Sequence record: PV611058.1 | Strand: one strand, 5' to 3' | Length of the DNA: 64,000 nt | Part shown: positions 1-64,000 of the stretch, in pieces | Position numbering within the stretch: the stretch's first letter is position 1 | Layout of the letters: each line of letters begins with the position of its first letter | Notes under the pieces: generated by a model | Database searches by the model: none | What the model saw: only the letters and a program-made list of their open reading frames with translations | What the model was told of the DNA's origin: nothing | Program-made: the position numbers and the translations under genes

Positions 1-80
1 TTCAACATGGATTGAACGGAAACCCGAATCCTCATTCTGATCCCAAAGTACTGGGTTAGTTTTAAACAGTACTGACATAG

Positions 81-614
81 TTATTTCCTCATGTATTTTA
101 TTACATCTTCAAATAGTTTAGTTTTCAGTGCATCATCATTACCAGGTAGAAAAGTACTGAAGCTATTAAAATCTTCATTCTTGGCAAACTCACGCATCTG
201 TGTGGAACTGTAGCGACTTATATTTCGGTCAATTCCAGCTTGAACTGCCTTGATTGAACAAAAATTATATAACTTCCCATTGTACGTGTCAAGTGTTTTT
301 TGGAATGGTTCAAGTCTATCTGAACCACATATGAAAAGAACATCTAAGTACTTTCCATCCAGTTCTCTCATTATATCAAACAGATTATCTTCTGTATAGA
401 TATTTTCTTGTACAGATGGGTAAAATCCTTCTGTATAGTACATTTTCAGTTCAGGAGGTAATGGGTTTTTGATGGCATCAGTACTGGTACTAAGGAATAT
501 TTTCAAATCAGCATTGTACTGTTCTTGTAGTGCTTGAGCTTTTTCAAACACTAAACCATGACCTCGATGTACAGGGTTAATTCTTCCGAATGTCACTACG
601 CATGTTTCTTTCAT
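81..614 (-). CDS. cytidylyltransferase-like (HxGH) nucleotidyltransferase
   Basis: TFGRINPVHRGH (HIGH-type motif), CGSDR and SSTQMR (KMSKS-like) motifs typical of phage cytidyltransferase-family proteins. Confidence 0.8.
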   Translation of the reverse strand: MKETCVVTFGRINPVHRGHGLVFEKAQALQEQYNADLKIFLSTSTDAIKNPLPPELKMYYTEGFYPSVQENIYTEDNLFDIMRELDGKYLDVLFICGSDRLEPFQKTLDTYNGKLYNFCSIKAVQAGIDRNISRYSSTQMREFAKNEDFNSFSTFLPGNDDALKTKLFEDVIKYMRK

Positions 615-1135
615 ATGTTCTTCATCACCTGACCAATAGATTTAAGATGGTTGATTTTAGCTGGAGTCAAATACTTATCCAGTACTATTAAACAACTAGG
701 GAATGGAGCACTGTCAGTCTTTTTATCTGGTTCTTCAGGGATACCGAACTTTAAGCGACCTTTTATAAAACAAATACAATCACAAACTTTCGCAGCATAA
801 TCCTGAAAGGCTATAGTATCAGTTCTTGATGGTACGAGAATCAGTACTGTAGCACCTTTGTTATATGCATCAACTGCCTTAGATAACCACGTTTTCAAAT
901 CACTGTACGGTGGGTTGAGCCACACGATATTGTTTCCCCAGTCCTGTTCAAGTGAATTGTCTTCTGGTGTAAAGAAATTATCACACAATGCTGTTTCTTT
1001 AACACATGCTGCATCTAGTGTAAATCCCCAGAGTTCATCCAAATCTTCAAAGAAATCCTTTGGAGTAGTCCAGTTATCTTTCCCAGTACTGAAATGTACT
1101 GATTGTTTTTTCTTCGAAGCATCCTTCTTCGACAT
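611..1135 (-). CDS. phage DNA N6-adenine methyltransferase (Dam-like family; specificity unknown)
   Basis: WTTPKDFF...FTLDAAC, catalytic WLNPPYS, LVPSRTDT, FIKGRLKF motifs of the phage N-6-adenine MTase family. Confidence 0.85.
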   Translation of the reverse strand: MSKKDASKKKQSVHFSTGKDNWTTPKDFFEDLDELWGFTLDAACVKETALCDNFFTPEDNSLEQDWGNNIVWLNPPYSDLKTWLSKAVDAYNKGATVLILVPSRTDTIAFQDYAAKVCDCICFIKGRLKFGIPEEPDKKTDSAPFPSCLIVLDKYLTPAKINHLKSIGQVMKNI

Positions 1136-1151
1136 ACATAATTTCCTTTGA

Positions 1152-1748
1152 TTATAGACAGTTAAGTACTATGTCATCAAAAGTACTACTGTCAATGTTG
1201 TATTCATATAAAAATTTAAAATGTGATCCATAACGCATCATCAGATTAAACTCTTCTTCAGTATTAAATTTGTAATCATGAAGAGTTTCAAGGGTACATG
1301 TTAAACCTAAAAACTCAATAATTTCTGATGTTACATCATTTCCTGAATTGAAGTATTTAACCCAAACACATTTTCCTTGTGGGTTGAATTTTCTATATTC
1401 TCCTTCTAGTTCTCCATTGACGATATGTGCTTTCGCACTGATTAGATTATTACTATAACGCTCTTCGTAGTAGTTCCCATAACGAGCTTTAAGAATTGTA
1501 GGCTTCTTGGTTGGGAATAACTTAATGGAAGTTAATTCAAAACCGCACTGCAACTCTTTGATGTACGAAATACATCCCTTTTCTTTAATCACAACAAAAC
1601 CAGTAAAATTCTCTTGGTCTTGGTTCTGATTGTCTGAATCAACAAATTCTAGTGTTTTATAAGTGACGCTTTTAGATTTTTTAATAAATGACATCATTAT
1701 TCCTATGGAAACATCAATGACTGTACATGGCGTTGACTTCATCAACAC
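1152..1748 (-). CDS. hypothetical protein with MORN-variant-like segment
   Basis: GELEGEYRKFNPQGK resembles a MORN-variant repeat; C-terminal TEEEFNLMM may be a divergent FQ-family motif. Confidence 0.6.
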   Translation of the reverse strand: MLMKSTPCTVIDVSIGIMMSFIKKSKSVTYKTLEFVDSDNQNQDQENFTGFVVIKEKGCISYIKELQCGFELTSIKLFPTKKPTILKARYGNYYEERYSNNLISAKAHIVNGELEGEYRKFNPQGKCVWVKYFNSGNDVTSEIIEFLGLTCTLETLHDYKFNTEEEFNLMMRYGSHFKFLYEYNIDSSTFDDIVLNCL

Positions 1749-1799
1749 CAGTCGAATTATACACGCTTCGCATGTCTAATTCGACGAAAGTACTATGAT

Positions 1800-2345
1800 T
1801 TGTTTTAATTAATATTGACGGGGTTTGCTTGAGCATATTTCATCCCCCCGCAGGGGAAAGAACAAAAAAGTTTGACGCTGGTGGCCTTCACATAGTTCAT
1901 ATCACGAATTCTCTTCCGAGGCGAAAGCGGGTTGCTCTGTTTCTCTCTATCGCGGTTCTTGTAGCAACGGTCGTCGGTCTTAAACATCCCGACACATAAT
2001 ACAAATACCATATGACCAGTACTTGTATTTGATTTCACGAATTTTGGACGCAACTATTTTGTATAAATTACGACCGCAAATTTCTCATGAAATCTCCCTT
2101 AGATAATTGGTAAGGTGCGATCCTTATATGTCTATCGAGGAACTCTCTTTATCCTATTGGAGTTCTTTATACAGCCGCATTGCCGTGAGTGGTTCAAACT
2201 ATGCCATCATCTAACGGGTTTCATTTGCTGTTCGTACTGAAAGGACTACTCATCTACCCTCTACTTTTCGAGTGGATTAGGCTTTAATCATTTCCATATG
2301 GAACCTTTCAGGATTAAAAAAAGGCGACAACATATTCTGCTGTCA
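1800..2345 (-). ncRNA. candidate large structured non-coding RNA (~0.5 kb), family not recognised
   Basis: no credible ORF; GC-richer than flanks; many stems; G-U pairs work on the minus strand; TGATATAAT -10 element just upstream (2352-2360). Confidence 0.4.
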
Positions 2346-2348
2346 CCT
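2315..2348 (-). terminator. intrinsic terminator-like hairpin
   Basis: GGTGACAGC-agaatat-GTTGTCGCC followed by T7, just after stop of 2366..3226. Confidence 0.6.
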
Positions 2349-2365
2349 TACATTATATCATAAAC

Positions 2366-3226
2366 TTATGGTATGTCTCGGTTGTATTCTGTTTTTTCAG
2401 TGAAATTAGTTAAGATATCTGCACTTAAGCTTCTCATAACCTCAATCTTACTTGGCATGAACCTGTGCTTGTTTTTTACATACAACTCATCATCTTCAAT
2501 GAAAGATGTGAACATGAATACCATATCTTCACGTGGGATTGAGAGAATATTACAGTTTTCATTTTCAGCAACAGGGGAATCATTGTAGTACTTAGAGAAT
2601 GCAGTACTTTGACGACCGATTATGATAGAATTTCGGATTAGAAAATTACTACAGTACTGAAAATCTTTGTAGTACTTGTCAAGGATATATGGCATTATCG
2701 CTTCTTTCACTTCTTCATATCCATTGGTACTATCAATTTCAGTACAATAATCTTCTCGGTCTTTTTTCCCTCGATGATTATCAAACTCGTACTCAAAGAA
2801 TAAATTTTCATTTAATGAATTATTTGAACCAACTGATCCACTATAGTATGATTTTCTATCATTCATTCGATCATCCGGGCATGATGCATACATAGAAATG
2901 TCATGTGTTGACGTACCGATATAAATTTTCTTAGTAATGTGATTGTACGCGATGTAATCATAATCTTGTACTCCAGTTAGCATTAACTGGAACATCAATT
3001 CATCAGGAACATCAATTAACGGGTACTCAAACTTCGAATATCTACTACGACAGAAATTCTTTTCAAATGCTCGATATGCGATGAAATCTTTTAGGTTTGT
3101 AATAGATTCATGCTCATGTGTACTACTGGTGCGTACATTGACATTAGTAGACGAGCAATACCCTTCAGATTCTTCTGCGTAGTCATAATAACCCTTACTG
3201 TAGTCAACGATTAGATAAAGTTTCAT
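2366..3226 (-). CDS. hypothetical protein
   Basis: 286 aa ORF with GGAG RBS; PDELMFQLML resembles the FQ motif. Confidence 0.75.
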   Translation of the reverse strand: MKLYLIVDYSKGYYDYAEESEGYCSSTNVNVRTSSTHEHESITNLKDFIAYRAFEKNFCRSRYSKFEYPLIDVPDELMFQLMLTGVQDYDYIAYNHITKKIYIGTSTHDISMYASCPDDRMNDRKSYYSGSVGSNNSLNENLFFEYEFDNHRGKKDREDYCTEIDSTNGYEEVKEAIMPYILDKYYKDFQYCSNFLIRNSIIIGRQSTAFSKYYNDSPVAENENCNILSIPREDMVFMFTSFIEDDELYVKNKHRFMPSKIEVMRSLSADILTNFTEKTEYNRDIP

Positions 3227-3237
3227 ATATCTCCAGA

Positions 3238-3270
3238 CAAAAAAAAGACGAGATATTATATCCCGTCCTT
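3238..3270 (-). terminator. intrinsic terminator
   Basis: GACGGGAT...ATCTCGTC stem followed by T8. Confidence 0.6.
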
Positions 3271-3277
3271 TGGTTTA

Positions 3278-3583
3278 TTAGTGGCTTGCCCAGCAGTAAA
3301 CAGGACGTAGATTTTCCATTGGGTTTACTTCAGGCTTCAGTACTGTAACACGAACTTCATACGGAGTACCATCTGCATGATGGAACGTTTCGTAATGAAT
3401 ACTCTCAATGAAGGTTTCATATTCTTCTTGAGAACGTGAACGAACTGATGGGGAATATTTCTTTTTGGTATCTGATTTTAGTGTAACACTTACTAGTTCT
3501 GATTCTTCACCATTTTCAAGTTTATTGAAATCGAACTCTGGTACACCTTCAAACATATCAAATTTCATTCCGTTGTCTTCCAT
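3278..3583 (-). CDS. hypothetical protein
   Basis: 101 aa acidic ORF with AAGGA RBS. Confidence 0.75.
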   Translation of the reverse strand: MEDNGMKFDMFEGVPEFDFNKLENGEESELVSVTLKSDTKKKYSPSVRSRSQEEYETFIESIHYETFHHADGTPYEVRVTVLKPEVNPMENLRPVYCWASH

Positions 3584-3634
3584 TTTAAATTCCTTTTTAT
3601 ATAATGTTAGTTAGATAGTTTTTAATAAATCAGA

Positions 3635-4021
3635 TTAGATTACGTCATACGGTAGAGTACCGTGACGGAATTTATCAAGTTGTGCAAGAACTTCTTTACG
3701 TTCGACAATCTCTGGCACATCTTCTTGCAGTTGGTCACATACTTCAACGATGAAATCCCAATCGCTCTCACAACTCACACGTACTGCTTCAATTGTTTTC
3801 CAATCAGCACTAATTTCACCTTCAGGATTTACATACGAAGGCCATACCTTTCCATAGTCTTGTACTGATTTGTCGTTAAGAACACGAATAGCATTGAAAA
3901 TCTGTCCAGTACTGAAGTGTTTAGTATTCTTCATGTCTTCTAAGCAACATAGCTTAGGTTCACCCTGGACTTCAATCAGAAGTACACCACCAATAGCTTT
4001 TAGAACAGAACTTGTATTCAT
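3635..4021 (-). CDS. hypothetical protein
   Basis: 128 aa ORF with GGAG RBS. Confidence 0.75.
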   Translation of the reverse strand: MNTSSVLKAIGGVLLIEVQGEPKLCCLEDMKNTKHFSTGQIFNAIRVLNDKSVQDYGKVWPSYVNPEGEISADWKTIEAVRVSCESDWDFIVEVCDQLQEDVPEIVERKEVLAQLDKFRHGTLPYDVI

Positions 4022-4092
4022 CTATATCTCCATTTATCAAAAAAAGATGTGAACATTATATCACAAGGAATTGTCATGTCCACAATATTTTA

Positions 4093-4386
4093 TCAAATAG
4101 TCAAACTTTCGTGCCAGTTATTGAAATCGTTAATAGCCAGCATAAACATATTCTCATCATTAAATTCTAGAATATGTTCATTGTATAAGTAGCTAATGTA
4201 CTTATTACTACAGTGTTTGCTATTCATAATTAGCATTTCAACTGCACGTTCATACGAACATGGGCTGAGATACAATTTTGTTCCATCAGGATGCTCAATC
4301 TCCACTGCACCAGGTGGAATAAAACGTTCACCAGTATAAGGGATATACGGCTCTGTTTTGAAAATAAGTTTGAATTTAGTATCCAT
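4093..4386 (-). CDS. hypothetical protein
   Basis: 97 aa ORF with GAGG RBS; NDENMFMLAI weakly FQ-like. Confidence 0.7.
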   Translation of the reverse strand: MDTKFKLIFKTEPYIPYTGERFIPPGAVEIEHPDGTKLYLSPCSYERAVEMLIMNSKHCSNKYISYLYNEHILEFNDENMFMLAINDFNNWHESLTI

Positions 4387-4402
4387 ACCAAATCCTCCAT
4401 AA

Positions 4403-5251
4403 TTACATTGTTTCTTTTATGTTGCGTAACATAGTATTAACTATGTTCATCTTCCCGCCTAACTTGAAGTAATATTCCAATTTATTAATAATATTACTTT
4501 TTAATATCTCAAATATTTGATATTCATTTGTTTCGAAACCAAGTTCGAATTGGAAAGTATATAAATTGTTGAATAGATGTACCAACGATGCATCAGGTGA
4601 TTCCATTGTAAATGTGTAGTTGGTACGATAACCAGTACTAATCACTACTTCCGATGATTCACCTTTCATGGATATGTCAATATTATACATCATTGGGCGA
4701 CCAGTTGCAATATCTTTCATTCGGAAGAATGCAGTACTACGATACACAACACCATCTTCGGTAACCTTTTCTTGTATAGTGATATTTGAAACTTCACTCT
4801 CTTTGAATTTGGATTCGAATGAATGAATACGATTTGATTTTTCATCATCCGTATACATAGTGCATGTATATTTTCCAAAATCATCTCTAGATGTATATGA
4901 TTTATCACTGCTAGTTTTATAAAACGAAACCCCATTGATGTGTTCTTCTTTGTACATCATTGTGTCATTGGATTTGTAGTATGAACAATTAGGTGTTGAA
5001 AGAGATTCAAAATTGTTCACATCATGACAGTAAGAAATAGAAGAATCGCTATACAGTACTACATCACGAATTGCAACTTCTTTTGAAGTACCTTTTTTGA
5101 CAGAAATTTGAAAGTCATTACATGGGAAAATTCTATATCCATCGTATGAATCTGATGTACTGATGCCAAATGGTGTAGTAGAATTTAGAAATTCGTTGAT
5201 ATGTTCAAGTACTGAATACTTTTTGAAATTACGAAAATCTGTTGTATCCAT
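4403..5251 (-). CDS. hypothetical protein
   Basis: 282 aa ORF with AGGAG RBS. Confidence 0.75.
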   Translation of the reverse strand: MDTTDFRNFKKYSVLEHINEFLNSTTPFGISTSDSYDGYRIFPCNDFQISVKKGTSKEVAIRDVVLYSDSSISYCHDVNNFESLSTPNCSYYKSNDTMMYKEEHINGVSFYKTSSDKSYTSRDDFGKYTCTMYTDDEKSNRIHSFESKFKESEVSNITIQEKVTEDGVVYRSTAFFRMKDIATGRPMMYNIDISMKGESSEVVISTGYRTNYTFTMESPDASLVHLFNNLYTFQFELGFETNEYQIFEILKSNIINKLEYYFKLGGKMNIVNTMLRNIKETM

Positions 5252-5278
5252 AGTAATACAATCTCCTAAATTTCGGAC

Positions 5279-5310
5279 AAAAAATTAGTCGAGAATAAAT
5301 CTCGACTTGT
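5279..5310 (-). terminator. intrinsic terminator
   Basis: AGTCGAGA-tttat-TCTCGACT plus T tract. Confidence 0.65.
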
Positions 5311-5418
5311 GTTTTACTTTACCATTCTTCATTGCTTTTTTACGGTCCACATGTGTTTGAGGTTTATTAAACTCATTCATATGCTTTTGTACAAAGTTGT
5401 TTACATTTTTAGCCATAC

Positions 5419-5892
5419 TTACTCCAAATCGGGATCTTTAACTGTTAGGCTTTCAATATCACTTGCGTAAAGAACTACATTAGTTTGTGTCTCTGATACT
5501 TTAAAATCATGATAACTATCTTTCACTTTAAAATTATCCAAAATAAACCCTTTACTACAACACATCATGATTTTATCATCTTTGATAGTGTATGTATTCT
5601 TTTTCTTACGTACTTCAGATTGTGGGGTAATATTATCATTGTTACGAATAACACAATCAATGTACTCGTCATTTGTACTCATAGGCATACCCATGATAAA
5701 CGAATTACTAGTACTGATTGTTAGTATGAAAACATTAGTATTTGGATTGTGAAAGAAGTCGTGCATAGTTTTACTGCATAAAAACAAGCACTGAATTATG
5801 TCCTTTACATTGAACATTATATCATGAACTTTGAATGCGTCCAACTCTAAAATGTCATCTATCTTTCCATTCTCAACAGTTTTAATCTCCAT
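5419..5892 (-). CDS. hypothetical protein
   Basis: 157 aa ORF with AAGGA RBS. Confidence 0.7.
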   Translation of the reverse strand: MEIKTVENGKIDDILELDAFKVHDIMFNVKDIIQCLFLCSKTMHDFFHNPNTNVFILTISTSNSFIMGMPMSTNDEYIDCVIRNNDNITPQSEVRKKKNTYTIKDDKIMMCCSKGFILDNFKVKDSYHDFKVSETQTNVVLYASDIESLTVKDPDLE

Positions 5893-5934
5893 GATCTATC
5901 CTTGATCTTCAAAGGCACTCCATGTGCACATATA

Positions 5935-6435
5935 TTAGGTCACAGCTTTGTATTTCTCCATTGCTTCGGTGATATTCAATACTGCTTGCGGTACGTCACT
6001 TTTGTTGTATGCAATGGTTAGTTTTTCCATGTTATTGAGAAGACTTAGAAACAATGGAAGTACTTCTGCATTGTCACTGAAGTTACAATCATTGACAGTA
6101 CTCAATTGAAATAACTCACCAGCATCAACATTGAGTGTGTTGTATTCTTTAACAATGTTTTCTTCAGTATTGAAGATGTAGAATACAGTCCCCATGTGGT
6201 GTAAGTATACACCAGTATCATTCTGAATATGACATGGGGTGATTACAATTGCTGTGTTATCAATATTATTTACTATTGTCAAACGCAGACTATGTAACCC
6301 AAAGATTACAGTACAATCCTTTGTACTGTGTTGGATCTGGTCACTAGTAAAGGAAGACCCACTATGATTTTTAGATCCATTTAGTATTTCTTTGATAATT
6401 TTAAATGAATACTTCATCGAATTAGTTAAAAGCAT
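5935..6435 (-). CDS. FQ-motif family hypothetical protein
   Basis: motif DAGELFQLSTVND. Confidence 0.75.
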   Translation of the reverse strand: MLLTNSMKYSFKIIKEILNGSKNHSGSSFTSDQIQHSTKDCTVIFGLHSLRLTIVNNIDNTAIVITPCHIQNDTGVYLHHMGTVFYIFNTEENIVKEYNTLNVDAGELFQLSTVNDCNFSDNAEVLPLFLSLLNNMEKLTIAYNKSDVPQAVLNITEAMEKYKAVT

Positions 6436-6835
6436 GAACTTTACCTTTAAGTAAATTAATTAATGATCGCATAGATTCAGTACTGACAGTACCAAAATCA
6501 ACACCTAAGCACTCGTATTGAAAGAACTCAATAGAATCAATTGAGTCCAAAGGAATCTCAACAACCTGATTCCCTATACCAGACATAGTAACATTGCTTT
6601 TATTAATCGTCAAGAAGTTTTTTGAATAAGTATTAAATTTTAGTGAAATCGCATCGGGGTGCTTTGTAACAATGCAGTACTGGGAGCCATACACATATAG
6701 TACTTTACTTTCACTAAGATCCGTTTTAAAAAAATGAATCCCATTGAAGTATTTCTCATTGGCTTCCATCGCCGCGATTAGTTCATCTGTTGTTGTTAAC
6801 CTTGTTTCGTTCTTCGTTAAACTGTTGAAAAGCAT
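6422..6835 (-). CDS. FQ-motif family hypothetical protein
   Basis: motif DSIEFFQYECLG. Confidence 0.75.
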   Translation of the reverse strand: MLFNSLTKNETRLTTTDELIAAMEANEKYFNGIHFFKTDLSESKVLYVYGSQYCIVTKHPDAISLKFNTYSKNFLTINKSNVTMSGIGNQVVEIPLDSIDSIEFFQYECLGVDFGTVSTESMRSLINLLKGKVHAFN

Positions 6836-7256
6836 AGAATACTACCTTAACCATTTGTAGTGTTTCAGACATTACTTCTGATGAAAATTCAACATCATTG
6901 AATTTCAGCATAGTGTTCTGTGTAAAGAAAGTTGCTTCTAAGTCTTCCAGATTGAAGGGTTCATCAAACAAATTAGTACTGAACATGTCAGTCTTCTTCT
7001 TGTATGTGAACAAGAATTTGGAATTATAACGAAGAACTATTTCATCTTTATTAACCAAAATACGTGCAATGTTCTGACGTGTCAATGTGGTAATGTTTAA
7101 ATTGAACACGTTCTTGCGTGTTTCAGTGATATCAACAAAATACCCATCTCCCTGATGGATATTACATCGTACATCCAACCCTTTCTGTACTGTATTGAAC
7201 AGTGCATCTTGAATAAAATAATTTGCTGTATCGATGTTTCCTAAAATGTCTAACAT
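6783..7256 (-). CDS. FQ-motif family hypothetical protein (divergent)
   Basis: motif LEATFFTQNTML. Confidence 0.7.
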   Translation of the reverse strand: MLDILGNIDTANYFIQDALFNTVQKGLDVRCNIHQGDGYFVDITETRKNVFNLNITTLTRQNIARILVNKDEIVLRYNSKFLFTYKKKTDMFSTNLFDEPFNLEDLEATFFTQNTMLKFNDVEFSSEVMSETLQMVKVVFYAFQQFNEERNKVNNNR

Positions 7257-7768
7257 AACTTCTCCTTGATTGCTGTCATATTTAGAAGAAATTCTTCAAG
7301 CAATTCCTCTGTAACATACTCAACATACCAGAATATCACAATATCTTTTGAAAGTCGAGTATTCTTAAAAATATCTACTAACTCTTTGTAGTACTCAAGA
7401 TCATATACATCTTTTATAATTAGTGAGTACTGAAATAGTGATTCTTCAGTTAACTTAAATTCTGGATATAGTAAGTCATTAAATTCTAATGATTCTGATT
7501 GTACTTTTATTTTAGTGAAGTCATTTGTTAATCCACCATTACATCCATATAATGCAGCGTAATTCACGAACTTGGCTTTTGGATTAAAATCAAGAACAGT
7601 TTCACCATTATATGACAATCGGTGGAACGCCGTGAACTTTGTAATTTGCCACGGTTGCTTAATATCTAAGTCATTTATGTCTTTATTATTGTACATAAGA
7701 ACAGTGAATATTTCAGCAATCTTCAATAATAATTTAGTACGTGCTAGTACTGTCATAGGTTCAATCAT
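7250..7768 (-). CDS. FQ-motif family hypothetical protein
   Basis: motif TEESLFQYSLII. Confidence 0.75.
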   Translation of the reverse strand: MIEPMTVLARTKLLLKIAEIFTVLMYNNKDINDLDIKQPWQITKFTAFHRLSYNGETVLDFNPKAKFVNYAALYGCNGGLTNDFTKIKVQSESLEFNDLLYPEFKLTEESLFQYSLIIKDVYDLEYYKELVDIFKNTRLSKDIVIFWYVEYVTEELLEEFLLNMTAIKEKLC

Positions 7769-8181
7769 TATACACCTTCATATTCATCAAGGAAATCTTC
7801 GATGATCATTTCTGCGTCATCCATGTGCATAGCATCAACTTCAACAATGCGAACCTTAGACGTATCCCAAATCATATAGCTAGGAACTGTATCTGGTTCG
7901 TAATCGTTTTTGTACTGAACTGCATCATAGCCGTTAATTTCGCAGTACTCAATCACTCCACGCCATTCGTCGTCACTGCCCATATCCGTCCACAGAAGCA
8001 CGTTATCAACATCAACTTCTAAGGTATGTAAGTATACTGTATCAGCGTCAACAACGTTCAGTGGGCTTCTCAACTTGCGTAATGCAGCTTCTAAAGCACT
8101 GTGTTTACCTCCCATATGAAGGCCACCATACGGGATATAAAAGTTATCAATTTTTACAGTACTCGCATGATACAGTTTCAT
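7768..8181 (-). CDS. putative ADP-ribosyltransferase-fold protein
   Basis: N-terminal KLYHAS, then GLHMG and AALEAA, a pattern like ART-fold phage proteins; lacks FQ motif. Confidence 0.45.
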   Translation of the reverse strand: MKLYHASTVKIDNFYIPYGGLHMGGKHSALEAALRKLRSPLNVVDADTVYLHTLEVDVDNVLLWTDMGSDDEWRGVIEYCEINGYDAVQYKNDYEPDTVPSYMIWDTSKVRIVEVDAMHMDDAEMIIEDFLDEYEGV

Positions 8182-8190
8182 TATTCATTC

Positions 8191-8775
8191 CTATTTCAGT
8201 ACTTTGACAAGGGCTTTAACCGCTGTTTCAAGTTGTGCAAAGTCGTTGATTGTAAGATAATGAATACCCAATGTACTCATTTCTGAATCTATTTTACTAT
8301 ACAAATCGAACATGTCAAGTAGATATTGATATGTATATGACTCCGATGACACACATGATTCTTGAAATAGACGTTCTTCCATATCATTTACTACTTCATC
8401 ATTTGCGTCTCGAATCACACCATCTTTGTATGTGTAGTAAATCTCATCCCATTCATCTGATAAGCGGAATAGTAAAGGTTTACCATTAAACATCTCAAGG
8501 TCATATGCATTGACTTCACTCAATAACATATCATCAGGATCAGGTGTGAAATCGAATTGAGCGAGTGAAGAACCATCATAATCCTTAAGGAATACACCAA
8601 TAGCATTCAATTTAACTTCGCCATAATTGCCATTCTTGAACTTTACACGAATATTAATATCAATGTTTTGAACAGTATCATCATCTTGGAATTGATAATC
8701 AATTTTATACTTTTCCCAAAGTTTTTTAATATCTTTAAAGTACTTAATTTTACTTTCTATTTCTTTAAAGTTCAT
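8191..8775 (-). CDS. FQ-motif family hypothetical protein
   Basis: motif MEERLFQESCVS. Confidence 0.75.
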   Translation of the reverse strand: MNFKEIESKIKYFKDIKKLWEKYKIDYQFQDDDTVQNIDINIRVKFKNGNYGEVKLNAIGVFLKDYDGSSLAQFDFTPDPDDMLLSEVNAYDLEMFNGKPLLFRLSDEWDEIYYTYKDGVIRDANDEVVNDMEERLFQESCVSSESYTYQYLLDMFDLYSKIDSEMSTLGIHYLTINDFAQLETAVKALVKVLK

Positions 8776-9403
8776 CTGGAACCGCCATCTCTTGTATGTT
8801 CTTGCATTTTATCATTGCACAATTAGTATGTAAAATGATAGCGTACTTGTGTAATGATTTAATTTTATAACACTCATTAAGTACTGAAATGATGCCCCAT
8901 AACTCTTCTACATCAATAGTGATAGGTTCACTAGTACTAAGTTGCATTAGTGCTGCTTCCACATCATCTTTGTTATTGATTTTGAACTGCATACCACGTT
9001 TCAGTATTTTGGTTTTTGGATTATACTCTGCCATTACATCACCTTCAGGGTAACCCTCGTGTAATAATAATGTAGTCTCATAACCTCCACAATTGAAATT
9101 AATTTCATCATAGTCAGGAACACAAATCATTCCTTCACCATATTGATTATCTACTGATTCGATTGTTAAAATACGCTGATGTTCATTACTCAGGATAATA
9201 GAATCATGCCAGTACTGCGTAGTGAATTTACTACGTTTCTTTTGACAGCACATACTTGACATGGGACCATACTTTTTATATAGGGACTTCTTGAATGCTA
9301 TCGCATCAGGAGCCACCTTAATAACTTCTCGAATTAGGTCAATAGCTTCTTGATAACTTTTTCTCATTTGTCGTACCCATATAAAATATGATCTAAAGTG
9401 CAT
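8765..9403 (-). CDS. FQ-motif family hypothetical protein (divergent)
   Basis: motif VEAALMQLSTSE; true start probably MRKSY. Confidence 0.7.
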   Translation of the reverse strand: MHFRSYFIWVRQMRKSYQEAIDLIREVIKVAPDAIAFKKSLYKKYGPMSSMCCQKKRSKFTTQYWHDSIILSNEHQRILTIESVDNQYGEGMICVPDYDEINFNCGGYETTLLLHEGYPEGDVMAEYNPKTKILKRGMQFKINNKDDVEAALMQLSTSEPITIDVEELWGIISVLNECYKIKSLHKYAIILHTNCAMIKCKNIQEMAVPDEL

Positions 9404-9915
9404 TGAACTTCTTCATGGAAGAACAGTGGGTAAATTTGTATCAATTTTTCTTTAAGTTCAAGTGAATGGCATAATTCTAATGCTTTGATACAATCTTCAT
9501 ATTGAACTAAGCTATGTATTGTACTTAACTGGAAATGTTGTTCTTCAGAGTAAGCTAAATCATATACCAAATTATCATCTAAAAGGTTTGATTTCTTTGA
9601 AGGATCAAGTACTGTGTTGCTATGACCTACCCAGAAAAAAGCATTGGTGTTCATATTATTACAACCCCAACCTGCCCCCATTTTCTGGTGAATAGCAAAG
9701 ACACAACTATCATAGAGATTAATACCAAGACGTTCTTCGTTGACATAAATCGTAACACCATCGATTGTCATGGTTATTTGGAAACGCATTGAACCTTCAC
9801 TTCGTGAACGTGCACAGAAGCCAAGATAACGGTTAATAATTGTATTGATTTTATCTGCCCATCCTTCCACATCTTTGGATGCACATAATTTAAAAAGATC
9901 ATGACTTTGATTCAT
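9364..9915 (-). CDS. FQ-motif family hypothetical protein
   Basis: motif SEEQHFQLSTIH. Confidence 0.75.
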   Translation of the reverse strand: MNQSHDLFKLCASKDVEGWADKINTIINRYLGFCARSRSEGSMRFQITMTIDGVTIYVNEERLGINLYDSCVFAIHQKMGAGWGCNNMNTNAFFWVGHSNTVLDPSKKSNLLDDNLVYDLAYSEEQHFQLSTIHSLVQYEDCIKALELCHSLELKEKLIQIYPLFFHEEVQCTLDHILYGYDK

Positions 9916-9926
9916 GTAGTTCTCCG

Positions 9927-10508
9927 TTAATCAAGCATAAGTGGCATCATCGCCCATATCTTTTTCATAATCATATCTTCAGTAAAAACAAACGTTTTAG
10001 GTGCAGTATATGATATTGACAACCCAAATGGAAGTACGATTGCATCATCAATTATATTATGAATATCAAACCATGTTTTTACACAATCATATGGTGGAAG
10101 TTCATGTATTGTACTTAACTGAAAGTATTGTTCTTCACCAAATGTACTGCAATCAATATCACAAATTTTAGTGAATTGATGATTCCATTTAGATATAATA
10201 CTGTTTTTATTATTGAACATATTAGTTCTATGCATGAAACCATTTCTGCTAATATGATTTGATATTGCGTTTTCTTCAATATCATTGCTTATTTTAAAAT
10301 TCATGTCAAAGTTGTAGTGCGAACTCGACGATTCTTTGAATTTTAAATGAAAATAACGATTGTTATTAATTTCCATTTCAATACAAAACACATCTGAATC
10401 AAAACGATTAAACTTGTAATCGTTGTCTTCAGGTAGAGTCTGTAATTTTTTCATAACACCAAGCATAGGGTGCACTAAGCTTCTAATAAAATCATTAGTT
10501 ATTTTCAT
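9927..10508 (-). CDS. FQ-motif family hypothetical protein
   Basis: motif GEEQYFQLSTIHE. Confidence 0.75.
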   Translation of the reverse strand: MKITNDFIRSLVHPMLGVMKKLQTLPEDNDYKFNRFDSDVFCIEMEINNNRYFHLKFKESSSSHYNFDMNFKISNDIEENAISNHISRNGFMHRTNMFNNKNSIISKWNHQFTKICDIDCSTFGEEQYFQLSTIHELPPYDCVKTWFDIHNIIDDAIVLPFGLSISYTAPKTFVFTEDMIMKKIWAMMPLMLD

Positions 10509-11001
10509 AGTATTCCTTTAGAACTTTAAATGATTCAACAATACTATCTTGTGTGTAATTAGAACTATATACAATTGCATTTGATTTGATTGACCACAGA
10601 TATGACATAAAGGTTATAACACTACTACATGAACTTAATGTATTGTTTTGGAATTCATTTTCTTCAATGTTATCAGTACTGGTATTGATGAATTGGATAG
10701 TATCTTGTTTCTGATTAGACATTGAAACTAAAGTACAATCAGTATAAGGAGTGTACAAAAACGTCTCATTACTAATTGAACTATCATTAGTATATGATGG
10801 TTTGGTAATATAAATCAAACGCATGATATCACGCTCAATACCCGATTTACGACTTTCCACTAAAGAAATCATATCTATATTTTTCATATGATCAACATTG
10901 ACATGGAACTTTTTGTTTAGAATTACATCTTTTGGGGAATTTTTATATGAAGATAAGATCTCATACATCTCAACTAATTCTCGTGCATTTAATAAACTCA
11001 T
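10495..11001 (-). CDS. FQ-motif family hypothetical protein
   Basis: motif EENEFQNNTLS. Confidence 0.7.
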   Translation of the reverse strand: MSLLNARELVEMYEILSSYKNSPKDVILNKKFHVNVDHMKNIDMISLVESRKSGIERDIMRLIYITKPSYTNDSSISNETFLYTPYTDCTLVSMSNQKQDTIQFINTSTDNIEENEFQNNTLSSCSSVITFMSYLWSIKSNAIVYSSNYTQDSIVESFKVLKEYYENN

Positions 11002-11426
11002 GTTTTGTCTCTTAATGAAAGAATATCCTTAGTATAAACTGATACAGAAATGTGATTGTATTTCATCATTAATTTATACACATAAGAAGCTAGTACTAAA
11101 TCGTAAATTAATTTAGTATCATACAGTACTCCGTATTGTAAAGCAAGTGAATCAATATCATCTTTACTTTCAATATCCAGAAATGTGCCGAAATATGTAG
11201 TACCGTGGAGATGAAAATTGGAATTAATGCAATCAATGCATTCATTGTCCAACAGAGTAGATGATGATGCCCTCGGTGAATCCCAAATAGTCACTGCGTG
11301 TATGCCCTCAACGAACAAATCTATCCATATTTTGTGTCGTTGTCTTTTTTTTGTTTTATAATTTTCTGGATTTGAAAGTGTAGTTTCAATTATATCCCAT
11401 ATGTATAAGCATTCATCTCTTGTCAT
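10998..11426 (-). CDS. FQ-motif family hypothetical protein (divergent)
   Basis: motif IDSLALQYGVLYD. Confidence 0.7.
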   Translation of the reverse strand: MTRDECLYIWDIIETTLSNPENYKTKKRQRHKIWIDLFVEGIHAVTIWDSPRASSSTLLDNECIDCINSNFHLHGTTYFGTFLDIESKDDIDSLALQYGVLYDTKLIYDLVLASYVYKLMMKYNHISVSVYTKDILSLRDKT

Positions 11427-12004
11427 TATAGCACCTTGTCCATTGCTGCATTTAATGCTTTTAAACGATCAACATTCAAAGTATTGAAGATGTACGTTCC
11501 TAAAATGTGGAAATCGAACTGGTTCTTTTTGTATGTGTGATAAATTAAACTACAAAAAACAACAGTACTAAGAACCTCTTCCGGTATAACGGTGCTCATC
11601 TGAAACAGTTCTTCATCAACTGTACTTGATTCTGGATTGATAGCTTTTAACTCATACTCTTTATCACCGAATAGTACTTTAATATTATATAAAACACCAA
11701 CAGTACTAATATGAAATGGATGGTGTGAAAAACTTCCATCATCATTAATTTGGATATCGGATCTAATCTCGCACTCTTCATTACTTTTACTATTATTTTT
11801 TACAATACAAATATTCCTGGCACCAGAAATAGTAAGAATACCGTGATCGTAATATTCTTTGGACATACATTTAGATGAAAATGACACATCACGAATGAGG
11901 TAATGTTTGTTAATTTCTTTGGTACTACCAACAATGGATAACATTTTTGTACTGATATCATATAGCTGTTGGTGTCGGGCTGTCATATAACTATAAGCGT
12001 TCAT
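11426..12004 (-). CDS. FQ-motif family hypothetical protein
   Basis: motif DEELFQMSTVIP. Confidence 0.75.
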   Translation of the reverse strand: MNAYSYMTARHQQLYDISTKMLSIVGSTKEINKHYLIRDVSFSSKCMSKEYYDHGILTISGARNICIVKNNSKSNEECEIRSDIQINDDGSFSHHPFHISTVGVLYNIKVLFGDKEYELKAINPESSTVDEELFQMSTVIPEEVLSTVVFCSLIYHTYKKNQFDFHILGTYIFNTLNVDRLKALNAAMDKVL

Positions 12005-12575
12005 ATGTATCCTTGATGTTTTTGATTGCCGTGTGTAGCTCTTTTAATGTATCGGATTCACAGTTAATGAACTTACTATACATTACCAATTCACCAGTGT
12101 CAATAGCTTTTGCAGTTTCATAGCAAAGCATCATGTACTCAAACTCCTTGAAGTTGTCAAGTACTGATCTCTGGAAAATGTATGCTTCACGAATGTCTTC
12201 ACTTTGATCTAGTTCTGGTGGAATTTCCAAATATGTATCATTCTCTACGTCATCAAAATTAGATTCAACAATTCGATTAATATCTTCGTGTAAAGCATTG
12301 ACAAATATCATGTTTGGAGTAATGGAACCAATTCGCTCACTATGCCTTGATGTACGGATATACATTGCCATAGTATCCCATGAACCTTTTTTTGTCGTTC
12401 CATAATCGTAAACTTTATAAGACTCCAGTACTACTGAACCAAAACGATATGGTGATTTGCATTCAACTTTAAGACGATAATTTCCAATAGGCTCATGTTC
12501 AGTAATGTTGTGCTTTTCAGATAGTTCTGCAATGTCATGCATCAATTTCATAATTTGAATGTGTTCAGCTTGCAT
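11991..12575 (-). CDS. FQ-motif family hypothetical protein
   Basis: motif REAYIFQRSVLD. Confidence 0.75.
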   Translation of the reverse strand: MQAEHIQIMKLMHDIAELSEKHNITEHEPIGNYRLKVECKSPYRFGSVVLESYKVYDYGTTKKGSWDTMAMYIRTSRHSERIGSITPNMIFVNALHEDINRIVESNFDDVENDTYLEIPPELDQSEDIREAYIFQRSVLDNFKEFEYMMLCYETAKAIDTGELVMYSKFINCESDTLKELHTAIKNIKDTYERL

Positions 12576-13138
12576 TATAAGTCCTCTAATTTAACAGGTA
12601 CATGTTCATTGATGAACGTCTTAAGAGCCAGTACTAGATCTTCTAATTCTTCTGTACTGAATTTTAATATAGTTTTAAAGATTATCAATTCATTTCTTTC
12701 TATAATCTTTGGAATTTCATATGCTAACATAAGATTGCGAACAGTACCAGCGTTGTGTATGAGGTTCGCATTGAATAAAAGTACATCGTACTCGTCTTTT
12801 TTAATTTTATAATTGTACTCTTCAATTACTTCATGTGTGTATGTATTCTTATAAGCAATTTTATTTTTATGAAATTTATAACCAACAGTAACACTATCAT
12901 CATAAAATGTAGAACGATAATCTTGTTTTCTATCGCCGGACGAAATGATGTGTAATGCGGTGTATTTGTCCTCAACATCTAACTCAATGTTTGCATAACT
13001 GTTAACGGTTTCATTCTTTAGGACGTTAATGTTATATTTCTCATTAACTTTAATGTACTGGCGTGAACCATTATCATCAATGAACTTAAAACAATGCTTT
13101 ACCAACAATGTGATTTCTTTAATTAATTCAGTACTCAT
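12575..13138 (-). CDS. FQ-motif family hypothetical protein (divergent)
   Basis: motif YDVLLFNANLIH; AGGAG RBS. Confidence 0.7.
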   Translation of the reverse strand: MSTELIKEITLLVKHCFKFIDDNGSRQYIKVNEKYNINVLKNETVNSYANIELDVEDKYTALHIISSGDRKQDYRSTFYDDSVTVGYKFHKNKIAYKNTYTHEVIEEYNYKIKKDEYDVLLFNANLIHNAGTVRNLMLAYEIPKIIERNELIIFKTILKFSTEELEDLVLALKTFINEHVPVKLEDL

Positions 13139-13165
13139 ATCTTCTCCTGTACTCTGTTAAAAGCG

Positions 13166-13194
13166 ATTATAACACACCTGAATGCTCATGTAAA
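13166..13194 (-). promoter_or_regulatory. sigma70-type promoter
   Basis: TTTACA-N17-TATAAT. Confidence 0.7.
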
Positions 13195-13203
13195 GCACTA
13201 AAC

Positions 13204-13227
13204 AAAAAAAGACCCATAAGGGTCTTT
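13204..13227 (-). terminator. intrinsic terminator
   Basis: AAAGACCC-ttat-GGGTCTTT plus T tract. Confidence 0.7.
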
Positions 13228-13810
13228 ATTTTGGTAAAACGCTGTCAATGTACGCTAGAGCCTCATCTCGGAGGTACGTTCCATCTATTGTTATGTAATA
13301 GTTCTTAGGGATATCACTACCAATCTTCTCGTAAATTTTCATACATGATATCACATCTTCATCACAAATGGTACTCAATTGAAACTGTACTTCATCAGTT
13401 AAAGGTACGATATCATGTTTAGATGGGGGGTTGGTATTTTCATTCAAAACAATATCAAACAAATTAGGAGTATTCTTTGACGAAATGTAACGATGTTTAC
13501 TACGAATTACCATTCTCGACAGAGAAATACTGGAACTCCATCTTGGGTCCACATCTTCGTATGTTAACGCAATTAACATTTCATAATAATCTTGGAATTT
13601 CATTGATGCATAATATGTTTTGTCCTCACCGTACATTCCAAATGATTTGAATTCAATGTCACCTACATTGTGTGTATCGCTATCACTATTCACGAATTTT
13701 AACAGACTGTTGATTAGTCTGATTAGAATATCATCTTTATTCATTATCAGATAACTCCCTGTGCATGTTGTATAAATCTCTAAAGTCCTGATAGAAATCT
13801 TTTTCTTCAA
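13226..13810 (-). CDS. FQ-motif family hypothetical protein
   Basis: motif TDEVQFQLSTICD; true start probably near 13744 (MNKDD). Confidence 0.7.
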   Translation of the reverse strand: MKKKISIRTLEIYTTCTGSYLIMNKDDILIRLINSLLKFVNSDSDTHNVGDIEFKSFGMYGEDKTYYASMKFQDYYEMLIALTYEDVDPRWSSSISLSRMVIRSKHRYISSKNTPNLFDIVLNENTNPPSKHDIVPLTDEVQFQLSTICDEDVISCMKIYEKIGSDIPKNYYITIDGTYLRDEALAYIDSVLPK

Positions 13811-14294
13811 GAATATCTTTTAAACTAGGAATCTCATCCATAATCTCATCGATATCAGTTTCAATAGTAAAACCTGATTTATAATTTTGTAAGAGATAAC
13901 TAAAAGCAACAAGATAAAGAATTTCATTTGGTTTATGAATTAACATGTGTTGGAACATAACTGATTCTAAATCAGATTCAGTACTAAGGTCAGCATAACA
14001 TGTATCGTTGGTGTCAATTCGTACTTTACTTGAATTTGGATTCCATGTAAAGCAATGTGTTCCAACTGTTCCCAAACATCCTACTCTTGTACTATCATTT
14101 GTTCCCAAAAAGATATCAAAATACGTTTCATCTGTATAATCGTATTTTTGTACTTTACCTTTTTTAAGGCATAAATCATTATCCTTTCGAAAAGTTTTAG
14201 ATGATAGTGTATCAATGATGCACATTAATGTTTTTGCAAATGCAATACAATGACGTAATTCAAGTCTATGTAAATTATAATTAGTAAAATTCAT
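13737..14294 (-). CDS. FQ-motif family hypothetical protein
   Basis: motif LESVMFQHMLIH. Confidence 0.75.
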   Translation of the reverse strand: MNFTNYNLHRLELRHCIAFAKTLMCIIDTLSSKTFRKDNDLCLKKGKVQKYDYTDETYFDIFLGTNDSTRVGCLGTVGTHCFTWNPNSSKVRIDTNDTCYADLSTESDLESVMFQHMLIHKPNEILYLVAFSYLLQNYKSGFTIETDIDEIMDEIPSLKDILEEKDFYQDFRDLYNMHRELSDNE

Positions 14295-14833
14295 AATTGT
14301 ACCTTCAATATTTTATCAGCAATTGATATAACCTTCTCATTGAATACATTACCAATCTCAATTCTTATATACATCGCAGGTGGAATCTTTCCCTGAAGTG
14401 CATAATATGTTTGTATACCTAAGTACTCATTATTTGATAATGAAAATTTGATTCTCTCCATATCTATGTCTGATGTTGGTAAATCTAGTAGTTCATGGTT
14501 GTAGTCAACATTTTCAGTGTATATCTGTTCGACGTAATTTGAATGATCACTACTAATGTAGATACTATCATCACGAATAATTACTTTATAATCAGAAGGT
14601 TCAAACTTATCTTTAGGAGAAAAGAAGACATCATCTATCTTCTCTTCTCGTATACCGAATAACAATTTACCATCGTACTTTACATCAAGCATATTACCTA
14701 GAATAGTAATTACACAATGTTCATCAATGTCATGACGTAATGAACGAGTCTTGTATTTTGGGTTAATGAAAATTTTCATTAATTTTATACAAATGTCGGC
14801 AATGCATTTTACATTATCATTTTCTATGTACAT
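14291..14833 (-). CDS. FQ-motif family hypothetical protein (divergent)
   Basis: motif MERIKFSLSNNE. Confidence 0.7.
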   Translation of the reverse strand: MYIENDNVKCIADICIKLMKIFINPKYKTRSLRHDIDEHCVITILGNMLDVKYDGKLLFGIREEKIDDVFFSPKDKFEPSDYKVIIRDDSIYISSDHSNYVEQIYTENVDYNHELLDLPTSDIDMERIKFSLSNNEYLGIQTYYALQGKIPPAMYIRIEIGNVFNEKVISIADKILKVQL

Positions 14834-15311
14834 CGTAAATCCTCTTTAATTCTTTTACATTTTTAATGAATACTTTCATTGCAGAAATCTCAAAAGCTAA
14901 TGATTTAAATTTGCAGTACTTTTTAAAGTACGACATAATGAATAGCATTTTGAGTTCTTTTTCTGTGTAAATTAAACTATTTTGAAAGTAACTTTCTTCT
15001 GATAAATCATCAAGAAAAGGATATACAACTCCATTTGGAGTCAAGAACATGACACGTTCACTCCAAGATCTAAATGAAATGTAATCAGTCTTACCACATT
15101 CATATAATGAGTTTATCATGCCATCAATCATTAAGGAGAACTCAATACTGTATCCTAATCGTTGACACTTGTATCTCTTATCTTCTTTCTTTGTAATTAC
15201 GAAGTGACGACCCAATGCGTCTTTGTTATCGAAAATGAAATTAACTGTCTCTAAACACTCCTTAGCGAACTTTATAGTTTCTCTGTACTTTCGGTTCATT
15301 AGTCTCTCCAA
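14817..15311 (-). CDS. FQ-motif family hypothetical protein
   Basis: motif SEESYFQNSLIY. Confidence 0.75.
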   Translation of the reverse strand: MERLMNRKYRETIKFAKECLETVNFIFDNKDALGRHFVITKKEDKRYKCQRLGYSIEFSLMIDGMINSLYECGKTDYISFRSWSERVMFLTPNGVVYPFLDDLSEESYFQNSLIYTEKELKMLFIMSYFKKYCKFKSLAFEISAMKVFIKNVKELKRIYDVHRK

Positions 15312-15712
15312 ACTTTACCAGGGAAGTGTTTCTCGTAGAACTCATCATCACTTAACATATAATCAGGTGTTTCTACTTCTATGGGTTTGTAGAATGTTTC
15401 TGGAATGTGTGTAATTTTATTGGGTAGTACTTTATGTTCGCGTAAAACCTTCTGTATAGCTCCTAGACGTTGTAAATCAATACAACCCGGCAGAACTAAG
15501 CTGTACTGAAATAGCTCATCAGGGGTCATTATAGATACATCCTTGGCTTGTTTGATTTTATTGTTGGCATTAATGAATATATCAAAACCAAGTACTGCAT
15601 TATAGCTTACATATGTTGTTTTGTTTTTGTCAATAGCTGCACTTAAACTATATCCATATATTCCATGTTGGTCAACAATGCATCGTTGCATAATTTTAAT
15701 CATTTCGAACAT
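15299..15712 (-). CDS. FQ-motif family hypothetical protein
   Basis: motif PDELFQYSLVLP. Confidence 0.75.
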   Translation of the reverse strand: MFEMIKIMQRCIVDQHGIYGYSLSAAIDKNKTTYVSYNAVLGFDIFINANNKIKQAKDVSIMTPDELFQYSLVLPGCIDLQRLGAIQKVLREHKVLPNKITHIPETFYKPIEVETPDYMLSDDEFYEKHFPGKVWRD

Positions 15713-16058
15713 AATTTACCTCGTATGTGTTATAATTCCACGTTTTAACACTATCCATTTGTATATCCTGAACTTCATGGAAATATTTAAGTACCTTCTG
15801 GTATTCCATTAGTTCGTACACATCTTCAGTATTGACAGTGCTCTCCTGAAACAATTCCTCTTCTGATAAAGTACTATAATCAGGGATTTTTATTTCAGAA
15901 TATATCTCATTCATATATGAATCATTTTGGTAAATCTGTAGATAAAACTGATTATATTCAGGGATATAGGTTACGAAATGGTTCTTGATGAATTCATATC
16001 TTGAAGCAAAGCAATCATTGCCATCCGTCATGTACTGAATTGTTGTTGTATTATGCAT
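15696..16058 (-). CDS. FQ-motif family hypothetical protein
   Basis: motif SEEELFQESTVN. Confidence 0.75.
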   Translation of the reverse strand: MHNTTTIQYMTDGNDCFASRYEFIKNHFVTYIPEYNQFYLQIYQNDSYMNEIYSEIKIPDYSTLSEEELFQESTVNTEDVYELMEYQKVLKYFHEVQDIQMDSVKTWNYNTYEVNYVRND

Positions 16059-16533
16059 TCAAATAATCCACGCATTTATGGTATACATCTAAATCTAAAA
16101 AGAATCGTTGTTTGTATTTGTAATGATGAAGTAGTGCACCATAAAGTAATATAGCATTAAGTACTTTTGCATCATGAATACAAGACCCTTGGAAGTACAT
16201 TTCTTCTGTCATGAAAACTAACTCATTGTACGGGATAAGCACTGAATCTCTAAATGTATCAATGTTAATCTTCAAATCGGACCCTTGGCAATATGAAATA
16301 TATTCACCTCGGTAATGAAAGTCATTATCGTCAAAGTACTCAGCATATACTTGATTGTTCCTATTATTTTTAAAGGCAAGTCTTCCTTTGGTTGAACTGA
16401 ATTGGTCATATTGGAACATTCCACCAAAAGGCATTCCACCGAAAGGTTGGGGACTTCTGAACTCCTTTGCAATGCGATGAATGTTAGATGCAAATTCTAA
16501 AACACCATCGTAATCATATTCTGTTGTAATCAT
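16051..16533 (-). CDS. FQ-motif family hypothetical protein
   Basis: motif TEEMYFQGSCIHD. Confidence 0.75.
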   Translation of the reverse strand: MITTEYDYDGVLEFASNIHRIAKEFRSPQPFGGMPFGGMFQYDQFSSTKGRLAFKNNRNNQVYAEYFDDNDFHYRGEYISYCQGSDLKINIDTFRDSVLIPYNELVFMTEEMYFQGSCIHDAKVLNAILLYGALLHHYKYKQRFFLDLDVYHKCVDYLNA

Positions 16534-17009
16534 AGACCATTTTTCTCCATGTACTCAATGATTTCATCTACGAAGTTTAAATCCATATAGAATCTATCAT
16601 CTGCGTCATTGAGTTCATCTTTAAGTACTGTAAAAATTGTAGAACTAAACACGATTCTCTCATTGTACAAAGTACTGTACTGGAAGAATTCTTCTTCTGA
16701 TCTAACATTAAATGTGTCATATTCATCATCATCATTAGATCTAGGATGATAGTACTTAAAACTATCAGATGTATGGAAACAATATGAGATAAAATCCCCT
16801 GATGGTGCATCGTCAAGTACACGAATACCACAGAAATTCTCATCTGTAGTATGCAACAAATTGCTATTCATTGACAAATAATTTTTGTACGCATAAAGTG
16901 TGCATCGTGGGAGAATTATATTCTCTTTAACTGTTACAAAGAACTTATGAAGTTTAATGATATTTTGTGCGATTTTTTGTGCATTGCTAAATGATAGGTC
17001 TTTGGACAT
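16530..17009 (-). CDS. FQ-motif family hypothetical protein
   Basis: motif SEEEFFQYSTLYN. Confidence 0.75.
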   Translation of the reverse strand: MSKDLSFSNAQKIAQNIIKLHKFFVTVKENIILPRCTLYAYKNYLSMNSNLLHTTDENFCGIRVLDDAPSGDFISYCFHTSDSFKYYHPRSNDDDEYDTFNVRSEEEFFQYSTLYNERIVFSSTIFTVLKDELNDADDRFYMDLNFVDEIIEYMEKNGL

Positions 17010-17042
17010 AGTGATATAACCCTTTACAATTAATATAAAGAG

Positions 17043-17072
17043 ATTATATCACAAAGATTTGGAGGGTGTCAA
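17043..17072 (-). promoter_or_regulatory. sigma70-type promoter
   Basis: TTGACA-N18 with TGA-TATAAT (extended -10). Confidence 0.65.
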
Positions 17073-17659
17073 GAGTTCTCACGAAGTTCTACCATTTCTT
17101 TCCATACTAAATGGTAATCTTCTAAGTCCAGATAGAAGTCTTCATTTAAGTGCTCATATAAGTACTTGTACATGAATAGTACACCTAAATTGTATTCAGT
17201 ATTAAGCAATGATTGTTGGAAGTAGTTTTCTTCATTTAGTTCTATATCCATGAACTCAAATCTACCTAGACCTTTTAATGTACGTATCTCAACATGTGAA
17301 GTATCTGTTTTACTGAAGCACATGAATCCACCTCTAAATTCGGGATCATATTCACATTCATACTGTCCACTGTTATTATAGAAATCTCTATTACCATCCT
17401 TATCTTTTGGCTTAACAACTGATACGTGAAGGTCGTCATCTTTGTACATTGTACGTTCTGGCGTTTTCACACATTTTAACTTATTTTCTTTAATGTACTT
17501 GATAATATCAATTATATCTTGTGCAGTACTGATTGCTGCCTCGAACGTATCCAACTTAAGATGATTGTATAGAGTTCCCTCGTTCTTTATTTTATCTAAC
17601 ATACTAACCTCATAGTTCATACATCTTTGATTTGAATTGCATTGGTCCACCAACTTCAC
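17069..17659 (-). CDS. FQ-motif family hypothetical protein
   Basis: motif NEENYFQQSLLN; start probably near 17617. Confidence 0.75.
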   Translation of the reverse strand: MKLVDQCNSNQRCMNYEVSMLDKIKNEGTLYNHLKLDTFEAAISTAQDIIDIIKYIKENKLKCVKTPERTMYKDDDLHVSVVKPKDKDGNRDFYNNSGQYECEYDPEFRGGFMCFSKTDTSHVEIRTLKGLGRFEFMDIELNEENYFQQSLLNTEYNLGVLFMYKYLYEHLNEDFYLDLEDYHLVWKEMVELRENS

Positions 17660-17948
17660 ATGGATAATTTTCCATAATACGATTCAAAAGTATCTGGTAC
17701 TGTTGTAGTACTTCAATTTCCAAATGTATACTACTATCCAGTACTAATGACTCCTGGAACAATTCACCTGTATCTAAACATGAAAAATCATTTATAGTTA
17801 GCATTGGCTTATCATTGGTACGCAATGTAAATGATTCCTCATTTCGGATTAATGTACAGAATTCATTATGTTTTCTGTTATAATTCATTTTAACCAATAA
17901 TAACTTAGTGTGAGTTGCGTACATTATTTTTACTAATTCAGTCTTCAT
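17610..17948 (-). CDS. FQ-motif family hypothetical protein
   Basis: motif DTGELFQESLVLD. Confidence 0.75.
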   Translation of the reverse strand: MKTELVKIMYATHTKLLLVKMNYNRKHNEFCTLIRNEESFTLRTNDKPMLTINDFSCLDTGELFQESLVLDSSIHLEIEVLQQYQILLNRIMENYPCEVGGPMQFKSKMYEL

Positions 17949-18297
17949 AACGGAATAAAATTCTCCTGTACTGCTCCGGCTTAGTACTCAATCTCTTCAC
18001 CGGATAATTGTCGAAGATCCTTTTCATTTCTTTCTGGATTAAACAAAGAAAATCAAAATCACAATAGTATTTTTTATCCCATACTAAACTTTCTTGAAAT
18101 AACTCATCTTCTTGCATTAGCGTAGTATCAATTGTATCTTCACGTGTATTTGAGTACGCTTCATGACATTGAAAACCATCTTCTGATAATTCTAATGTAT
18201 ATGCCGCCATTTCAAACATATCATCATTTGTCTTTAACGAAAGTAAACAACAAACGTATTTTTTCGTTGTGTAGTACGTAATACTAATGGTATTCAT
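17938..18297 (-). CDS. FQ-motif family hypothetical protein
   Basis: motif QEDELFQESLVWD. Confidence 0.75.
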   Translation of the reverse strand: MNTISITYYTTKKYVCCLLSLKTNDDMFEMAAYTLELSEDGFQCHEAYSNTREDTIDTTLMQEDELFQESLVWDKKYYCDFDFLCLIQKEMKRIFDNYPVKRLSTKPEQYRRILFRYED

Positions 18298-18302
18298 GGC
18301 AT

Positions 18303-18905
18303 TTAAACCTCAGTATAAAGCTTACAATAGCTTTCATCGAAATCAAAAATACTTCTCAAGAACTGACAAAGGTCAGTAAAAATATTTACATTTGCTATAT
18401 ACACATTATCAAATTCTGTTCTTTCGAAGAATGTATGCATAGAATTTGTAATATATCTCATTGCAGATTCACGCTGCATTGTTATATCATTTGTGAACAT
18501 CGCATCTTCATCAGTACTGACTAATTCAATATCAAATGATTGCATATATGGGATACTCTTTCCTAGTGCAAAGCTATCACCGTATGATGCTTCAACTGCA
18601 CCTTTAGAATACACCAATTGATATAAGTCCGAAATAGGGTTATAAAAAGTACGACATATTGATGAACATAATTTATTATCTATCCAAAAGAAAACCCTAT
18701 TTGTATTACCGTCAAATGCTATACGCAATCCATCACCATCTAACGATATATCACCATCGAGATTAAAAGAGAACTGAACTAATGCTTTTTCTAAGTCCAT
18801 TCTTTTGTGATAAATGATTTCTTGCATATAGATAATATCATTTACTAATTTCTTAAAATACAAATGAACCTCAATACTACAACATTTATTTGCATTTAAT
18901 AACAT
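18303..18905 (-). CDS. FQ-motif family hypothetical protein (divergent)
   Basis: motif DEDAMFTNDIT. Confidence 0.65.
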   Translation of the reverse strand: MLLNANKCCSIEVHLYFKKLVNDIIYMQEIIYHKRMDLEKALVQFSFNLDGDISLDGDGLRIAFDGNTNRVFFWIDNKLCSSICRTFYNPISDLYQLVYSKGAVEASYGDSFALGKSIPYMQSFDIELVSTDEDAMFTNDITMQRESAMRYITNSMHTFFERTEFDNVYIANVNIFTDLCQFLRSIFDFDESYCKLYTEV

Positions 18906-19492
18906 AGTAGATCCTTATACATTGCATGTATTCTTACAATGTCTCTGTAAGAACTCATATCTTCACGATTATCATTAAAAACAGTAACACTGAATACAGC
19001 AGTACTAATTGAACTATCAACAATGTACTCTTTTAATTTATTATAAAGATATATGCACTTAGTAGATGTATCATCCCACATAAGACTATTTTGAAAGATG
19101 TTTTCTTCTGTGTTAGGATATAAGTACTGCTCAATCTTGTACTCCAATGAACTATCACAGTTTTTATATACAGAAATAGATGGGACATTCATATTGCACA
19201 TAATACTAATAACATTATCATTGTATGTAGAAATTAAACTGGTACTGGATGCTACACTTTCATCATAATTCAGTACTGAAATTCTTGCATTATCTGTGCA
19301 GTACAGATGTTTCATTCCACCTCTCATAGCCATAGTAAGAAATTTATCAGTGAACCATATTCCTTTTGTTTTCAGTATAGTTTCATGCATAATATAAGTT
19401 TCAATGAAGATTTTTACACGCTCAAATGCCAAGTCAAGTTCATTGTACATAACGGATATCCTTCTGTAAAGAATCAATATATTCTTTAACAA
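18896..19492 (-). CDS. FQ-motif family hypothetical protein
   Basis: motif TEENIFQNSLMWD. Confidence 0.75.
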   Translation of the reverse strand: MLKNILILYRRISVMYNELDLAFERVKIFIETYIMHETILKTKGIWFTDKFLTMAMRGGMKHLYCTDNARISVLNYDESVASSTSLISTYNDNVISIMCNMNVPSISVYKNCDSSLEYKIEQYLYPNTEENIFQNSLMWDDTSTKCIYLYNKLKEYIVDSSISTAVFSVTVFNDNREDMSSYRDIVRIHAMYKDLLCY

Positions 19493-19631
19493 CTTGTTCC
19501 TGATACTGTGTACCCAAATACATCAGTACTTTTAATTCTTTGAATTCAGTACTATATGAGTCGGTTTGCATCATTTTAGAAGAATATATATTGAATAGTT
19601 TAGCAATATCATCTTGGTCTATTATTTTCAT
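19440..19631 (-). CDS. GTNYQE-family small protein
   Basis: motif YLGTQYQEQ. Confidence 0.75.
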   Translation of the reverse strand: MKIIDQDDIAKLFNIYSSKMMQTDSYSTEFKELKVLMYLGTQYQEQVVKEYIDSLQKDIRYVQ

Positions 19632-19836
19632 ATATTCTCTTCTGGATTAGTTCCTGTAAGTGCTGAATATAACCCTTCATTGCAACATCCTGTTTGTTAG
19701 AGCCAACGAAGAACAATAGCTTAAAGTCATGGTAATCCATTTTTGGTTTAGTAGTGAACCATATGTCCCACACTGCACTCACAGTTCTCATGTATTCAAT
19801 TCGATTAAATGTTTTTGAATACTTCATCGAAATCAA
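19609..19836 (-). CDS. GTNYQE-family small protein
   Basis: motif FVGSNKQDV. Confidence 0.7.
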   Translation of the reverse strand: MISMKYSKTFNRIEYMRTVSAVWDIWFTTKPKMDYHDFKLLFFVGSNKQDVAMKGYIQHLQELIQKRIYENNRPR

Positions 19837-20338
19837 CCTTTAATAAATTGATATTTAAATTACTGTTAAATGCCATCTGCAATTCCATATAGAACTGAAT
19901 AATAGCATAGTCAGGATCAGTACAAGATAGTTGAAAGCACTGTTCTTCAAATGAATTGTAATTGTACTTAGGAATATTAATAGTACGATATAACTCTGGA
20001 TAACCCCATATCATAGTGTACACGTCAATTTCAGTACACTTTTTCTTAAAAGTCATCTGTCGAATAGTTTCAGATCTGGATTCAAGGTATACAACATTCT
20101 TATGAACGGCTGAACCAATTGAAAGCAATGATGTATCAATGACGTGTTTCTCACGTATCTCACACTTCTGGAATGCACCATTCCCTTGTAGAAGTTTATG
20201 GAAATCGTACTTCTCACTAATAACTGTACTAGGATCAATTAATCCAGTACTGCATTTTTTCAGTACTGGTACGATAGTGCGAATCTTTTTTGATAAATCT
20301 TGTAATGCATCATAATCATTAATGTTAATTTTTCTCAA
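19805..20338 (-). CDS. FQ-motif family hypothetical protein
   Basis: motif FEEQCFQLSCTD. Confidence 0.75.
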   Translation of the reverse strand: MRKININDYDALQDLSKKIRTIVPVLKKCSTGLIDPSTVISEKYDFHKLLQGNGAFQKCEIREKHVIDTSLLSIGSAVHKNVVYLESRSETIRQMTFKKKCTEIDVYTMIWGYPELYRTINIPKYNYNSFEEQCFQLSCTDPDYAIIQFYMELQMAFNSNLNINLLKVDFDEVFKNI

Positions 20339-20781
20339 ACGGATGCCTCTTCTATAGTAACGAAATCAACTAACCTATCAAGTTTTTCAGTGTCTAGATA
20401 AAATATATCCAGTACTGACTTCTGATATAGTACACTAAATGTACATAGATTGTCAAGTGTTCCTTCATTATAAACAGTACTTCCCTGGAAGTACCCTTCT
20501 TCTGTACTCAGAGATAAAATATCAGAAATTTTAAAAGATTCTTCATTCTCATGACGCTCTATCGTAACTTCATCATATTTTCTGTTCAATGAAATATAAT
20601 CGTATGCTAATTCAATAGTACTACAGTTGTTGTTGCTAGTGTCAAATAAAGAATCAATTGTAATCTTCGTGCCATTAGAAACTTCTCTTCGTTCATCATC
20701 TACGTATTCAGGATTTTCTTTGAAGAACTTAACAACTTTTAGAATATCATTTGCTTTCTTGATTGCACTTTCGTAACTCAT
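20335..20781 (-). CDS. FQ-motif family hypothetical protein
   Basis: motif TEEGYFQGSTVYN. Confidence 0.75.
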   Translation of the reverse strand: MSYESAIKKANDILKVVKFFKENPEYVDDERREVSNGTKITIDSLFDTSNNNCSTIELAYDYISLNRKYDEVTIERHENEESFKISDILSLSTEEGYFQGSTVYNEGTLDNLCTFSVLYQKSVLDIFYLDTEKLDRLVDFVTIEEASV

Positions 20782-21221
20782 TTTTTTCTGGACTCCATAT
20801 ATATCACCTGATTTAGTTCATATACATAATCTAAATCAATGAATATAGAATTATTAAAGTTCTCTTTCAGGAATGCATTAAAAACTACTAAAGCTCTTAA
20901 CGCCCCATTTGGGTATATAGTACTGTACTGGAAGTAAGCATCTTCTGAATTTAAAAATAGTACTTCTTCTTCTGTGAATTCAAAATATTTTCCACCTTCC
21001 TCTATATAATAGAAAGTTCCAGAATCCCATACGAAGTACTTGAATTCCAAATCATAATCATGGGACTCGTACTTATATTCATTACCTAATCCTAGAATAT
21101 CTGTACCAACACTTATAGTACTAATATATGCCCCTTTATAGTCTAAGTACTTTACATTATTTTGAAAGAACTTTACTATATTAACTAATTCTTCAGCGTG
21201 CTTAAGAACACTTTCGTACAT
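20778..21221 (-). CDS. FQ-motif family hypothetical protein
   Basis: motif SEDAYFQYSTIYP. Confidence 0.75.
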   Translation of the reverse strand: MYESVLKHAEELVNIVKFFQNNVKYLDYKGAYISTISVGTDILGLGNEYKYESHDYDLEFKYFVWDSGTFYYIEEGGKYFEFTEEEVLFLNSEDAYFQYSTIYPNGALRALVVFNAFLKENFNNSIFIDLDYVYELNQVIYMESRKK

Positions 21222-21535
21222 TATATTTCAATCTCTATATATTTTTGGGTAATTAAGTAATCCCAGTAGTACTTCACTTGTTTTTGTATCTCAAGTAAAG
21301 CATAAAAATTAATTCTCTTATCCCATACAAGTGATTCCTGAAAAATAAATGATTCATGATCATCTCTGTAATCGCATTCAAGGAAGTCAGGAATATAATC
21401 ACAATCGTGAAGATATTCAATCATTAAAGATTCATTACATCTTCTAATGGCAAGGAGCTGGAAATTATCATGATCGAAGAAATACATTAAACTAATTGTA
21501 CCAGGAATGTACTGAATACTGTATAAGAATTTCAT
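21221..21535 (-). CDS. FQ-motif family hypothetical protein
   Basis: motif HESFIFQESLVWD. Confidence 0.75.
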   Translation of the reverse strand: MKFLYSIQYIPGTISLMYFFDHDNFQLLAIRRCNESLMIEYLHDCDYIPDFLECDYRDDHESFIFQESLVWDKRINFYALLEIQKQVKYYWDYLITQKYIEIEI

Positions 21536-21975
21536 CGTTTGCCCTTATATGCTTCACGTACATATTCATAATCCAAATAAAATCTTGTACTATCAATACT
21601 TTTAAAGTACCACATAATAACTAAAGTATCTAGTACTTCATCATCATACAAAGTACTATTCTGAAAGTAATACTCTTCACTATCCCACGGACCTTTCAGT
21701 ACTTCAAAGTTCAATTTTAAAGGTCTGCTGCGATTATAAAAACGGATTTCACCACCATAAGCATAACTGATAAATTCTGCATCTGGATTGTATTGTGAAA
21801 AATCTGCGGGACTTTTGGAATTCAGCCCAAGAATAACTGTAGTTGTGGTAAAATCACTATCCTTGTAGTAGTTACCATTCTCGGCTTTGTATACTTCTTC
21901 GAACTTCCCAGCCTTGATATCTTCAATATATACCTGTAGTTCTTTTGCTTTATCCAGAGCACTTTGTAATGACAT
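21532..21975 (-). CDS. FQ-motif family hypothetical protein
   Basis: motif GPWDSEEYYFQNSTLYD. Confidence 0.8.
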   Translation of the reverse strand: MSLQSALDKAKELQVYIEDIKAGKFEEVYKAENGNYYKDSDFTTTTVILGLNSKSPADFSQYNPDAEFISYAYGGEIRFYNRSRPLKLNFEVLKGPWDSEEYYFQNSTLYDDEVLDTLVIMWYFKSIDSTRFYLDYEYVREAYKGKR

Positions 21976-22441
21976 TATCTTCCCCTACAGTATTCTCTAC
22001 GTATTCATAATCGAAATAGAAACTATCAGAACCAATACTTTTAAAGTACCACATAATTACAATAACATCTAATTCTTCTTCATTGTACACAGTACTGTTC
22101 TGGAAGTAATATTCTTCACTATCCCACGGACCTTCCAGTACTGAATACGGAATGATTGTGTCATAATCATCGTAATCAGGACTGTAAATTATAATATCTT
22201 CATCTCTACAATAACTAATGTACTGATTGTACATATGATATTCACAGTCATCAGTATCACCCGTATCAGTGTGTAGTACTAACGTTTCTGCACATATCTC
22301 TGACTCATCATAATCGTCGCGGTCTTTTACAAAAAATTCAGTATCAGATGTTTTATACACACCAGGCACTGAACCTTCTTGTACCATAATCATGTACTCA
22401 TGAATCTTCTTTGCTTCTTTCAATGCACTTTCTAATGACAT
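21950..22441 (-). CDS. FQ-motif family hypothetical protein
   Basis: motif GPWDSEEYYFQNSTVYN. Confidence 0.8.
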   Translation of the reverse strand: MSLESALKEAKKIHEYMIMVQEGSVPGVYKTSDTEFFVKDRDDYDESEICAETLVLHTDTGDTDDCEYHMYNQYISYCRDEDIIIYSPDYDDYDTIIPYSVLEGPWDSEEYYFQNSTVYNEEELDVIVIMWYFKSIGSDSFYFDYEYVENTVGEDNVITKCSG

Positions 22442-22443
22442 TA

Positions 22444-22884
22444 CTAATCCCCTGTACTTAAATATTCACATGCTCCCCAGTCAAGGAAGAAGGGTTCAAA
22501 ATTCAATTCCTTAAAGTACCACAAAACAACCAAGGAATCAAGCATTTCTTGGTTAAAAATAAGACTCTGTTGGAAGTAATACTCTTCAGTACCCCACGGC
22601 CCATCAAGTACCCCGAAGTCAACAGGTGTATTTGATGTGTCAAAAGTAATCTTAGTACCTGGAATATATACAAAGAAACTAGTATATTGACTACATGAAG
22701 AGTACTGTATAGTATTGTCTTTATCATGGCCCATAAGTAAAATATCATCAGAGTATGTCTTTATACCTGATAGATAATACTCATTACCAAATGCACTTAC
22801 TTTATCACCATAGAAACCACTTTTTATGTTATCGTGGAAGTGATGTATTTTGTGTGCCAGTTTAAGTGCACTTGCTAAACTCAT
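22444..22884 (-). CDS. FQ-motif family hypothetical protein
   Basis: motif GPWGTEEYYFQQSLIFN. Confidence 0.8.
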   Translation of the reverse strand: MSLASALKLAHKIHHFHDNIKSGFYGDKVSAFGNEYYLSGIKTYSDDILLMGHDKDNTIQYSSCSQYTSFFVYIPGTKITFDTSNTPVDFGVLDGPWGTEEYYFQQSLIFNQEMLDSLVVLWYFKELNFEPFFLDWGACEYLSTGD

Positions 22885-23351
22885 ATATCCTCTTTAATAA
22901 CTCGTAGTAGATCCAAGTCCAGATAGAAGCTAGGACAATCGGTATTATTAAAGTACCACAGAATGACAAGCTTGTCAAGCACATATTCCTCGTAGATAGT
23001 ATTCTGCTGGAAGTAGAACTCTTCACTTCCCCAGTCATTATCCAGTACTGAATATGGAAGATGTTTCTCTGCTGCACCAGTTATAATGTCAGTATATTGT
23101 ATTAAAATATCAGCATCACGACAGAAGTACATGTAATTATCTTCCAGATTAACATCACACCCAGTGAGTGTTGTTTCAGAAGAATCTAAGTTTTCTTCGT
23201 ACATGTGAATGTACTCACTACTGTCATCGTATATCATTCGACAATAAGCTTTACCTTCCTTGAATAGATACCCATTGAGTCGATTGAGTACTATTTCCTT
23301 TTTACATAAATCAATTAACTTAGCAATTTCTAATGCTCTTGCAAAACTCAT
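22881..23351 (-). CDS. FQ-motif family hypothetical protein
   Basis: motif NDWGSEEFYFQQNTIYE. Confidence 0.8.
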   Translation of the reverse strand: MSFARALEIAKLIDLCKKEIVLNRLNGYLFKEGKAYCRMIYDDSSEYIHMYEENLDSSETTLTGCDVNLEDNYMYFCRDADILIQYTDIITGAAEKHLPYSVLDNDWGSEEFYFQQNTIYEEYVLDKLVILWYFNNTDCPSFYLDLDLLRVIKEDI

Positions 23352-23352
23352 A

Positions 23353-23538
23353 TCAACTCCTGTGTTGTGTCTTGATATAATCTCGGTAAACCATGTGAAT
23401 ATTAGCTATATACAATTCACTAATATCATATGTACCGAAGTACATGTCATTCCTAATGCTGTTGTTATGTCTAATATCAATTACGAATCGTCGAAGTATT
23501 GTATTCATGAATGATTCCATTTGTTCTTTTTTATTCAT
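23353..23538 (-). CDS. small hypothetical protein
   Basis: 61 aa ORF abutting both neighbours; YFGT may be a degenerate GTNYQE motif. Confidence 0.6.
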   Translation of the reverse strand: MNKKEQMESFMNTILRRFVIDIRHNNSIRNDMYFGTYDISELYIANIHMVYRDYIKTQHRS

Positions 23539-23951
23539 AGCTTAAAACGATACCTATCTTTGGAATCAGTCTCTATACAGATTCTTCTATATTCTTTCAT
23601 CTTCTGTTGGAGTTCAATAACTTCCTCTAGTGTACACAAGTACTTCTTGTCAAATATTAATGACTCTTGAAATATTTCAGCCTCACCCTGTACAGTTGTA
23701 TAGTCTTTCATATTTTCTACAACTGTTCCTTTGGCCTGATAATCAATGAAGCTAAAGTAAGAACCATTAAATTTAATGTACTGATCCATTTTGTGTTCAT
23801 AATCACCTTTGTTAAGATTGCAATACACTTCCAGTGAAGTACTAATCTTAGGTATAAACATAGAAAAATCATATTCCATATTACTCACCTGTATTGAAAT
23901 AATAATTACTTGTTGTTGGTGTAGATGTATCAAAGGTGTTTTCTTTAACAT
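23535..23951 (-). CDS. FQ-motif family hypothetical protein
   Basis: CNLNKGD plus EAEIFQESLIFDKKY; start probably 23879 (MEYDF). Confidence 0.75.
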   Translation of the reverse strand: MLKKTPLIHLHQQQVIIISIQVSNMEYDFSMFIPKISTSLEVYCNLNKGDYEHKMDQYIKFNGSYFSFIDYQAKGTVVENMKDYTTVQGEAEIFQESLIFDKKYLCTLEEVIELQQKMKEYRRICIETDSKDRYRFKL

Positions 23952-24246
23952 ATCTCTTCATTTCATTTTGTATAAAAATCATATCTTCTATTGTACATGA
24001 GTACTTATTCTTGTCAAACACCAAAGAAGCTTGAAATAGTTCAACATCATCCAGTACTGTATAATCTGTAATACTTTCAGAGTTATAGTCGAAGTCATCA
24101 TGCAATACATCAATGAAATTAAAACACAAATCCGAGTACTGAATATATAAACTCAACTCATGTTCCGAATCACCCTTGACAAGATTACAGCACAAATCCC
24201 ACCCCGTTCTGGACTTACAAACGTACATTGAATAATCATATGTCAT
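23881..24246 (-). CDS. FQ-motif family hypothetical protein
   Basis: CNLVKGD plus DVELFQASLVFD. Confidence 0.8.
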   Translation of the reverse strand: MTYDYSMYVCKSRTGWDLCCNLVKGDSEHELSLYIQYSDLCFNFIDVLHDDFDYNSESITDYTVLDDVELFQASLVFDKNKYSCTIEDMIFIQNEMKRYVKENTFDTSTPTTSNYYFNTGE

Positions 24247-24602
24247 TCTGGTATTCCTATATTGAATTTGTATTCTTGATTAATACTGACATTGCCTTTA
24301 TTCAAAGAGTCATACTCTTTCATTTCATTTTGTATTGCAATAACTTCTTCAAATGTACACAAGTACTTCTTATCAAATACTAATGACTCCTGAAATAGTT
24401 CAGCGGCATCCATTACTGTATAATCCGGCATATCCTGATGTGGATACTGTAATGAATTGTAATCAATGAATGTAAATTTACCCTGAGTGAAATGAATATA
24501 CTCATTTGCACTGTGCATCAAATCACCTTTGTTTAAATTACAAAAGTACTGATAACTGTGCTTGAAAGTATGTACTGATATTAAAAAATCAAATTCCATC
24601 AC
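24243..24602 (-). CDS. FQ-motif family hypothetical protein
   Basis: CNLNKGD plus AAELFQESLVFDKKY. Confidence 0.8.
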   Translation of the reverse strand: MMEFDFLISVHTFKHSYQYFCNLNKGDLMHSANEYIHFTQGKFTFIDYNSLQYPHQDMPDYTVMDAAELFQESLVFDKKYLCTFEEVIAIQNEMKEYDSLNKGNVSINQEYKFNIGIPE

Positions 24603-25024
24603 TCTTCTCCTAGATTAAAAAATTTCCAGAAATCAACTTCACCAGTACTGCACCAGATATCTATACATTCCTTGTGAATACATTTAATTCTATGCTGGAT
24701 TTCAACCATCTCTTCTAATGTACAGATGTACTTCTTATCAAATACTAATGCCTCCTGAAACAGTGCAGCATCATCAAGTACTGTATAGTCCTGCATCTCG
24801 ATAGATATCCCATGAAACCCAGTACTAAAATCCATCAAATAAAAGTCAGCATTCCAGTACTTTAAAATCTTGTCCCTGGCGTAGTTTAAATCACCCTTGT
24901 ATAAGTTACAATGCGTAACTAACTCACCAGTGTACATGAATGTCCTTGCACAAAATTCATTATATTTTATTTGCATCTTCATTTCAATCGTAATCTCTAC
25001 TATAATTAATAAGGTAAACGCCAA
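24599..25024 (-). CDS. FQ-motif family hypothetical protein
   Basis: CNLYKGD plus DAALFQEALVFDKKY; 5' end near assembly gap is uncertain. Confidence 0.7.
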   Translation of the reverse strand: MAFTLLIIVEITIEMKMQIKYNEFCARTFMYTGELVTHCNLYKGDLNYARDKILKYWNADFYLMDFSTGFHGISIEMQDYTVLDDAALFQEALVFDKKYICTLEEMVEIQHRIKCIHKECIDIWCSTGEVDFWKFFNLGEE

Positions 25025-25073
25025 TATAAGGAGAACGTTTGCGGCGGGGTATTTTTTGTTTCAGGAAACATGA

Positions 25074-25150
25074 NNNNNNNNNNNNNNNNNNNNNNNNNNN
25101 NNNNNNNNNNNNNNNNNNNNNNNNNNNNNNNNNNNNNNNNNNNNNNNNNN
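25074..25150. other. assembly gap (N run) with atypical flanks
   Basis: 77 N; flanks (gcggcgggg, caggaaaca, C9 run) are unlike the rest and look like low-quality read ends. Confidence 0.95.
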
Positions 25151-25186
25151 ACCCCCCCCCCAGCGGCCTGTAAAAATGAAACGTCT

Positions 25187-25411
25187 CTATTTATTCAGCC
25201 TAGAAAGCTTGATTTCTTCAATCCTTTTCATCGCACAAAGCCTTCGACTCGTCTTCTCGTATATATTCAATACTCGTTGTACTGCATTATCTGCATCATC
25301 TGCAACTGCAATCTGAACCAAATATGTATCCTTCAAAATCGAATCCATCATGTATTCAAAACCTTTCACACTAAAGCAATATACCACTTCCGGCTCTTCA
25401 AACGTAATCAT
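25187..25411 (-). CDS. small hypothetical protein
   Basis: 74 aa ORF; 3' end adjacent to gap. Confidence 0.55.
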   Translation of the reverse strand: MITFEEPEVVYCFSVKGFEYMMDSILKDTYLVQIAVADDADNAVQRVLNIYEKTSRRLCAMKRIEEIKLSRLNK

Positions 25412-25601
25412 AATTCCAATCCCCTATCCCATCTAACCTTCTAAGATATCTTGCGTAAATTATTTCGAAATATCTGTGCAACGAAATTACGGATTGCTCA
25501 TAATCATCATTCCTGTACATTGTGCATGTAAGAAAATCATTTAAACCGTAATCTAAACTGCACTTGAACTTCTCCTTTGCAACATCTCTAAAATTATCCA
25601 T
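25398..25601 (-). CDS. small hypothetical protein
   Basis: 67 aa ORF with GAGGA RBS. Confidence 0.6.
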   Translation of the reverse strand: MDNFRDVAKEKFKCSLDYGLNDFLTCTMYRNDDYEQSVISLHRYFEIIYARYLRRLDGIGDWNYDYV

Positions 25602-25764
25602 AATATGTCCTCTGCACAGCGTAGGTGTACTGTGAACTCAGCACCGTTAATAGGTAATCTATGTTGTAAGCACGATTTCCTCGTTGACTAGCATGACTAG
25701 AATAAAGAATATTATCCACATATGTATCGAACTGTTCTTCAAATAACTCTTTCATCAGCACCCT

Positions 25765-26391
25765 TTAGCACCCTTTAACAACTTTTGAAATGTAATCTTC
25801 TAATGCACCAATGTTCTTTGTATTCGTTCGAACTAAAAGATAACTTAAATTCTCGAACTCCTGAACATAATGCTTAACAGCGTACATGCATCGTAATTCA
25901 AAATCTGTATGAACCGTTTTGTACTGAAATAACATCTCTTCTGAAGCATCTAAAAGCTCTGTAGCTTGTTCTGTACTGAACTTAAAGGGATTCTGTACTC
26001 CTGAACTAAAACACTTTTGTTCGTTCGTCTGGACACCCTGTGATAGATATAATCCTGTGCTACCATCTTGTGTTGATATCGAATTGAAACCATTACTTGC
26101 AACCATTAAATCTGAACTCAATACAAATAATAATTTATCTTCCTTATGAATTAATAAATCTGACTTCAGGGATTTTATTCCTGTACTGGTTATATCACCT
26201 ATACTAAGATTGTCACTGAACTTCTCAGCGTTGTTCGCAATGCTCTGGACAAGATTTTTTAATCTCTTAATGGCACTTCTGTCTTTTTCTAATGTATCTA
26301 ATAAACTCATTGAACTCATTGTACTTTCCTTACATATTTGTACCGAACAAAACGGAACTTTGAATGCCATTAATCGACACTTCATGTACAT
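25765..26391 (-). CDS. FQ-motif family hypothetical protein
   Basis: motif SEEMLFQYKTVH; start probably near 26319. Confidence 0.7.
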   Translation of the reverse strand: MYMKCRLMAFKVPFCSVQICKESTMSSMSLLDTLEKDRSAIKRLKNLVQSIANNAEKFSDNLSIGDITSTGIKSLKSDLLIHKEDKLLFVLSSDLMVASNGFNSISTQDGSTGLYLSQGVQTNEQKCFSSGVQNPFKFSTEQATELLDASEEMLFQYKTVHTDFELRCMYAVKHYVQEFENLSYLLVRTNTKNIGALEDYISKVVKGC

Positions 26392-26674
26392 ATATATTTT
26401 GTCTGAATACCTGAAGCAATTGAACTAAACTCTGTTGCATAATAATATGCATCGCTAAATTATCAAAGGCCGTTTCGTGTTGGAATCGTGCAGCTTCATC
26501 TTCTATGAAATTCGGAACTTGGACTGGATTCTCAAAATTTGTCCTTGTACTGAACTGTACATCATTGTCCTGTACCTTAATACCATATGAATTATCATTG
26601 TTATCAACTACATCAAATTCAATTAAACTACCATCTTTACTGACGTTTACTATATAAACTGAAAATCTACTCAT
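26330..26674 (-). CDS. FQ-motif family hypothetical protein
   Basis: motif EAARFQHETAFD. Confidence 0.7.
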   Translation of the reverse strand: MSRFSVYIVNVSKDGSLIEFDVVDNNDNSYGIKVQDNDVQFSTRTNFENPVQVPNFIEDEAARFQHETAFDNLAMHIIMQQSLVQLLQVFRQNIYVHEVSINGIQSSVLFGTNM

Positions 26675-27309
26675 AATCCTATTTCCTTTAAATCTTCCAA
26701 AAATGTTTCATAATCACTTAAGGAAAAAAAGATATCCGTATCGATGTTCGCATCTAATACATTATACAAATTCTGCATCTGTAACACATCAGGAGCATCA
26801 ATCAATGATTGCTGAAAATAGGCAGCTTCATCTTCTAAAATATCCCTGAATGATCTCTCTCGTACTCTGTGGTGTACTGAATTGAATATTGTTTTCTCAT
26901 CCTTAAGCATTGGTAGGTATCGAATGTACATGTGTTCTCTTAGATCAGGACTGATGGAACCCCTGAACTGTAACACGTATTCGAAGCACATAGCAACATC
27001 CTGAAGGTAATTGGCACTGTAATTATTGCTGTAAACAATCTTATGACTTCTGAACTCATCATCATTTCTGAACCAATTGTCACCTACTCTGGTGTACTTA
27101 TGACTAAGCAATCCACCCTCTAACGCTTTGATGATCTTCAAAATGTTGTGTGCAAATGCATATGATGTATTGTACTTGGCCTGATACATGTGTGCCTCAA
27201 CCTTATCTTGTGTTAAAATATTCACTGAAATGATTATAACACAAAAGCACCACGATGTTAAGCACTCTGTTGTCAAAATCATCTTGTGATGTAGGATGCA
27301 AGGACGCAT
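26671..27309 (-). CDS. FQ-motif family hypothetical protein
   Basis: motif EAAYFQQSLID; start probably 27189 (MYQAK, GAGG RBS). Confidence 0.7.
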   Translation of the reverse strand: MRPCILHHKMILTTECLTSWCFCVIIISVNILTQDKVEAHMYQAKYNTSYAFAHNILKIIKALEGGLLSHKYTRVGDNWFRNDDEFRSHKIVYSNNYSANYLQDVAMCFEYVLQFRGSISPDLREHMYIRYLPMLKDEKTIFNSVHHRVRERSFRDILEDEAAYFQQSLIDAPDVLQMQNLYNVLDANIDTDIFFSLSDYETFLEDLKEIGL

Positions 27310-27397
27310 TGATGTTAAAATTCACTATATCATTGTGGAATTGGTATGTGAACAAATCAAACTTCGTATGCCTTTGTTTGATATCATAGGCGGTCAT
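27203..27397 (-). CDS. small hypothetical protein
   Basis: 64 aa ORF between array members. Confidence 0.55.
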   Translation of the reverse strand: MTAYDIKQRHTKFDLFTYQFHNDIVNFNINASLHPTSQDDFDNRVLNIVVLLCYNHFSEYFNTR

Positions 27398-27398
27398 A

Positions 27399-28007
27399 TT
27401 ATATATTCAACCCTTTAACAATGGAAATAAATTCTTTGTAAACATTTTCAGGTAAAGCTCTACTACCATAAAGAACACTAAATTCAGGTAACATATCCGA
27501 AATCTCTTTCGCTAAATTTATTTCATCCCTGAACATTTGCACAGGCATGATATCCTGTACCAATGATAACTGAAAGAAAAATGATTCAATATCTTCATGA
27601 ACCTCTGAATTTAAATAAATCTCTTCTGGAAACTGGGCTGTACTGTAATAATAAAATACATCAATTCTTTTTTCATTATTTTGTACAAGAGGTAAATTTC
27701 TTTCGTCTCTCTTATTAATATTTGTTTTCCATGACTCAATGTTATTCGGAACCCAAAACTCATAAGGTGTCTTCTCTCCTGAAATATTATCCAGCTTCAA
27801 TCCATAATATTCACTTTCGCCGTACTTTTGCTTCAAAACAATACCTGTACTACTGATGTTTACAATGTACGTATCAACAATCCCTTCTGTGGTAAAAGGA
27901 ATATTTAACTCTGAACCTTCAGGGTACTTAGCATTGAATGAATCTAATGCTTTACTTAGCACTGGGATTGCACTTGTACTGTACTTCATTAATTGATCTA
28001 TGTTCAT
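27399..28007 (-). CDS. FQ-motif family hypothetical protein
   Basis: motif IESFFFQLSLVQD. Confidence 0.75.
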   Translation of the reverse strand: MNIDQLMKYSTSAIPVLSKALDSFNAKYPEGSELNIPFTTEGIVDTYIVNISSTGIVLKQKYGESEYYGLKLDNISGEKTPYEFWVPNNIESWKTNINKRDERNLPLVQNNEKRIDVFYYYSTAQFPEEIYLNSEVHEDIESFFFQLSLVQDIMPVQMFRDEINLAKEISDMLPEFSVLYGSRALPENVYKEFISIVKGLNI

Positions 28008-28579
28008 TTTAATTCCCCTGTAATCACTGCATTTACTGCACTTGATGCAAATAAACTGATATTTGAACGATACATATCGTACACTGTACTTTCTTTCTTG
28101 TGCACAATGAAATCATAAAGATCGACGAATGCAGGAATAATAATCTTGAATGATTTATTTGGGTACGTCCCAAAATCAACTGTACTCAATTTTGCAACGA
28201 GCATAACAACAAAGATTTCTTCTGGACTATGCAATGTACTGTACTGAAAATATTCCTCAGCACTCATGGCACTTATTGCATTTATATCTTGTGTTTGTAA
28301 TGTAATATTAAGATATTCAAAAATAGAATAAAACTCTGATTTTGTTTGTATTTTGTATTTGTCAATTGGGGTATCTCTCATGAACCATAAACGATCTTGT
28401 CCATAAAAAGGAATGATTGAATTTGGGGAAGCCAGAAATACTTCTTCTCTATCAATATCCTTTAACTCAATTTGCATACCGGATGAATTGGCAATAATTA
28501 ATTCATGAAAAATATAATGAACCTTGTGTACCATCTCTTGTACTGAATTGAAATCATCTGGTATTTTAAAATTTTCCAT
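28004..28579 (-). CDS. FQ-motif family hypothetical protein
   Basis: motif AEEYFQYSTLH; AGGAG RBS. Confidence 0.8.
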   Translation of the reverse strand: MENFKIPDDFNSVQEMVHKVHYIFHELIIANSSGMQIELKDIDREEVFLASPNSIIPFYGQDRLWFMRDTPIDKYKIQTKSEFYSIFEYLNITLQTQDINAISAMSAEEYFQYSTLHSPEEIFVVMLVAKLSTVDFGTYPNKSFKIIIPAFVDLYDFIVHKKESTVYDMYRSNISLFASSAVNAVITGELK

Positions 28580-28653
28580 AGGTATCTCCTTAAAAAATGA
28601 TTACACATTGTACCATGCATTTGTACTTGTGTCAAACAAAAAAAGCCCATATC

Positions 28654-29151
28654 TTACGATACAGGCATGTTTATTTGAATTTCATTGTACAAATCATCAA
28701 TATATAGACATGAAAACGATAAACTTTCTTTAACTATATTGTTGTGATAAAGCATTTTAAATGCAATATAGAAAAATAAATCAATATCATCATGTACTAA
28801 ATTCTGCTGGAACCACCACTCTTCTGTTAAATCTTGTGCATTAAAATCATCAGGAACTACAATTGACGACATATCAGCATCTTCTTTGTACTCAAACCAC
28901 ATGTCGTCATTTGGATAACGTTCATGCTTCTCTGGGTAACAATTGCTGGGATTAAATGCTAAAATATAAAATGCCGTCGCAGAATGTTCTTTATTATAAA
29001 ATGAATTATTCCACACCTGATACCTTTCACCAACATCAAACTCTTTTGATACTGATGTTATTGCACATAATGTACGATATATTGTTTCTATTTTGTGAAC
29101 AAATTTAAAGGCTGCATCTAAACTGAACTCTAAATCAGACATGCGGTGCAT
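28654..29151 (-). CDS. FQ-motif family hypothetical protein
   Basis: motif TEEWWFQQNLVHD. Confidence 0.75.
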   Translation of the reverse strand: MHRMSDLEFSLDAAFKFVHKIETIYRTLCAITSVSKEFDVGERYQVWNNSFYNKEHSATAFYILAFNPSNCYPEKHERYPNDDMWFEYKEDADMSSIVVPDDFNAQDLTEEWWFQQNLVHDDIDLFFYIAFKMLYHNNIVKESLSFSCLYIDDLYNEIQINMPVS

Positions 29152-29471
29152 AAAATTACCTCAACTAAAATAAGAACGGTATTGAATTCGATGCAACCTT
29201 TGATACCTTGATTGTACATGTACTTTGCTACTACATATTTCTGTACTAAATTATAATTATTAAATTCCTCAAAATTGTAATTTAGAATGAAATTTGTACT
29301 CAAAAATAACTTATGCATCTCTAATGCACTCTGATAATATTTGTACAACTCACTGATATCAATACTTTGTAAATCACTTTGTTCATATGTATGATAAGGA
29401 ATGGCGTCAATTTCAATATTATTAAACCATTCTCTTAACTTCTTAATATCAAATGTATTATTCAGCTTCAT
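29130..29471 (-). CDS. hypothetical protein
   Basis: 113 aa ORF in the array; no clear motif. Confidence 0.6.
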   Translation of the reverse strand: MKLNNTFDIKKLREWFNNIEIDAIPYHTYEQSDLQSIDISELYKYYQSALEMHKLFLSTNFILNYNFEEFNNYNLVQKYVVAKYMYNQGIKGCIEFNTVLILVEVILCTACLI

Positions 29472-30051
29472 AACTCAATACCTCCATTAAGCACTCATAA
29501 ACACCATCAATCGCATAAGCACAAAAATTGAAATTAATTTTGTGATTCTTGTGTAATGGACTATTGTGTACTGTACTCATTATGACATTATAAAACAACA
29601 AACGCACTGGTACAAGCATTGAACCTTGGAAAAATTCTTCCTCTGATTTATATGTATTGTACTCTATTGCTTTGTTCGTTTCTGTATCATATGTTACCAT
29701 TACTAATGGGGAATTTTTATTATACCATGCGTATTCTAAATCATTCTTTCCAATAACAGCACCTGGGGCGAAATCCAAAAGACCAATAACACTACGGGAA
29801 TTTGGGGTATCAGGTGTATTGAATCGTTTATCAAAATGACTCGTGCACGCAATATGTGAATTATAATCAGATGGTTTAAACCCCATGAATGCGTTAATGA
29901 TTCTTGTATATGGTTTTTTATTATGTGCTGCTTTCTGTGCATTATATAAGGCTGCAACAATACAAGCTAACTTTTGTCCCATAAGGATTGCATTAGCGTA
30001 GGTGTACTGAATTTCATTGTACTCATTGCTTTCATTGTACTTCGAGATCAT
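29458..30051 (-). CDS. FQ-motif family hypothetical protein
   Basis: motif SEEEFFQGSMLV. Confidence 0.75.
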   Translation of the reverse strand: MISKYNESNEYNEIQYTYANAILMGQKLACIVAALYNAQKAAHNKKPYTRIINAFMGFKPSDYNSHIACTSHFDKRFNTPDTPNSRSVIGLLDFAPGAVIGKNDLEYAWYNKNSPLVMVTYDTETNKAIEYNTYKSEEEFFQGSMLVPVRLLFYNVIMSTVHNSPLHKNHKINFNFCAYAIDGVYECLMEVLSYEAE

Positions 30052-30373
30052 GGAACAGCCTCACTTTACCTAACTTGTCATTGGATATTAATTCGTTAAC
30101 AGCTTTCTGTATATTCCTTAATAATAGCACATCAAATCCTTTTGTGTCAAGCACACATTGCATTTGGAAGAATTCTTCTTCTGATAATGTATTAAAATCC
30201 ACAAAATTGTCTAATATTACGTCATTATCCAAATGTGCCATGTGCCATGTATTTCTTTCGGAGCGTTTAATAAAATTCCATCCATCTGGATAATCGGGTT
30301 CTAATTCTACATATATCCCCGATACTGTATAAAGCATTTTATATATCATAACTATTGTACTCATTGCTTTCAC
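30032..30373 (-). CDS. FQ-motif family hypothetical protein
   Basis: motif DFNTLSEEEFFQMQCVLD. Confidence 0.8.
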   Translation of the reverse strand: MKAMSTIVMIYKMLYTVSGIYVELEPDYPDGWNFIKRSERNTWHMAHLDNDVILDNFVDFNTLSEEEFFQMQCVLDTKGFDVLLLRNIQKAVNELISNDKLGKVRLFHDLEVQ

Positions 30374-30681
30374 TGTACGTCGATGTCATAATACGCTCCT
30401 ACCTCATAATCTTTCTTGCTTTGGAATTCATTAACGACTTTCTGTATATTTCTTAATGTTACCATGTCATGTCCGTACATGTCAACCACCAATTGCATTT
30501 GGAAAAATTCTTCTTCAGATAATGTATTAAAATCTATAAAATAATCCGTAACAACATGTTCGTCTAAATTTGCCATGTACCATTGATTGGTATCGACCTC
30601 TTTAACCAAATTCCATGCATCTGAATCGGATTCTAATTCTACATATATTAATGTTAATGTATAAAGAATTTTATACTTCAT
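30370..30681 (-). CDS. FQ-motif family hypothetical protein
   Basis: motif DFNTLSEEEFFQMQLVVD; close paralogue of previous. Confidence 0.8.
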   Translation of the reverse strand: MKYKILYTLTLIYVELESDSDAWNLVKEVDTNQWYMANLDEHVVTDYFIDFNTLSEEEFFQMQLVVDMYGHDMVTLRNIQKVVNEFQSKKDYEVGAYYDIDVQ

Positions 30682-31177
30682 AACTATATCCTTGCATTAA
30701 TAAATCATAAACGTTTGAAAGGTGCGGAATTTTGATATAAAATTTAAAACCCTTAATTAAAGGATTCGCGTACAATGAACTGAATAACTTTAGATAATGT
30801 ATTTGACGAGGACTGTATAATAACGATTTCTGAAATAATTCAGCACTACAATCTGAACTAATATCAATTAAATCAATTCGTGCTTCTACTTCATCATCTT
30901 GTTTCAAAACATAAAAGAAATAATCGTTTGTGTTGACCCACAAATACCCTTCACTATTTTCGTATATAACAGGAGATGCTTGTTCTGGATTGCCTTGGGC
31001 AAATGCTGCAAAACAAACTTTTGCATTACTTTCATCTTTAAACATAAACGATAATTTATCATATCTATCTTCTATGCGTAAATCACCTATAAAAATGTAC
31101 TTATGCATAGAATGATTATTCTTGAGCATAAGCATTACTGTACTAATCTTGTGTGCTAATAATTCTATCTCATTCAT
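30671..31177 (-). CDS. FQ-motif family hypothetical protein
   Basis: motif SAELFQKSLLYS; ends LLMQGYSYEV. Confidence 0.8.
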   Translation of the reverse strand: MNEIELLAHKISTVMLMLKNNHSMHKYIFIGDLRIEDRYDKLSFMFKDESNAKVCFAAFAQGNPEQASPVIYENSEGYLWVNTNDYFFYVLKQDDEVEARIDLIDISSDCSAELFQKSLLYSPRQIHYLKLFSSLYANPLIKGFKFYIKIPHLSNVYDLLMQGYSYEV

Positions 31178-31253
31178 ATATTATTACCTATTGATGGATA
31201 CATCGTCATTGTCTTCTAATTCAACATAAATCATATCTTTTGTATAAAGCATT

Positions 31254-31814
31254 TTATACTTCATAACTATATCCTTGCATTAAAAGATCATAAGCAATAT
31301 CAACTAATTCTAAACGAATGAAAAATTTTAAATTATCTTTCAATGGATTCAAATGCATTGTACTAAACAACATAAGATACTTCATTTGATTTGTATTGTA
31401 TATTAGGGATGTCTGAAATACTTCTGCTTCATTGTAAGGATCAATGAATTTTATACCTTCTTCACTATAATCCGTTTTGGAATTCTGATATATAAAATAA
31501 TCATCACCATAATTGTACCACAAATAACCTTCAAAACTGGAATCAAATTCTGAATTTTCATTTCGCATTAAAGGTGATACTGAAATTGGATTTGAACCAA
31601 CTGTTGCACAAACCTCAATGAAAGCATCTTCATTTCCCTTAACTTCTTCTTTGATTTTATCATTGTACTGTCCTGCAAAACCAGCTTTTACTTCCAAATA
31701 TAAACTACTCCCAACTTTATTAATTCTTAAAAGGGAACTCTGTACTGTATTCGCATTGTTCAGCACTAACGATATTGTGCAAATCTTATGTACCAATAAC
31801 TCAATATCATTCAT
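31254..31814 (-). CDS. FQ-motif family hypothetical protein
   Basis: motif EAEVFQTSLIYN; ends LLMQGYSYEV like previous. Confidence 0.8.
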   Translation of the reverse strand: MNDIELLVHKICTISLVLNNANTVQSSLLRINKVGSSLYLEVKAGFAGQYNDKIKEEVKGNEDAFIEVCATVGSNPISVSPLMRNENSEFDSSFEGYLWYNYGDDYFIYQNSKTDYSEEGIKFIDPYNEAEVFQTSLIYNTNQMKYLMLFSTMHLNPLKDNLKFFIRLELVDIAYDLLMQGYSYEV

Positions 31815-31825
31815 ATTGGTATTCC

Positions 31826-32008
31826 TTAATTTGGTGGATTTGGATGTAATAACTGATCTATATAATTTAAATGTTCTATTGTAACTAATGAAAGATAATA
31901 ATTGTAATTATCTATACCACCCTTTAAATGTATATTGTAATACATCTTGATACTTACTAATAAAGAATCATTTAAATCATTTATTGCTTTTGTATTAACG
32001 GTTTTCAT
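31826..32008 (-). CDS. small hypothetical protein
   Basis: 60 aa ORF, stop/start overlap. Confidence 0.55.
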   Translation of the reverse strand: MKTVNTKAINDLNDSLLVSIKMYYNIHLKGGIDNYNYYLSLVTIEHLNYIDQLLHPNPPN

Positions 32009-32205
32009 TAATGTTCTTCTCTTAAAAAACGCTTAATGGCACAATCTAAATAAAAATCATAATACATCATATCTCTATTCTTAACCCATACACAATAATC
32101 TGCATTAATATTTCTTAATAATATATTCATATTATAATCTTCACACCCTAATCGTGCCATTTGATAGGATACTCCGTTCCATTTATTGTATAAGATATAA
32201 TCCAT
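32008..32205 (-). CDS. small hypothetical protein
   Basis: 65 aa ORF. Confidence 0.55.
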   Translation of the reverse strand: MDYILYNKWNGVSYQMARLGCEDYNMNILLRNINADYCVWVKNRDMMYYDFYLDCAIKRFLREEH

Positions 32206-32558
32206 CCGTAATGAATAGGATGATTTTTGTCTGAAACAGGAATAAAATATAAAGATGTACTGGGGTTATAACTGAATAAATCGTTGTTACCAATTGTAAA
32301 ATGTGATAACTCAATCTTCCTTGTACCTGTACTTGGACGAAGAACATTCTTAACACCGAAGACTGTACCTTGATATTTCTCGGAAAATTCAAACAATGCA
32401 TCTGCAATTAAATCACGAAACTCCGCATGTATGGTTTCAAAAAAATCTATATTACACGATGTTTTAATATCCTTGAACTCCTTATATAAAGAGCTTCTTG
32501 TATTCAAAAGAAATATTACTTTTTTAAGATCCTGAACTATTTCTGGATTCATATTCAT
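32148..32558 (-). CDS. hypothetical protein
   Basis: 136 aa ORF. Confidence 0.65.
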   Translation of the reverse strand: MNMNPEIVQDLKKVIFLLNTRSSLYKEFKDIKTSCNIDFFETIHAEFRDLIADALFEFSEKYQGTVFGVKNVLRPSTGTRKIELSHFTIGNNDLFSYNPSTSLYFIPVSDKNHPIHYGWIISYTINGTEYPIKWHD

Positions 32559-32775
32559 TTATCTCATTCTGTAACTTAAGCATCAAAATTTGCATATTAA
32601 TTTTTTGTACAAGATGATTGAGAAATTTCTGTACTGTATCTTCTTGTTCTTTTGTACCAAGATAAAATAACATATTAAATTCAGATAATCTCAGAGCGAA
32701 ATCTTCCTCTCCACCTTGTAAACAAAAATCCCTGTACTTTGATGCATACAAATAACGGTTTATTTTTTTGTACAT
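32524..32775 (-). CDS. GTNYQE-family small protein
   Basis: motif YLGTKEQED; AGGAG RBS. Confidence 0.75.
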   Translation of the reverse strand: MYKKINRYLYASKYRDFCLQGGEEDFALRLSEFNMLFYLGTKEQEDTVQKFLNHLVQKINMQILMLKLQNEINEYESRNSSGS

Positions 32776-32803
32776 TTATATTGCATCTCCTTTAGGTATA
32801 TTC

Positions 32804-33115
32804 TTATATGTCAATTTCAATGATCCTCCCTGACATACCTTGTATTAGCTTATCATACATATCGAGCATCACTTTTTGTATATTAATTAATACTGGCATC
32901 GTGCAAATATCAATGTCGTATATTAAGCTGTACTGGAATAATTCCTCTTCCTGCATGTGTACTAAATTAGGTAAAAGATAATTGTCTGCCTCTTCATCCT
33001 GGTACTTGAAATGCATAACACCATCCTTTTTGTACAAAAGAATGTCAATATCACCTAACTCTTCTGCATAACCAAAAATACATATACTCGATGTTTTTGC
33101 TATATTAAATTTCAT
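32804..33115 (-). CDS. FQ-motif family hypothetical protein
   Basis: motif QEEELFQYSLIYD. Confidence 0.8.
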   Translation of the reverse strand: MKFNIAKTSSICIFGYAEELGDIDILLYKKDGVMHFKYQDEEADNYLLPNLVHMQEEELFQYSLIYDIDICTMPVLINIQKVMLDMYDKLIQGMSGRIIEIDI

Positions 33116-33124
33116 ATTCTTCTC

Positions 33125-33475
33125 TTATATGTAGAATTCACATACGCGTTGAACAAAATTCTTTGGAAGATGACAATGTGCAATCATCTGCTTTTGTACT
33201 TCCTTCATGTCTTCGAATGTAAATCCTAAAGAATCATCATGTACTAACAAGTACTGAAACTCTTCTTCTTCAGAGATAGAACATAAATTCGGTACTGAAA
33301 TTGTTTTTGCTTTTCTTGCACCCAATTTCCAATGAAAAGAATTATTGCATTTTCTGTACTCAAATATCTTCAACCCAGAACCTGTATTAAAATCAGCTAC
33401 TACAATGTAACATGAATTCTTACGTACAATACAATTGAACTTACGCATTATCTCCACCTCTCTCCGTCTGTACAA
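33125..33475 (-). CDS. FQ-motif family hypothetical protein
   Basis: motif SEEEEFQYLLVHD. Confidence 0.75.
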   Translation of the reverse strand: MYRRREVEIMRKFNCIVRKNSCYIVVADFNTGSGLKIFEYRKCNNSFHWKLGARKAKTISVPNLCSISEEEEFQYLLVHDDSLGFTFEDMKEVQKQMIAHCHLPKNFVQRVCEFYI

Positions 33476-33693
33476 GAGTACTGGTACGTTGTCGTTAGGG
33501 TAGGGACCATGTTTGTAATGGGCATATTATTAACAATAACGGTAACAGGCATAAGAATCGTCTCTACTCTACTCTGTCCTGTCCTTGTACAATTCATCTT
33601 CTGCATTTCATCTGAATCCATGAAATACAATACAAATGGTGCAATCCCAAGAACAATACACAAGACGATAAGGAAATTTAAAAAATTTAACAT
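33448..33693 (-). CDS. putative membrane-anchored small protein
   Basis: hydrophobic N-terminal FLIVLCIVLGIAPFVLYF; Cys pair in soluble part. Confidence 0.65.
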   Translation of the reverse strand: MLNFLNFLIVLCIVLGIAPFVLYFMDSDEMQKMNCTRTGQSRVETILMPVTVIVNNMPITNMVPTLTTTYQYSCTDGERWR

Positions 33694-33722
33694 AATTTTT
33701 ACCCCATGATTAACGTACAGGT

Positions 33723-33751
33723 ACTATATCAGTAATGAAAAGTACTGTCAA
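33723..33751 (-). promoter_or_regulatory. sigma70-type promoter with AGTACT overlapping -35
   Basis: TTGACA-GTACT...-N17-TGA-TATAGT. Confidence 0.65.
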
Positions 33752-33752
33752 G

Positions 33753-34127
33753 CTAGTATTGCACTGTTCTAATGAAAGTACCTTTACTCATGGATTTAAG
33801 CTTATGAACCTCTTCCTGTATACCCTTGATTAACCCTAAAGGTATAGGTAAATCATGTACTAAGCTGTACTGAAAGTATTCTTCTTCAGATAAAGTACTA
33901 ACATCTGGAATGCCAATTTTAGTTAGATAATCTTGATGTGTTGACCAATAAATTATATCTTCAGTACTATTGTACTCCCCATATACTGAACAATATTGAT
34001 GAATATCTTTCCTGTACCCTTGAGCAATAAAGAACTTATCTACTGCATTACCAGCATTAATAGAATTCACTTCGATTGTCACAGTACTTGAGCTTGTTTT
34101 TCCTTTACTATGCATATTAATCCCCAA
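33753..34127 (-). CDS. FQ-motif family hypothetical protein
   Basis: motif SEEEYFQYSLVHD. Confidence 0.75.
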   Translation of the reverse strand: MGINMHSKGKTSSSTVTIEVNSINAGNAVDKFFIAQGYRKDIHQYCSVYGEYNSTEDIIYWSTHQDYLTKIGIPDVSTLSEEEYFQYSLVHDLPIPLGLIKGIQEEVHKLKSMSKGTFIRTVQY

Positions 34128-34303
34128 ATTAGATATCGAACACTATCAGCTTGATAGTTAGTTCCTACTGTGTGTTTTAATATTAACTCATCTTTCAGTA
34201 CTGAACATTCTGCATTAGATATAGGAAGAGAATTAATTCTTTGAATTTCTGGTCGCAAAATACCGCGAAGCTTGCGGTAATCTTCGTATGATAATATTTT
34301 CAT
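34079..34303 (-). CDS. GTNYQE-family small protein
   Basis: motif TVGTNYQAD. Confidence 0.75.
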   Translation of the reverse strand: MKILSYEDYRKLRGILRPEIQRINSLPISNAECSVLKDELILKHTVGTNYQADSVRYLIWGLICIVKEKQAQVL

Positions 34304-34306
34304 TGT

Positions 34307-34648
34307 TCAGTACTCAACGATGTGTTCTTCATAACCATTAAACTCCGGTTTAGTTTCTTTCATTAGGACTACCATTTTATGTACTAATGGCATAGGAAAT
34401 TCTAAATCCCATACTAATGATTCTTGAAAGTATTCTTCTTCAGATAAAGTACTTAAATCTTTAATATCAACGTGCTTGTATATTTTCTTTTCGTAATTAA
34501 GAAATGATATATATAAATCATTAACATAAGAATCATAAGTAATTGTGAATGGCTTACCCTTGTAGTCCATTACATCTTTACATAGACTGCATTTGATATA
34601 TGTATGTTCTTCTGAACTGTATACATTGAGTTGTATATTAGTTTTCAT
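34307..34648 (-). CDS. FQ-motif family hypothetical protein
   Basis: motif LSTLSEEEYFQESLVWDLEFP. Confidence 0.8.
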   Translation of the reverse strand: MKTNIQLNVYSSEEHTYIKCSLCKDVMDYKGKPFTITYDSYVNDLYISFLNYEKKIYKHVDIKDLSTLSEEEYFQESLVWDLEFPMPLVHKMVVLMKETKPEFNGYEEHIVEY

Positions 34649-34662
34649 AGTTACCTTATATA

Positions 34663-35001
34663 TTAATACTCAACGATGTGTTCTTCATAACCATTAAACT
34701 CCGGTTTAGTTTCTTTCATTAGTACTATCATCTTATGTACTAATGGCATAGGAAACTCCAAATCCCATACTAATGATTCTTGAAAGTATTCCTCTTCAGA
34801 TAAAGTACTTAAATCTTCAATGTCAATGTGTTCGTATATGTTATATTTGTAATCAGCAAAAGATATATAAAAACCTCTTGTATTATCATAAGTAAGTGCA
34901 AATGGCTTACCTTTGTAGTCCATTACAGAGTTACATGTATGGCATTTGATGTATGTACTTGCAAATGATTTATATACCTTGAGTTTTATATTAGTTTTCA
35001 T
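34663..35001 (-). CDS. FQ-motif family hypothetical protein (recent duplicate of previous)
   Basis: C-terminal 40+ aa nearly identical to 34307..34648. Confidence 0.8.
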   Translation of the reverse strand: MKTNIKLKVYKSFASTYIKCHTCNSVMDYKGKPFALTYDNTRGFYISFADYKYNIYEHIDIEDLSTLSEEEYFQESLVWDLEFPMPLVHKMIVLMKETKPEFNGYEEHIVEY

Positions 35002-35275
35002 ATTTCTCTTTATTAGCTTGTTTAGATTGTGTGGTTTTATAGTGAATGAAATCTATTAATGTAATCAAGTACAACGTCAAATAGTACTCTTGTTGATCTG
35101 TACCTAATGATACAAAGAACTTGTGCTCATAGATTAAAACCTGTTTCTCTTCAAATGGACATTTAATCCTCTGTATAGGCTTAAGTAAATGATAGTACTT
35201 ATTAAATCTATGATACATTTCTAGTTCTGTCAGTACTTTCATATTAAACACGTACTCCATTAGCAGTAGCATCAC
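34991..35275 (-). CDS. GTNYQE-family small protein
   Basis: SLGTDQQEY; start probably 35242. Confidence 0.75.
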   Translation of the reverse strand: MMLLLMEYVFNMKVLTELEMYHRFNKYYHLLKPIQRIKCPFEEKQVLIYEHKFFVSLGTDQQEYYLTLYLITLIDFIHYKTTQSKQANKEKYEN

Positions 35276-35465
35276 GTAAAGCTAACAAATACTTCTGTAC
35301 TGCTTGCTCTTGATGATCTGTACCTAAAAGTATATACATCCATAATTCACTGTAATGTACATCTTGTGTATAAGGGTTGTTGTAACTTTTTGATAATATA
35401 GCATCAAATTCAGATGCATGAACCCTTGCGAACTTAAGCATATCTTGTTGTGTTATGATTCTCAT
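35244..35465 (-). CDS. GTNYQE-family small protein
   Basis: LLGTDHQEQ. Confidence 0.8.
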   Translation of the reverse strand: MRIITQQDMLKFARVHASEFDAILSKSYNNPYTQDVHYSELWMYILLGTDHQEQAVQKYLLALRDATANGVRV

Positions 35466-35677
35466 ATCTTTTCCTGTACTATCTGTATAAGAATACCTAT
35501 GTGTGAATTAACAGTTCTCTCTTGATGCTGTGTTCCTAAGAGTGTCAGTACTATCATATCTGAACGCAAAAGATTTTTCTGAAGTTCACTTATATCAGTT
35601 CTTGAATCAAGTGCCATATATTTGTGATTATTCTTCCTGAATAGTGCCAAGTACTCTTGATTTGATATTTCCTTCAT
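35462..35677 (-). CDS. GTNYQE-family small protein
   Basis: LLGTQHQER. Confidence 0.8.
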   Translation of the reverse strand: MKEISNQEYLALFRKNNHKYMALDSRTDISELQKNLLRSDMIVLTLLGTQHQERTVNSHIGILIQIVQEKI

Positions 35678-35913
35678 AGTTTATCCCTGATGCCATTTAA
35701 AAGTGCTCTAATATGCTCCTGTACGAATTTGTACTGACTGTCTGTTCCTAGAGTGAGTAGTAATCTTAAATCTGAACTTTTGATATGATATTCTAAATCA
35801 TTATTTGATTCTTGCATCAGTTTCTTAAAGGATGAGAAGTTTGCAGCCATTAGTTCAATGTATTCTGCTGTTCCTAGGGGTTTGTGTATTGGCTGTTTGT
35901 GCTGTCTGTGCAT
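35674..35913 (-). CDS. GTNYQE-family small protein
   Basis: TLGTDSQYK. Confidence 0.8.
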   Translation of the reverse strand: MHRQHKQPIHKPLGTAEYIELMAANFSSFKKLMQESNNDLEYHIKSSDLRLLLTLGTDSQYKFVQEHIRALLNGIRDKL

Positions 35914-36125
35914 TTTAATTTTATTACCCTTTTGAGTGTATTAATGTAATTATACACATTGGCTTCTTGATAGTTTGTTCCTAGAGTAGCTTGAACGTAG
36001 ATTTCATTTAACTTAATAATTTTATCAGTATCTGGAAGTTTTGATGTGTTAATGGCAAATAACTTCGAAAACAGTCCATTTATGATTGTTAGGTATTCTA
36101 CTTCGGTAATGATTCGCATTTGCAT
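35874..36125 (-). CDS. GTNYQE-family small protein
   Basis: TLGTNYQEA. Confidence 0.8.
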   Translation of the reverse strand: MQMRIITEVEYLTIINGLFSKLFAINTSKLPDTDKIIKLNEIYVQATLGTNYQEANVYNYINTLKRVIKLKCTDSTNSQYTNP

Positions 36126-36331
36126 TGGATAAACCTTTTTAGTTCTTTGATGTAATCATTAATATTACATTCTTGATAGTTAGTCCCTAGGGTAGAATTA
36201 ACATAGATTTCACTCATTAGAATATTTTTTTCTTCATCAGGTAAATCTGTGGTCTTTGCTATATACAATTTTAGAATTAAACTACTTAATAGTTCGTGGT
36301 ATTCACTTGGTGAAAGGATTTTCATTTGCAT
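36098..36331 (-). CDS. GTNYQE-family small protein
   Basis: TLGTNYQEC. Confidence 0.8.
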   Translation of the reverse strand: MQMKILSPSEYHELLSSLILKLYIAKTTDLPDEEKNILMSEIYVNSTLGTNYQECNINDYIKELKRFIQCKCESLPK

Positions 36332-36537
36332 GTTCTCAGTACAGATTCTTTAAGTTCATCGATGTAGTCCTCAACGAATTGCTCTTGGAAGTTAGTTCCA
36401 ATATATAAAAGAACTCTTAAATCTGCTCTAAGTAACTCTTTTTCATCATCATCTATATCAGACAATGTTATGTTTAAGAATTTACTTGTATTAAAGATTA
36501 ACAATTCTGTTTGTTCACTGTGGCTTAAAATTTTCAT
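36322..36537 (-). CDS. GTNYQE-family small protein
   Basis: YIGTNFQEQ. Confidence 0.8.
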   Translation of the reverse strand: MKILSHSEQTELLIFNTSKFLNITLSDIDDDEKELLRADLRVLLYIGTNFQEQFVEDYIDELKESVLRTCK

Positions 36538-36745
36538 AATCTCTTTTTGCTTTCCTCGACAGTAGGTACAAATACGATTCTTCGTATTGTGCTTGGAAGT
36601 TTGTGTTTAAGAGTCGAAACAACTTCTGTTCTTCTAGAACGAGTTGCTTATCTTCATAACAACGGTAGCGTATCAACTTTTTGTATTCGATGTTGATTAC
36701 ATCCATTACTATAAGCCCATGTTCATCATCTGTCAAGTGCTTCAT
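36515..36745 (-). CDS. GTNYQE-family small protein
   Basis: LLNTNFQAQ. Confidence 0.8.
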   Translation of the reverse strand: MKHLTDDEHGLIVMDVINIEYKKLIRYRCYEDKQLVLEEQKLFRLLNTNFQAQYEESYLYLLSRKAKRDYENFKPQ

Positions 36746-36984
36746 GCTTTTTTTCTTTTCCTGATGTGTTTAGTTAAAAGGTATATTAGTTTTCTGATGT
36801 ATTCTTCCTGATAGTTTGTTCCTAGGAGTGCAAGAAGTTTTGCTTCAACTAAAGCTAATTGACGTTCTTCAAATGTGTGTTCCAGTATGTACTTTGGGTT
36901 TGATTTTTTAGAAATTGCACTATTAGTTTTCATTACAATCTTATGATATTCATTAACTGTTAGGATTTTTAAATTCTTGAGCAT
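36742..36984 (-). CDS. GTNYQE-family small protein
   Basis: LLGTNYQEE. Confidence 0.8.
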   Translation of the reverse strand: MLKNLKILTVNEYHKIVMKTNSAISKKSNPKYILEHTFEERQLALVEAKLLALLGTNYQEEYIRKLIYLLTKHIRKRKKA

Positions 36985-37210
36985 GTATCTTTTCCTTTAT
37001 AGAGAATTTAAGATATCGAAGCATACTTTCAATGTAATACTCTTGTCTGTCAGTTCCAAGAAAGTACAGGAGTTGAATGTATAAAACTTCTGCACTCCTT
37101 TCGGCATGTGACTTGTTTGTGTCGTTTGGAAGTTGATTTGTAAGTTTTCTGGATTTAATTAATCGTTCTTTTAACTCATCGTCTGTTAAGTATTTCATTT
37201 CATTTTGCAT
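36953..37210 (-). CDS. GTNYQE-family small protein
   Basis: FLGTDRQEY. Confidence 0.8.
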   Translation of the reverse strand: MQNEMKYLTDDELKERLIKSRKLTNQLPNDTNKSHAERSAEVLYIQLLYFLGTDRQEYYIESMLRYLKFSIKEKIHAQEFKNPNS

Positions 37211-37430
37211 TTACTTTTTCCTTAATACTCATTACAAGATGTTCAATCATATTTTGAACCATAAATTCTTGTTTATCAGTTCCAAGAACGTATGGTAGCT
37301 TCTGAAACAATACATTCGCAGACATTTCATATATTGATTGATTTGGAACGAACTTAAGAGTAATGTTATTGGCTTTTAACATCTTCTCTTGAAATTCTTC
37401 ATTCGTTAAGTATATCATTTCACTTTGCAT
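37200..37430 (-). CDS. GTNYQE-family small protein
   Basis: VLGTDKQEF. Confidence 0.8.
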   Translation of the reverse strand: MQSEMIYLTNEEFQEKMLKANNITLKFVPNQSIYEMSANVLFQKLPYVLGTDKQEFMVQNMIEHLVMSIKEKVNAK

Positions 37431-37656
37431 TTACTTTTTCCATAATAGTAATTTTGAGATATTTAATTATACGTTCAATGTGATACTCTTGCCTATCAGT
37501 TCCAAGAATGTATGGTAATCTTTGGAATAAAACTTCTGCACTCCTTTCCGCTGGGGTTTGGTTTGGGTTGTGTGGAAGATATTTTGTAAGTTTTTTGGAT
37601 TTATCTAGTCTTTCTGTTAACTCATCATGTGTTAAGTATATCATTTCATTTTGCAT
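37420..37656 (-). CDS. GTNYQE-family small protein
   Basis: ILGTDRQEY. Confidence 0.8.
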   Translation of the reverse strand: MQNEMIYLTHDELTERLDKSKKLTKYLPHNPNQTPAERSAEVLFQRLPYILGTDRQEYHIERIIKYLKITIMEKVNAK

Positions 37657-37892
37657 TTAATGTTCCTTACGTAAATTGTCTGGATTAAACAATCAATCCA
37701 AGTTTGAATATATTGGTTTTGATACTGTGTGCCTAAGAGACTCTGCATTTTAAACTCTGCTTCAAGTTCATATCTCTTTTCTATAGAAAAGCTCAAATGA
37801 CCATATTCTTTATCGTATCTTCTCAGTGCTTCCCCAATTCTATCAAATCTTTCTGCTAATCTGATGTTATTCACAATATTCATCGCATTCAT
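37641..37892 (-). CDS. GTNYQE-family small protein
   Basis: LLGTQYQNQ. Confidence 0.8.
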   Translation of the reverse strand: MNAMNIVNNIRLAERFDRIGEALRRYDKEYGHLSFSIEKRYELEAEFKMQSLLGTQYQNQYIQTWIDCLIQTIYVRNIKCKMK

Positions 37893-38167
37893 CGATCAGT
37901 ACACCTCAGTGGTTGGGTCATTTGATAAAAGTACAGCTTACCTTTGATTTCCAATAGTAACTCCGCGATTAAGCGATTTACTTCTGGCTCTTGATAGTTT
38001 GTTCCCAAGAATACACCCATCTTTAACTCACGCATCATAATCATTTTCTTACTGTGTTGAATTTTTTGGTTGTGATAGATTGTATTACGTTTGTGTGTAA
38101 TTTTTGTCATACGCTCGGTATATTCATCTTTACTTAAATTGATCATTTGCATGTTCATCAACCTCAC
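37889..38167 (-). CDS. GTNYQE-family small protein
   Basis: FLGTNYQEP. Confidence 0.8.
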   Translation of the reverse strand: MRLMNMQMINLSKDEYTERMTKITHKRNTIYHNQKIQHSKKMIMMRELKMGVFLGTNYQEPEVNRLIAELLLEIKGKLYFYQMTQPLRCTDR

Positions 38168-38378
38168 ATTTATTTTCGATACAAATCATGAGTTCTCTAA
38201 GATAGTTTTTTATCTTACCTTCCTGATGGTTCGTCCCCAGGAAGTTGCATAACTCTGCTTCTATTATTTTGATTCTTCTGGTGTCAGGTTTCAATCTTTT
38301 GTTATTGAAGATTTGAATCCTTATATCCCTTGATGCATTTAAACGTTTTTGATATTCATGGAAAGATAAATTAATCAT
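38130..38378 (-). CDS. GTNYQE-family small protein
   Basis: FLGTNHQEG. Confidence 0.8.
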   Translation of the reverse strand: MINLSFHEYQKRLNASRDIRIQIFNNKRLKPDTRRIKIIEAELCNFLGTNHQEGKIKNYLRELMICIENKCEVDEHANDQFK

Positions 38379-38602
38379 TTACTTTGTATCTCTCTCTTGA
38401 GGGCATCAATTAACAACAGTACAGCATTCTCTTGATAGTTTGTTCCTAAGACTGAAAGCATCTTAATCTCATTTACTACAATCAACTTCTTTGAGCGTTC
38501 AATAATGTTACTATTATAAACGGCGTTACGTGCTGGATAAGTTTTTGCAAGACGTTCATAATATTCATCTTTACTTAAATTAATCATTTGCATTTCTCGC
38601 AC
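38375..38602 (-). CDS. GTNYQE-family small protein
   Basis: VLGTNYQEN. Confidence 0.8.
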   Translation of the reverse strand: MREMQMINLSKDEYYERLAKTYPARNAVYNSNIIERSKKLIVVNEIKMLSVLGTNYQENAVLLLIDALKREIQSK

Positions 38603-38828
38603 GTTTACTTAGTTTACTTCCAATGTATTTCTTAAGTGTAATTATATATTCCTCTACATAATACTCCTGATAGTTAGTTCCTAAGAATGCACATAGCTTT
38701 GTCTCACGCTTCATAATCATCTTATTTTCGTGTTTGTTTACTTCACCGAAATGGATTTCATTAAGTTTAGGTAAGATTTTTGCTTGGCGTTCTTTATATT
38801 CAGATTTACTTAAATTAATCATTTGCAT
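38580..38828 (-). CDS. GTNYQE-family small protein
   Basis: FLGTNYQEY. Confidence 0.8.
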   Translation of the reverse strand: MQMINLSKSEYKERQAKILPKLNEIHFGEVNKHENKMIMKRETKLCAFLGTNYQEYYVEEYIITLKKYIGSKLSKRARNAND

Positions 38829-39037
38829 TTACTTTTGACCTCCTTGACTAATGCATCAACCCACATGTCTATATACATTTGTTGATAGTTTGTCCCTATG
38901 AGTGCCCCTGCATAGAGTTCAGCTATCAATGTATGTTTTAGGTTGGCAGGGATGCTCTTATCAGATTGAATCTTTACTCTTCTGTTGGCACATGTTTTCA
39001 GGAGTCTGATGTATTCAAAGCCTTGTAATTTTCTCAT
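38819..39037 (-). CDS. GTNYQE-family small protein
   Basis: LIGTNYQQM. Confidence 0.8.
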   Translation of the reverse strand: MRKLQGFEYIRLLKTCANRRVKIQSDKSIPANLKHTLIAELYAGALIGTNYQQMYIDMWVDALVKEVKSKCK

Positions 39038-39249
39038 TCTTTTGATATCACCTTGTTACGTAAGGCACTTAACAATACGTCAGTGTAGATGTTTTGATAG
39101 TTTGTTCCTACGAATGCACCCAACTTCATTTCAGCTATTATAACACATTTATCCTCTTGTGCAATAGACTTGTCTAAAGAAATACTAACAACTTTCCTTC
39201 TTATAGCTTGTAACCTCCAATGATACTGATACTCATTTAGTGTTATCAT
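39034..39249 (-). CDS. GTNYQE-family small protein
   Basis: FVGTNYQNI. Confidence 0.8.
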   Translation of the reverse strand: MITLNEYQYHWRLQAIRRKVVSISLDKSIAQEDKCVIIAEMKLGAFVGTNYQNIYTDVLLSALRNKVISKE

Positions 39250-39484
39250 TCTCTCGCCTCCATATCTCGGTTCTAATGTGTTGACATTGTGCTTCGATGA
39301 ACATATCTATTGATTTGGCAATTGCGTTTTTATCTGTGCCTGTCATCAGTACAAGCATCTCGGCCTCACAGTGAAGTAAACGCATGATATCATAGGGTAA
39401 TATTCCAGATACCGTGTCATAGTGTTTCTGTGCCAGTGTCTGCAATAGTTTACAATACATTTTGTGATTTAGTCTGTGTCGCAT
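39233..39484 (-). CDS. GTNYQE-family small protein (divergent)
   Basis: MTGTDKNAI. Confidence 0.75.
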   Translation of the reverse strand: MRHRLNHKMYCKLLQTLAQKHYDTVSGILPYDIMRLLHCEAEMLVLMTGTDKNAIAKSIDMFIEAQCQHIRTEIWRRENDNTK

Positions 39485-39741
39485 TGTTTATTCCATTCTT
39501 TTTTGGCCTTGATGGTTTTATATTGGATTTGGTTTCTTAATGCTGATAAGTATCGTTGAATGAACAGATCTTGATAGTTTGTTCCAATGAATTTCATAAG
39601 ATAAAGTTCACCGTTGATAACATCCACTTCAGGTGCACCATATAAGGCATTGTTTTTTCTAAGGGCATGGATTAAAGAGAATAGGGCAGTTTGATACTCA
39701 ACTCCTGATAAAGTCTTCATGTTTTGTGAGCCAATAATCAT
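39469..39741 (-). CDS. GTNYQE-family small protein
   Basis: FIGTNYQDL. Confidence 0.8.
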   Translation of the reverse strand: MIIGSQNMKTLSGVEYQTALFSLIHALRKNNALYGAPEVDVINGELYLMKFIGTNYQDLFIQRYLSALRNQIQYKTIKAKKEWNKQCDTD

Positions 39742-39979
39742 CTAGTTTATCCTGTATAACATTCATTAATTGTTCGACATATTCTGTGCAAAACTTATCT
39801 TGATATTGAGTCCCCATAAAGTACAGCAACCATAGCTCATTAACTTTAGCTCGCATTTGGTTCCATGTAAGGCTGGGGTCATCGTAGACTATCCTTGCTA
39901 TAGGGGTTAGTTTACGGACTATAGTTTCATATTCATCTAGTGTTAAGTGTTTCATTTGCCTAAATCCCTGACATGACAT
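39698..39979 (-). CDS. GTNYQE-family small protein
   Basis: FMGTQYQDK. Confidence 0.8.
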   Translation of the reverse strand: MSCQGFRQMKHLTLDEYETIVRKLTPIARIVYDDPSLTWNQMRAKVNELWLLYFMGTQYQDKFCTEYVEQLMNVIQDKLDDYWLTKHEDFIRS

Positions 39980-40176
39980 TTTAAGGCCGTGATGTGGTTG
40001 TCTACCATAACCTCCTGATAGTTTGTTCCTACAAATGGTATTAATGTTGAGTCTGTTAGTATAACATACTTTTCATTGGATGTTAGTGATTCATCATCGT
40101 AAACTTGAAGTCTAAAGTTCTTCCCTTGTTCTAATCGTTTAAGATATTCTTGAGTGTTTATGTCTTTCATTTGCAT
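39952..40176 (-). CDS. GTNYQE-family small protein
   Basis: FVGTNYQEV. Confidence 0.8.
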   Translation of the reverse strand: MQMKDINTQEYLKRLEQGKNFRLQVYDDESLTSNEKYVILTDSTLIPFVGTNYQEVMVDNHITALKCHVRDLGK

Positions 40177-40385
40177 TTGTCCCTTATTAAATCAGTGAGG
40201 GCAACTATGTGTGCAACAACATACTCTTCCTGAAAGTTCGTCCCCAGTACAGCCATCATGCGTATATCGGTGGTGTTTATCCTGTGTTCCCTTACACATA
40301 AACCTTCTGTGTGAGGAAGTGTAAAATATTTGTTTATTGCAGCAACGATAATTTTATTCTTCTCGGAATTACTTAAATGTTTCAT
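40167..40385 (-). CDS. GTNYQE-family small protein
   Basis: VLGTNFQEE. Confidence 0.8.
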   Translation of the reverse strand: MKHLSNSEKNKIIVAAINKYFTLPHTEGLCVREHRINTTDIRMMAVLGTNFQEEYVVAHIVALTDLIRDKCK

Positions 40386-40594
40386 AGTTTACTCTTAATG
40401 TATTTCTGGAGTGCAATTATATACTCATTCAAGAAATGCTCCTGATAGTCTGTGCCGAGGAATGCACCCAATAGTATATCATTTTCCAATACTAATGCTA
40501 AGTTCAAATCATCAGTCTCTTCATATACTATGAGAATTTCAAGTTGTCTTGCAGCGACGCGTTCGGTATATAGATTTGAGTTAATGCTATTCAT
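40382..40594 (-). CDS. GTNYQE-family small protein
   Basis: FLGTDYQEH. Confidence 0.8.
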   Translation of the reverse strand: MNSINSNLYTERVAARQLEILIVYEETDDLNLALVLENDILLGAFLGTDYQEHFLNEYIIALQKYIKSKL

Positions 40595-40803
40595 AGTTTA
40601 CTCTTAATGTAATTCTGGAGTGCAATTAAGTATTCCCCTACATAATACACCTGAAAGTCTGTATCCAAAAATGCACCCATAAGTAAATCTTTTTCTAATA
40701 CCCTTGATAAGTTAAGGTCTGCATTTGAATTGTATATAATTAAGATTTTATTCTGGACAGAAACAAAACGTATCTTATATTCTTCTGGTGTTAAAAAAAT
40801 CAT
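40591..40803 (-). CDS. GTNYQE-family small protein
   Basis: FLDTDFQVY. Confidence 0.8.
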   Translation of the reverse strand: MIFLTPEEYKIRFVSVQNKILIIYNSNADLNLSRVLEKDLLMGAFLDTDFQVYYVGEYLIALQNYIKSKL

Positions 40804-41009
40804 AGTTTACTCTTAATATCTTCTATTAAAAAATGAATCCAATCGTCAACATACTCTTCCTGATGGTTTGTGTTCAGTACAGCCAACATGCGGATCTCTG
40901 CTCTTGCAACTTGGATTTCAGTTTTAGAAAGGTCTTTGCTGATATCAAACATTAAGTCCATGTATTTCAAGATAAGACCGAATGATTGGGTTCGTGTTAT
41001 AGTTTTCAT
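40800..41009 (-). CDS. GTNYQE-family small protein
   Basis: VLNTNHQEE. Confidence 0.8.
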   Translation of the reverse strand: MKTITRTQSFGLILKYMDLMFDISKDLSKTEIQVARAEIRMLAVLNTNHQEEYVDDWIHFLIEDIKSKL

Positions 41010-41206
41010 TGTTTCCTCGTGGACAATATTTTATTTTTCAATGTATCCATATATTGAATCACCCATCTTTCCTGATAGTTAGTTCCCAAAGTAATCAAAA
41101 GGTATAACTCCATTCGTTCTACGTGTGTGTCTGTATTATAAATCTTTGTGAAGTTTTTACGTAACAGTTCTTGATAATCTTCTTTATTTAAAATACGCAT
41201 TTTCAT
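41006..41206 (-). CDS. GTNYQE-family small protein
   Basis: TLGTNYQER. Confidence 0.8.
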   Translation of the reverse strand: MKMRILNKEDYQELLRKNFTKIYNTDTHVERMELYLLITLGTNYQERWVIQYMDTLKNKILSTRKQ

Positions 41207-41400
41207 AGTCTACCTTTTATGTCCCTTCGTAATTCTTGTAAGTATAGTTCGATATACTTTTCTTGATAGTTAGTTCCTATGAAAAGTTTCATAACCAATT
41301 CACGCTTATATGCAATACCACGGATATGTGACATATGTAAGATATATGCCATGTTGGATATGAGTGTGTGGTTGTGCTCTTCTTGAGTTAAAATACGCAT
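41203..41400 (-). CDS. GTNYQE-family small protein (first of operon)
   Basis: FIGTNYQEK; GGAG RBS. Confidence 0.8.
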   Translation of the reverse strand: MRILTQEEHNHTLISNMAYILHMSHIRGIAYKRELVMKLFIGTNYQEKYIELYLQELRRDIKGRL

Positions 41401-41430
41401 AGGGACTCCATTAAAAATAATATCAATCCA

Positions 41431-41458
41431 ATAATATACGATTCATATAAAAAGTCAA
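41431..41458 (-). promoter_or_regulatory. sigma70-type promoter for the GTNYQE array
   Basis: TTGACT-N16-TATTAT directly upstream of the first array gene. Confidence 0.65.
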
Positions 41459-41649
41459 TAACATTTTATTAGTAATACCCCTTTATCGAAGTCGCTAAGG
41501 TTACCCGCCCTTTAGCCCCCTACGCATTTTGCCATAGTCCAATCCCTTTTTATTCATAAAAGTCAAGGGATTACCTATGCATTTTTTTAACGCTGAAGTT
41601 TAAAAATGTCTTGACTTTTTTATGATTCAGTACTAAATCCTTTTACGCA

Positions 41650-41859
41650 TTAATCCTTCGTTACGCTTACGATTATCTGTGTATCCCCATAGTCCTGCCA
41701 TACTTCCACGCCAGCCGTCGCCCTGGTTAGTCGTGCTGTCATCTGCTTAATGGTCTTAGGCTTTAGTGGAACCTGTTGCAGTACTGTACGCATAGCACCA
41801 TCGACGTTATCATGTACGCCTGCAATAGTGCCTAGAACGTTGTATACTGTATAGATCAT
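41650..41859 (-). CDS. small hypothetical protein
   Basis: 69 aa ORF with AGGAG RBS. Confidence 0.7.
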   Translation of the reverse strand: MIYTVYNVLGTIAGVHDNVDGAMRTVLQQVPLKPKTIKQMTARLTRATAGVEVWQDYGDTQIIVSVTKD

Positions 41860-41883
41860 GTGTATGTACTCCTGATATAGTTA

Positions 41884-41902
41884 AGGCCGCTAGAGAGCGG
41901 CC
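41884..41902 (-). terminator. terminator-like hairpin
   Basis: GGCCGC-tctcta-GCGGCC after stop of the upstream gene. Confidence 0.5.
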
Positions 41903-41927
41903 TATGATGTTTGATGATGTGTAACGC

Positions 41928-42329
41928 TTACAACCCTAAGATAGTGCGTGCTTCGTTACGTTCCGTACACAGCTGCATGATGTGAGCAAGTAAGTCCTTG
42001 CTAATGTATCCGGTGTTCATAGCTTCACGAATAGATACATCATAAGCACCGAACCCAGTGCGAACGATACGCACATCATTCAGGTTAGTATTATAGATAC
42101 CGCCGAGATCAACGGCTTCGAATACTACATCAACAGAATATTCATTGTTGCCATCGTGGAAGTTTTCCAGTGCAATAGTATTGGAAACCGCCCAACGTTT
42201 GCAGTTTCCAATGATGCGGCACTGTTCCGGTTGGATAGTGCCATTACTTACAGCGTACTCCAGTGCATCTTTACCAAAAGTCCGAGCCAGTACTAAAACG
42301 TCAGCGAAGGAAGTGATTGAGAAGGTCAT
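41928..42329 (-). CDS. hypothetical protein
   Basis: start moved to MTFSI (AAGGAG RBS, cassette upstream). Confidence 0.75.
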   Translation of the reverse strand: MTFSITSFADVLVLARTFGKDALEYAVSNGTIQPEQCRIIGNCKRWAVSNTIALENFHDGNNEYSVDVVFEAVDLGGIYNTNLNDVRIVRTGFGAYDVSIREAMNTGYISKDLLAHIMQLCTERNEARTILGL

Positions 42330-42418
42330 GATAAAACTCCTTAATTTAGGAGGGAGAACCATTTCCCCCTCTCTATGTAAAACATTATACATGAATCTAA
42401 GTACTATGCAAGTACTTT

Positions 42419-42751
42419 TTACATTTTAATACCTGGATTCAGGTAGCGGTGAGATCCATATTCTGGATCGGTTTCGGTCCAGTACTGTAAATCTATAGTA
42501 CCTTTAGCGTTAATCTTATCTACCAGCTTATTCATCTTAGCGTATACTACATCAGCATCGATGCGTTTAAAGCCAGTGGCTTTAGTGAAGTAGTAGTGAT
42601 TTGCTTCACTATCATTCAGGATGTACCGAGAACCGTTTGCCGTTTGTGCGATAATGATTGAGTATTCTACGTTACGGTCGAGGCCGTCGATGAATACAGA
42701 GGAAACATTAGTACGGATGAAAGCTTTAACGATAGCGATTGAAGTAGTCAT
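42419..42751 (-). CDS. hypothetical protein
   Basis: own promoter cassette and AGGAG RBS. Confidence 0.75.
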   Translation of the reverse strand: MTTSIAIVKAFIRTNVSSVFIDGLDRNVEYSIIIAQTANGSRYILNDSEANHYYFTKATGFKRIDADVVYAKMNKLVDKINAKGTIDLQYWTETDPEYGSHRYLNPGIKM

Positions 42752-42901
42752 TTTGAATCTCCTAACTTTGTGGGCCGTCGCACCATTGCCGCCCTACGAG
42801 ATACATTATCGCAGTACTGATATACTTTGTCAATACTTTTTTTATTAATAGTTTTAGTTCCACCAGCAGATAGTTACTCACCGTTATTAACTATATATTT
42901 T

Positions 42902-42985
42902 GGATACACCTATGCACCCTGTGGGCTAGTTTTTGTCTATGCGTATATAATAGCAAAGGGACTGACCGGAGTCAATCCCTTTTTT
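42902..42985 (-). ncRNA. family-1 promoter-driven two-hairpin RNA element
   Basis: TTGACT-N17-TATTAT then ...CTA-GCCC-ACA-GGGT-GC-ATAGGTGTATCC; no ORF. Confidence 0.55.
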
Positions 42986-42997
42986 TATTCTTTTTTG

Positions 42998-43198
42998 TTA
43001 GATGATTCTCCAATCATCAACGATCATGGTAAGATACCGAACCAGTGATTCGAGTGATTCGTGTTCTCGATAGTCTGCCGCTCCACCAGCGGTACAAGTA
43101 CAGCCGATTAAGCCGTTTTGTAGTTCCTGGATCTTTACGTCGATCTGGTTGGCTTTAGCTTCTTTCAGTACTTCAACCAGGGCGATAGCGATAGACAT
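42998..43198 (-). CDS. small hypothetical protein
   Basis: own cassette, GGAG RBS. Confidence 0.7.
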   Translation of the reverse strand: MSIAIALVEVLKEAKANQIDVKIQELQNGLIGCTCTAGGAADYREHESLESLVRYLTMIVDDWRII

Positions 43199-43288
43199 AA
43201 TGTTTTACTCCAAACTATTGGCGGGAGAACTATTCCCCCGCTCTATGTAAAACATTATACATTACTGGTTAGTACTGTCAAATAGTTT

Positions 43289-43546
43289 TTATGAAATATC
43301 TTCGATGTAGTCGGCCCATTTCATTTTTTCAGTACTGTCAATGGCTACCGGATTATTTGGATCAAACCATTCACCATCACCGCAATACATACCCACGGCT
43401 ACGGTTTTATAGCCATCCTGGGCCGTACACCACGACATTGCACGATAGATATGGCCTTTAACTGGTTGCAGTACTGGTAACGTTTTATGGTCTTCTACGT
43501 AGGCCATAGCTTGAGGATTTACCCGATATTGTGTGAACTGATCCAT
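43289..43546 (-). CDS. small hypothetical protein
   Basis: own promoter, AGGGG RBS. Confidence 0.7.
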   Translation of the reverse strand: MDQFTQYRVNPQAMAYVEDHKTLPVLQPVKGHIYRAMSWCTAQDGYKTVAVGMYCGDGEWFDPNNPVAIDSTEKMKWADYIEDIS

Positions 43547-43622
43547 TATGTTTCCCCTTGTAGTTAGTAAAGTTATTACATCAGTACTATCAAGCTATGT
43601 CAATAGTACTGAAATAAAACTT

Positions 43623-43847
43623 TTAGATTAGATTATTGAGGCCGTCAATGGTAGACTCACTTTCTTCTTTCTCCCATTGTCGGTAGTACTTCCATGCTTC
43701 ATGATAGGTGGCGATTAGTTCATCTTTTTGATCCTGGTTACATGCCAGTACTGAATCACGGTGAGCGGTGTTATAGATAGAATCGAATGATTTCTTCTCT
43801 TCTGCCAGGTTAGCTACTTCCCGCATCAGTTCATCAAAGTTAGCCAT
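43623..43847 (-). CDS. small acidic helical protein
   Basis: own cassette, AAGGAG RBS. Confidence 0.7.
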   Translation of the reverse strand: MANFDELMREVANLAEEKKSFDSIYNTAHRDSVLACNQDQKDELIATYHEAWKYYRQWEKEESESTIDGLNNLI

Positions 43848-43914
43848 TTTATTACTCCTTTTAGTGGGGGAGGATATCTCCCCCTATGCAAAACATTATA
43901 CTTTGTTTTAGTTA

Positions 43915-44178
43915 TTATGCAAGTACTTTTTTCATATAAACATTAAATTCTACACCGCCGTAACCTTCCACGATGATATGTTTTGCGTTATCACGTTTGC
44001 ACATAGTGAAACCATCGTTTACGTGTTTTGCATTTTCCAGGGCGACATCACCGATAGCGGCACATACGGCACTAATAACAGTATTCCGCAAAGTACTGGT
44101 ATCATTGGCGGTCATAGTAGTTTGCAGTACTACGTTGTCGTATACGTGTGCATTGATAGTGATTTCGATAGTGTTCAT
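43915..44178 (-). CDS. hypothetical protein
   Basis: start moved to MNTIE (AGGAG RBS). Confidence 0.7.
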   Translation of the reverse strand: MNTIEITINAHVYDNVVLQTTMTANDTSTLRNTVISAVCAAIGDVALENAKHVNDGFTMCKRDNAKHIIVEGYGGVEFNVYMKKVLA

Positions 44179-44265
44179 GGTGTATCTCCTGGACTTGAGG
44201 GGAAACCATTTCCCCCTCTCGATATAAAACATTATACGTTAATCTAACTACAATGCAAGTACTTT

Positions 44266-44457
44266 TTAAATTTTATTTCCGATATAGTCCGGCATGTTCT
44301 TTTCAGTCATACGCTTTGCTAATGTCTGCATATGGCTTATAGCGTTCAAGGTGTCTTCCTCCAGGGATGAATCAAGATAATCAGGATCATTCTTCACCTT
44401 GCAATGATTATGATATCGTAGTACTGCCAGTACTTTTTTAACTTCTTCAACTGTCAT
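44266..44457 (-). CDS. small hypothetical protein
   Basis: overlaps stop of upstream gene. Confidence 0.65.
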   Translation of the reverse strand: MTVEEVKKVLAVLRYHNHCKVKNDPDYLDSSLEEDTLNAISHMQTLAKRMTEKNMPDYIGNKI

Positions 44458-44726
44458 AATAAGTACCCCACTTCGTTAGCTTTCAGGTTAGTATCAATCA
44501 TCAGTGGATTTTTGTAGTTCACAAAACGAGTAGTTTTCTCGATAGCGAAACCCATATAATCCAGCTTACTAACAGTACATTCATTCTTAAAAACTTCTTT
44601 CGCTGCATCGATGGCTGATTGCATGGATAACCGCCCATCTAAGTTAATATTTCCAAATGATCCACCAGCAGAAGTAGGATTACCGTTCATATCTTTAATG
44701 ATCATAGTAGCGGAGTAGCTGGACAT
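44454..44726 (-). CDS. small hypothetical protein
   Basis: own cassette, AAGGA RBS. Confidence 0.7.
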   Translation of the reverse strand: MSSYSATMIIKDMNGNPTSAGGSFGNINLDGRLSMQSAIDAAKEVFKNECTVSKLDYMGFAIEKTTRFVNYKNPLMIDTNLKANEVGYLL

Positions 44727-44815
44727 AATTTTGTTTCCTTTTATTGGTGTGGGGAGAACTATTCTCCCCTTGATGTAAACTATTATACAGTACTGATATA
44801 CTTTGTCAAATACTT

Positions 44816-45223
44816 TTATTCGCCCATATAGATTAGATTATCATCGCCTACATAGGGATCGCAAACGTTGATTTCTTCGCAGTACTTCGTGAATACATCG
44901 CCATAGTGACCTAAACCACGATCCCAAAAACCAGTTCCGTGACCTTCGCGGGTAAGGAACAGATCATGACCAGCTTGCTCATAACCGTAATCAATAAACA
45001 TACCGCGAACTACTTCCAGATCATTACCGTGTTTCTCAATGAAGCGAGAACATGCAATCACTGCCGCTTGATGGGCTTGCTCTGATAATTCATAATCTTC
45101 CAGGTAATCGCCGTTCTCATTGTGTACAGTACTGAATTGCATAGCTTCAATGTAAGCTACAACCATTGCAGCATGATTTTTATCGTTAGTGATGTTCCGA
45201 GCGAGATTAGTAGTAGTAGACAT
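44816..45223 (-). CDS. conserved phage hypothetical protein (GHDLFLTREGHGTGFWDR motif)
   Basis: motif pattern recurrent in phage proteins of unknown function; own cassette. Confidence 0.75.
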   Translation of the reverse strand: MSTTTNLARNITNDKNHAAMVVAYIEAMQFSTVHNENGDYLEDYELSEQAHQAAVIACSRFIEKHGNDLEVVRGMFIDYGYEQAGHDLFLTREGHGTGFWDRGLGHYGDVFTKYCEEINVCDPYVGDDNLIYMGE

Positions 45224-45306
45224 GATTTTATTCCTTATTGTATTGGGGAGAACTATTCTCCCCTTGATGTAAACTATTATACAGTACTGATATACTTTGT
45301 CAATAC

Positions 45307-45528
45307 TTAATTACGTTTAAAATGATATGTGCCTTTATCATCCTGTACGCCCCATACTGATTTACCATCAACACCAGTGAAACCGGATTGTAATTCAATA
45401 TGGAAACCATTATTATCAACTACAAAAACTTTTTTATTTTCATCCCGATAACATTGATATTCTGAATCAACATTAAAGGCCGCATCATTCAGTAGATTGG
45501 AAGCGTAAATGCAAGTCATTGTAGTCAT
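45307..45528 (-). CDS. small hypothetical protein
   Basis: own cassette, AAGGA RBS. Confidence 0.7.
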   Translation of the reverse strand: MTTMTCIYASNLLNDAAFNVDSEYQCYRDENKKVFVVDNNGFHIELQSGFTGVDGKSVWGVQDDKGTYHFKRN

Positions 45529-45650
45529 GATTTTATTCCTTATTGCCAGGGAGAACCGTTCCCCCTCTCGATATAAAACATTATACTTGATTCTAAGTAC
45601 AATGCAAGTACTTTTTAAAAAATAGTTTTCAGTACTGAATACTTATATAA

Positions 45651-45740
45651 TAGATACACTTCCGCACCCTATGGGTCAGTGAGTTATCTCTCAATGGATA
45701 TATAATAGCAAAGGGACTGACCGGAGTCAATCCCTTTTTT
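45651..45740 (-). ncRNA. family-1 two-hairpin RNA element
   Basis: TTGACT-N17-TATTAT; GAG-AGATAA-CTC-ACTG-ACCC-ATA-GGGT-GC-GGAAGTGTATCTA. Confidence 0.6.
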
Positions 45741-45748
45741 AATCTTTT

Positions 45749-46333
45749 TTATCGTGTTACCTTACTTGCTGCCACATCACGCTTTTTATAGTACTGATTC
45801 CAGATATTGCTGGTTAAACCGTAATCAAGTACTTTAATAAGTCCATTACGATCCTGGCCGATATTCTGTTTTCTGATATCTCTTATCGTTAGTGTTGATA
45901 ATGTATCATCAACGTGTTGTAGTGCATCAGCAAAGCGGTGCTGGCGTTCGATTGCATTACGTTTAATATTGTACTTTAATTCATTGCACGCGTTTACGTG
46001 CTTCACACTACCTTTGCTTGCAGTACTCAACCGATCCATAACGATAAACATATTATCAGGATCGCATAAATGCATATGCACCTTTGCAAAGTACTGTTTC
46101 AACTGAGGGCGGTCATAGTCTAAAAAATTCCATACCTTACATTCAGTTTCATTTTGTTCTACACCCGCATCACAATTCGCGACCTTAATCACTAACCGAT
46201 CATTTAAAGCGAAAACTATACGGGAAGAACCAGCACCGATGATCTCCAGGCCAGCTAACCGACAAGCTGAAAGGATCTCTTTGTTGGTTTCCATTTCTGA
46301 CAGTGTACGGATGAATTTAGTATAATTACGCAT
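45749..46333 (-). CDS. putative Ser/Thr protein kinase (minimal kinase fold)
   Basis: IGAGSSRIVF (Gly loop), VIKVA (catalytic Lys), QNETE (helix C Glu), RDIRKQNIG (catalytic loop), VLDYG (DFG-like); start moved to MRNYT (AAGGAG RBS). Confidence 0.75.
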   Translation of the reverse strand: MRNYTKFIRTLSEMETNKEILSACRLAGLEIIGAGSSRIVFALNDRLVIKVANCDAGVEQNETECKVWNFLDYDRPQLKQYFAKVHMHLCDPDNMFIVMDRLSTASKGSVKHVNACNELKYNIKRNAIERQHRFADALQHVDDTLSTLTIRDIRKQNIGQDRNGLIKVLDYGLTSNIWNQYYKKRDVAASKVTR

Positions 46334-46364
46334 TGCATGTTCTCCTTGAGTTAATGAAACTATA

Positions 46365-46607
46365 TTACAGTACTTTACTATCAATGGCAACTACTTTTTT
46401 AACATTAACGGCGTGGATCACTTCCTTCGTGTTTTTAGTACTGAATACTTTCGCCGCTCCTTGTTCGACCGTGATACGATAGCGACCATTAACATCAACC
46501 ATATTAATAAAGTCCGGCGTGCTGAATGGTGTTGTTTTACATTTGAGTACTGTTAACAGTTCCACCAGCGATGTAGTTTCTTTGATACGTTTTTCTAAAG
46601 TAATCAT
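46365..46607 (-). CDS. small hypothetical protein
   Basis: start moved to MITLE. Confidence 0.65.
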   Translation of the reverse strand: MITLEKRIKETTSLVELLTVLKCKTTPFSTPDFINMVDVNGRYRITVEQGAAKVFSTKNTKEVIHAVNVKKVVAIDSKVL

Positions 46608-46664
46608 TTTGTTTCCCCCGTGTTGGTATGTACATATAGTACTAAAACATTTGAGTACTGTCAA

Positions 46665-46883
46665 TTAGATAATATTATATTTCTTAAAATAAAATGCGTC
46701 CTGTGTTGGTTGATACTCGATACCGTTACCGTTATTGACTTCAACTAATAAACCTTTGTCAATTAGTTTTTTAATAGTACGATACCCTTGTTGAAAATTG
46801 GTAAAATGTGAATCATTACGAAAGGTATAACCGTGCTTAACTGCTTCATCAATAGTTTTCTTTTCGATTTTAGATAATTTCAT
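46665..46883 (-). CDS. small hypothetical protein (possible winged helix)
   Basis: start moved to MKLSK; TIKKLIDKGLLVEV...YQPT pattern suggests wHTH. Confidence 0.6.
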   Translation of the reverse strand: MKLSKIEKKTIDEAVKHGYTFRNDSHFTNFQQGYRTIKKLIDKGLLVEVNNGNGIEYQPTQDAFYFKKYNII

Positions 46884-46936
46884 TTTGTTTCTCCCGTGTT
46901 GGTATGTGTACATAATACTAAAACATTTGAGTACTG

Positions 46937-47191
46937 TCAACGTGATATTAGTTTTATTTTCTTATTGTATTGTTGATGCTCATAAAGGTTTATCTTTCCT
47001 GTGTTCTCGATTACTATCCTGTTGTTAGTGTCCACGTCGATTACACGCAGTTTACCGTTGCTTAACTTCCTAGGTAATAGGTTACCATTAATAAACTCAT
47101 TAGCAAGCTGTACGGCCTTTGTGATGATTCTCTGAGGTGCTTTATAGTGTACCCGTAAGATGTTATCTTTATATAGTTGAACCTTAATCAT
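46937..47191 (-). CDS. small basic hypothetical protein
   Basis: 84 aa, AGGA RBS. Confidence 0.65.
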   Translation of the reverse strand: MIKVQLYKDNILRVHYKAPQRIITKAVQLANEFINGNLLPRKLSNGKLRVIDVDTNNRIVIENTGKINLYEHQQYNKKIKLISR

Positions 47192-47204
47192 TTTGTTTGT
47201 CCTA

Positions 47205-47232
47205 TAAAAAAGGCGGGAACTGATCCCGCCGT
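47205..47232 (-). terminator. intrinsic terminator
   Basis: GGCGGGA-tcagt-TCCCGCC plus T6. Confidence 0.7.
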
Positions 47233-47252
47233 GTTGTTAGTACTGCAAGTTA

Positions 47253-47648
47253 TTAGATAACCTGGCGGCGTTTACTGTATACTGTTACACGATTACCCTT
47301 ACGATCATGTCGGATCTCTTTCTGGTTGCGAATCAGTTCACTTGGACGCTTAAGGTTTGCCAGGTGATCCGCGTGAGTCCATGCGGTGTGGTTTACCTGT
47401 ACTTTGATATCAGAATCAGCGATAAACTCATCTTGTGCGTCAAGTATTGCCGCCAGCATATCCGCTCGTTTTAGTTCTGCTGCTGTCAGTACTGGCTCAG
47501 GTGAATTCACAATATCAGAGATTTCTTTGAACTGTACGGCCCAGCGTTGACCTTTCGGTGCATCTTTGCCCATGTCTTTAAATGCTGCTCCTTCCTCGCG
47601 TGCAACAATACGGGCAGCTTCACGGGTAGCGTAGAATTTAGTAATCAT
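47253..47648 (-). CDS. hypothetical protein (paralogue of 61213..61479)
   Basis: FYATREAAR...FKDMG...GQRWAV and DRKGNRVTVY shared with 61213..61479. Confidence 0.75.
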   Translation of the reverse strand: MITKFYATREAARIVAREEGAAFKDMGKDAPKGQRWAVQFKEISDIVNSPEPVLTAAELKRADMLAAILDAQDEFIADSDIKVQVNHTAWTHADHLANLKRPSELIRNQKEIRHDRKGNRVTVYSKRRQVI

Positions 47649-47743
47649 GGTATACATCCTATTAGTTAAGTTAGTACTACAAGTTAGAGTCTATTATAAA
47701 GTACTATCTGGGCAATGTCAAATAGTACTTTAAATGGATTCTA

Positions 47744-48067
47744 TTACATGTCTTTCTTACGTTTTACATCGTAGTAGCGAACTGTAATTTCTTTGTTGAT
47801 CTCTTTCTCAATTCTGTGTAGTACTTTCTCTTTCGGGTTGAAACCTATTACAGTTTCCTTAATGATTTCTAAACCCGTGTACTCGCCTTGTGTGCCGTAA
47901 CCGTATGTAAAGGTTTCGTGTCCCAGGTCTTCCCAGCGATCACCAATCAATGCGGACACGTAGCAGGAGTGGTAAGTATTGCCGTGGCTATCAGTCCACC
48001 GATTAACTTTAATGTCAAAGGAGGTTACAATTTTCAGTTCTACTTTCTGGGTAAGGATCATAGCCAT
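47744..48067 (-). CDS. hypothetical protein (paralogue of 55124..55447)
   Basis: RWTDSHGNTYHSC...TFTYGY shared. Confidence 0.75.
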   Translation of the reverse strand: MAMILTQKVELKIVTSFDIKVNRWTDSHGNTYHSCYVSALIGDRWEDLGHETFTYGYGTQGEYTGLEIIKETVIGFNPKEKVLHRIEKEINKEITVRYYDVKRKKDM

Positions 48068-48154
48068 TTTTATTTCTCTCTCTTTGTTAGGAGGGGAACC
48101 ATTCCCCTCGCTTGATGTAAACTATTATACAGTACTAAGATACTTTGTCAATAC

Positions 48155-48337
48155 TTATTTTTTGGAAAGTTTACGCATTAATTCTACGCTTTCTTGTGAA
48201 CGTTTTGCTACCTGGCAAGCTGTATGGGCAGTAAACATTTTTGTATAGTCTGACGCTTTGCCACCGAACCGAGCGGCACGTTCACGGGCACTTGGAACTA
48301 ATACTATTTCTTTATTACAGATAGTGCACTTAGCCAT
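48155..48337 (-). CDS. small putative zinc-binding protein
   Basis: CTIC...HTAC ligand pattern; own cassette. Confidence 0.7.
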   Translation of the reverse strand: MAKCTICNKEIVLVPSARERAARFGGKASDYTKMFTAHTACQVAKRSQESVELMRKLSKK

Positions 48338-48423
48338 TTTTATTTCTCTCTCTTTGTTAGGAGGGGAACCATTCCCCCTCTCGATGTAAACTATTATACA
48401 GTACTAAGATACTTTGTCAATAC

Positions 48424-48699
48424 TTAAGTATTGTAAATGTCGTGAATAGTGATAAAGTTTTTACGACCGTAAACATGTAAATCAGTATCAATGTAGTGCT
48501 TATCAAGTACATCCTCGACGCTTAAAGACGTGTCGTGAATATCTTCATAAAATTGTGGATCAACAATCGTGCTTAAGTCATCTGGCGTTAACTTATCGTT
48601 AAGGCATTGAACCGCCTGGATATCTGCTTCACGTTTCCATTGTTCCAGATTAGTAGTCAGTACTTGCTCGATTTCGTTAGCTGTAAGTAAAGTCCGCAT
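48424..48699 (-). CDS. small acidic hypothetical protein
   Basis: own promoter, AAGGA RBS. Confidence 0.7.
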   Translation of the reverse strand: MRTLLTANEIEQVLTTNLEQWKREADIQAVQCLNDKLTPDDLSTIVDPQFYEDIHDTSLSVEDVLDKHYIDTDLHVYGRKNFITIHDIYNT

Positions 48700-48768
48700 T
48701 TTAATGTTTCCTTATCAGTGGTTGATGTAAGTATTATACTCGTTTACTTTCTATTGTCAAACTATTTT

Positions 48769-48843
48769 ATCAGGGGAGTTTTTCGTATGTCTTACTCCTG
48801 GACTACTTAACGGGGTTACTTATTTCGTTCCCCGTCCTGATGT
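48769..48843 (-). ncRNA. family-2 structured RNA element
   Basis: own TTGCAT-N16-TATAAT promoter; ATCAGG/CCTGAT closing stem, two internal hairpins, loop AAGACATACGAAAA; no ORF. Confidence 0.55.
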
Positions 48844-48920
48844 AAAACATTATACTTGATTCTAAGTACAATGCAAGTACTTTTTTAAAAATAGTTTTCA
48901 GTACTAGCCACCAGCAAACA

Positions 48921-49005
48921 ATAGATACATTTATGCACCCTGTGGGCTGATTTGTTTCTATGCGTATATAATAGCAAAGGGACTGACCGGAGTCAATCCC
49001 TTTTT
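48921..49005 (-). ncRNA. family-1 RNA element
   Basis: TTGACT-N17-TATTAT; CA-GCCC-ACA-GGGT-GC-ATAAATGTATCTA. Confidence 0.55.
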
Positions 49006-49014
49006 CAAATATTT

Positions 49015-49164
49015 TTAAACTTCTTTCGGGTTGCGATATGTGATAGCGTTAGGGTACATTTGTTTAATGTTATTCCATGCCTGGTTAACATTATAACCAC
49101 TTGATCGAATCAGTTGGTTATTACCGACACCTTGAAACACTACTTCAAATAAGAATTCTTTCAT
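49015..49164 (-). CDS. small hypothetical protein (49 aa, below ORF-track cutoff)
   Basis: MKEFLFEVVFQGVGNNQLIRSSGY...; GAGG RBS; overlaps upstream stop. Confidence 0.55.
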   Translation of the reverse strand: MKEFLFEVVFQGVGNNQLIRSSGYNVNQAWNNIKQMYPNAITYRNPKEV

Positions 49165-49334
49165 GCTTTCACCTCGCTATCTGCTTTGCCTTTACGCCAG
49201 GCCGTTGCTAATTGTTCGCGTTGCCATAAGTCGAGTGATACGTAAAGTTTTGCATTATCACCCTTCGGATATTCGCCAGTAGTACCAATCCGATAAAACA
49301 GATCTTTCAGTACTGTTAATTCTACCTGGACCAT
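49161..49334 (-). CDS. small hypothetical protein
   Basis: start moved to MVQVE. Confidence 0.65.
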   Translation of the reverse strand: MVQVELTVLKDLFYRIGTTGEYPKGDNAKLYVSLDLWQREQLATAWRKGKADSEVKA

Positions 49335-49420
49335 TATACTTTCCTCTTTGTTCGGAGGGGAACTATTCCCCTTCCGATATAAAACATTATACACTTTATT
49401 CAGTACTGTGCAAGTACTTT

Positions 49421-49633
49421 TTAATCTTTCAGCCAATGATCCTGAATGAATTTTTCACCGGAACCTTGCTGCATTGATTGTAACAGACGTTCGCGATGAG
49501 CGGCGGCGAATTGCTCAGTACTATGCGTTACACCTGGTTGATATCTGGATTCACCATTGGGGGCGATGTATTGTACATCCCACGGTTTTTCGTTAGTATC
49601 AGACCATTTACGAACGATTAGTTGACCTTGCAT
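49421..49633 (-). CDS. small hypothetical protein
   Basis: own cassette, GAGGA RBS. Confidence 0.7.
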   Translation of the reverse strand: MQGQLIVRKWSDTNEKPWDVQYIAPNGESRYQPGVTHSTEQFAAAHRERLLQSMQQGSGEKFIQDHWLKD

Positions 49634-49716
49634 TTTTCTTTCCTCTTAGTGGGGAGAATCATTTCTCCCCTTCATGTAAACTATTATACAGTACTGGATT
49701 GCATTGTCAATAGTTT

Positions 49717-50040
49717 TTATTCACCTTGTTTGAATTTAGTTTTCTGCATTGATTCCATGATTGCAACCAATACGCCGTGGATCTCGCTTAACGCGGAATC
49801 ACTAAAAGCATTAATGAATAGTCGATCATTCTCGCGAATATTTTTAATGTACTTTTCAGCAGTAGTTGCGAATTCATTCAACGGTAGATCAAATGCTTTA
49901 TCCCATGATGGATGGCGTAATTGTAACAGTACTGGATTATCACGATCACCAGGGGAAAACGTACCAGTGATGAAACATACGCCCGGAATACTTTCGAACT
50001 GGCAACGGACTTCCTTTGTGATAGTAGTATGAATGTACAT
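49717..50040 (-). CDS. hypothetical protein
   Basis: GAGGA RBS. Confidence 0.7.
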   Translation of the reverse strand: MYIHTTITKEVRCQFESIPGVCFITGTFSPGDRDNPVLLQLRHPSWDKAFDLPLNEFATTAEKYIKNIRENDRLFINAFSDSALSEIHGVLVAIMESMQKTKFKQGE

Positions 50041-50067
50041 TTATTGTTATCCTCTATTAAATTAATA

Positions 50068-50256
50068 TTACAGTTTATGAATTAATTCTTTATCTAAGCG
50101 ATAGCGTACATTATTAATGGTAACAGCATTATTTTTAATGCTACGCTGTACGGGTCCACCAGCAATAACAAACGTTGCTTTATTGCCCCGAACAATGATA
50201 GCACTTCCAGGATTACCGAAATCATCTTGTACTAAAATACTTGATAAGTTTTCCAT
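50068..50256 (-). CDS. small hypothetical protein
   Basis: own cassette, GAGGA RBS. Confidence 0.7.
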   Translation of the reverse strand: MENLSSILVQDDFGNPGSAIIVRGNKATFVIAGGPVQRSIKNNAVTINNVRYRLDKELIHKL

Positions 50257-50334
50257 TTTTATTTCCTCTTAGTAGGGGAAGATGTTTCCCCTTGATGCAA
50301 GTACTATAACAGTACTGAAAACTAAATGCAAGTA

Positions 50335-50691
50335 CTATGATAAAATCATGATAGGATATTCACTATCTATCAATACCTCGAATCCGAAACCTTCGTACCA
50401 TTCTTTAAGATTAAAGGCGTTATCTTCTCCCGTATCGCATTCTAAGATGATACAATCTGAATCATCGGCGGCATCAATAAAGGCATTCATTAATTCGTTA
50501 CCTTCACCATTGCCCCGACTATCAGGATCAACATAAAGAGAATCAATAAACGCTACACGGTCATAATCAAGATCCGGTGCAATGATTCCACGTTTAACAA
50601 ACCAGTACTGCAATTGTGCTACTTTGCCCTGTACCTGATAGCCAGTGATCTCGCCATTGTCAGTAGTACGCGTGATATGTTGTATTCCCAT
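50335..50691 (-). CDS. GNAT-family acetyltransferase
   Basis: FIDSLYVDPDSRGNGEG (acetyl-CoA binding R-x-x-G-x-G motif) and LKEWYEGFGF. Confidence 0.8.
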   Translation of the reverse strand: MGIQHITRTTDNGEITGYQVQGKVAQLQYWFVKRGIIAPDLDYDRVAFIDSLYVDPDSRGNGEGNELMNAFIDAADDSDCIILECDTGEDNAFNLKEWYEGFGFEVLIDSEYPIMILS

Positions 50692-50754
50692 GATTACTAT
50701 CCTCAGTTAAGATATAAAACATTATACACTATCTTTCAGTACTGTCAATACTTT

Positions 50755-51012
50755 TTATCTCATAGATCTATGCCAACAATTACGCGGATCTCTTTTAAAA
50801 GTACTATCATGATCCTCCTGGCAAGTAATACAATACATGCACCCTATAACGGCCTGGCGTCGATTCTCAGGGATTTTATCGCCGCAGTCGCGGCAATGTA
50901 CAAGTGATTCTCTTTGTGCGTTAATTTGCTTTCTAGCGTGGTTAACGGCGGCCTGAATCACTGCATGAATCTCGTCTTGTTCGGCCCCGTCTTTCGCGTA
51001 TCCTACTGCCAT
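50755..51012 (-). CDS. TraR/DksA-family C4 zinc-finger protein
   Basis: CRDCGDKIPENRRQAVIGCMYCITCQE zinc finger; acidic N-terminal DGAEQDE coiled-coil tip region. Confidence 0.85.
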   Translation of the reverse strand: MAVGYAKDGAEQDEIHAVIQAAVNHARKQINAQRESLVHCRDCGDKIPENRRQAVIGCMYCITCQEDHDSTFKRDPRNCWHRSMR

Positions 51013-51267
51013 TATTTTAACCTCATTATAAAAATACTATAGTACTGTAATGCTACAATAATACTACTAGTGTTTATCTTATTCAAACCATATGATACTA
51101 CATATCCACCAGCATTACCACGGATAGTAACGCCTTTGTACTGTCTATATAAATTCAACTGCGTATATTGCCTTTGATCAAGAATTGATCAGAATTATAC
51201 GCCTTATGCTAAATTGATCCAGTACTTTTTTGATCATTTATTGATCGATATTATATAGTTACATTTG

Positions 51268-51338
51268 TGCACCCTATGGGTTAGTGACGTTCTCGTCTTG
51301 ATGTAAGTATTATGCCAGTACTGGAGGATATTGTCAAT
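51268..51338 (-). ncRNA. family-1 two-hairpin RNA element
   Basis: TTGACA-N17-CATAAT; GAC-GAGAAC-GTC-ACTA-ACCC-ATA-GGGT-GC. Confidence 0.6.
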
Positions 51339-51341
51339 AGA

Positions 51342-51545
51342 TTATTTTAATTTTTTTCTGTCATTGATTAATGCTTTCAGTACTATACTAATAACTTGCA
51401 ATGATTCATCAATGACAATGAAATTATTCTCTTTCATTAGATGATAGTTACCATTGATTGTATATTCTAACGAGTACTGTTTACGTTTAATTTTTGATAA
51501 TGTTTCTATTTGTTTTTGTACTGATTTCATGCTAATCATTGTCAA
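51342..51545 (-). CDS. small hypothetical protein
   Basis: 67 aa ORF. Confidence 0.55.
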   Translation of the reverse strand: MTMISMKSVQKQIETLSKIKRKQYSLEYTINGNYHLMKENNFIVIDESLQVISIVLKALINDRKKLK

Positions 51546-51610
51546 ACGTCCTGTAACGCATTCTAACGAGATAAACGGTTGAGTACTGGCATTGTATAGG
51601 GTAAATGATT

Positions 51611-51638
51611 AAAGCCCACCAGCGTTAACCAGTGGGCT
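51611..51638 (-). terminator. terminator hairpin (AGCCCAC family)
   Basis: AGCCCAC...GTGGGCT; related to 56525 and 57262. Confidence 0.6.
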
Positions 51639-51644
51639 ATAATA

Positions 51645-51788
51645 TTACATCTTGCGGATAATCTTAACAGTATCTTTCACCGATTTACCGTTTTGCTGAC
51701 ATTGCTCGATCATCGCGTATTGTTCTGCGGTCAGATCCTCGCCAGTTTTTGCCAGTACTGCGTCGATGAATGAATCCAGTGCGATCAT
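51645..51788 (-). CDS. small hypothetical protein (47 aa)
   Basis: MIALDSFIDAVLAKTGEDLTAEQY...; own promoter; terminator follows. Confidence 0.6.
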   Translation of the reverse strand: MIALDSFIDAVLAKTGEDLTAEQYAMIEQCQQNGKSVKDTVKIIRKM

Positions 51789-51878
51789 TTTGTTTCTCTC
51801 TTAGGTTAAGTTAACTACTGTTTATAAAACTTATTATACAGTACTATCAAACTATGTCAATAGTACTGGTAATATATT

Positions 51879-52058
51879 TTAGCGGTAGTCGTCGTATGCT
51901 TTATTCACCTGGCGAATATAACTTTCAAAGGCTTCGTCTACCGTTTCATACTCCCGAACATAATCACCATATGAAACTACATACATACCTTTTTGATCTT
52001 CAAACGTCATGATGATAGAATCCAGACCAACGATTTCAGTTTTTGCGATGATAGCCAT
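51879..52058 (-). CDS. small hypothetical protein (59 aa)
   Basis: MAIIAKTEIVGLD...; own promoter, AAGGA RBS. Confidence 0.6.
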   Translation of the reverse strand: MAIIAKTEIVGLDSIIMTFEDQKGMYVVSYGDYVREYETVDEAFESYIRQVNKAYDDYR

Positions 52059-52141
52059 TTTTTAATTCCTTAGTAGTGTAGTTGATAAAAGTTATTATGT
52101 CAGTACTATCAAACTATGTCAATAGTACTGTGATAATATTT

Positions 52142-52354
52142 TTAGTTAATGATAGTCAGTGTAAAATTGTAATCACCGCAGCGATATAGCACGTTATTCC
52201 CAAATGTCCCAACTAATCGCACATCACACAAAACGCCGGTTTTTTCTTTTACTTCCTTGATACTTGTAACTCCTGTAATATCTTTATTAAAGTATTCATG
52301 ATCTGAAAATAAAACTTGTTTTGCATTTTTTAATTTCGACCGGATATTAGCCAT
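52142..52354 (-). CDS. small hypothetical protein
   Basis: own cassette. Confidence 0.7.
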   Translation of the reverse strand: MANIRSKLKNAKQVLFSDHEYFNKDITGVTSIKEVKEKTGVLCDVRLVGTFGNNVLYRCGDYNFTLTIIN

Positions 52355-52450
52355 TTTGTTTTCTCTCTCTGTTAGTGGGGAGAAGTTTTTCTCCCCTTGA
52401 TGTAAACTATTATACAGTACTATAATCTATTGTCAAACTATTTTTTTATA

Positions 52451-52792
52451 TTATTCGAAATCTTCTGGACCGGACTGATAATCATCTTCACCGTATGCAC
52501 TTTCTAACCGCTCGCCAGTGTGATCATCAGTTAGTGAGTCATCCTCATAGTTCACGTCTACGCCAGTGATGTAAAACTGGCTATCGTCTGGATCATTGAA
52601 ATTAATTTTTTGGATGTTTACAATAACTGTATTGATACCCAGGACACCGCCATCAGCCGTTACAAAGTACTGATATTTTTCACAACCGCCTGAATTGAAA
52701 CCGTAATTAATTTCGGCCCGACCATCATTTAAACGCAGTGCCTGGGCGATGATTTCATTTTCAAAGTTAGATTGAGCAATTGAGATAGTCAT
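52451..52792 (-). CDS. hypothetical protein (VNYEDDSL...ESAYGE motif)
   Basis: own cassette, AAGGA RBS. Confidence 0.75.
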   Translation of the reverse strand: MTISIAQSNFENEIIAQALRLNDGRAEINYGFNSGGCEKYQYFVTADGGVLGINTVIVNIQKINFNDPDDSQFYITGVDVNYEDDSLTDDHTGERLESAYGEDDYQSGPEDFE

Positions 52793-52874
52793 GATTTGTT
52801 TCCTTATTACCAGGGGAAACCGTTTCCCCTTTCGATGTAAAACATTATACGCTTATCAGGAAGTAATGCAAGTA

Positions 52875-53342
52875 CTATTTCACGTTAATTTCAAAGTACT
52901 GCTCTTTGATGTTTTCCTGTTGGTAAATCTCGTTTAATGCTTTAAGATCTAAAACCTGTTTACCTGCTGCCTGAATATACTTTTTAAGAGTCGCTAACAG
53001 CTTCTCAGGCGTGTTTGTAGTCTTACGTGTTGGGATCTTATCGTGCCCCATAGCGTAGTACTGCTTACGTGCTATAGTACTGATAACACTGCGGTACGGT
53101 TCCATGATCAGCTTGTCTGTGTATTCGTCGCTATCCCCAAACTTCATACCGTGGATCGCAAAGGTCATCATCATGCGGTCGTTATCGCGGATATTGTGGG
53201 GGCAGTCGGCAAGCTCGCGAGTCAGTGACATAGTGATCCCCACGTCGCCACCCAGCGGTAAAGGTCGGGCGATAAAGAAACCGTTAGGGAATACTTTCAG
53301 GAAGTTTTCTTGAACTGCTGCGACGAATTCGATGCTATTCAT
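52875..53342 (-). CDS. hypothetical protein
   Basis: own cassette, AAGGA RBS. Confidence 0.75.
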   Translation of the reverse strand: MNSIEFVAAVQENFLKVFPNGFFIARPLPLGGDVGITMSLTRELADCPHNIRDNDRMMMTFAIHGMKFGDSDEYTDKLIMEPYRSVISTIARKQYYAMGHDKIPTRKTTNTPEKLLATLKKYIQAAGKQVLDLKALNEIYQQENIKEQYFEINVK

Positions 53343-53464
53343 AATTCATTTCCTTAATTAGTGGGGGAAGTTGTTTCCCCTCTCGATGTAAAACATTATA
53401 CGCTTATTGAGATAGTTTGCAAGTACTTTTTAAAAATAGTTTTCAGTACTCAATACTTATATAA

Positions 53465-53553
53465 TAGATACACTTATGCACCCTGTGGGCTAGTGAGCTA
53501 TCTCTCAATGAATATATAATAGCAAAATGGCTGACCGGAGTCAACCACTTTTT
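53465..53553 (-). ncRNA. family-1 two-hairpin RNA element
   Basis: TTGACT-N17-TATTAT; GAG-AGATAG-CTC-ACTA-GCCC-ACA-GGGT-GC-ATAAGTGTATCTA. Confidence 0.6.
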
Positions 53554-53697
53554 TCATTTATTTTTAGCTTTTAGAATCGCCGCCTTTCGCGTCATGCCTT
53601 GCTTGATGTATTCCTGTACTTTCGCTTTACGTGCATTCGCTTTATTTGCTTTCGTAAACGCCGAACAACTTTTATAGTTTAAACCTGTTGGATTCAT

Positions 53698-53787
53698 TTA
53701 AATCACCATAAAGAATAGATAGGTTACTAACAACGCCGCGATCAATGCACCGACCAGGGCCGAACTATAGTAAGCTAATGTTTTCAT
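53698..53787 (-). CDS. small hydrophobic peptide (29 aa)
   Basis: MKTLAYYSSALVGALIAALLVTYLFFMVI; single predicted TM helix; overlaps upstream stop. Confidence 0.45.
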   Translation of the reverse strand: MKTLAYYSSALVGALIAALLVTYLFFMVI

Positions 53788-53936
53788 TTTTTAGCCTGAA
53801 AATAATGTTTAATTTGTGCGGCGGTCAGTGCACAATTACGCAGGAAGTTTTCTGTATAACTTTTGCGAGTACTGAAAGAGAATTGACCTTTGCCGTTGCC
53901 GATAGTAACATCAAACCGAGCGTTGTATTGTTTCAT
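53784..53936 (-). CDS. small hypothetical protein
   Basis: start moved to MKQYN (AGGAG RBS). Confidence 0.65.
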   Translation of the reverse strand: MKQYNARFDVTIGNGKGQFSFSTRKSYTENFLRNCALTAAQIKHYFQAKK

Positions 53937-54017
53937 TTTGTTTCTCCTGTTATTGGGGAGAATCATTTCTCCCCTTCATGTAAACTATTATACAGTACTA
54001 AAAACTAATTGCAAGTA

Positions 54018-54164
54018 CTATTTTTTAGATTTACGCAAACTTTCTACCATCTCAGGAGTAAGGCCCGGCGGGTAGGAAACTACTTCATCAACGAAACGTA
54101 AAGGGAATACCCCATCTAAGGTTGAACGTGCTTTCTTGTTAGTACTCTTTTTTGATGCTTTCAT
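54018..54164 (-). CDS. small basic hypothetical protein
   Basis: start moved to MKASK (AAGGA RBS). Confidence 0.65.
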   Translation of the reverse strand: MKASKKSTNKKARSTLDGVFPLRFVDEVVSYPPGLTPEMVESLRKSKK

Positions 54165-54234
54165 TTCATATTCCTTAAAAGTGAGGCGGGAACTATTCCC
54201 GCTCTCGATGTAAAACATTATACGCGTTTAAAAA

Positions 54235-54444
54235 CTAATTGCAAGTACTATTTGAAAGTAAATGCTCATACGCTGCATTAACTACGTTTTCAATAACCGA
54301 CTGTACAGAAAGATCCCCCACGTCCTGGCTATAGTAGAAATCGCTTACAGTAGTGTCATCGTATGCAAATACTTTACCAGGTACTGCATCAATCACATAC
54401 ATATTAACCTTTAAGATGTCGATCTTATCCTGTACAGTAAGCAT
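54235..54444 (-). CDS. small hypothetical protein
   Basis: 69 aa ORF. Confidence 0.65.
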   Translation of the reverse strand: MLTVQDKIDILKVNMYVIDAVPGKVFAYDDTTVSDFYYSQDVGDLSVQSVIENVVNAAYEHLLSNSTCN

Positions 54445-54449
54445 ATTAA

Positions 54450-54722
54450 TTAACCTTTTAAGTACTGGCTTAAGTAGTCTTGTTGATCTTCGGTGATTGC
54501 AGCCATCTTCCCTAGTACTGGATTGATGATATAATCCCCTGTAACGTCCTGTAACGCATTCTCAGGCGGTTTAACGGCTGGGGTAGCCATAGCCATTGCC
54601 TGGACTTGTTCGACGCTATAACGCTCATATAGGCGGCATTCTTCCGGTGTTAACATAGCATCAATGCGTTTCATTGGTTTAATGATGCTTTCGATCTCAT
54701 TCAGTACTTGATTAACGTTCAT
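54450..54722 (-). CDS. small hypothetical protein
   Basis: GGGG RBS. Confidence 0.65.
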   Translation of the reverse strand: MNVNQVLNEIESIIKPMKRIDAMLTPEECRLYERYSVEQVQAMAMATPAVKPPENALQDVTGDYIINPVLGKMAAITEDQQDYLSQYLKG

Positions 54723-54773
54723 GGTATAATCCCCAATATAAGCGGCCTAAATCGACCGCTAACGATGTTTTGA

Positions 54774-55043
54774 TTAATAGGTGTATGGTTGACGTTCAAA
54801 CAATGATTGCACGTTGTACGCCCCGCTTATGGGCTTTGCTGGTAAATCAATTTTATATTGCTCACGCTTAAAGATAATAAAACGGCAATTGTTTTTAACA
54901 TCAAAATTGATTGAACGTTCCAGTAGTTTACCATCGTGCACAAATACAAGATAACCGCTTGGTACTTGTTTTGTAGTACTGGTTGCAACCATAGACCGCC
55001 GAACATGTGTACCTGCGTCGATTAAAGTACTGATATTTTTCAT
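54774..55043 (-). CDS. small hypothetical protein
   Basis: GAGGA RBS. Confidence 0.65.
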   Translation of the reverse strand: MKNISTLIDAGTHVRRSMVATSTTKQVPSGYLVFVHDGKLLERSINFDVKNNCRFIIFKREQYKIDLPAKPISGAYNVQSLFERQPYTY

Positions 55044-55123
55044 TATACGATCCTCTTAAGTTAATTTAATTTCTTTCCCCTATGCAGACACTATATCAAA
55101 GTATCTGCATAAAGTAAAGCTAA

Positions 55124-55447
55124 TTAAAGATCTTTTTTGCGTTTAACATTATGTACAGTACAATGCAACGGGATATTAAGATCATTGCACAAACGAGTAA
55201 GGGAGGTTTCATCAGTATTAAGCCCGTCTACTGATTCCTTTAATAGATCTAACGCCGTTTGTTGATATGCATCTTCATAGCCATAAGTAAATGATTCAAC
55301 CGCCAGATCATTCAAACCGTTATCCAGTTCAACGCTTACATGACAAGAATGATAAGTATTGCCATATGAATCAGTCCAACGTTTACCGTCAACATTGATT
55401 GCACGGATTGCAGCCAGGGAAACGGTGTTAATGATAGTTTTAGCCAT
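55124..55447 (-). CDS. hypothetical protein (paralogue of 47744..48067)
   Basis: RWTDSYGNTYHSC...SFTYGY; ends VKRKKDL. Confidence 0.75.
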   Translation of the reverse strand: MAKTIINTVSLAAIRAINVDGKRWTDSYGNTYHSCHVSVELDNGLNDLAVESFTYGYEDAYQQTALDLLKESVDGLNTDETSLTRLCNDLNIPLHCTVHNVKRKKDL

Positions 55448-55536
55448 TTTAGTATTCCTTAAATTAATATGTTGTCTTGATAAAATCTATTATGCCAGTA
55501 CTATCAAACTATGTCAATAGTACTGTGATAATATTT

Positions 55537-55749
55537 TTACTTACTTTCTTTCGCTGCTTTGTGCGTTGCCACTGCCATAACCACATCAGCACGAACAAAG
55601 TTTTTAACCGTGTCGCTGTAATAATTGATTGCTTCATCAATATCTGCGAACATCCGATACATACCGCACCAAGATACTTTATAACCTGCTTTCACTTGTT
55701 CAAGTTTAACCAGGGTTTTACTTACTTTGATTTTAGTGATGATAGCCAT
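55537..55749 (-). CDS. small hypothetical protein
   Basis: own promoter, GAGGA RBS. Confidence 0.7.
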   Translation of the reverse strand: MAIITKIKVSKTLVKLEQVKAGYKVSWCGMYRMFADIDEAINYYSDTVKNFVRADVVMAVATHKAAKESK

Positions 55750-55828
55750 TTTATTTTCCTCAGTTGTCTTGATAAAATCTATTATGCCAGTACTATCAAA
55801 CTATGTCAATAGCACTGTGATAATATTT

Positions 55829-55972
55829 TTACTTACTTTTTGCTTTCTTGATTGCTTCCACCTGGTCGGCCCATTCTTTACCCCATACTTGTAAATTATA
55901 ATGGTACTGGCAAAGAGCAACGCCCCGCTTTAAACCCGTAATAGATTTCTGACCACATTGACAAGTTTTCAT
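55829..55972 (-). CDS. small putative zinc-binding protein (47 aa)
   Basis: MKTCQCG...LCQYH; own cassette, AAGGA RBS. Confidence 0.6.
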   Translation of the reverse strand: MKTCQCGQKSITGLKRGVALCQYHYNLQVWGKEWADQVEAIKKAKSK

Positions 55973-56058
55973 TTTAGTTTCCTTGTAGTGGGGAGAACCA
56001 TTTTCTCCCCTTGATGTAATGTATTATACTTTATTCGATTTACTTTGCAAGTACTTTT

Positions 56059-56286
56059 TTAATTTAATTCATCAAGGCAAAGGATACGCTCAACGCCCAA
56101 ATCAGTTAAACTAATCGACGGCACTTGATAGGTTTCAATGTATGCTACACTTGCCCACTGACCGAACTCATTAACGGCCCAGGTATTCATTGCATTTTGC
56201 AATTCCGCACCTTCCTTGTTGGTAATGACTGCAACTACTTGTTCGTTGCCAGTAGTACCAGATACGCGAGTAATGATAATAGCCAT
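56059..56286 (-). CDS. small hypothetical protein
   Basis: start moved to MAIII (AAGGA RBS). Confidence 0.65.
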   Translation of the reverse strand: MAIIITRVSGTTGNEQVVAVITNKEGAELQNAMNTWAVNEFGQWASVAYIETYQVPSISLTDLGVERILCLDELN

Positions 56287-56523
56287 TGTTTTGATTCCTT
56301 TGATTTGGAAGGAGAACCGTTTCCCCCTCTCGATGTAAAACATTATACGCTAATCTCTTAATCGTGCAAGTACTTTTTATTACTTTTTGCAAAATACTTT
56401 AAACGCTCTCAATCGCGTTCTTACAGCCTTAACGCCACCAGCTAGGGCAATGCATCAGATAATCAGTTTAATGCGTTAGAATCGTTTCTAGGCGGTGCTG
56501 GTGGCCTGGTAAACGATAAACAC

Positions 56524-56552
56524 AAAAAAGCCCACCGTTTAAGGTGGGCTAG
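56524..56552 (-). terminator. intrinsic terminator
   Basis: AGCCCACC-ttaaac-GGTGGGCT plus T6. Confidence 0.75.
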
Positions 56553-56571
56553 TGATTCAGTACTTTAATTG

Positions 56572-57054
56572 TTATGCTTCAACTTTGCGATGTGCTTCGA
56601 TCCATTCCTCGCGAGTCATACCACTGGAGTTAATCGCGTCCAGTACTACCGCAATGCAGTTACCACGCACCGGAATCAGATATTCTTCCCCGTTGTCCAG
56701 TACTACCGCTACGCGTTCCTGAATCCATTTTTTGGCTTTTACTTCTGGCTTGTCTTCCCCATACTTAACCGCCAGGGCTTTTTGTGCCATCTCTGTAACT
56801 ACTTCCAGATCCAATCCAACTACTGCCGCCTGAATACTTTCGATTGTTGCTTGTAGTTCTGCTTCACGGGCCGCCTTTGCCGCTTCAATTTCTGCCGCTT
56901 TATTTGCTTGTAGTTCTTTCGCAGTACTATAAGCGATGTTAAAATTATTGCGTACCGCTTTCATGGTATCGTTATCCAGTTCAGCCAGGATCTCAGCCGC
57001 GACGTTAGTTTCATTTGCTACCAGTGCTTTGATGAATGATTTTACATTAGCCAT
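56572..57054 (-). CDS. H-NS/StpA-like nucleoid-associated protein (divergent)
   Basis: coiled-coil N-half AAEIEAAKAAREAELQATIESIQAAVVGLD, basic linker, C-terminal DNGEEYLIPVRGNCIAVVLDAINSSGMTREEWI aligns by eye with H-NS [33 protein letters not shown]; start moved to MANVK. Confidence 0.5.
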   Translation of the reverse strand: MANVKSFIKALVANETNVAAEILAELDNDTMKAVRNNFNIAYSTAKELQANKAAEIEAAKAAREAELQATIESIQAAVVGLDLEVVTEMAQKALAVKYGEDKPEVKAKKWIQERVAVVLDNGEEYLIPVRGNCIAVVLDAINSSGMTREEWIEAHRKVEA

Positions 57055-57104
57055 TTTATAAATCCTCAATTAAAGTTTAGTTTACGTTTATTAGTGTATC
57101 AAAG

Positions 57105-57175
57105 TTTTCTCGACGTGTCCAGTTTTTCGTTCGACTTACTGGCGGTCTACTTAGTGCTCCCCGTCTTGATGTAAT
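57105..57175 (-). ncRNA. family-2 RNA element (leader of H-NS-like gene)
   Basis: ACATCAAGACGGGGA...TAAGTAG...CCAGT-AAGTCGAACGAAAA-ACTGG; promoter TTGACA-N16-TAGAAT. Confidence 0.5.
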
Positions 57176-57257
57176 ACATTCTACGCTTTTCTGTGGTAAT
57201 GTCAACTACTTTTTTAAAACTATTTTCAAAGTATCTCAGTACTACGATACTACAAAA

Positions 57258-57282
57258 ACAAAAAAGCCCACCAGGTGGGCTA
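57258..57282 (-). terminator. intrinsic terminator
   Basis: AGCCCACC-t-GGTGGGCT core plus T tract. Confidence 0.65.
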
Positions 57283-57287
57283 TGTAC

Positions 57288-57518
57288 TTAATCAGTGAGT
57301 AAAATATTAAACACTTTACCATTTAACGTTATTGGTGCACTGCTACCAGGCTCAAGATCCGTTAGTATACCTGCAATCGCTTTATCATTGGCTACCTTTC
57401 CAGTGTCCAACAGAACTACAGTACTGATAAGATTAACGCTCGTTTCAATATCATAATGCACGGCGTTAAGTAGTTGTGTAGTACTGCTTTCGTTAAGTAA
57501 AACAATTCGCTTAGTCAT
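57288..57518 (-). CDS. small hypothetical protein
   Basis: GGGG RBS. Confidence 0.65.
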   Translation of the reverse strand: MTKRIVLLNESSTTQLLNAVHYDIETSVNLISTVVLLDTGKVANDKAIAGILTDLEPGSSAPITLNGKVFNILLTD

Positions 57519-57539
57519 GATGTTACCCCGTAGTATCTA

Positions 57540-57839
57540 TCAACGGCAATTAATAACGCCGGTATGCGTTACTTTCTCAGTATCCATTACAGTGACCGAA
57601 CCGCGTTTAGTACTGGCATCATAATAAATTGTTGTGCTACCGTTTTCGTCTTCTTCATGGAACGGGCCGTTTTTAAATGCTTCCGGCTGGATCTCTAAAT
57701 CCTTTAATACAATCTCGCCAGTTCTTTCATCGGTCATTGCAACAGTGCACTGAATGAATTTTTCACTACTTACATCTAATGACGCATTAACAGCGAAAGA
57801 GGAAACAGATAAAGCCAGGGCGATGATTGCAATTTTCAT
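57540..57839 (-). CDS. putative exported protein
   Basis: signal-peptide-like MKIAIIALALSVSSFAVNA; two Cys. Confidence 0.7.
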   Translation of the reverse strand: MKIAIIALALSVSSFAVNASLDVSSEKFIQCTVAMTDERTGEIVLKDLEIQPEAFKNGPFHEEDENGSTTIYYDASTKRGSVTVMDTEKVTHTGVINCR

Positions 57840-57923
57840 TTGATTATCCTTAGTTACCAGGGGGAACCGCTCCCCCTTGCGATGTAAAATATTATACAGT
57901 ACTAAAAACTAATTGCAAGTACT

Positions 57924-58160
57924 TTATGATTTTTTATAAAACATTTCAGCAGTGATATTTTTACCCGTTGGCTGTACTTTATCCAGAATTTTTTGATGTC
58001 CAGGGCGACCAAATGAATATGATCCGTAAACCGTAAACCAGTAGTTGCCATCAGTGTTTACATGTACAGCACAATAGGGTACGCCCCGCGATTCATCACT
58101 AGTAAAGTGTGATACAGTTCCCGTTACATTCGCAGACGTTGATTTGATTTGTTCGAGCAT
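57924..58160 (-). CDS. small hypothetical protein
   Basis: own cassette, AAGGA RBS. Confidence 0.7.
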   Translation of the reverse strand: MLEQIKSTSANVTGTVSHFTSDESRGVPYCAVHVNTDGNYWFTVYGSYSFGRPGHQKILDKVQPTGKNITAEMFYKKS

Positions 58161-58269
58161 TTTCTTATTCCTTAGTTACCAGGGGAACCGCTCCCCCTAT
58201 GCAAAACATTATACGCGTTTAAAAACTAATTGCAAGTATTTTAATAAAAAGTATTTGAAAAAATAGTTG

Positions 58270-58352
58270 TTGACAAGTGCATCCAGTACTGGCATAATTA
58301 CTACATCAAGACGAAACAGTCACTAACCCACCGGGTGCCGAGATCCGTCTAT
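58270..58352 (+). ncRNA. family-1 two-hairpin RNA element (plus strand)
   Basis: TTGACA-N17-CATAAT; GAC-GAAACA-GTC-ACTA-ACCC-ACC-GGGT-GC; faces the bidirectional hairpin at 58377-58402. Confidence 0.6.
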
Positions 58353-58404
58353 TAAATGATTCAGTACTGAAAAAGTAACGGGGAGTTATTATCTCCCCGC
58401 GTTG

Positions 58405-58626
58405 TTATTTTGTAAGGTATAAACAGAAGTCGCCTTTATTTGCTACGCCGCCAGTGTAACGCGATGAATAGTTAGAAACGTCCTGGACTTCTGCTATTAC
58501 CAGGGTATCATCATTCAATTCGTCGCAGAAGCAAACGGCTGGATCTTGTACGCCGATTTTGTCAGCATGTTCCCGCATAGATTTCACCAGTGCTTCCAGT
58601 TGGGAAAGAGTAGTGATATTAGCCAT
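58405..58626 (-). CDS. small hypothetical protein
   Basis: start moved to MANIT (GAGGA RBS). Confidence 0.65.
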   Translation of the reverse strand: MANITTLSQLEALVKSMREHADKIGVQDPAVCFCDELNDDTLVIAEVQDVSNYSSRYTGGVANKGDFCLYLTK

Positions 58627-58710
58627 TGTATTTTCCTCATTACCAGGGAGAACCATTTCTCCCTTTGATGTAAACCATTATACAGTACTGAAAACTAATT
58701 GCAAGTACTT

Positions 58711-58899
58711 TTAATTAAATTCCATAAAATCATTTTCAACGTGCACAACAATCTGATTATTTTTAAAGGACGCAGAAAACTCTATACAATCATAAACCGC
58801 TTTTTCTGTTACCAGACTATGAGCACCAATCGGATTAATTGGGGATTGAATTGTTTCAATCTCGTTACCTTGTTCATTAACGATTAAAATATTAAACAT
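58711..58899 (-). CDS. small hypothetical protein
   Basis: AGGAG RBS. Confidence 0.65.
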   Translation of the reverse strand: MFNILIVNEQGNEIETIQSPINPIGAHSLVTEKAVYDCIEFSASFKNNQIVVHVENDFMEFN

Positions 58900-58938
58900 T
58901 GCCGTTACTCCTGGATAGTGTTAACTCGATATAAAGTA

Positions 58939-59121
58939 TTATACGCCTTTATTGCTTAGTGTCCAGTGATCACGCATCATACGCCCCGCACGATCCCAGC
59001 TAGTAGGCATGGGTATGCCTTGCAATTCGTTAGGGGAGATCTCGACCTCGATCCCTACATCAATAACAGTCATTCCAGCTTTCGCAGCTTGCTCGCGGAT
59101 AACCTCAGATAATGTTGTCAT
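58939..59121 (-). CDS. small hypothetical protein
   Basis: own promoter, AGGAG RBS. Confidence 0.65.
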   Translation of the reverse strand: MTTLSEVIREQAAKAGMTVIDVGIEVEISPNELQGIPMPTSWDRAGRMMRDHWTLSNKGV

Positions 59122-59195
59122 GATTAAAGCTCCTGGATAGTGTTAACTCGATATAAAGTATTATACAGTACTGAAAACTAATTGCAAGTACTTTT

Positions 59196-59456
59196 TCAAT
59201 ATTGTTTGTCGTTGTCTTCCTCGATGAATTGACCGACGAAATGATCTACTTTCGCTTTGAGGCTTTTATAATCTTCTTCTACTTCCTTTAAACGTTCCTG
59301 GTAGTATTCCAGGGCTTGAATATACGCCGCCTCAGCAGTTTTTGCACGCATAGCTAAATTCATTCCACGCGTTTCATCAAATAGCCAATAACCATCGGTG
59401 CAATGACTGATAGATAATGATTTACTTAGTACTGTATAGGCAATTACTTTACTCAT
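59196..59456 (-). CDS. small phage hypothetical protein
   Basis: GAGGG RBS; C-terminal coiled coil. Confidence 0.7.
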   Translation of the reverse strand: MSKVIAYTVLSKSLSISHCTDGYWLFDETRGMNLAMRAKTAEAAYIQALEYYQERLKEVEEDYKSLKAKVDHFVGQFIEEDNDKQY

Positions 59457-59513
59457 TAGATAACCCTCAGTAAAGGCGGGAACTATTACCCGCCATTATC
59501 TCAGTACTGAATA

Positions 59514-59753
59514 TTACATTCCAACCATTGCAGCACGGATCGCAGTAGTGCTATACTTAAAGCCGTCCGGCGTTGTAGTAGTACCGTTGGCTTTTAATCT
59601 GCGGTACATACATTCCGCAGCAATATCTTTAGTTCTACTTTGTGCGATGCAACTTTGAGCAAGCCGATACAATGACTCACCGTTATTAATCCAAAGGCTT
59701 ACATTCCAATGAGTTTTGTTTTTGTGTCCGTTGTAAGTTTTAGTACTAGCCAT
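59514..59753 (-). CDS. hypothetical protein (HWNVSLWINN motif; paralogue of 61566..61805)
   Basis: HKNKTHWNVSLWINN and PDGFKYSTTAIRAAMVGM shared; start moved to MASTK. Confidence 0.75.
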   Translation of the reverse strand: MASTKTYNGHKNKTHWNVSLWINNGESLYRLAQSCIAQSRTKDIAAECMYRRLKANGTTTTPDGFKYSTTAIRAAMVGM

Positions 59754-59843
59754 TTTTAAATCCTCGTTTGAGCGGGGAACCACTCCCCGCCTCGATATAA
59801 AGTATTATACGCTTTTAAACTTAGTTTGCAAGTACTTTTTAAA

Positions 59844-60455
59844 TTAATATTCGATTGATTCTACTACGCCATCAATAACATTGAATTGATACTCGTTACC
59901 CTCAATCAGTGCCGTAATGTTTTCAGTAGTGAATTGATCCTCATATGCATTCTCTAAATCACGGTACAACTTGCGGGACAATTCACGAATAGTTTCAGTG
60001 AGTAGTTCCTCAAGCTCATTAACTAACTTTTCTTGTTTTGCGGTTAAATCAGTGTAAGCCGATTCAATGTACCCGCTTACCGTGTTTTCGTGTGCGTAGC
60101 GAGAGTGTGAACGTTCTACACTCATTGCCAAATCATCTTCATTCAACAAGTGACGGATAGAACGATATTTCGTTAACGCTTTAATCTTGCGTAAAAACTT
60201 CACTGCGTCCACGTTGTCAGTACTGATTGATGCACCGTCACCTTGCGACCAAAAACCACTGTATTGCAATTCAGCTTCATCTATGCCGTATTCTGGTAGT
60301 ACTGTTTCTTTATAGTACTCGATAACGCCCTCAGCAAAGAAATTATCCTCACATGAACGCTCACGATCCCGAACCAGTTCGATAGCCGCCGTTTTTTGTT
60401 CTGCGTTCAGTTCAGAAAAAGCCATAACAAAAGTAGTAGTAGTGATAGTTTTCAT
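59844..60455 (-). CDS. conserved hypothetical protein (YSGFWSQGDGAS motif)
   Basis: motif recurrent in phage/plasmid proteins, from memory often labelled antitoxin-like; function not established here. Confidence 0.7.
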   Translation of the reverse strand: MKTITTTTFVMAFSELNAEQKTAAIELVRDRERSCEDNFFAEGVIEYYKETVLPEYGIDEAELQYSGFWSQGDGASISTDNVDAVKFLRKIKALTKYRSIRHLLNEDDLAMSVERSHSRYAHENTVSGYIESAYTDLTAKQEKLVNELEELLTETIRELSRKLYRDLENAYEDQFTTENITALIEGNEYQFNVIDGVVESIEY

Positions 60456-60523
60456 TTTGTAACCCTCATTCAGTAGTTGATGTAAGTATTATACGCTTTT
60501 ACTTTCTATTGTCAAACTATTTT

Positions 60524-60600
60524 ATCAGGGGAGTTTTTCGTGTGCCTTACTCCTGGGCTACTTAACGGGAAGTTACTTATTTCGTTCCCCGTCCTGATGT
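60524..60600 (-). ncRNA. family-2 structured RNA element
   Basis: near-copy of 48769..48843 with loop AAGGCACACGAAAA; own promoter. Confidence 0.55.
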
Positions 60601-60680
60601 AAAACATTATACGCCTTTAAACATAGTTAGCAAGTACTTTTTAAAAATAGTTTTCAGTACTGAATAGTAAAAAAAAAGTA

Positions 60681-60765
60681 TTGACAGCATTATCAAGTAC
60701 TGGCATAATAGCTACATAAAGACGAGAAAGTCACTAACCCACCGGGTGCATAACTGTAACTATAC
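60681..60765 (+). ncRNA. family-1 two-hairpin RNA element (plus strand)
   Basis: TTGACA-N17-CATAAT; GAC-GAGAAA-GTC-ACTA-ACCC-ACC-GGGT-GC. Confidence 0.6.
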
Positions 60766-60780
60766 TAAACTACTTTTTCT

Positions 60781-60860
60781 ATAGATACATCTCCGCACCC
60801 TATGGGCTACGGCTTATCTGCCAATGAATACATTATGCCAGTACTGACAAAATAAGTCAA
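60781..60860 (-). ncRNA. family-1 two-hairpin RNA element
   Basis: TTGACT-N17-CATAAT; GGC-AGATAA-GCC-GTA-GCCC-ATA-GGGT-GC-GGAGATGTATCTA. Confidence 0.6.
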
Positions 60861-60894
60861 TACCGGCAATTGTAAATTTTTCAAAAAAATATGA

Positions 60895-61125
60895 TTATAC
60901 TGCAATCGCGTCCAGGCTGTAATAATAATAAGTGCCGTATTGGTGTACTTTATTACCTTTTATTTCAGTACTGAATGAATCCGAACGATTTGCATATGAT
61001 GTTAATTTAAAGTACTTTGATTTGCTGATACGTTGCCATACACCACAGATCCGCTGTAAGTAAGTAGTTTTATTCGTGGTAGTATCTTTTACGGTTTTAA
61101 CTTCAGTCATATACATATTAGTCAT
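60895..61125 (-). CDS. small hypothetical protein
   Basis: own cassette, GGAG RBS. Confidence 0.7.
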   Translation of the reverse strand: MTNMYMTEVKTVKDTTTNKTTYLQRICGVWQRISKSKYFKLTSYANRSDSFSTEIKGNKVHQYGTYYYYSLDAIAV

Positions 61126-61212
61126 TTTTATTACTCCAGGTTATAGGCGGGAAGAGTTCCCGCTCTCGATGTAAAACATTATACGCCTTTAAACATAGTT
61201 AGCAAGTACTTT

Positions 61213-61479
61213 TTATTCAAGTACTGCAATCTTTTTAGTACGGTACACGGTCACGCGGTTGCCCTTTCGGTCGAGCTTTATTTCTACCACTCGACGCGAT
61301 ACACTATCGGGACTTTTTAAGGCCGCTAACCAGTACTGTAATGATCTGGCGGTACTACGCTTTACAATGGCCCAACGTTTACCACGTTCCGATTGTACGC
61401 CCATATCTTTAAACGTTGCCCCGTCCTGGCGTGCGGCGATCCGAGCTTGTTCACGCGTCGCAAAATACTTAATATTCAT
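61213..61479 (-). CDS. hypothetical protein (paralogue of 47253..47648)
   Basis: FATREQAR...FKDMG...GKRWAI; DRKGNRVTVY; start moved to MNIKY. Confidence 0.7.
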   Translation of the reverse strand: MNIKYFATREQARIAARQDGATFKDMGVQSERGKRWAIVKRSTARSLQYWLAALKSPDSVSRRVVEIKLDRKGNRVTVYRTKKIAVLE

Positions 61480-61565
61480 GCTGTTGCCCTTATCGTTGGT
61501 GTATGAATAAAACACTATTATAAAGTACTATCGCAAAAAAATGATAGTACTTTAAATAAATTCTA

Positions 61566-61805
61566 TTACATTCCAACCATCGCCGCACGGATCGCAGTAG
61601 TGCTATATTTGAATCCGTCCGGTGTTTTATCTTGTCCAGTCTGTTCTAAAAATAACATCATATGACGGGCCGCATCATTGCGATTAGTATTGGCGGCAAT
61701 AAAGTCCAGGGCCAACCGATACAATCCCTCATCGTTATTAATCCACAGGCTTACATTCCAATGAGTTTTGTTTTTGTGACCTAAGAACATTTTTGATTTA
61801 GCCAT
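61566..61805 (-). CDS. hypothetical protein (paralogue of 59514..59753)
   Basis: HKNKTHWNVSLWINNDEGLY; start moved to MAKSK (GAGGA RBS). Confidence 0.75.
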   Translation of the reverse strand: MAKSKMFLGHKNKTHWNVSLWINNDEGLYRLALDFIAANTNRNDAARHMMLFLEQTGQDKTPDGFKYSTTAIRAAMVGM

Positions 61806-61897
61806 TTTTTTAATCCTCTTATATAGTGGGGAACTATTCCCCACCTGATGTAAAACATTATACGCTTTTATTCAGTACTGTCAAACTAATTTTTAAC

Positions 61898-62260
61898 TTA
61901 TTCGTAAATTTTGCCACTGTCAGCCCATACCAGGAAACGAGGCATATTATCCCATGCATCTTGTTTTAAATTTAAACCGTGTAATACTTCTGTACTTTCC
62001 ATTCCTGGTACTGGTTTACTATACACCGCGAAATTTTCGCCCATATACTGATAAGCCATCGTCAAATCACTGGCGATCATCTTATGGATCATCGCATCAA
62101 GCATCACGGTGGCGGCGTATTGTTCACGCTTAAGCGGCAGCATTTTAATCAGTTCGCGGTATGCGTCAATGTGAGTTTTAACCGTTGCCGCCGGAAGATC
62201 TTTCATATCGTCGCGGAAGTTAACCAGGTTAGCAATGATTTTAGTGATTTGAGTCGCCAT
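61898..62260 (-). CDS. hypothetical protein
   Basis: own cassette. Confidence 0.7.
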   Translation of the reverse strand: MATQITKIIANLVNFRDDMKDLPAATVKTHIDAYRELIKMLPLKREQYAATVMLDAMIHKMIASDLTMAYQYMGENFAVYSKPVPGMESTEVLHGLNLKQDAWDNMPRFLVWADSGKIYE

Positions 62261-62374
62261 CGTTTTAATCTCTTAAAAGTGAGTAGGGAAGTGTTCCCGC
62301 TCTCGATGTAAAACATTATACGCTTTTTTCAGTACTGTGCAAGTACTTTCTACAAATACTTTTAAAATAGTTTT

Positions 62375-62466
62375 CTTTCTATATAGGAGTACTATTATTC
62401 AGTACTGAATCAATCCAGGGGAACTATCTTTCTATATAGGAGTACTATTATTCAGTACTGAATCAA
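62375..62466 (+). repeat. 39-bp direct repeat (2 copies), each with two AGTACT
   Basis: CTTTCTATATAGGAGTACTATTATTCAGTACTGAATCAA at 62375-62413 and 62428-62466. Confidence 0.9.
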
Positions 62467-62618
62467 CCAAATCACTACTACACCCCATAAAACGGCCTCA
62501 GACGCATTCTAACGCATTAATACACCTAAGCTATACATTTGCACCATTCTAATCATTCCAGGGCGTTACGGGCCGTTTAAACGCGTTGAATTATTTTCAA
62601 TTATTTTGTTTTTAGGTA

Positions 62619-62702
62619 TTGACTTGATCCTGAAAAAGCGTATAATTACTACATAGACGCGAGAAAGCGGATACCCCAGGGGGTGCGGAATTGTGCCCAA
62701 AA
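62619..62702 (+). ncRNA. family-1 RNA element (variant)
   Basis: TTGACT-N16-TATAAT; CGC-GAGAAA-GCG-GAT-ACCC-CAGG-GGGT-GC. Confidence 0.5.
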
Positions 62703-62834
62703 TTCAAGATATAAAAAAAGGATACACTCCCGCACCCTAGCAGGTAAACGCACTTTCTCAGTACTGAAATATAGTACCATAGTCCGGCCCAGGATAGCAA
62801 GCAAATTAATTAAAACTTTTTTGCTTCCAGGGTA

Positions 62835-62918
62835 TTGCTTTATTTTTTCAGTACTGTATAATAGTTCCATCAAGTCGAGAAAGACTCAAGCCCACCGGGT
62901 GCATAGTTACGCCCAAAA
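62835..62918 (+). ncRNA. family-1 RNA element
   Basis: TTGCTT-N16-TATAAT; AGTC-GAGAAA-GACT-CAA-GCCC-ACC-GGGT-GC. Confidence 0.55.
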
Positions 62919-63084
62919 TTCAGTACTGAAAAAATTTTTAAAAATATCCGGCCAGGCCGTTGACATTGCCCCCAGTTTATAAGATAATGATTCCAGATTC
63001 AGAAAAATCTAACACCAGATACTGCGGGGAAACTATCCCCACGCGGTAGGGGAACTATTGGAAAAAACAAAATAAAATTTTGAT

Positions 63085-63200
63085 TTAGCCGTCTATACTT
63101 CCAGACGTGTAACCATCTAGCCGTTTAGCCGTCCAAACGTCTAGCCATCCAGCCATCCAGAAATCTAGCCGTTTAGCCGTCTAGATGGATAGCCATCTTT
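63085..63200 (+). repeat. cluster of iterated (T/C)AGCC(G/A)T heptamers
   Basis: about eight TAGCCGT/TAGCCAT/CAGCCAT units, including TCTAGCCGTTTAGCCGTC twice. Confidence 0.8.
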
Positions 63201-63607
63201 ACTTCCAGACTTCTGGAGGGCTAGACATATCTACGCCCAAAATCCATCCAGGGTAACTACACCCAAAATCCGTCAGTACTATACCATAGATCTATCTTTT
63301 GAAAGGGAGTATTCAGTACTGCCATCATAGCCCTCACTATGTTACCCTAGGAGGATGAAGACCATCATGTAGTACTGAATACTGTTAGAGGGAATCCACC
63401 AGCACAAGCTGGTGGCATAATGCTTTAGATTAAAATCAGTACTGACACCATTCTGTTAATATCAGTACTGTTATTACGATTTTCATATGAGGTTCAAAAA
63501 GATGTACCACCACAGGAGGAACTATCTTTTCTGTACTGTCTCACGACAGGAGGTAGAGTAAATGAATTGTTCGCAGCAACTCATCACCCCTTGAAGCTAT
63601 GTAGAAC

Positions 63608-63635
63608 ATTATACAGTACTGAATCATAAAGTCAA
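63608..63635 (-). promoter_or_regulatory. sigma70-type promoter with CAGTACTG in spacer
   Basis: TTGACT-TTATGATTCAGTACTG-TATAAT. Confidence 0.6.
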
Positions 63636-64000
63636 TAACTTTCTTTCATCTTTCAGTACTGATATTCTTGAGAACTACCCGACTACAAACATCATTATAT
63701 CCCACAAATCATAAACGTCCCAACGTAAATTTCAACTTTCGAAGATCCAACTTTTATTTCATAAGTACTCCAAAATTTTTAGGATCGAGATTTAGGATGG
63801 AGTACTAACCAACTTTTTGCTGGAGCCTCAAGGGGTAATTGAATTTTACCCCGAAGGGTAAAAGGGTAATTGAAATTAAGGTGAAAGTAATAATTCAGTA
63901 CTAATCATTGCGTGATTACTTTTGATTACATTTGATGTAATTTGCAAAATGGAAAAGGAGCTTGGAAACTACAAAGTACGGCAGACTTCCTCTGCCTACT

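Follow-up and report, generated by a model that had tools for sequence, protein, structure and literature searches.

The hexameric palindrome AGTACT occurs about ten times more often than expected by chance in the genome of Escherichia phage WPEC3, an Asteriusvirus (Rak2-like jumbo phage), and its copies appear to be maintained by selection. The same enrichment was found in all ten other enterobacterial-type Rak2-like genomes tested. In addition, one 8-kb block of genes that cannot carry the word lacks the triplet ACT entirely on its sense strand. Full-text literature searches on AGTACT in jumbo phages, its over-representation, methyltransferases, Asteriusvirus, RaK2 promoters, ScaI and ACU-directed mRNA interferases, as well as a reading of the papers on fEgEco12, Sharanji, CBB, RaK2, giant-virus methylomes and marine methylomes, revealed no description of either feature.

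We analyzed the last 64,000 bp of the 384-kb record PV611058.1 (hereafter, the window) together with the whole record and the genomes of related phages. An earlier note, based on the sequence of the window alone, claimed that AGTACT is present at very high frequency in all reading frames, and this observation is confirmed here. The note's interpretation of the word as a cis-acting address for a phage protein (a condensing protein, a modification enzyme marking self DNA, or a global repressor) is partly supported by our results.

Over-representation of AGTACT

The window contains 267 copies of AGTACT. The expected number is 21.3 from base composition, 17.4 from a first-order Markov model and 47.5 from a second-order model. 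AGTACT is the most frequent hexamer of the window, and CAGTACTG is its commonest octamer form (66 copies). In the whole record AGTACT is also the commonest hexamer, with 1156 copies against 118-129 expected, i.e., about 1 per 330 bp. All ten positions given in the note for the first 1200 bp are correct. Its three examples of different reading frames are also correct, although the sites start at 4634, 6059 and 2653, so that the coordinates were off by at most 3. The claim of a similar density over most of the window fails in two stretches, 24857-33249 and 35656-41628, which have no copies. The main features of the window are as follows.

1..24856: AGTACT-rich stretch of small minus-strand genes, 102 copies, about 1 per 244 bp
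611..1135 (minus strand): gene of a predicted Dam-family (PF05869) DNA adenine methyltransferase
24929..33250 (minus strand): ACT-free block of about 22 genes of unknown function
25074..25150: run of N (masked or assembly gap) inside the ACT-free block
33250..35655: short AGTACT-dense stretch between the two empty stretches, 16 copies
33723..33751 (minus strand): sigma-70-like promoter (TTGACA-17-TATAGT, with TG) with AGTACT in its spacer
35656..41628 (minus strand): AGTACT-free array of about 25 small paralogous genes
41498..64000: right copy of the 22,503-bp terminal repeat (early region), 148 copies, the highest density of the genome
44789..63655 (minus strand): set of early sigma-70 promoters with AGTACT built in

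According to our ORF calls, 174 copies in the window lie in minus-strand genes, in frames 0/1/2 = 63/48/63, and another 76 copies lie in the 12% of the window outside ORFs. In the whole record 948 of 1156 copies are in coding sequences, whereas shuffling of synonymous codons within genes, which preserves the amino acid sequences, gives 265±14 (z=48). By frame the counts are 453/177/318 against 142/50/74, an enrichment of 3.2-4.3 times in all frames. Frame 0 (Ser-Thr, AGT ACT) is the commonest, but the density is highest outside genes.

The enrichment is specific to the exact hexamer rather than to WGTACW in general. TGTACA has an observed-to-expected ratio (O/E) of 1.0, and GGTACC and CGTACG are absent. 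One-mismatch neighbours of AGTACT are mildly enriched (1.1-2.2 times). The flanks carry information only at positions -1 and +1, where C and G, respectively, are favoured, and about zero information beyond; thus the copies are not part of a longer repeat unit. The rest of the genome shows strong palindrome avoidance: GCGC occurs 0 times against 254 expected, many GC-containing hexamers are at zero, and GATC is under-represented (O/E 0.63).

Conservation and distribution among phages

Individual copies and their synonymous bases are conserved between species and genera. In PBECO4, 35 of 45 sites are kept, against 47% of all hexamer windows. The third base of the codons GTA, TAC and ACT is kept more often inside the motif than in the same codons elsewhere. 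For GTA the values are 78% against 58% in comparison with A4 (P=1e-9) and 75% against 45% in comparison with RaK2 (P=2e-8). These data indicate purifying selection, although conservation alone cannot exclude a repair-driven bias.

Ten other genomes of five or more genera carry 843-1235 copies of AGTACT each, against 134-187 copies of the reversed word. The enrichment is absent in PA5oct, T4 and Atu_ph07. In particular, CAGTACTG occurs 247 times in RaK2 and 2, 0 and 2 times in PA5oct, T4 and Atu_ph07, respectively. The phages with the trait were isolated mostly on Enterobacterales, but one of them, XbC2, is recorded on Xanthomonas; PA5oct is a Pseudomonas relative.

AGTACT in early promoters

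Paired copies of AGTACT occupy fixed places in early sigma-70 promoters, about two helical turns apart: one abuts or overlaps the -35 element, and the other is one base upstream of the -10 element. The forms are AGTACT-TTGaca-like ... AGTACT-N-TATAAT and TTGACA-N10-AGTACT-G-TATAAT. Examples are at 44789, 45283, 48131, 48400, 49690, 51840/51862, 52416, 53994/54014, 57898/57918, 58684/58704 and 59167/59187. The window contains 25 instances of AGTACT-N-TATAAT against 5.6 expected, about 14 of them with a perfect TTGACA. The distance between paired copies peaks at 20-24 bp in WPEC3, CBB and Yen9-04, and the consensus AAAAGTACTTGac...AGTACT(G/T)TATAAT was found in RaK2, CBB, A4 and Yen9-04. Only the paired and promoter copies have a fixed position; about 8% of copies are integral parts of strong sigma-70-type early promoters in the terminal repeat, and most copies are intragenic. 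The density falls from early to late regions, from 4.5 to 1.9 per kb of coding sequence.

The ACT-free block

In the block 24929-33250 there is no ACT on the sense (minus) strand, i.e., no AGT on the plus strand, over 8321 bp, the unread letters of the run of N excepted. About 165 ACT are expected. By frame the counts are 0/0/0 against 49.5/39/36 expected (log10 P about -70). AGTACT is replaced by 46 copies of sense AGTACA (plus-strand TGTACT), which is enriched 15-fold and is conserved in 25 of 38 cases against a background of 40%. The absence of ACT holds across the genus and was observed in fEgEco12, PBECO4, SP27 and A4. It is maintained by selection: 1326 substitutions relative to PBECO4 would create 55±7 AGT, and none is seen. 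The same was found in A4 and in Salmonella phage Munch, where an ACT-free block of 3 genes is present. The block starts just downstream of the promoter at 33723-33751 and ends at the next promoter. Downstream of the former there are only two sense ACT, both inside AGTACT at 33477 and 33250, before the ACT-free run. Both promoters were assigned by consensus alone.

The flanks of the run of N map to PV611058.1 with the same offset and no mismatch, and they are colinear in WPEC5, CMSTMSU, Ecwhy_1 and EC.P1. In fEgEco12, vB_Ec-M-J and Turkey3 the match begins just right of the gap, so the gap sits at a synteny break in those relatives. No gene spans the gap: a small minus-strand ORF (24984 onward) runs open into it, and the next gene ends at 25187. 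The right edge of the gap is a run of ten C.

The proteins of the block gave no Pfam match, belong to PHROG families of unknown function and have homologues only within Asteriusvirus. There was a weak SPRY-like hint from the Atlas, and an AlphaFold model (pLDDT 69) had no PDB match. Rfam and tRNA scans of the window found nothing. No gene of the PemK/MazF or PrlF families was found in the phage. A phyletic screen for genes shared by the phages with ACT-free blocks yielded 19 candidates, and the ten that were scanned had no informative Pfam match.

The AGTACT-free gene array

The genes of the array 35656-41628 have a median amino acid identity of 24% and share a GTNYQE motif; the family begins at 34991. 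The array is also empty in PBECO4 and nearly empty (2 copies) in SP27. Both motif-free stretches recur in independent isolates and are not an artefact of one record. They cannot be regarded as recent foreign DNA either, because lineage-specific genes have more copies of AGTACT than core genes, and the array is old.

Discussion

We suggest that AGTACT is an exact palindromic address on double-stranded DNA that is read by a twofold-symmetric, clade-specific phage protein, a binder and/or a methyltransferase. This reading is unproven, and we hold it only tentatively. Our data show the roughly tenfold excess independent of codons and amino acids, the specificity for the exact hexamer, the absence of a longer repeat unit, the conservation of individual copies and of their synonymous bases, the presence throughout the clade and absence in its nearest outgroups, and the two fixed positions in early promoters. 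Everything beyond this, including binding and modification themselves, is inference from sequence: an abundant phage protein would bind these sites; at early promoters it would sit where RNA polymerase must bind and so would act as a global switch of early transcription; and the roughly 900 intragenic copies would give it genome-wide coverage as a mark or coat on self DNA. In the ACT-free block the site persists as the half-degenerate AGTACA and is still conserved, so in this view the demand for the site is genome-wide and separate from the ban on ACT.

Of the suggestions made in the note, the phage origin, the real excess and its contrast with palindrome avoidance are supported. The excess survives the codon-preserving shuffles and is specific to AGTACT, and the word is under purifying selection, which fits a cis-acting address. 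The global repressor gains indirect support from the paired copies at fixed promoter positions in several genera. On the other hand, no binding or modifying protein was identified. The note missed that the trait belongs to a whole clade of jumbo phages and that one of the empty stretches has a total ban on sense-strand ACT. Several facts speak against our reading. An exact 6-bp site with weak tolerance of mismatches is more typical of restriction or modification enzymes than of regulators. Over 80% of copies lie inside genes, where an operator role explains nothing. The 6-kb gene array does without any copy, which argues against a strict need for even coverage. Finally, if the outer base pair can be swapped from A:T to T:A in the block, the lack of TGTACA enrichment elsewhere has no ready explanation.

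The best surviving alternative, possible but in our opinion unlikely, is that the functional entity is a methyl mark read by other proteins. AGTACT, a site of the ScaI/Eco255I type, would be the target of a phage methyltransferase, and this would be a private counterpart of GATC/Dam/SeqA raised by enrichment to a GATC-like density (about 1 per 300 bp). Methylation-sensitive early promoters would then serve as a timer between injected and newly replicated DNA. The only nominated candidate enzyme is the Dam-family protein encoded at 611-1135 (Pfam E=6e-33), by family and distribution alone. It has homologues in RaK2 and CBB, is annotated in slurp01, PBECO4 and A4, and has none in PA5oct, T4 or Atu_ph07, which matches the distribution of the motif; however, this phyletic match is shared by some 200 other clade genes. 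The exact hexamer specificity and the paired promoter sites about two turns apart agree with this possibility, and RaK2 DNA is reported to be methylated and to resist many enzymes (PMC3622015). However, the enzymes of this Pfam family that are known to us methylate GATC, and fEgEco12 DNA is cut as predicted by ten enzymes, so there is no global modification (PMC13070987). Besides, methylation alone does not explain why more sites are better.

An RNA-level signal seems unlikely. In this case AGUACU would be a processing or decay site of an ACU-directed endoribonuclease, densest in early genes so that their mRNAs are cleared, as T4 RegB does at GGAG, and the ACT-free block would be a set of immune messages. 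The decreasing density from early to late regions and the promoters at the block ends are compatible with this, and a palindrome gives the same RNA word from either strand. However, copies sit upstream of the -35 of early promoters, and AGTACA is enriched and conserved inside the block, where a cleavage site has no use. ACU alone already occurs every 47 nt, so a hexamer adds little, and 88% of genes share one strand, so an RNA signal need not be a palindrome.

A neutral drive, in which a repair or mutation bias, e.g., very-short-patch-like correction toward the cognate site of a phage methyltransferase, creates and keeps AGTACT without any function of the word, is slightly less likely still. 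It would also raise apparent conservation, and the mild enrichment of one-mismatch neighbours is what decayed copies would give. But the deamination neighbours AGTATT/AATACT are not depleted (O/E 1.36), the promoter positions are conserved across genera, the old 6-kb array stays free of the word, and no C5-methylase/Vsr pair for this site is known here.

Recruitment or titration of a DNA-binding protein conserved in Enterobacterales is very unlikely. The nucleoid-occlusion factor SlmA has AGTACT at the core of its site GTGAGTACTCAC, and the trait is mostly confined to phages of Enterobacterales. However, the extended form GTNAGTACTNAC has only 2 copies in 384 kb, G at -1 and C at +1 are the least favoured flanks, and XbC2 is recorded on Xanthomonas. 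A LexA box was rejected by inspection of the sequence. A by-product of codon or dipeptide use, a dispersed repeat or an assembly artefact is refuted by the codon-preserving shuffles, the lack of flank conservation and the excess in at least eleven independently sequenced genomes.

The closest analogue is HIP1, the highly iterated palindrome GCGATCGC of cyanobacteria. Both words are exact short palindromes, many-fold over-represented, at about one per few hundred bp, inside genes in all frames, spread by point changes rather than within a repeat unit, and conserved beyond neutral expectation. In neither case has a function been established, and in both a methyltransferase link is suspected. AGTACT is an analogue and not a member: it is an AT-rich 6-mer of a virus clade, is built into early promoters at fixed positions and stands against extreme palindrome avoidance. 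GATC with Dam, SeqA and MutH in gamma-proteobacteria resembles AGTACT in its density (about 1 per 250-330 bp), in pairs spaced by helical turns in promoters and control regions, and in the co-occurrence of a Dam-family gene, but GATC needs no enrichment to reach this density, and methylation of AGTACT remains hypothetical. Phage promoter words include the T4 MotA box and late TATAAATA, T5 early promoters and the RpoD-like promoters reported for CBB in the early region and the terminal repeat, without mention of AGTACT (PMC5259590). AGTACT is not a -35 or -10 element itself but flanks them. Chi, DNA uptake sequences and KOPS are also short words kept frequent by selection because a protein reads them, but they are asymmetric, orientation-biased and serve host machinery.

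The ACT-free block resembles ACA-less messages that resist the MazF mRNA interferase and the one-orientation EcoP15I sites of phage T7. A short word is totally absent from one strand of a set of genes through synonymous choices, as expected if a single site is lethal to the message or the DNA. Here, however, ACA is plentiful and ACG is not avoided either, so neither MazF (ACA) nor ChpBK (ACY) is the agent, and no nuclease specific for ACU is known to us.

A more speculative possibility, which we consider doubtful, is that these phages carry two superimposed nucleic-acid codes. The first would be a private DNA address, AGTACT, by which a phage-encoded protein or methylation system recognises and times the phage's own genome, orthogonally to the host's GATC system. 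The second would be a natural ACU-less operon, of about 22 genes in Asteriusvirus and 3 in Munch, whose messages would be immune to an as yet unknown ACU-specific endoribonuclease of host-defence or phage host-shutoff origin. It would be the natural counterpart of the engineered ACA-less single-protein-production approach.

Phages are expected to purge short palindromes, and this one purges many, yet it keeps about 1000 copies of one ScaI-type site under selection. We infer that something in these jumbo phages reads that word, and since the word is exact, dense and clade-wide, its reader should be easy to find. The ACT-free block is a very clean signature of selection against a triplet, and it predicts an unknown ACU-specific nuclease, or another strand-specific agent, together with a set of phage genes built to escape it. 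Finding the reader of AGTACT would open the unknown regulatory biology of a group of phages now being isolated for therapy, and it may also give a tractable model for the long-unsolved HIP1 problem.

Genomic context of the window

Outside its N run, the window is identical to positions 320132-384131 of Escherichia phage WPEC3 (PV611058.1). WPEC3 is an Asteriusvirus, one of the Rak2-like jumbo myophages with genomes of about 350-385 kb. Nearly all genes in the window lie on the minus strand. The features referred to below are as follows (window coordinates).

81-1135: a nucleotidyltransferase-like gene and the Dam-family methyltransferase gene that it overlaps, the latter at 611-1135
about 1900-2290, read on the minus strand: an unannotated conserved stretch, a candidate structured RNA
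8191-23351, minus strand: a long series of genes of 150-200 aa
24929-33250, minus-strand genes: the ACT-free block, which is the first of two stretches without AGTACT
25074-25150: the N run
33751-33723: a consensus promoter
34991-41400: a tandem array of small paralogous genes
35656-41628: the second stretch without AGTACT
41498-64000: the right copy of the terminal repeat

The terminal repeat is 22,503 bp long, and its right copy is identical to record positions 1-22503. A close relative has a terminal repeat of 20,993 bp that was confirmed experimentally (PMC13070987). The repeat is packed with genes of 30-130 aa, each behind its own near-consensus sigma-70 promoter, and two of these genes encode DksA/TraR-type zinc-finger proteins. 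The genes at 8191-23351 fall into several small paralogous families (for example 14817, 16051, 21532, 21950, 22444, and 22881), all of unknown function.

Both flanks of the N run map to the public record with the same offset and no mismatch. Relatives were compared only beside the homologous place. The flanks are colinear in four further relatives, while in three others (fEgEco12, vB_Ec-M-J, and Turkey3) the match starts right after the gap, so the gap sits at a synteny break. No gene spans the gap. A small minus-strand ORF (24984 onward) runs open into it, the next gene ends at 25187, and the right edge is a run of ten C (25151-25161). The public record holds a second N run at 163592-163691.

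The stretch at about 1900-2290 is conserved at the nucleotide level across genera (Kaldavass, XbC2, Yen9-04, Serratia BF, CBB, Munch, EJP2, and Kae01). It has no Rfam or tRNA match. RNAalifold on five genera gives 34 pairs, 17 of them with compensatory changes, which makes the stretch a candidate new structured RNA.

Over-representation of AGTACT

The window contains 267 copies of AGTACT, whereas 21 are expected from base composition, 17 from a first-order Markov model, and 48 from a second-order model. AGTACT is the most frequent hexamer of the window. The whole record contains 1156 copies against 118-129 expected, and AGTACT is again the top hexamer, followed by its own overlaps. The flanks carry information only at -1 (C is favoured, G is avoided) and at +1 (G is favoured, C is avoided). 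Thus this is a dispersed word and not a repeat element.

Other palindromes are at or below expectation. GCGC is completely absent from WPEC3 (0 against 254 expected) and also has zero copies in A4, RaK2, and Munch (the comparison covered the whole record and five relatives). About thirty GC-containing 6-bp palindromes have no copies in the window, and GATC has an observed-to-expected ratio of 0.63. TGTACA is at expectation, while GGTACC and CGTACG are absent. One-mismatch neighbours of AGTACT are enriched only 1.1-2.2-fold, and the deamination neighbours are not depleted.

We shuffled synonymous codons within each gene, which preserves both the proteins and the codon use of each gene. The shuffles give 265±14 copies against 948 observed (z=48). 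In frames 0/1/2 the observed counts are 453/177/318 against 142/50/74. Sequence outside ORFs is denser still, with 203 copies in 32.6 kb. The earlier note, which had described AGTACT as written into the DNA at very high frequency in all reading frames, named in advance outcomes that would count against it, among them a count reproduced by codon-preserving shuffles and equal enrichment of other WGTACW-like hexamers; neither of these two was obtained. The observation of the note is confirmed.

Conservation and distribution of AGTACT

In a 12-kb alignment, 35 of 45 sites are kept in PBECO4 (85% identity), against 47% of all hexamer windows. Results for slurp01, SD-15_S21, and A4 are similar. Genome-wide, the synonymous third base of GTA, TAC, and ACT is kept more often inside the motif than in the same codons elsewhere. 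This holds both within the genus (A4: 78 against 58%, 82 against 55%, and 78 against 65%, respectively) and between genera (RaK2, GTA: 75 against 45%, P=2e-8). Accessory genes carry more copies per kb than core genes (3.3-4.0 against 2.2). Low density is therefore not a sign of recent arrival.

We counted 843-1235 copies in Turkey3, slurp01, PBECO4, SD-15_S21, A4, Erwinia phage Kaldavass, Xanthomonas phage XbC2, Yersinia phage fHe-Yen9-04, Pectobacterium phage CBB, Salmonella phage Munch, and Klebsiella phage RaK2. The reversed word gives 134-187 copies in those genomes where it was counted; for RaK2 the comparison is a first-order Markov expectation of 79. The form CAGTACTG occurs 247 times in RaK2 but only 2, 0, and 2 times in PA5oct, T4, and Atu_ph07, respectively. 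In every genome the density peaks in the terminal-repeat or early region and is lowest in the long late genes.

AGTACT in promoters

Copies outside ORFs often come in pairs 20-24 bp apart, and this spacing peak recurs in WPEC3, CBB, and Yen9-04. The pairs belong to strong sigma-70-type promoters facing the genes. One copy abuts or overlaps the -35 (AGTACTTGCA, AGTACTATTGACA), and the other lies one base before the -10 (AGTACT-G/T-TATAAT). The same consensus appears in RaK2, CBB, A4, and Yen9-04. The window has 25 occurrences of AGTACT-N-TATAAT against 5.6 expected, about 14 of them with a perfect TTGACA and a 16-nt spacer. In gene-relative profiles, copies pile up just after stop codons and 40-60 nt before starts. 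The promoter copies are under a tenth of all copies.

A block of genes without ACT

The stretch 24929-33250 lacks not just AGTACT but every AGT on the plus strand, i.e., every ACT on the sense strand. About 165 are expected in this 8.3-kb block of about 22 genes, while plus-strand ACT is normal at 208. This is by far the strongest word desert of the genome (log10 P about -70). All 13 genes of 300 nt or more in the block lack ACT, and no such gene elsewhere in the genome does. The absence holds in all three frames, with 0/0/0 against 49.5/39/36 expected from the block's own proteins.

In place of AGTACT the block has 46 sense AGTACA, with only 2 copies each of the C and G variants. The AGTACA sites are conserved against PBECO4, with 25 of 38 kept against a 40% background. 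The desert recurs in fEgEco12 (98% identity), in PBECO4 and SP27, and in A4 (6981 bp), and the ban is kept across Asteriusvirus despite 21% divergence. The 1326 substitutions between WPEC3 and PBECO4 would have made 55±7 AGT if placed at random, and none exists.

Salmonella phage Munch has a second, smaller sense-ACT desert of 1955 bp over three plus-strand genes (log10 P about -13; record 25612-27567). It also carries AGTACA in place of AGTACT, and its genes show no detectable homology to the WPEC3 block. RaK2, CBB, and Yen9-04 have no such desert.

The WPEC3 block starts about 470 nt downstream of the consensus promoter at 33751-33723, and in that interval the only two ACT lie inside AGTACT. 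The block ends exactly at the start of gene 24599-24937, which is preceded by TTGAAA-17-TATAAT. The proteins of the block are genus-specific and of unknown function and fold.

We consider it about as likely as not that the genes of the block give ACU-less messages that escape an as yet unknown ACU-specific endoribonuclease. A strand-specific agent acting at the DNA level, such as a primase, a nickase, or a single-strand DNA modifier, cannot be excluded from sequence alone. MazF and ChpBK are not the agents because ACA is plentiful in the block, and the phage encodes no PemK/MazF or PrlF family protein. No report of the ACT-free block was found, and to our knowledge no natural precedent has been described.

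The second stretch without AGTACT

The array at 34991-41400 consists of about 25 small (70-90 aa) paralogous genes in tandem that share a GTNYQE motif. Their median amino-acid identity is 24%, so the array is old. It abuts the terminal repeat. The stretch 35656-41628 is the only other part of the genome without AGTACT. It has no copies in PBECO4 either, and only 2 in SP27. About 1.5-1.9 copies are expected by chance, so the stretch shows no enrichment rather than clear avoidance.

Possible mechanism

The exact palindrome, the copies upstream of promoters, the selection on synonymous sites, and the survival of a half-site variant under the ACT ban all point to recognition of double-stranded DNA by a symmetric, clade-specific protein. 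The excess, its independence of codon use, the conservation of the copies, their distribution, and their positions in promoters are shown by the sequence analysis; the protein itself, its binding to AGTACT, any methylation of the site, and a role in early transcription are inferred. The proposal of the earlier note that the motif is a cis-acting address for a phage protein is supported in part.

The putative protein may be a binder (a regulator or a coat), a methyltransferase with readers, or both. We tentatively prefer a binding protein with a switch role at early promoters. A methyl-mark system appears less likely. The only nominated enzyme is the Dam-family methyltransferase at 611-1135, whose homologues follow the distribution of the motif, but so do about 200 other genes. 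The adjoining nucleotidyltransferase-like gene, which is annotated in relatives as cytidyltransferase or phosphopantetheine adenylyltransferase (weak FAD_syn hit), overlaps the methyltransferase gene by 4 bases, and the two could be a DNA-modification pair. Readings based on an RNA-level signal, on a neutral drive, or on a host factor are less likely still.

None of the papers searched mentions the enrichment, and the genome papers on CBB and RaK2 describe promoters and methylation without it. The nearest known phenomenon is HIP1 of cyanobacteria, and the iterated AGTACT is an analogue of it in a virus clade, with copies embedded in promoters.

What the first reader, a model, noticed from the sequence alone, without database searches (positions are those of the whole stretch)
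24862..33249. 8.4-kb domain where AGTACT is replaced by the polar variant TGTACT
Seen: I find no AGTACT between 24862 and 33249, but about 45 TGTACT on the plus strand (for example three in 30003-30041), with essentially no plus-strand AGTACA. AGTACT resumes densely at 33250 (about 16 copies to 35655). The difference is synonymous: the FQYSTL motif is TTC CAG TAC AGT ACT TTG in 16530..17009 but TTT CAG TAC AGT ACA TTG in 28004..28579. Inference: selection acts on the DNA motif, not the protein. Either the block came from a relative using or tolerating a different motif allele (for example after exposure to an AGTACT-cutting enzyme), or the genome is divided into differently addressed domains. 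Caveat: the left edge lies next to the assembly gap at 25074-25150, although the right edge is in contiguous sequence.
Basis: partly seen in the sequence, partly recalled or inferred. Interest (0 to 1): 0.8.

Follow-up and report, generated by a model that had tools for sequence, protein, structure and literature searches.

The report
Coding-strand ACT-free gene block in phage
In this jumbo E. coli phage about 20 neighbouring early genes (8.3 kb) contain no ACT triplet at all on their coding strand, a rule that related phages also keep, which suggests these messages are written to survive a nuclease that cuts at ACU.

Summary
In detail: there is no AGTACT between 24857 and 33249, with 46 plus-strand TGTACT and no AGTACA. 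It is one facet of a much stronger anomaly. The trinucleotide AGT is absent from the plus strand for 8321 nt (24930-33249). All genes there lie on the minus strand, so ACT is missing from the coding strand in every frame and in spacers. About 165 copies are expected, and the next longest AGT-free gap in the 384-kb genome is 310 nt.

The window is the last 64 kb of Escherichia phage WPEC3 (Asteriusvirus). The same zone exists in fEgEco12, PBECO4, G17, 121Q and a Salmonella phage, although the block is only about 80% identical to PBECO4 and G17. It is absent from CBB and RaK2.

AGTACT is a clade-wide palindrome, over-represented 7-9 fold and built into early promoters. Inside the zone it can persist only as TGTACT, which explains the "polar variant". 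Recent import and escape from an AGTACT-cutting enzyme are not supported.

Best explanation (inferred, about 0.42): the transcripts are kept free of ACU to resist an unidentified ACU-specific endoribonuclease. The assembly gap is bridged collinearly in more than 30 relatives.

The parts
24930..33249 (-). Exclusion zone. There is no ACT on the coding (minus) strand, equal to no AGT on the plus strand, across about 20 genes plus spacers. The N gap 25074-25150 inside it was not read.
   Evidence: 0 AGT against about 160-171 expected. It is the top outlier among all 3- and 4-mers genome-wide. By frame, 0/0/0 against 42.7/39.2/33.2 expected with flank codon usage; 605 non-coding nt also have 0.
25278..33245 (+). 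46 TGTACT sites (AGTACA on the coding strand), the permitted stand-in for AGTACT.
   Evidence: 43 in genes against 13.1 +/- 2.8 by synonymous shuffle. Spread over frames 16/16/12. 62% conserved in PBECO4 against a 41% background. None is AGTACT in the relatives.
33723..33751 (-). Sigma70-like promoter TTGACA-17-TATAGT at the head of the zone, with AGTACT overlapping the -35 element.
   Evidence: 11 of 12 consensus matches and 100% conserved in fEgEco12, PBECO4 and G17. ACT density drops from normal to near zero at its -10 element.
33448..33693 (-). First ORF of the unit (81 aa, hydrophobic). Its only coding-strand ACT lies inside the AGTACT at 33477-33482.
33125..33448 (-). FQ-family ORF. Its only coding-strand ACT lies in the AGTACT at 33250-33255 (the FQY|L codons). 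The total ban begins just downstream of it.
   Evidence: The two retained palindromes recur with the same spacing of about 250 nt in the relatives.
28607..28666 (-). Internal terminator-like hairpin (28645-28666) followed by a promoter TTGACA-17-TACAAT. The promoter carries AGTACA where repeat-region promoters carry AGTACT.
25190..25755 (-). Three small ORFs (about 48, 63 and 71 aa) at the downstream end of the zone. A GC-rich/poly-G run follows and abuts the N gap.
   Evidence: read directly from the sequence.
25074..25150 (.). Assembly gap (N). Its letters are unknown and were not looked up.
   Evidence: the flanks are collinear in relatives.
33250..35655 (.). 'Island' with normal motif use: 16 AGTACT.
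35651..41628 (-). Second AGTACT-free stretch: a tandem array of about 27 small paralogs (65-93 aa, LGTNYQE motif). There is no trinucleotide ban here. AGTACT is simply not enriched (0 against about 2 expected). Plus-strand AGTACA occurs 9 times, the opposite polarity to the main zone.
   Evidence: Conserved in relatives.
41498..64000 (-). Copy of the terminal repeat: small early genes behind sigma70-like promoters that carry AGTACT at fixed places.
   Evidence: 100% identical to record 1-22503.. The fEgEco12 paper reports 20,993-bp direct terminal repeats (PMC13070987).
5400..35300 (-). Tandem array of the FQ paralog family (invariant F-Q; consensus EExYFQxSL). The exclusion zone lies inside this array.

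Best explanation
Shown. The window is the end of an Asteriusvirus jumbo phage genome. Across the whole RaK2-like clade the palindrome AGTACT (extended form CAGTACTG) is kept at 7-9 times chance, in all codon frames and at fixed positions of early promoters. It therefore behaves as a double-strand DNA signal, most simply the site of a dimeric DNA-binding factor. In Asteriusvirus only, one 8.3-kb run of about 20 early genes is under a second and stronger rule: the coding strand must contain no ACT, in any frame or in spacers. Because AGTACT contains ACT on both strands, it cannot exist inside the zone. The nearest allowed form, AGTACA on the coding strand (TGTACT on the plus strand), is used instead and is itself enriched and conserved. 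Inferred. The ban operates at the level of the transcripts. The RNAs made from this zone carry no ACU and so cannot be cut by a sequence-specific endoribonuclease that recognises ACU. Such an enzyme would belong to the same class as MazF (ACA), ChpB (ACD) and MqsR (GCU). It could be a host toxin triggered by infection or a phage shut-off enzyme. These genes would then stay expressible while other messages are destroyed. The enzyme itself has not been identified.
For: The ban is total and specific: plus-strand AGT 0 against about 160, AG[ACG] 164 against 177, ACT 205 against 185. It is the largest outlier of all 3- and 4-mers in the genome, score 171 against 68 for the next unrelated one. It applies to the sense strand only, to all frames (0/0/0 against 42.7/39.2/33.2) and to 605 nt of spacers. 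Thr codon ACT is used 0% against 41% in the flank, with amino-acid composition nearly unchanged. No other gene in the 384 kb is significantly ACT-poor. Purifying selection: the zone is present in fEgEco12, PBECO4, G17, 121Q and Salmonella phage SD-15_S21. The 1272 substitutions between WPEC3 and PBECO4 would have made about 55 new AGT if placed at random; one is seen, at the edge. Lineage-specific, unalignable parts of the block are also AGT-free. The start is aligned with a transcript: ACT density falls at the -10 element of a fully conserved promoter, and the only two ACT in the next 470 nt lie inside AGTACT palindromes. Precedent: trinucleotide-specific RNases exist in the same host, and RNA coliphages show mild ACA avoidance (PMC12151602). 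MazF-SEA cuts U^ACU and U^ACG (PMC10864209). The motif part rests.
Against: No enzyme with ACU-only specificity is known, and none was found. NCBIfam, PADLOC and PHROGs gave nothing for the zone's proteins or for 20 repeat-region ORFs. Known E. coli enzymes do not fit, because ACA and ACG are not avoided. No usable RNA data exist: the runs found are contigs only. All other phage genes carry ACU at the normal rate, so the nuclease would have to act only for a limited time or in some hosts. Two ACU remain near the 5' end of the unit. The downstream edge lies about 50 nt inside the next gene and next to an unread gap. A strand-specific DNA-level process would leave the same sequence footprint.
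Confidence: 0.42

Rival explanations
1. Immunity at the DNA level. A frequent-cutting, strand-specific nickase or single-strand DNA nuclease recognises the triplet, in the way chlorovirus nickases recognise CCD or RAG (my own knowledge). The zone keeps its template strand free of AGT (equivalently, its displaced strand free of ACT) so that it stays transcribable while other DNA is nicked.
For: The footprint is equally compatible: strand-specific, independent of frame, and including spacers. The phage encodes DNA methyltransferases that could protect the rest of the genome: an N6-adenine MTase at 611-1135 and a C5 MTase at record 101307-102140.
Against: No such nickase was found. If methylation protects the genome, the zone would not need a sequence ban. 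Three-base nickases are known only from chloroviruses. The zone starts at a promoter -10 element, which fits a transcript definition better.
Confidence: 0.13
2. Primase-site-free template. ACT is the recognition triplet of the phage's T4 gp61-like primase, so rightward forks cannot prime on this strand for 8.3 kb.
For: Primases read trinucleotides on one strand: T4 GTT/GCT, T7 GTC, DnaG CTG (established knowledge). A primase subunit is annotated in fEgEco12. GC skew changes at the island beside the zone.
Against: No benefit is evident, since a primer laid beyond the zone would simply give one long Okazaki fragment. gp61-type enzymes need a 5' G in their site. The start coincides with a promoter, not with any origin-like feature. 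CBB and RaK2 have related replication genes but no such zone.
Confidence: 0.08
3. One reading: the block was imported from a relative with another motif allele, or was purged of AGTACT under an AGTACT-cutting (ScaI/Eco255I-type) restriction enzyme.
For: AGTACT is absent, and its one-base variant is abundant.
Against: The zone is present with the same polarity in all six Asteriusvirus genomes examined. GC content and third-position composition match the flanks. The ban covers every AGT, and on one strand only. Loss is always at one end of the palindrome. AGTACT is favoured everywhere else in the genome.
Confidence: 0.03
4. By-product without selection: a founder effect of recent tandem duplication, or a strand-specific mutational process such as context-specific cytosine deamination of the non-template strand.
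For: The zone lies in a tandem paralog array. Plus-strand AAT (coding-strand ATT) is somewhat raised, 379 against 316.
Against: Paralogs inside the zone are old: only three segment pairs are 70-81% alike. About 55 new AGT are expected since the split from PBECO4, but essentially none is seen. The replacements are ACA and AGTACA, not the deamination products ATT and AGTATT (5 against 9.8).
Confidence: 0.03
5. Assembly artefact or chimera at the N gap.
For: An assembly gap lies inside the zone, and the record is labelled a partial genome.
Against: The flanks are collinear in more than 30 independent records. The zone is seen in independently sequenced phages from Korea, Canada, Germany, Finland, South Africa and Thailand.
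Confidence: 0.01

Closest known systems
MazF-type recognition-site avoidance: ACA-less mRNAs, and ACA depletion in RNA coliphages
   Same: A short word read by a ribosome-independent endoribonuclease is missing from the sense RNA regardless of frame, giving immunity. The host is the same. The 3-nt specificities ACA, ACD and GCU are documented (PMC12151602).
   Different: In RNA phages the depletion is mild (relative frequency about 0.83) and genome-wide. Here it is absolute, limited to one 8.3-kb domain of a DNA phage, and concerns ACU, for which no matching enzyme is known.
Restriction-site avoidance in phage genomes
   Same: There is selection on a short DNA word independent of coding.
   Different: Restriction avoidance concerns 4-8 bp sites and is symmetric on both strands and genome-wide. 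Here a 3-mer is banned on one strand, in one domain, while the related palindrome is strongly favoured elsewhere.
Strand bias of Type III restriction sites in phage T7, where all EcoP15I sites point one way (my own knowledge)
   Same: A short asymmetric word is present in one orientation only, which disables a nuclease.
   Different: In T7 the bias is genome-wide and concerns a 6-mer read on double-strand DNA. Here a 3-mer is wholly absent from one strand of a local block.
T4 RegB (GGAG) shut-off of early mRNAs (my own knowledge)
   Same: It is a phage-encoded, sequence-specific RNase whose targets and non-targets are decided by the presence of a short word.
   Different: RegB acts mainly at Shine-Dalgarno GGAG sites. 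No multi-gene domain free of the word is known for it. No RegB-like gene was identified here.
Over-represented genomic words: Chi, KOPS, DNA uptake sequences, GATC clusters (relevant to AGTACT)
   Same: AGTACT is 7-9 times over-represented, independent of frame, conserved at the level of single sites, and shared by a whole clade.
   Different: It is a palindrome without orientation bias, it is embedded in early promoters, and its reader protein is unknown.

Membership tests
Restriction-site (AGTACT, ScaI/Eco255I-type) avoidance | The palindromic site is depleted below chance. | tested here: not met
   AGTACT occurs 1156 times against about 129 expected in the genome. Controls are 135-154 in relatives that carry 891-1115 copies.
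Restriction-site (AGTACT, ScaI/Eco255I-type) avoidance | Loss is symmetric on both strands and can occur at any position of the site. | tested here: not met
   In the block plus-strand AGTACN is 0 for every N while NGTACT is 50. All AGT are lost but ACT is normal.
Horizontally acquired mosaic block | Patchy presence among close relatives. | tested here: not met
   The zone is present in WPEC3, fEgEco12, PBECO4, G17, 121Q and SD-15_S21.
Horizontally acquired mosaic block | Composition differs from the flanks. | tested here: not met
   GC content, third-position composition and amino-acid use match the flanks apart from the ACT ban.
Horizontally acquired mosaic block | Gene trees of the block disagree with trees of the flanking genes. 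| not tested
   No phylogeny was built. Identity to PBECO4 is 0.80 in the block against 0.85 in the left flank.
mRNA-interferase site avoidance (MazF/ChpB/MqsR logic) | A 3-7 nt word is missing from the sense strand only. | tested here: met
   Coding-strand ACT is 0. The reverse complement on the same strand is normal, 205 against 185.
mRNA-interferase site avoidance (MazF/ChpB/MqsR logic) | The avoidance is independent of reading frame and includes untranslated spacers. | tested here: met
   0/0/0 by frame against 42.7/39.2/33.2 expected; 0 in 605 nt of spacers.
mRNA-interferase site avoidance (MazF/ChpB/MqsR logic) | The boundaries follow transcription units. | tested here: inconclusive
   The start coincides with the -10 element of a conserved promoter, but two ACT remain in the first 470 nt. 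The end lies about 50 nt into the next ORF, beside a GC-rich run and the unread gap.
mRNA-interferase site avoidance (MazF/ChpB/MqsR logic) | A cognate nuclease with that specificity exists in the phage or host. | tested here: inconclusive
   Family scans were blank. The literature gives ACA, ACD, GCU and UACU/UACG specificities, but none for ACU alone.
mRNA-interferase site avoidance (MazF/ChpB/MqsR logic) | Word-free transcripts outlast others during infection. | not testable with these tools
   Only assembled contigs of public runs were available.
Primase recognition-site-free zone | The word equals the recognition triplet of the phage primase. | not testable with these tools
   A primase subunit is annotated in fEgEco12. 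Its specificity is unknown.
Clade-wide over-represented DNA signal (AGTACT) | Enrichment over chance, independent of frame, conserved at single sites, and shared by relatives. | tested here: met
Clade-wide over-represented DNA signal (AGTACT) | A protein or enzyme reads the site. | not testable with these tools
   No candidate reader was identified. Whether the C5 MTase targets this site is unknown.

The most novel reading that the evidence does not exclude
Asteriusvirus phages carry a 'nuclease-proof' operon set. About 20 early genes are written in an ACU-free dialect so that they remain the only translatable messages while an as yet undiscovered ACU-specific endoribonuclease (host toxin or phage shut-off enzyme) destroys all other RNA. 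The sequence alone would then reveal the specificity of an unknown enzyme. It would also be the first natural case of domain-scale recoding for RNase immunity in a DNA virus.
Probability: 0.4. Interest if true: 0.9.

Novelty: new variant of a known kind. Interest (0 to 1): 0.85.

Why it matters
A complete, strand-specific ban on one trinucleotide over 8.3 kb is a very strong selective footprint: 0 copies against about 165 expected, maintained in relatives whose block is only about 80% identical. I found no description of it in the searched literature. If the ban reflects nuclease immunity, three things follow. It predicts the recognition sequence (ACU, or AGT/ACT on DNA) of an unknown enzyme that matters during infection of E. 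coli and Salmonella. It marks about 20 proteins of unknown function as the ones the phage must make under attack. And it offers a natural design rule for nuclease-resistant expression cassettes. It also shows that the clade-wide AGTACT signal tolerates a half-altered site, which constrains how that signal is read.

Tried and rejected
1. SlmA, LexA and TrpR-like host sites as readers of AGTACT were considered from memory. The flanks prefer C..G, not G..C, so SlmA does not fit. None of these was pursued further.

2. A promoter/terminator scan across 23.5-42.5 kb gave counts equal to chance overall. Only the individually conserved sites are used in the argument.

3. Function of the zone's proteins:
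- PHROGs returned families of unknown function only.
- NCBIfam and PADLOC returned nothing credible.
- ESM Atlas gave no usable hits.
- The AlphaFold model of the family (pLDDT 86) has no significant PDB match. Foldseek gave E > 0.3, and VIA-align gave Z 5.4 to polo-box domains, which is within noise.

4. A search for an RNase among repeat-region ORFs found none, only a GNAT-like ORF.

5. Public RNA runs are Logan contigs only and show no ends or expression levels.

6. tRNA or codon-level explanations (for example a tRNA-Thr nuclease) were rejected. The ban holds out of frame and in spacers, and ACC, read by the same tRNA, is still used.

7. ChpB (ACD), MazF (ACA), MqsR (GCU), Kid (UUACU) and MazF-SEA (UACU/UACG) were rejected as the agent. 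ACA, ACG and GCT are not avoided, and all NACT are missing.

8. A C-to-T deamination footprint was rejected.

9. An analogous zone for any 3- or 4-mer in CBB or RaK2 was not found.

10. Papers on fEgEco12, Sharanji and CBB mention neither AGTACT nor this zone.

Full report
IDENTITY AND CONTEXT. Window 26000-34000 is 100% identical to Escherichia phage WPEC3 (PV611058.1) 346131-354131. The window is therefore the last 64 kb of that 384,131-nt record. Close relatives are fEgEco12, vB_Ec-M-J and CMSTMSU (97-98%) and PBECO4, phAPEC6, G17 and 121Q (83-87%), all jumbo phages of the genus Asteriusvirus. Essentially all long ORFs in the window lie on the minus strand. Window 41498-64000 is identical to record 1-22503. 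This matches the direct terminal repeats reported for fEgEco12, 20,993 bp (PMC13070987). Reading along the genes (minus strand, from 64000 downward) the order is:
- the terminal repeat, with small early genes;
- a tandem array of about 27 tiny paralogs with an LGTNYQE motif (41.5-35.7 kb);
- a long tandem array of a second family with an invariant F-Q (consensus EExYFQxSL; about 35.3-5.4 kb).
The finding lies inside this second array.

THE GAP. As asked, I tested the gap first. A query spanning the N run (23500-26700) matches relatives in two pieces on one strand. The span is 3199 nt in WPEC5 and 3178 nt in fEgEco12 and CMSTMSU, against 3201 nt in the window. More than 30 records are collinear. 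The two sides therefore belong together. I did not read the gap's letters. When I fetched relatives I left out or masked the homologous stretch, so nothing is claimed about those bases. On the right side the gap is abutted by a GC-rich run ending in poly-G, a plausible reason for the assembly failure.

THE OBSERVATION. It is correct. There is no AGTACT from 24857 to 33249, with 46 plus-strand TGTACT, no AGTACA, and 16 AGTACT in 33250-35655. Both quoted codon strings are present. Genome-wide, AGTACT occurs 1156 times against about 129 expected from base frequencies. This 8394-nt gap is the longest, the second is 5979 nt (window 35651-41628) and the third only 2348 nt.

WHAT AGTACT IS.
- It is enriched in every relative tested: fEgEco12 1115, PBECO4 891 and G17 1034, against 135-154 for the reversed control word.
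- The extended palindrome CAGTACTG occurs 266 times in WPEC3 (control 4), 247 in Klebsiella phage RaK2, 130 in Cronobacter phage GAP32 and 151 in Pectobacterium phage CBB (controls 1-2).
- It falls in all three frames (36/24/36 in the left flank).
- It exceeds synonymous-codon shuffles four- to five-fold, while its one-base variants do not in the core genome.
- Its flanks are symmetric, C before and G after.
- Single sites are conserved beyond background: 70% against 46% between WPEC3 and PBECO4.
- In the terminal repeat about a third of the copies sit at fixed places of sigma70-like promoters: AGTACTTGC 21 times, AGTACT directly before TAnAAT 16 times, and TTGACAGTACT 6 times.
The palindrome is therefore a double-strand DNA signal of the whole RaK2-like clade. 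That it is read by a dimeric protein is an inference. I found no paper that mentions it.

THE REAL ANOMALY. Codon usage showed that the Thr codon ACT is used 0% of the time in the block against 41% in the flank, even away from GTAC. K-mer counts then showed that plus-strand AGT is completely absent from 24930 to 33249, a stretch of 8321 nt. Elsewhere its rate is about 20 per kb, and the next longest AGT-free gap in the 384 kb is 310 nt.
- Among all 3- and 4-mers this is by far the largest outlier: 171 copies are expected in the gap, against 68 for the next unrelated case.
- The effect is specific. AG followed by A, C or G is normal (164 against 177), and ACT on the same strand is normal (205 against 185).
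- On the coding strand this means no ACT in frame 0, 1 or 2. If the same proteins used flank codon usage, 42.7, 39.2 and 33.2 copies would be expected.
- There is also none in the 605 nt of spacers. Amino-acid composition is almost unchanged.
- No other gene in the genome is significantly ACT-poor.

CONSERVATION. The AGT-free zone is present in fEgEco12 (8294 nt), PBECO4 (7620 nt) and G17 (8621 nt); these lengths include my masks. It is also present in 121Q and in Salmonella phage SD-15_S21, where the first 5.7-6.1 kb fetched inside the block have no AGT. Identity to PBECO4 and G17 in the block is only 0.80 and 0.79. If the 1272 substitutions separating WPEC3 from PBECO4 had fallen at random, about 55 new AGT would exist. 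One is seen, at the edge. The zone is not a recent amplification: only three internal segment pairs are 70-81% alike. CBB and RaK2 have no such zone for AGT, ACT or any other 3- or 4-mer. The ban is therefore maintained by purifying selection and is specific to Asteriusvirus.

WHY A 'POLAR VARIANT'. AGTACT contains ACT on both strands, so it is forbidden inside the zone. Coding-strand AGTACA avoids ACT while keeping five of the six bases.
- It is enriched: 43 in genes against 13.1 +/- 2.8.
- It is spread over frames 16/16/12.
- It is conserved: 62% against 41% background.
- It replaces AGTACT in the spacer of an internal promoter, TTGACAcaAGTACA...TACAAT at 28635-28607.
- Among the three possible replacements of the plus-strand first base, T is used 46 times and C and G twice each.
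- The doubly altered TGTACA is not enriched.
- The products expected from cytosine deamination (coding-strand AGTATT, ATT in place of ACT) are not the replacements seen.

EDGES. The upstream edge (in the direction of transcription) lies at a sigma70-like promoter, TTGACA-17-TATAGT (33751-33723), that is 100% conserved in three relatives. Coding-strand ACT is at normal density up to 3 nt before the -10 element. In the next 470 nt the only two ACT lie inside AGTACT palindromes (33477, 33250), and these recur with the same spacing in the relatives. After 33250 there is none. The downstream edge comes after three small ORFs, the GC-rich run and gap, and about 50 nt of the next ORF. An internal terminator-promoter pair at about 28.6 kb shows that the zone spans more than one transcript.

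THE SECOND AGTACT-FREE STRETCH (35651-41628). It starts at the inner edge of the terminal repeat and coincides with the LGTNYQE array. There is no trinucleotide ban here: AGT is 140 against 114 expected. AGTACT is merely not enriched, at 0 against about 2 expected. Nine plus-strand AGTACA (9 against 2.2 by shuffle) are 89% conserved. It is a different and much weaker phenomenon.

MECHANISM. The shown facts are a strand-specific, frame-independent, spacer-inclusive, selected ban on one triplet, starting at a promoter.

I rank the explanations as follows.
- Most likely is transcript immunity to an ACU-recognising endoribonuclease. The host genus has ribosome-independent toxins with three-base specificity (MazF ACA, ChpB ACD, MqsR GCU). 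RNA coliphages show mild ACA avoidance (PMC12151602). MazF variants that read UACU exist (PMC10864209).
- None of the known enzymes fits, because ACA, ACG and GCT are not avoided and every NACT is missing. The enzyme would be new. I found no candidate in the zone or in the repeat, and no RNA data that could show cleavage.
- A strand-specific DNA nickase or single-strand nuclease and a primase-site-free template would leave the same footprint and are kept as rivals.
- Import, restriction escape, mutational bias and assembly artefact are contradicted by the data above.

VERDICT. It is wrong on origin: there was no import and no restriction escape. The zone appears to be undescribed and is directly testable.

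Noticed in passing
window 41498-64000 (identical to record 1-22503): This is a copy of the terminal repeat. It holds roughly 60 small ORFs (58 in my ORF set), many behind sigma70-like promoters that carry AGTACT at fixed positions (overlapping the -35 element and directly before the -10). The promoters are followed by 5'-UTR hairpins of the type GGGGAGA...TCTCCCC.
   Followed up: partly
window 42860-63408: Chi (GCTGGTGG) occurs 10 times on the coding strand and twice on the other strand within the 22.5-kb repeat, where under one copy is expected. The genome-wide counts are 34 against 9. This may protect the linear ends against RecBCD.
   Followed up: no
window 35651-41628: A tandem array of about 27 paralogs of 65-93 aa shares an LGTNYQE motif. 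It begins exactly at the inner edge of the terminal repeat and has no AGTACT enrichment.
   Followed up: partly
window about 5400-35300: A paralog family has an invariant F-Q and the consensus E-E-x-[YF]-F-Q-x-S-L, which resembles a TEV/3C protease cleavage site. The AlphaFold model (pLDDT 86, four strands plus two helices) has no clear solved relative.
   Followed up: partly
record 225384-236170 (outside the window; loci L010-L011): Two giant tail-fibre-like genes (1639 and 1907 aa) contain stretches without TTTT (5282 nt) and without CATA (4722 nt). These are the next strongest k-mer gaps in the genome.
   Followed up: no
window 25151-25165 and 25040-25073: A GC-rich run ending in poly-G abuts the N gap on one side, and CCCCGCCGC lies on the other. 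This is probably a hairpin that broke the assembly. The gap letters were not read.
   Followed up: no
window 611-1135 (-) and record 101307-102140 (-): The phage encodes a small N6-adenine methyltransferase (TIGR01712, 91.8 bits, just under the cut-off) and a 290-aa C5-cytosine methyltransferase. Their target sites are unknown, and whether either touches AGTACT is open.
   Followed up: partly
window 50335-50691 (-): A GNAT acetyltransferase-like ORF lies in the terminal repeat.
   Followed up: no
RaK2 (loci L055-L072) 240-290 kb: Downstream of RaK2's AGTACT-dense region lies an AT-rich stretch with 16-20 coding-strand AGTACA per 10 kb alongside normal AGTACT. This is a milder echo of the asymmetry seen in the FQ array here.
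   Followed up: no
window 33477: A wastewater metatranscriptome contig of a relative shows A>T at 33477 (AGTACT to TGTACT). In that relative one of the two retained ACT at the head of the zone is also gone.
   Followed up: no

Follow-up and report, generated by a model that had tools for sequence, protein, structure and literature searches.

In promoters such as the lambda OR/OL-type control regions and the engineered PLtetO-1 and PLlacO-1, palindromic operators lie in the spacer and just upstream of, or overlapping, the -35 hexamer. They are about two helical turns apart, so a bound protein excludes polymerase, and one factor controls many promoters. The promoters that we describe here have sites at similar positions, but the site is only 6-8 bp, it occurs about 1000 times (mostly inside genes), and no repressor gene is known. 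The highly iterated palindrome of cyanobacteria (HIP1, GCGATCGC) is a short exact palindrome that is over-represented genome-wide in coding DNA regardless of reading frame. HIP1 is lineage-specific, and a link to DNA methylases is suspected. In our case the lineage is a phage clade, the word is different, it has fixed registers at promoters, and its one-mismatch neighbors are not depleted. SPO1 TF1 and phi29 p6 are phage DNA-binding proteins that recognize their own genome as a whole and turn early sigma-A or sigma-70 promoters down. TF1 recognizes hydroxymethyluracil DNA and p6 recognizes bendability; here, a defined sequence word would be the mark, and the protein is unknown.

Long direct terminal repeats that are filled with tiny genes and many strong host-type promoters form the pre-early or host-takeover modules of other phages (T5 first-step-transfer DNA, the SPO1 terminal redundancy, the 39-kb LTR of PA5oct, and the 22.5-kb repeat of CBB). 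In the papers that we were able to search, no iterated operator-like word has been described for these modules, and we found no description of the features reported below. Finally, some promoters are methylation-sensitive because they have GATC in the -35 or -10 element (IS10 pIN, P1 cre, and the Mu mom region). A short palindrome inside core promoter elements could similarly make promoter activity depend on replication state, but our word is different, the cognate enzyme is unproven, and the number of sites and the enrichment inside genes are far larger.

AGTACT in WPEC3 and its relatives

We analyzed the last 64 kb (64,000 nucleotides; "the window") of the genome of Escherichia phage WPEC3 (PV611058.1), a Rak2/121Q-like jumbo phage. 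An earlier note had claimed that AGTACT sits at fixed, helically phased positions around the -35 box of early promoters in this region. This observation is confirmed and is far beyond chance: AGTACT occurs 267 times in the window, as compared to 17.3 +/- 4.2 times in dinucleotide shuffles. The note mixed strands when it gave promoter strings, but this is harmless because the site is a palindrome.

One correction is needed, which is that the motif is not special to this region or to promoters. AGTACT is the most over-represented hexamer of the whole genome, with 1008 copies against 112 expected under a dinucleotide model (9-fold), or about 7-fold enrichment under a second-order model with the motif masked. 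Spacing across the genome is Poisson-like, at about one site per 350 bp. Of these copies, 82% lie in ORFs. The enrichment is not a coding artefact, as AGTACT is enriched 3.3-4.4x over synonymous-codon shuffles in each of the three reading frames. The flanks are symmetric: C at -1 and G at +6 are preferred, G at -1 and C at +6 are avoided, and there is no further context. This indicates a duplex DNA site rather than an RNA signal. The fuller form is hAGTACTd, preferably CAGTACTG.

The sites evolve under purifying selection. In a comparison to 121Q, 66% of sites are conserved, versus 44-46% for hexamers that are 12-30 nt away; in the terminal repeat, the figures are 84% versus about 62%.

To examine the distribution of AGTACT, we counted it in related phages. 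121Q has 903 copies, RaK2 has 937, GAP32 has 1011, and G17 has 1034, against 134-169 for the control word. PA5oct has 15 against 40. In seven further relatives, CAGTACTG occurs 67-425 times, but it occurs only 0-4 times in SCTP-2, Atu_ph07, and XacN1, and 78 times in the 4.6-Mb chromosome of E. coli K-12. Overall, the word is enriched in all 12 of the Rak2-like genomes that we tested but not in PA5oct, SCTP-2, Atu_ph07, XacN1, or E. coli. The site is about 37 times denser in the phage genome than in the host chromosome, and its density is highest in the first-expressed regions of four genomes.

Two islands in the window lack AGTACT (Table 1). In island 1, AGTACT is replaced by AGTACA on the coding strand, and there is no AGTAC at all on the plus strand among 82 GTAC. 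The AGTACA sites fall in all three frames, and 121Q shows the same pattern. They are not significantly better conserved than controls (21 of 41 against about 16 of 41). Outside of island 1 and its neighborhood, AGTACA is not enriched (110 against 105). The island is unexplained.

Placement at early promoters

The phased sites described in the note lie inside one copy of the terminal repeat. Record positions 1-22,503 and 361,629-384,131 are identical, with 0 mismatches. We did not examine the physical ends of the DNA, but relatives have terminal repeats of about 20-22 kb judged from read coverage (PMC5259590; PMC6563267), and coverage evidence exists for CBB and G17.

In the repeat, a strict search found 40 promoters, and the union with a second search gave about 48. 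An independent consensus scan gave twelve 12/12 matches, all on the minus strand. The -35 and -10 hexamers are close to TTGACA and TATAAT, and nearly all of the strong matches are on the minus strand upstream of minus-strand ORFs, as expected for sigma-70 (RpoD-type) early promoters, in which the two hexamers are 16-18 bp apart, although transcription start sites were not mapped. All of the genes of the region lie on the minus strand.

Of the 48 promoters, 38 carry at least one AGTACT and about 10 have none. The note had put forward positional enrichment across the aligned promoters as a way to check its claim, and the sites are indeed confined to a few positions. Among the 40 strict promoters, all 45 sites that start within -12..+17 of the start of a -35 fall in five registers: -7 (3 sites), -5 (18), +5 (4), +6 (3), and +15 (17). 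None falls elsewhere (P<1e-5 against uniform placement). One further promoter, from outside the strict set, has sites at -8 and +16. The centers of these positions are about 10 bp apart. Site density is 32 per kb in promoter windows, 7.5 per kb in other noncoding DNA of the repeat, and 4.1 per kb in its coding DNA. The pair spacings of 11, 20, and 22 bp that the note gave are correct and follow from these registers.

The note's rule for spacers also holds: TATAAT goes with a 16-bp spacer, while C/GATAAT or TATTAT goes with a 17-bp spacer and TGn. The C/GATAAT promoters with a 17-bp spacer have a canonical extended -10 with TG at -15/-14 (AGTACTGnCATAAT), but in TATAAT promoters with a 16-bp spacer, the TG sits at -14/-13, so this feature does not settle whether the set as a whole is of the extended -10 type. 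In most of the WPEC3 and RaK2 promoters with a 17-bp spacer, the spacer site stays at +15, nine bases after the -35 hexamer, and the -35-side site overlaps the first T of the hexamer, which are operator-like positions. In contrast, in GAP32 promoters with a 17-bp spacer, the site moves to +16 and keeps step with the -10 hexamer.

The promoters are not mere copies of one another. They form 35 clusters at 70% identity of the variable parts, with at least 9 different spacer 9-mers before the +15 site, although several are obvious paralogs. Also, early promoters of RaK2 and GAP32, which belong to other genera, use the same registers, often with both sites 20-22 bp apart. Across the promoters examined, the registers are -8/-7/-5, +5/+6, and +15/+16 only, and pair spacings are 11 and 20-24 bp. 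These symmetric sites overlap DNA that sigma-70 RNA polymerase contacts, as operators do.

Table 1. Features of the 64-kb window. Registers give the start of AGTACT relative to the start of the -35 hexamer.
Position	Strand	Feature	AGTACT sites	Remarks
1..24860	.	Gene-dense early-side region	103	Almost all inside ORFs and in all three reading frames; part of the genome-wide scatter
611..1135	-	Phage-type N6-adenine DNA methyltransferase (174 aa)		Candidate reader only; TIGR01712 E 3e-26 (92 bits against a curated cut-off of 97), phrog_111 E 3e-57
24861..33250	-	Island 1 (8.4 kb)	None	46 AGTACA on the coding (minus) strand and none in the other orientation
35655..41629	-	Island 2 (6 kb)	None	Tandem array of roughly 25-28 paralogous genes of 65-93 aa
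41498..64000	.	Right copy of the 22,503-bp terminal direct repeat	148 (6.6 per kb)	Packed with small minus-strand genes, most with their own sigma-70 promoter
42384..42416	-	Promoter AGTAC-TTGCAT-AGTACT	Registers -5 and +6 (42411 and 42400)	11 bp apart
47693..47729	-	Promoter with a 17-bp spacer	Registers -8 and +16 (47724 and 47700)	Upstream of a conserved, basic 134-aa gene (47253-47657)
51833..51867	-	Promoter AGTACT-a-TTGACA, N9, AGTACT, G, TATAAT	Registers -7 and +15 (51862 and 51840)	22 bp apart
52094..52129	-	Promoter with a 17-bp spacer and CATAAT	Registers -7 and +15 (52124 and 52102)	AGTACTG supplies a canonical TGn extended -10
53987..54019	-	Double-site promoter with a 16-bp spacer and TATAAT	Registers -5 and +15 (54014 and 53994)	An example given in the note
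59160..59192	-	Double-site promoter AGTAC-TTGCAA, N9, AGTACT, G, TATAAT	Registers -5 (59187-59192) and +15 (59167-59172)	20 bp apart
60488..60515	-	Perfect-consensus promoter (TTGACA, 16 bp, TATAAT)	None	One of about 10 site-free promoters in the repeat
61857..61884	-	Promoter TTGAC-AGTACT	Register +5 (61874-61879)	Site overlaps the last base of the -35 hexamer
62315..62347	-	Promoter AGTAC-TTGCAC-AGTACT	Registers -5 and +6 (62342 and 62331)	11 bp apart

What might read the word

The note inferred that a phage-encoded AGTACT binder, or a methylation state, switches about 40 pre-early promoters together. This interpretation is only partly supported. Given the fixed and phased positions, the overlap with polymerase contacts, and the conserved layout in other genera, a trans-acting reader of AGTACT or a methylation state that acts on about 40-50 early promoters is the most economical reading. 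But the interpretation is incomplete, because whatever reads about 1000 copies, most of them inside genes, is not just an early-promoter regulator. It is also untested: the sequence does not give the direction of the effect (repression, activation, or an epigenetic mark), and there is no expression, footprint, or methylation evidence. Promoter activity was not measured here, as public runs that hold this DNA are kept only as contigs and give no starts or expression levels.

We tentatively propose that AGTACT is a cis-acting word of the Rak2-like jumbo phages that is read on double-stranded DNA by a clade-specific, sequence-specific factor, most simply a symmetric dimeric DNA-binding protein. 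At the early promoters of the terminal repeat, the three phased positions that bracket the -35 hexamer have centers near -36.5, -26.5, and -16.5, which overlap the DNA contacted by sigma region 4 and region 3. In this view, occupancy would exclude RNA polymerase and would shut the pre-early genes off together once the factor has accumulated. The enrichment, the registers, the conservation across genera, and the purifying selection are demonstrated by our analysis; that a protein binds the site, that it represses, and that the same factor reads the sites inside genes are our inferences. We did not identify a binder. There are 123 clade-specific conserved proteins, and none of the 29 that we scanned against protein families has a DNA-binding annotation. 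Structure models of two conserved basic proteins of the repeat had no fold match. These searches leave it undecided whether a cognate DNA-binding protein exists. Also, an exact 6-8-bp palindrome is more typical of restriction or modification enzymes than of repressors, a homodimeric binder does not predict the one-strand AGTACA of island 1, and the shifted site in GAP32 and the promoters without sites do not fit easily. Part of the site also supplies a TG just upstream of the -10, which may itself strengthen the promoter.

The main alternative, which we consider unlikely but cannot dismiss, is that AGTACT is the target of a phage DNA modification enzyme, such as an adenine methylase. Modified parental DNA and newly replicated, under-modified DNA would then differ at bases next to the -35 and -10 elements, and the early promoters would be switched epigenetically, much as Dam controls promoters that contain GATC. 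An exact short palindrome with only one flanking preference is typical of modification enzymes. The N6-adenine methylase (Table 1) has an ortholog in every AGTACT-rich genome that we tested; it is absent from PA5oct, Atu_ph07, and XacN1, and SCTP-2 has only a weak hit with an internal stop. RaK2 DNA is reported to resist many restriction enzymes and to encode two methylases (PMC3622015), and HIP1 is a precedent for iterated palindromes that are linked to methylases. However, about 120 other genes share this phyletic pattern, members of this methylase family act on GATC or are non-specific, and the specificity of this methylase is not known. A methylation target need not be 7-9 times over-represented or conserved inside genes. 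Near-cognate words are at 1.0-2.2 times expectation and none is depleted, which argues against a repair-driven origin. Nor does AGTACT look like a restriction target, which would be avoided in phage DNA. True avoidance is seen for CTGCAG, CCATGG, GGTACC, CAGCTG, and GCGC (PstI, NcoI, and KpnI sites and GCGC are all at zero), which suggests that the DNA is exposed to restriction enzymes rather than generally protected by modification.

Somewhat less likely still, an injected or early factor might bind AGTACT as a positive or architectural self tag that marks, protects, or compacts phage DNA or recruits polymerase to it, and would help early transcription rather than hinder it. This would fit with the high density relative to the host and in the first-expressed regions, and early promoters must fire before any phage protein has been made. 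Site centers are offset by about 4 bp from the center of the -35 hexamer, so it is conceivable that a factor and polymerase occupy different faces of the helix. But these promoters have near-consensus hexamers and should not need help, perfect promoters without any site exist, and the site at -19..-14 lies where sigma region 3 and the polymerase contact the spacer. It is also improbable that the functional unit is AGTAC(W), read on one strand by a nickase, primase, or recombination nuclease, with the palindrome placing the unit on both strands and the promoter registers being secondary. Island 1 and the Poisson-like spacing favor this idea, but AGTACA is not enriched elsewhere, the island sites are not clearly conserved, and the concentration of sites in five registers is left unexplained. 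Unlike oriented genome words (Chi, KOPS, or one-orientation Type III sites), the main word is a palindrome, and only island 1 shows an oriented variant. We give equally little weight to there being no regulatory role at promoters, with the registers reflecting descent from a few ancestral cassettes and a genome-wide pressure for AGTACT that is tolerated only where it is harmless or supplies a useful TG. Some promoters are paralogs, the +15 site ends in TG just upstream of the -10 hexamer, and the -5 site shares its last base with the -35 hexamer. On the other hand, promoter windows have 4-8 times more sites than neighboring DNA despite being the most constrained sequence there, the whole hexamer is kept rather than only the useful bases, the promoters are diverged, and genera whose promoter DNA is unrelated use the same registers. 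Finally, titration by the phage genome of the host nucleoid-occlusion protein SlmA, whose site is a 12-bp palindrome with an AGTACT core directly flanked by G/C, has only the shared core in its favor and is effectively ruled out. There are no full sites and only 2 matches to GTnAGTACTnAC in 361 kb, and the SlmA-type flanks are avoided (GAGTACTC occurs 4 times against 223 for CAGTACTG).

Implications for Rak2-like phages

Rak2/121Q-like jumbo phages are common coliphages and therapy candidates, yet more than 80% of their genes and their whole early program are uncharacterized. A single 6-bp word that is conserved across genera, under selection, and built into most of the early promoters of the repeat gives a direct experimental handle: it can serve as bait for the reader protein or enzyme, and mutating it should disturb host takeover. 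The repeat also supplies a compact set of about 48 natural strong promoters with a putative common switch. A more speculative possibility, which is doubtful but not excluded, is that the whole clade writes AGTACT across its genome as a dedicated identity word, and that one phage-specific reader uses it both to tell phage DNA from host DNA and to time the pre-early promoters. As island 1 suggests, the reader would work strand by strand. This would be a new kind of self-marking, by sequence rather than by base modification. If the word proves to be a self tag, it would show how a phage with ordinary bases can distinguish its DNA from the host's.

Promoter registers in the terminal repeat

The window matches the last 64,000 bp of the public record of Escherichia phage WPEC3 (PV611058.1, 384,131 bp), a Rak2/121Q-like jumbo myovirus. 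Window coordinates equal record coordinates minus 320,131, and we used this identical record for the genome-wide analyses. The first 22,503 bp of the record are repeated at its end without a single mismatch, so the region described in the earlier note (42345-63640) lies inside the right copy of a long terminal repeat. Relatives have comparable repeats: 22,456 bp in CBB, from read depth and PFGE (PMC5259590); about 20 kb in G17, from coverage (PMC6563267); and 39 kb in PA5oct, from the record's own annotation. Almost all genes of the window are on the minus strand, and the repeat is filled with genes of 30-200 codons.

The earlier note claimed that AGTACT sits at fixed, helically phased positions around the -35 box of early promoters, and this observation held. 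AGTACT occurs 267 times in the window, against 17.3 +/- 4.2 expected. On the minus strand, the repeat holds 40 promoters by a strict pattern and about 48 in the union with a second pattern. An independent consensus scan found twelve perfect (12/12) promoters, all on the minus strand. Of the 48 promoters, 38 carry AGTACT.

The note had proposed positional enrichment across the aligned cassettes as a test. We examined the placement of the sites in the 40-promoter set. All 45 promoter-proximal sites fall in five registers, counted from the first base of the -35 hexamer. Register -5 (18 sites) has the form AGTAC-TTGCA and shares the T with the hexamer; register -7 (3 sites) has the form AGTACT-a-TTGACA; and register +5 (4 sites) has the form TTGAC-AGTACT. 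Register +6 has 3 sites. Register +15 (17 sites) lies nine bases after the hexamer and is followed by G and TATAAT, or by Gn and CATAAT. No site falls elsewhere between -12 and +17 (P<1e-5 against uniform placement). One more promoter uses -8/+16. An example of a double-site promoter, with sites at -5 and +15, lies at window 59160-59192. With the -10 hexamer at -12..-7, the site centres lie near -36.5, -26.5 and -16.5, so they are 10 bp apart. The pair spacings of 11, 20 and 22 bp in the earlier note follow from this, and its rule linking spacer length to the type of -10 hexamer also holds.

Site density is 32 per kb in promoter windows, 7.5 per kb in other noncoding DNA of the repeat, and 4.1 per kb in its genes. 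The promoters are mostly diverged: they form 35 clusters at 70% identity of the variable parts, with at least 9 different 9-mers before the +15 site. Most of the early promoters also share a conserved start region, with ACATC about 6 nt after the -10 hexamer and then GAGAGGGG, which serves as the ribosome-binding site. This implies very short, uniform leaders.

AGTACT across the genome and the clade

What the earlier note could not see is that AGTACT is not a promoter word in the first place. The whole record holds 1156 copies. In the non-redundant 361.6 kb there are 1008, against 112 expected from dinucleotides. It is the top hexamer (z about 120), and it is still about 7 times over a second-order model with the motif masked. 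Of the copies, 82% lie in ORFs. In the middle of the genome, coding and noncoding DNA have the same density (2.3 and 2.6 per kb), so there is no enrichment in intergenic DNA outside the early regions.

We considered several simple origins for this excess and rejected them. Counts by reading frame are 428, 161 and 289, against 131, 43 and 65 in synonymous-codon shuffles, which rules out an amino-acid or codon artefact. Sites are spread evenly along ORFs, with Poisson-like spacing and no periodicity, so neither regular spacing nor position within genes is involved. The only context is symmetric: C (42-48%) is preferred at -1 and G at +6, while G at -1 and C at +6 are avoided (6-10%). The unit is thus an 8-bp palindrome on duplex DNA, and we rejected an RNA-level signal. 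The flank preference is C/G in Asteriusvirus but A/T in GAP32. One-mismatch neighbours are at 1.0-2.2 times expectation; because these near-cognate words are not depleted, we also rejected a repair-driven (VSP-like) origin. Their abundance fits decay from selected sites rather than conversion into them. Against 121Q (84% identity over aligned DNA), 594 of 897 sites (66%) are intact, versus 44-46% of control hexamers 12-30 nt away. In the repeat, the figures are 84% versus about 62%.

AGTACT is also the top hexamer in 121Q (903 copies), RaK2 (937) and GAP32 (1011), with z of 113-137, and G17 has 1034 copies. The control word TCATGA gives 134-169. PA5oct has 15 AGTACT against 40 for the control. 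For ten further genomes we counted CAGTACTG, and the reversed control word gave 0-5 in all of these. E. coli K-12 has 78 CAGTACTG in 4.64 Mb against 60 for the control, while WPEC3 has 223 in 0.36 Mb, a 37-fold difference in density.

Copies of CAGTACTG in ten further genomes.
Genome	Copies
EJP2	425
XbC2	176
CBB	151
XaC1	119
Yersinia fHe-Yen9-04	86
Erwinia pEa_SNUABM_12	72
Salmonella 7t3	67
SCTP-2	4
Atu_ph07	2
XacN1	0

Each of the four genomes that we analysed fully has a stretch of 20-30 kb with two to three times the usual density. The AGTACT-bearing promoters of RaK2 and GAP32 lie in these stretches. They use the same registers, and many carry both sites 20-22 bp apart, although the surrounding DNA is unrelated. 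In GAP32 promoters with a 17-bp spacer, the site shifts to +16, so there it keeps step with the -10 hexamer.

Several other palindromes are absent or nearly so. In the whole public record, window included, GCGC occurs 0 times against about 220 expected; CTGCAG, CCATGG and GGTACC each occur 0 times; CAGCTG occurs once (2 counting both strands); and GATC is at 0.58 of expectation. This is classic restriction-site avoidance beside the AGTACT excess. Outside the window, the deposited sequence has several runs of 70-78 G or C (record positions 295,157-295,764), which look like an assembly or sequencing artefact.

Two tracts without AGTACT and other features of the window

The only two long AGTACT-free tracts of the whole genome lie in this window (islands 1 and 2 in the table below), and their genes are confined to Asteriusvirus. 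Island 1 is not motif-free. It has 46 AGTACA on the coding (minus) strand, none in the other orientation, and no AGTAC on the plus strand among 82 GTAC; these counts were taken from the window itself, where the island contains a run of N that was left as it is. The sites fall in all three frames, with a preference for C at -1, and CDS counts are 43 against 16.5 in synonymous shuffles. 121Q shows the same pattern, and the variant is also enriched at window 9.9-24.8 kb. Elsewhere, AGTACA is at expectation (110 against 105). We have no explanation for this island. A symmetric dimer does not predict it, and it keeps alive the idea that the word is read one strand at a time.

Features of the window discussed in this part.
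Feature	Window position	Strand	Remarks
Right copy of the terminal repeat	41498-64000		22,503 bp
Early promoters with the shared start region	42384-63640	-	
Island 1	24861-33250		8.4 kb
Run of N inside island 1	25074-25150		77 N
Island 2	35655-41629		6 kb; head-to-tail array of roughly 25-28 overlapping paralogous genes of 65-93 aa; weak excess of AGTACA on the plus strand (9 against 1.4 expected)
Phage-type N6-adenine DNA methyltransferase	611-1135	-	174 aa; TIGR01712 E 3e-26, just under the curated cut-off; phrog_111; conserved in all Rak2-like genomes tested
ParE/RelE-like protein	46937-47191	-	84 aa, basic; in the terminal repeat; conserved in RaK2 and GAP32; Atlas feature score 0.96
Conserved basic protein	47253-47657		134 aa; gene upstream of the ParE/RelE-like one; AlphaFold model pLDDT 74; no recognisable fold
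Paralogue of the 134-aa gene	61213-61515		
Conserved basic protein	54774-55043		AlphaFold model pLDDT 80
TraR/DksA-type C4 zinc-finger protein	50755-51012	-	among the pre-early genes; possible modulator of host RNA polymerase
Hairpin promoter elements (four, near-identical)	42947-42975, 45702-45730, 48968-48996, 53516-53544	-	TTGACT, 17-bp spacer, TATTAT promoter inside a 12-bp-stem hairpin (terminator-like stem followed by a promoter); none carries AGTACT

To look for a protein that reads AGTACT, we applied a phyletic filter (present in RaK2 and GAP32, absent from PA5oct), which left 123 proteins, six of them in the repeat. Scans of 29 of these against PHROGs, and of 10 of those against NCBIfam, gave no DNA-binding family: we found only a methylase, endonuclease V, endonuclease VII, lysozymes and the like. 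Atlas look-ups gave a ParE-like hit for one conserved repeat protein, which resembles ParE/RelE-type toxins, and nothing for two others. AlphaFold models of the two conserved basic repeat proteins matched no solved structure in the PDB at E<=0.001. So we could not name the reader.

Possible readers of the word

As we interpret them, the data require a sequence-specific reader of duplex AGTACT that is a trait of the enterobacterial Rak2-like clade, and a special relation between that reader and host-type early promoters. The earlier note's interpretation, that a phage-encoded AGTACT binder (or methylation state) switches about 40 pre-early promoters together, is partly supported. The enrichment, the registers, their recurrence across genera, and the conservation of the sites relative to 121Q are results of this analysis; that a protein binds the word and that it represses are inferences. 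All 24 of the public sequencing runs listed for this DNA are stored as contigs only, so they give no transcript starts, nicks or expression levels. In the papers we searched, nothing connects AGTACT with these phages: the CBB, RaK2 and G17 papers describe RpoD-like promoters, terminal repeats and methylases, but not this word, and the CBB promoter tables do not contain the motif class. Iterated palindromes and operator-bracketed promoters are both already known, but their combination in a phage clade looks new.

The main alternative is DNA modification, although we consider it unlikely. An exact 6-8-bp palindrome is enzyme-like, and the phage-type N6-adenine methylase, whose target sequence is unknown, occurs in every AGTACT-rich genome tested and is missing or broken in the four poor ones. 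However, about 120 other genes share that pattern, and a methylation target need not be abundant. A positive or architectural self tag seems less likely still, and a strand-reading enzyme or passive descent or tolerance even less likely. The passive reading is disfavoured because promoter windows are the richest DNA of all and the registers recur across genera. We rejected titration of the host protein SlmA because of the flanks.

The registers overlap the first base of the -35 hexamer and the spacer segment -19..-14, where sigma regions 4 and 3 and the polymerase touch DNA, and two sites about two turns apart bracket the -35 box. This is the classic layout of an operator pair. We therefore favour, tentatively, a phage protein that binds the word and turns the pre-early promoters off together, with the sites within genes serving as a reservoir or a genome tag.
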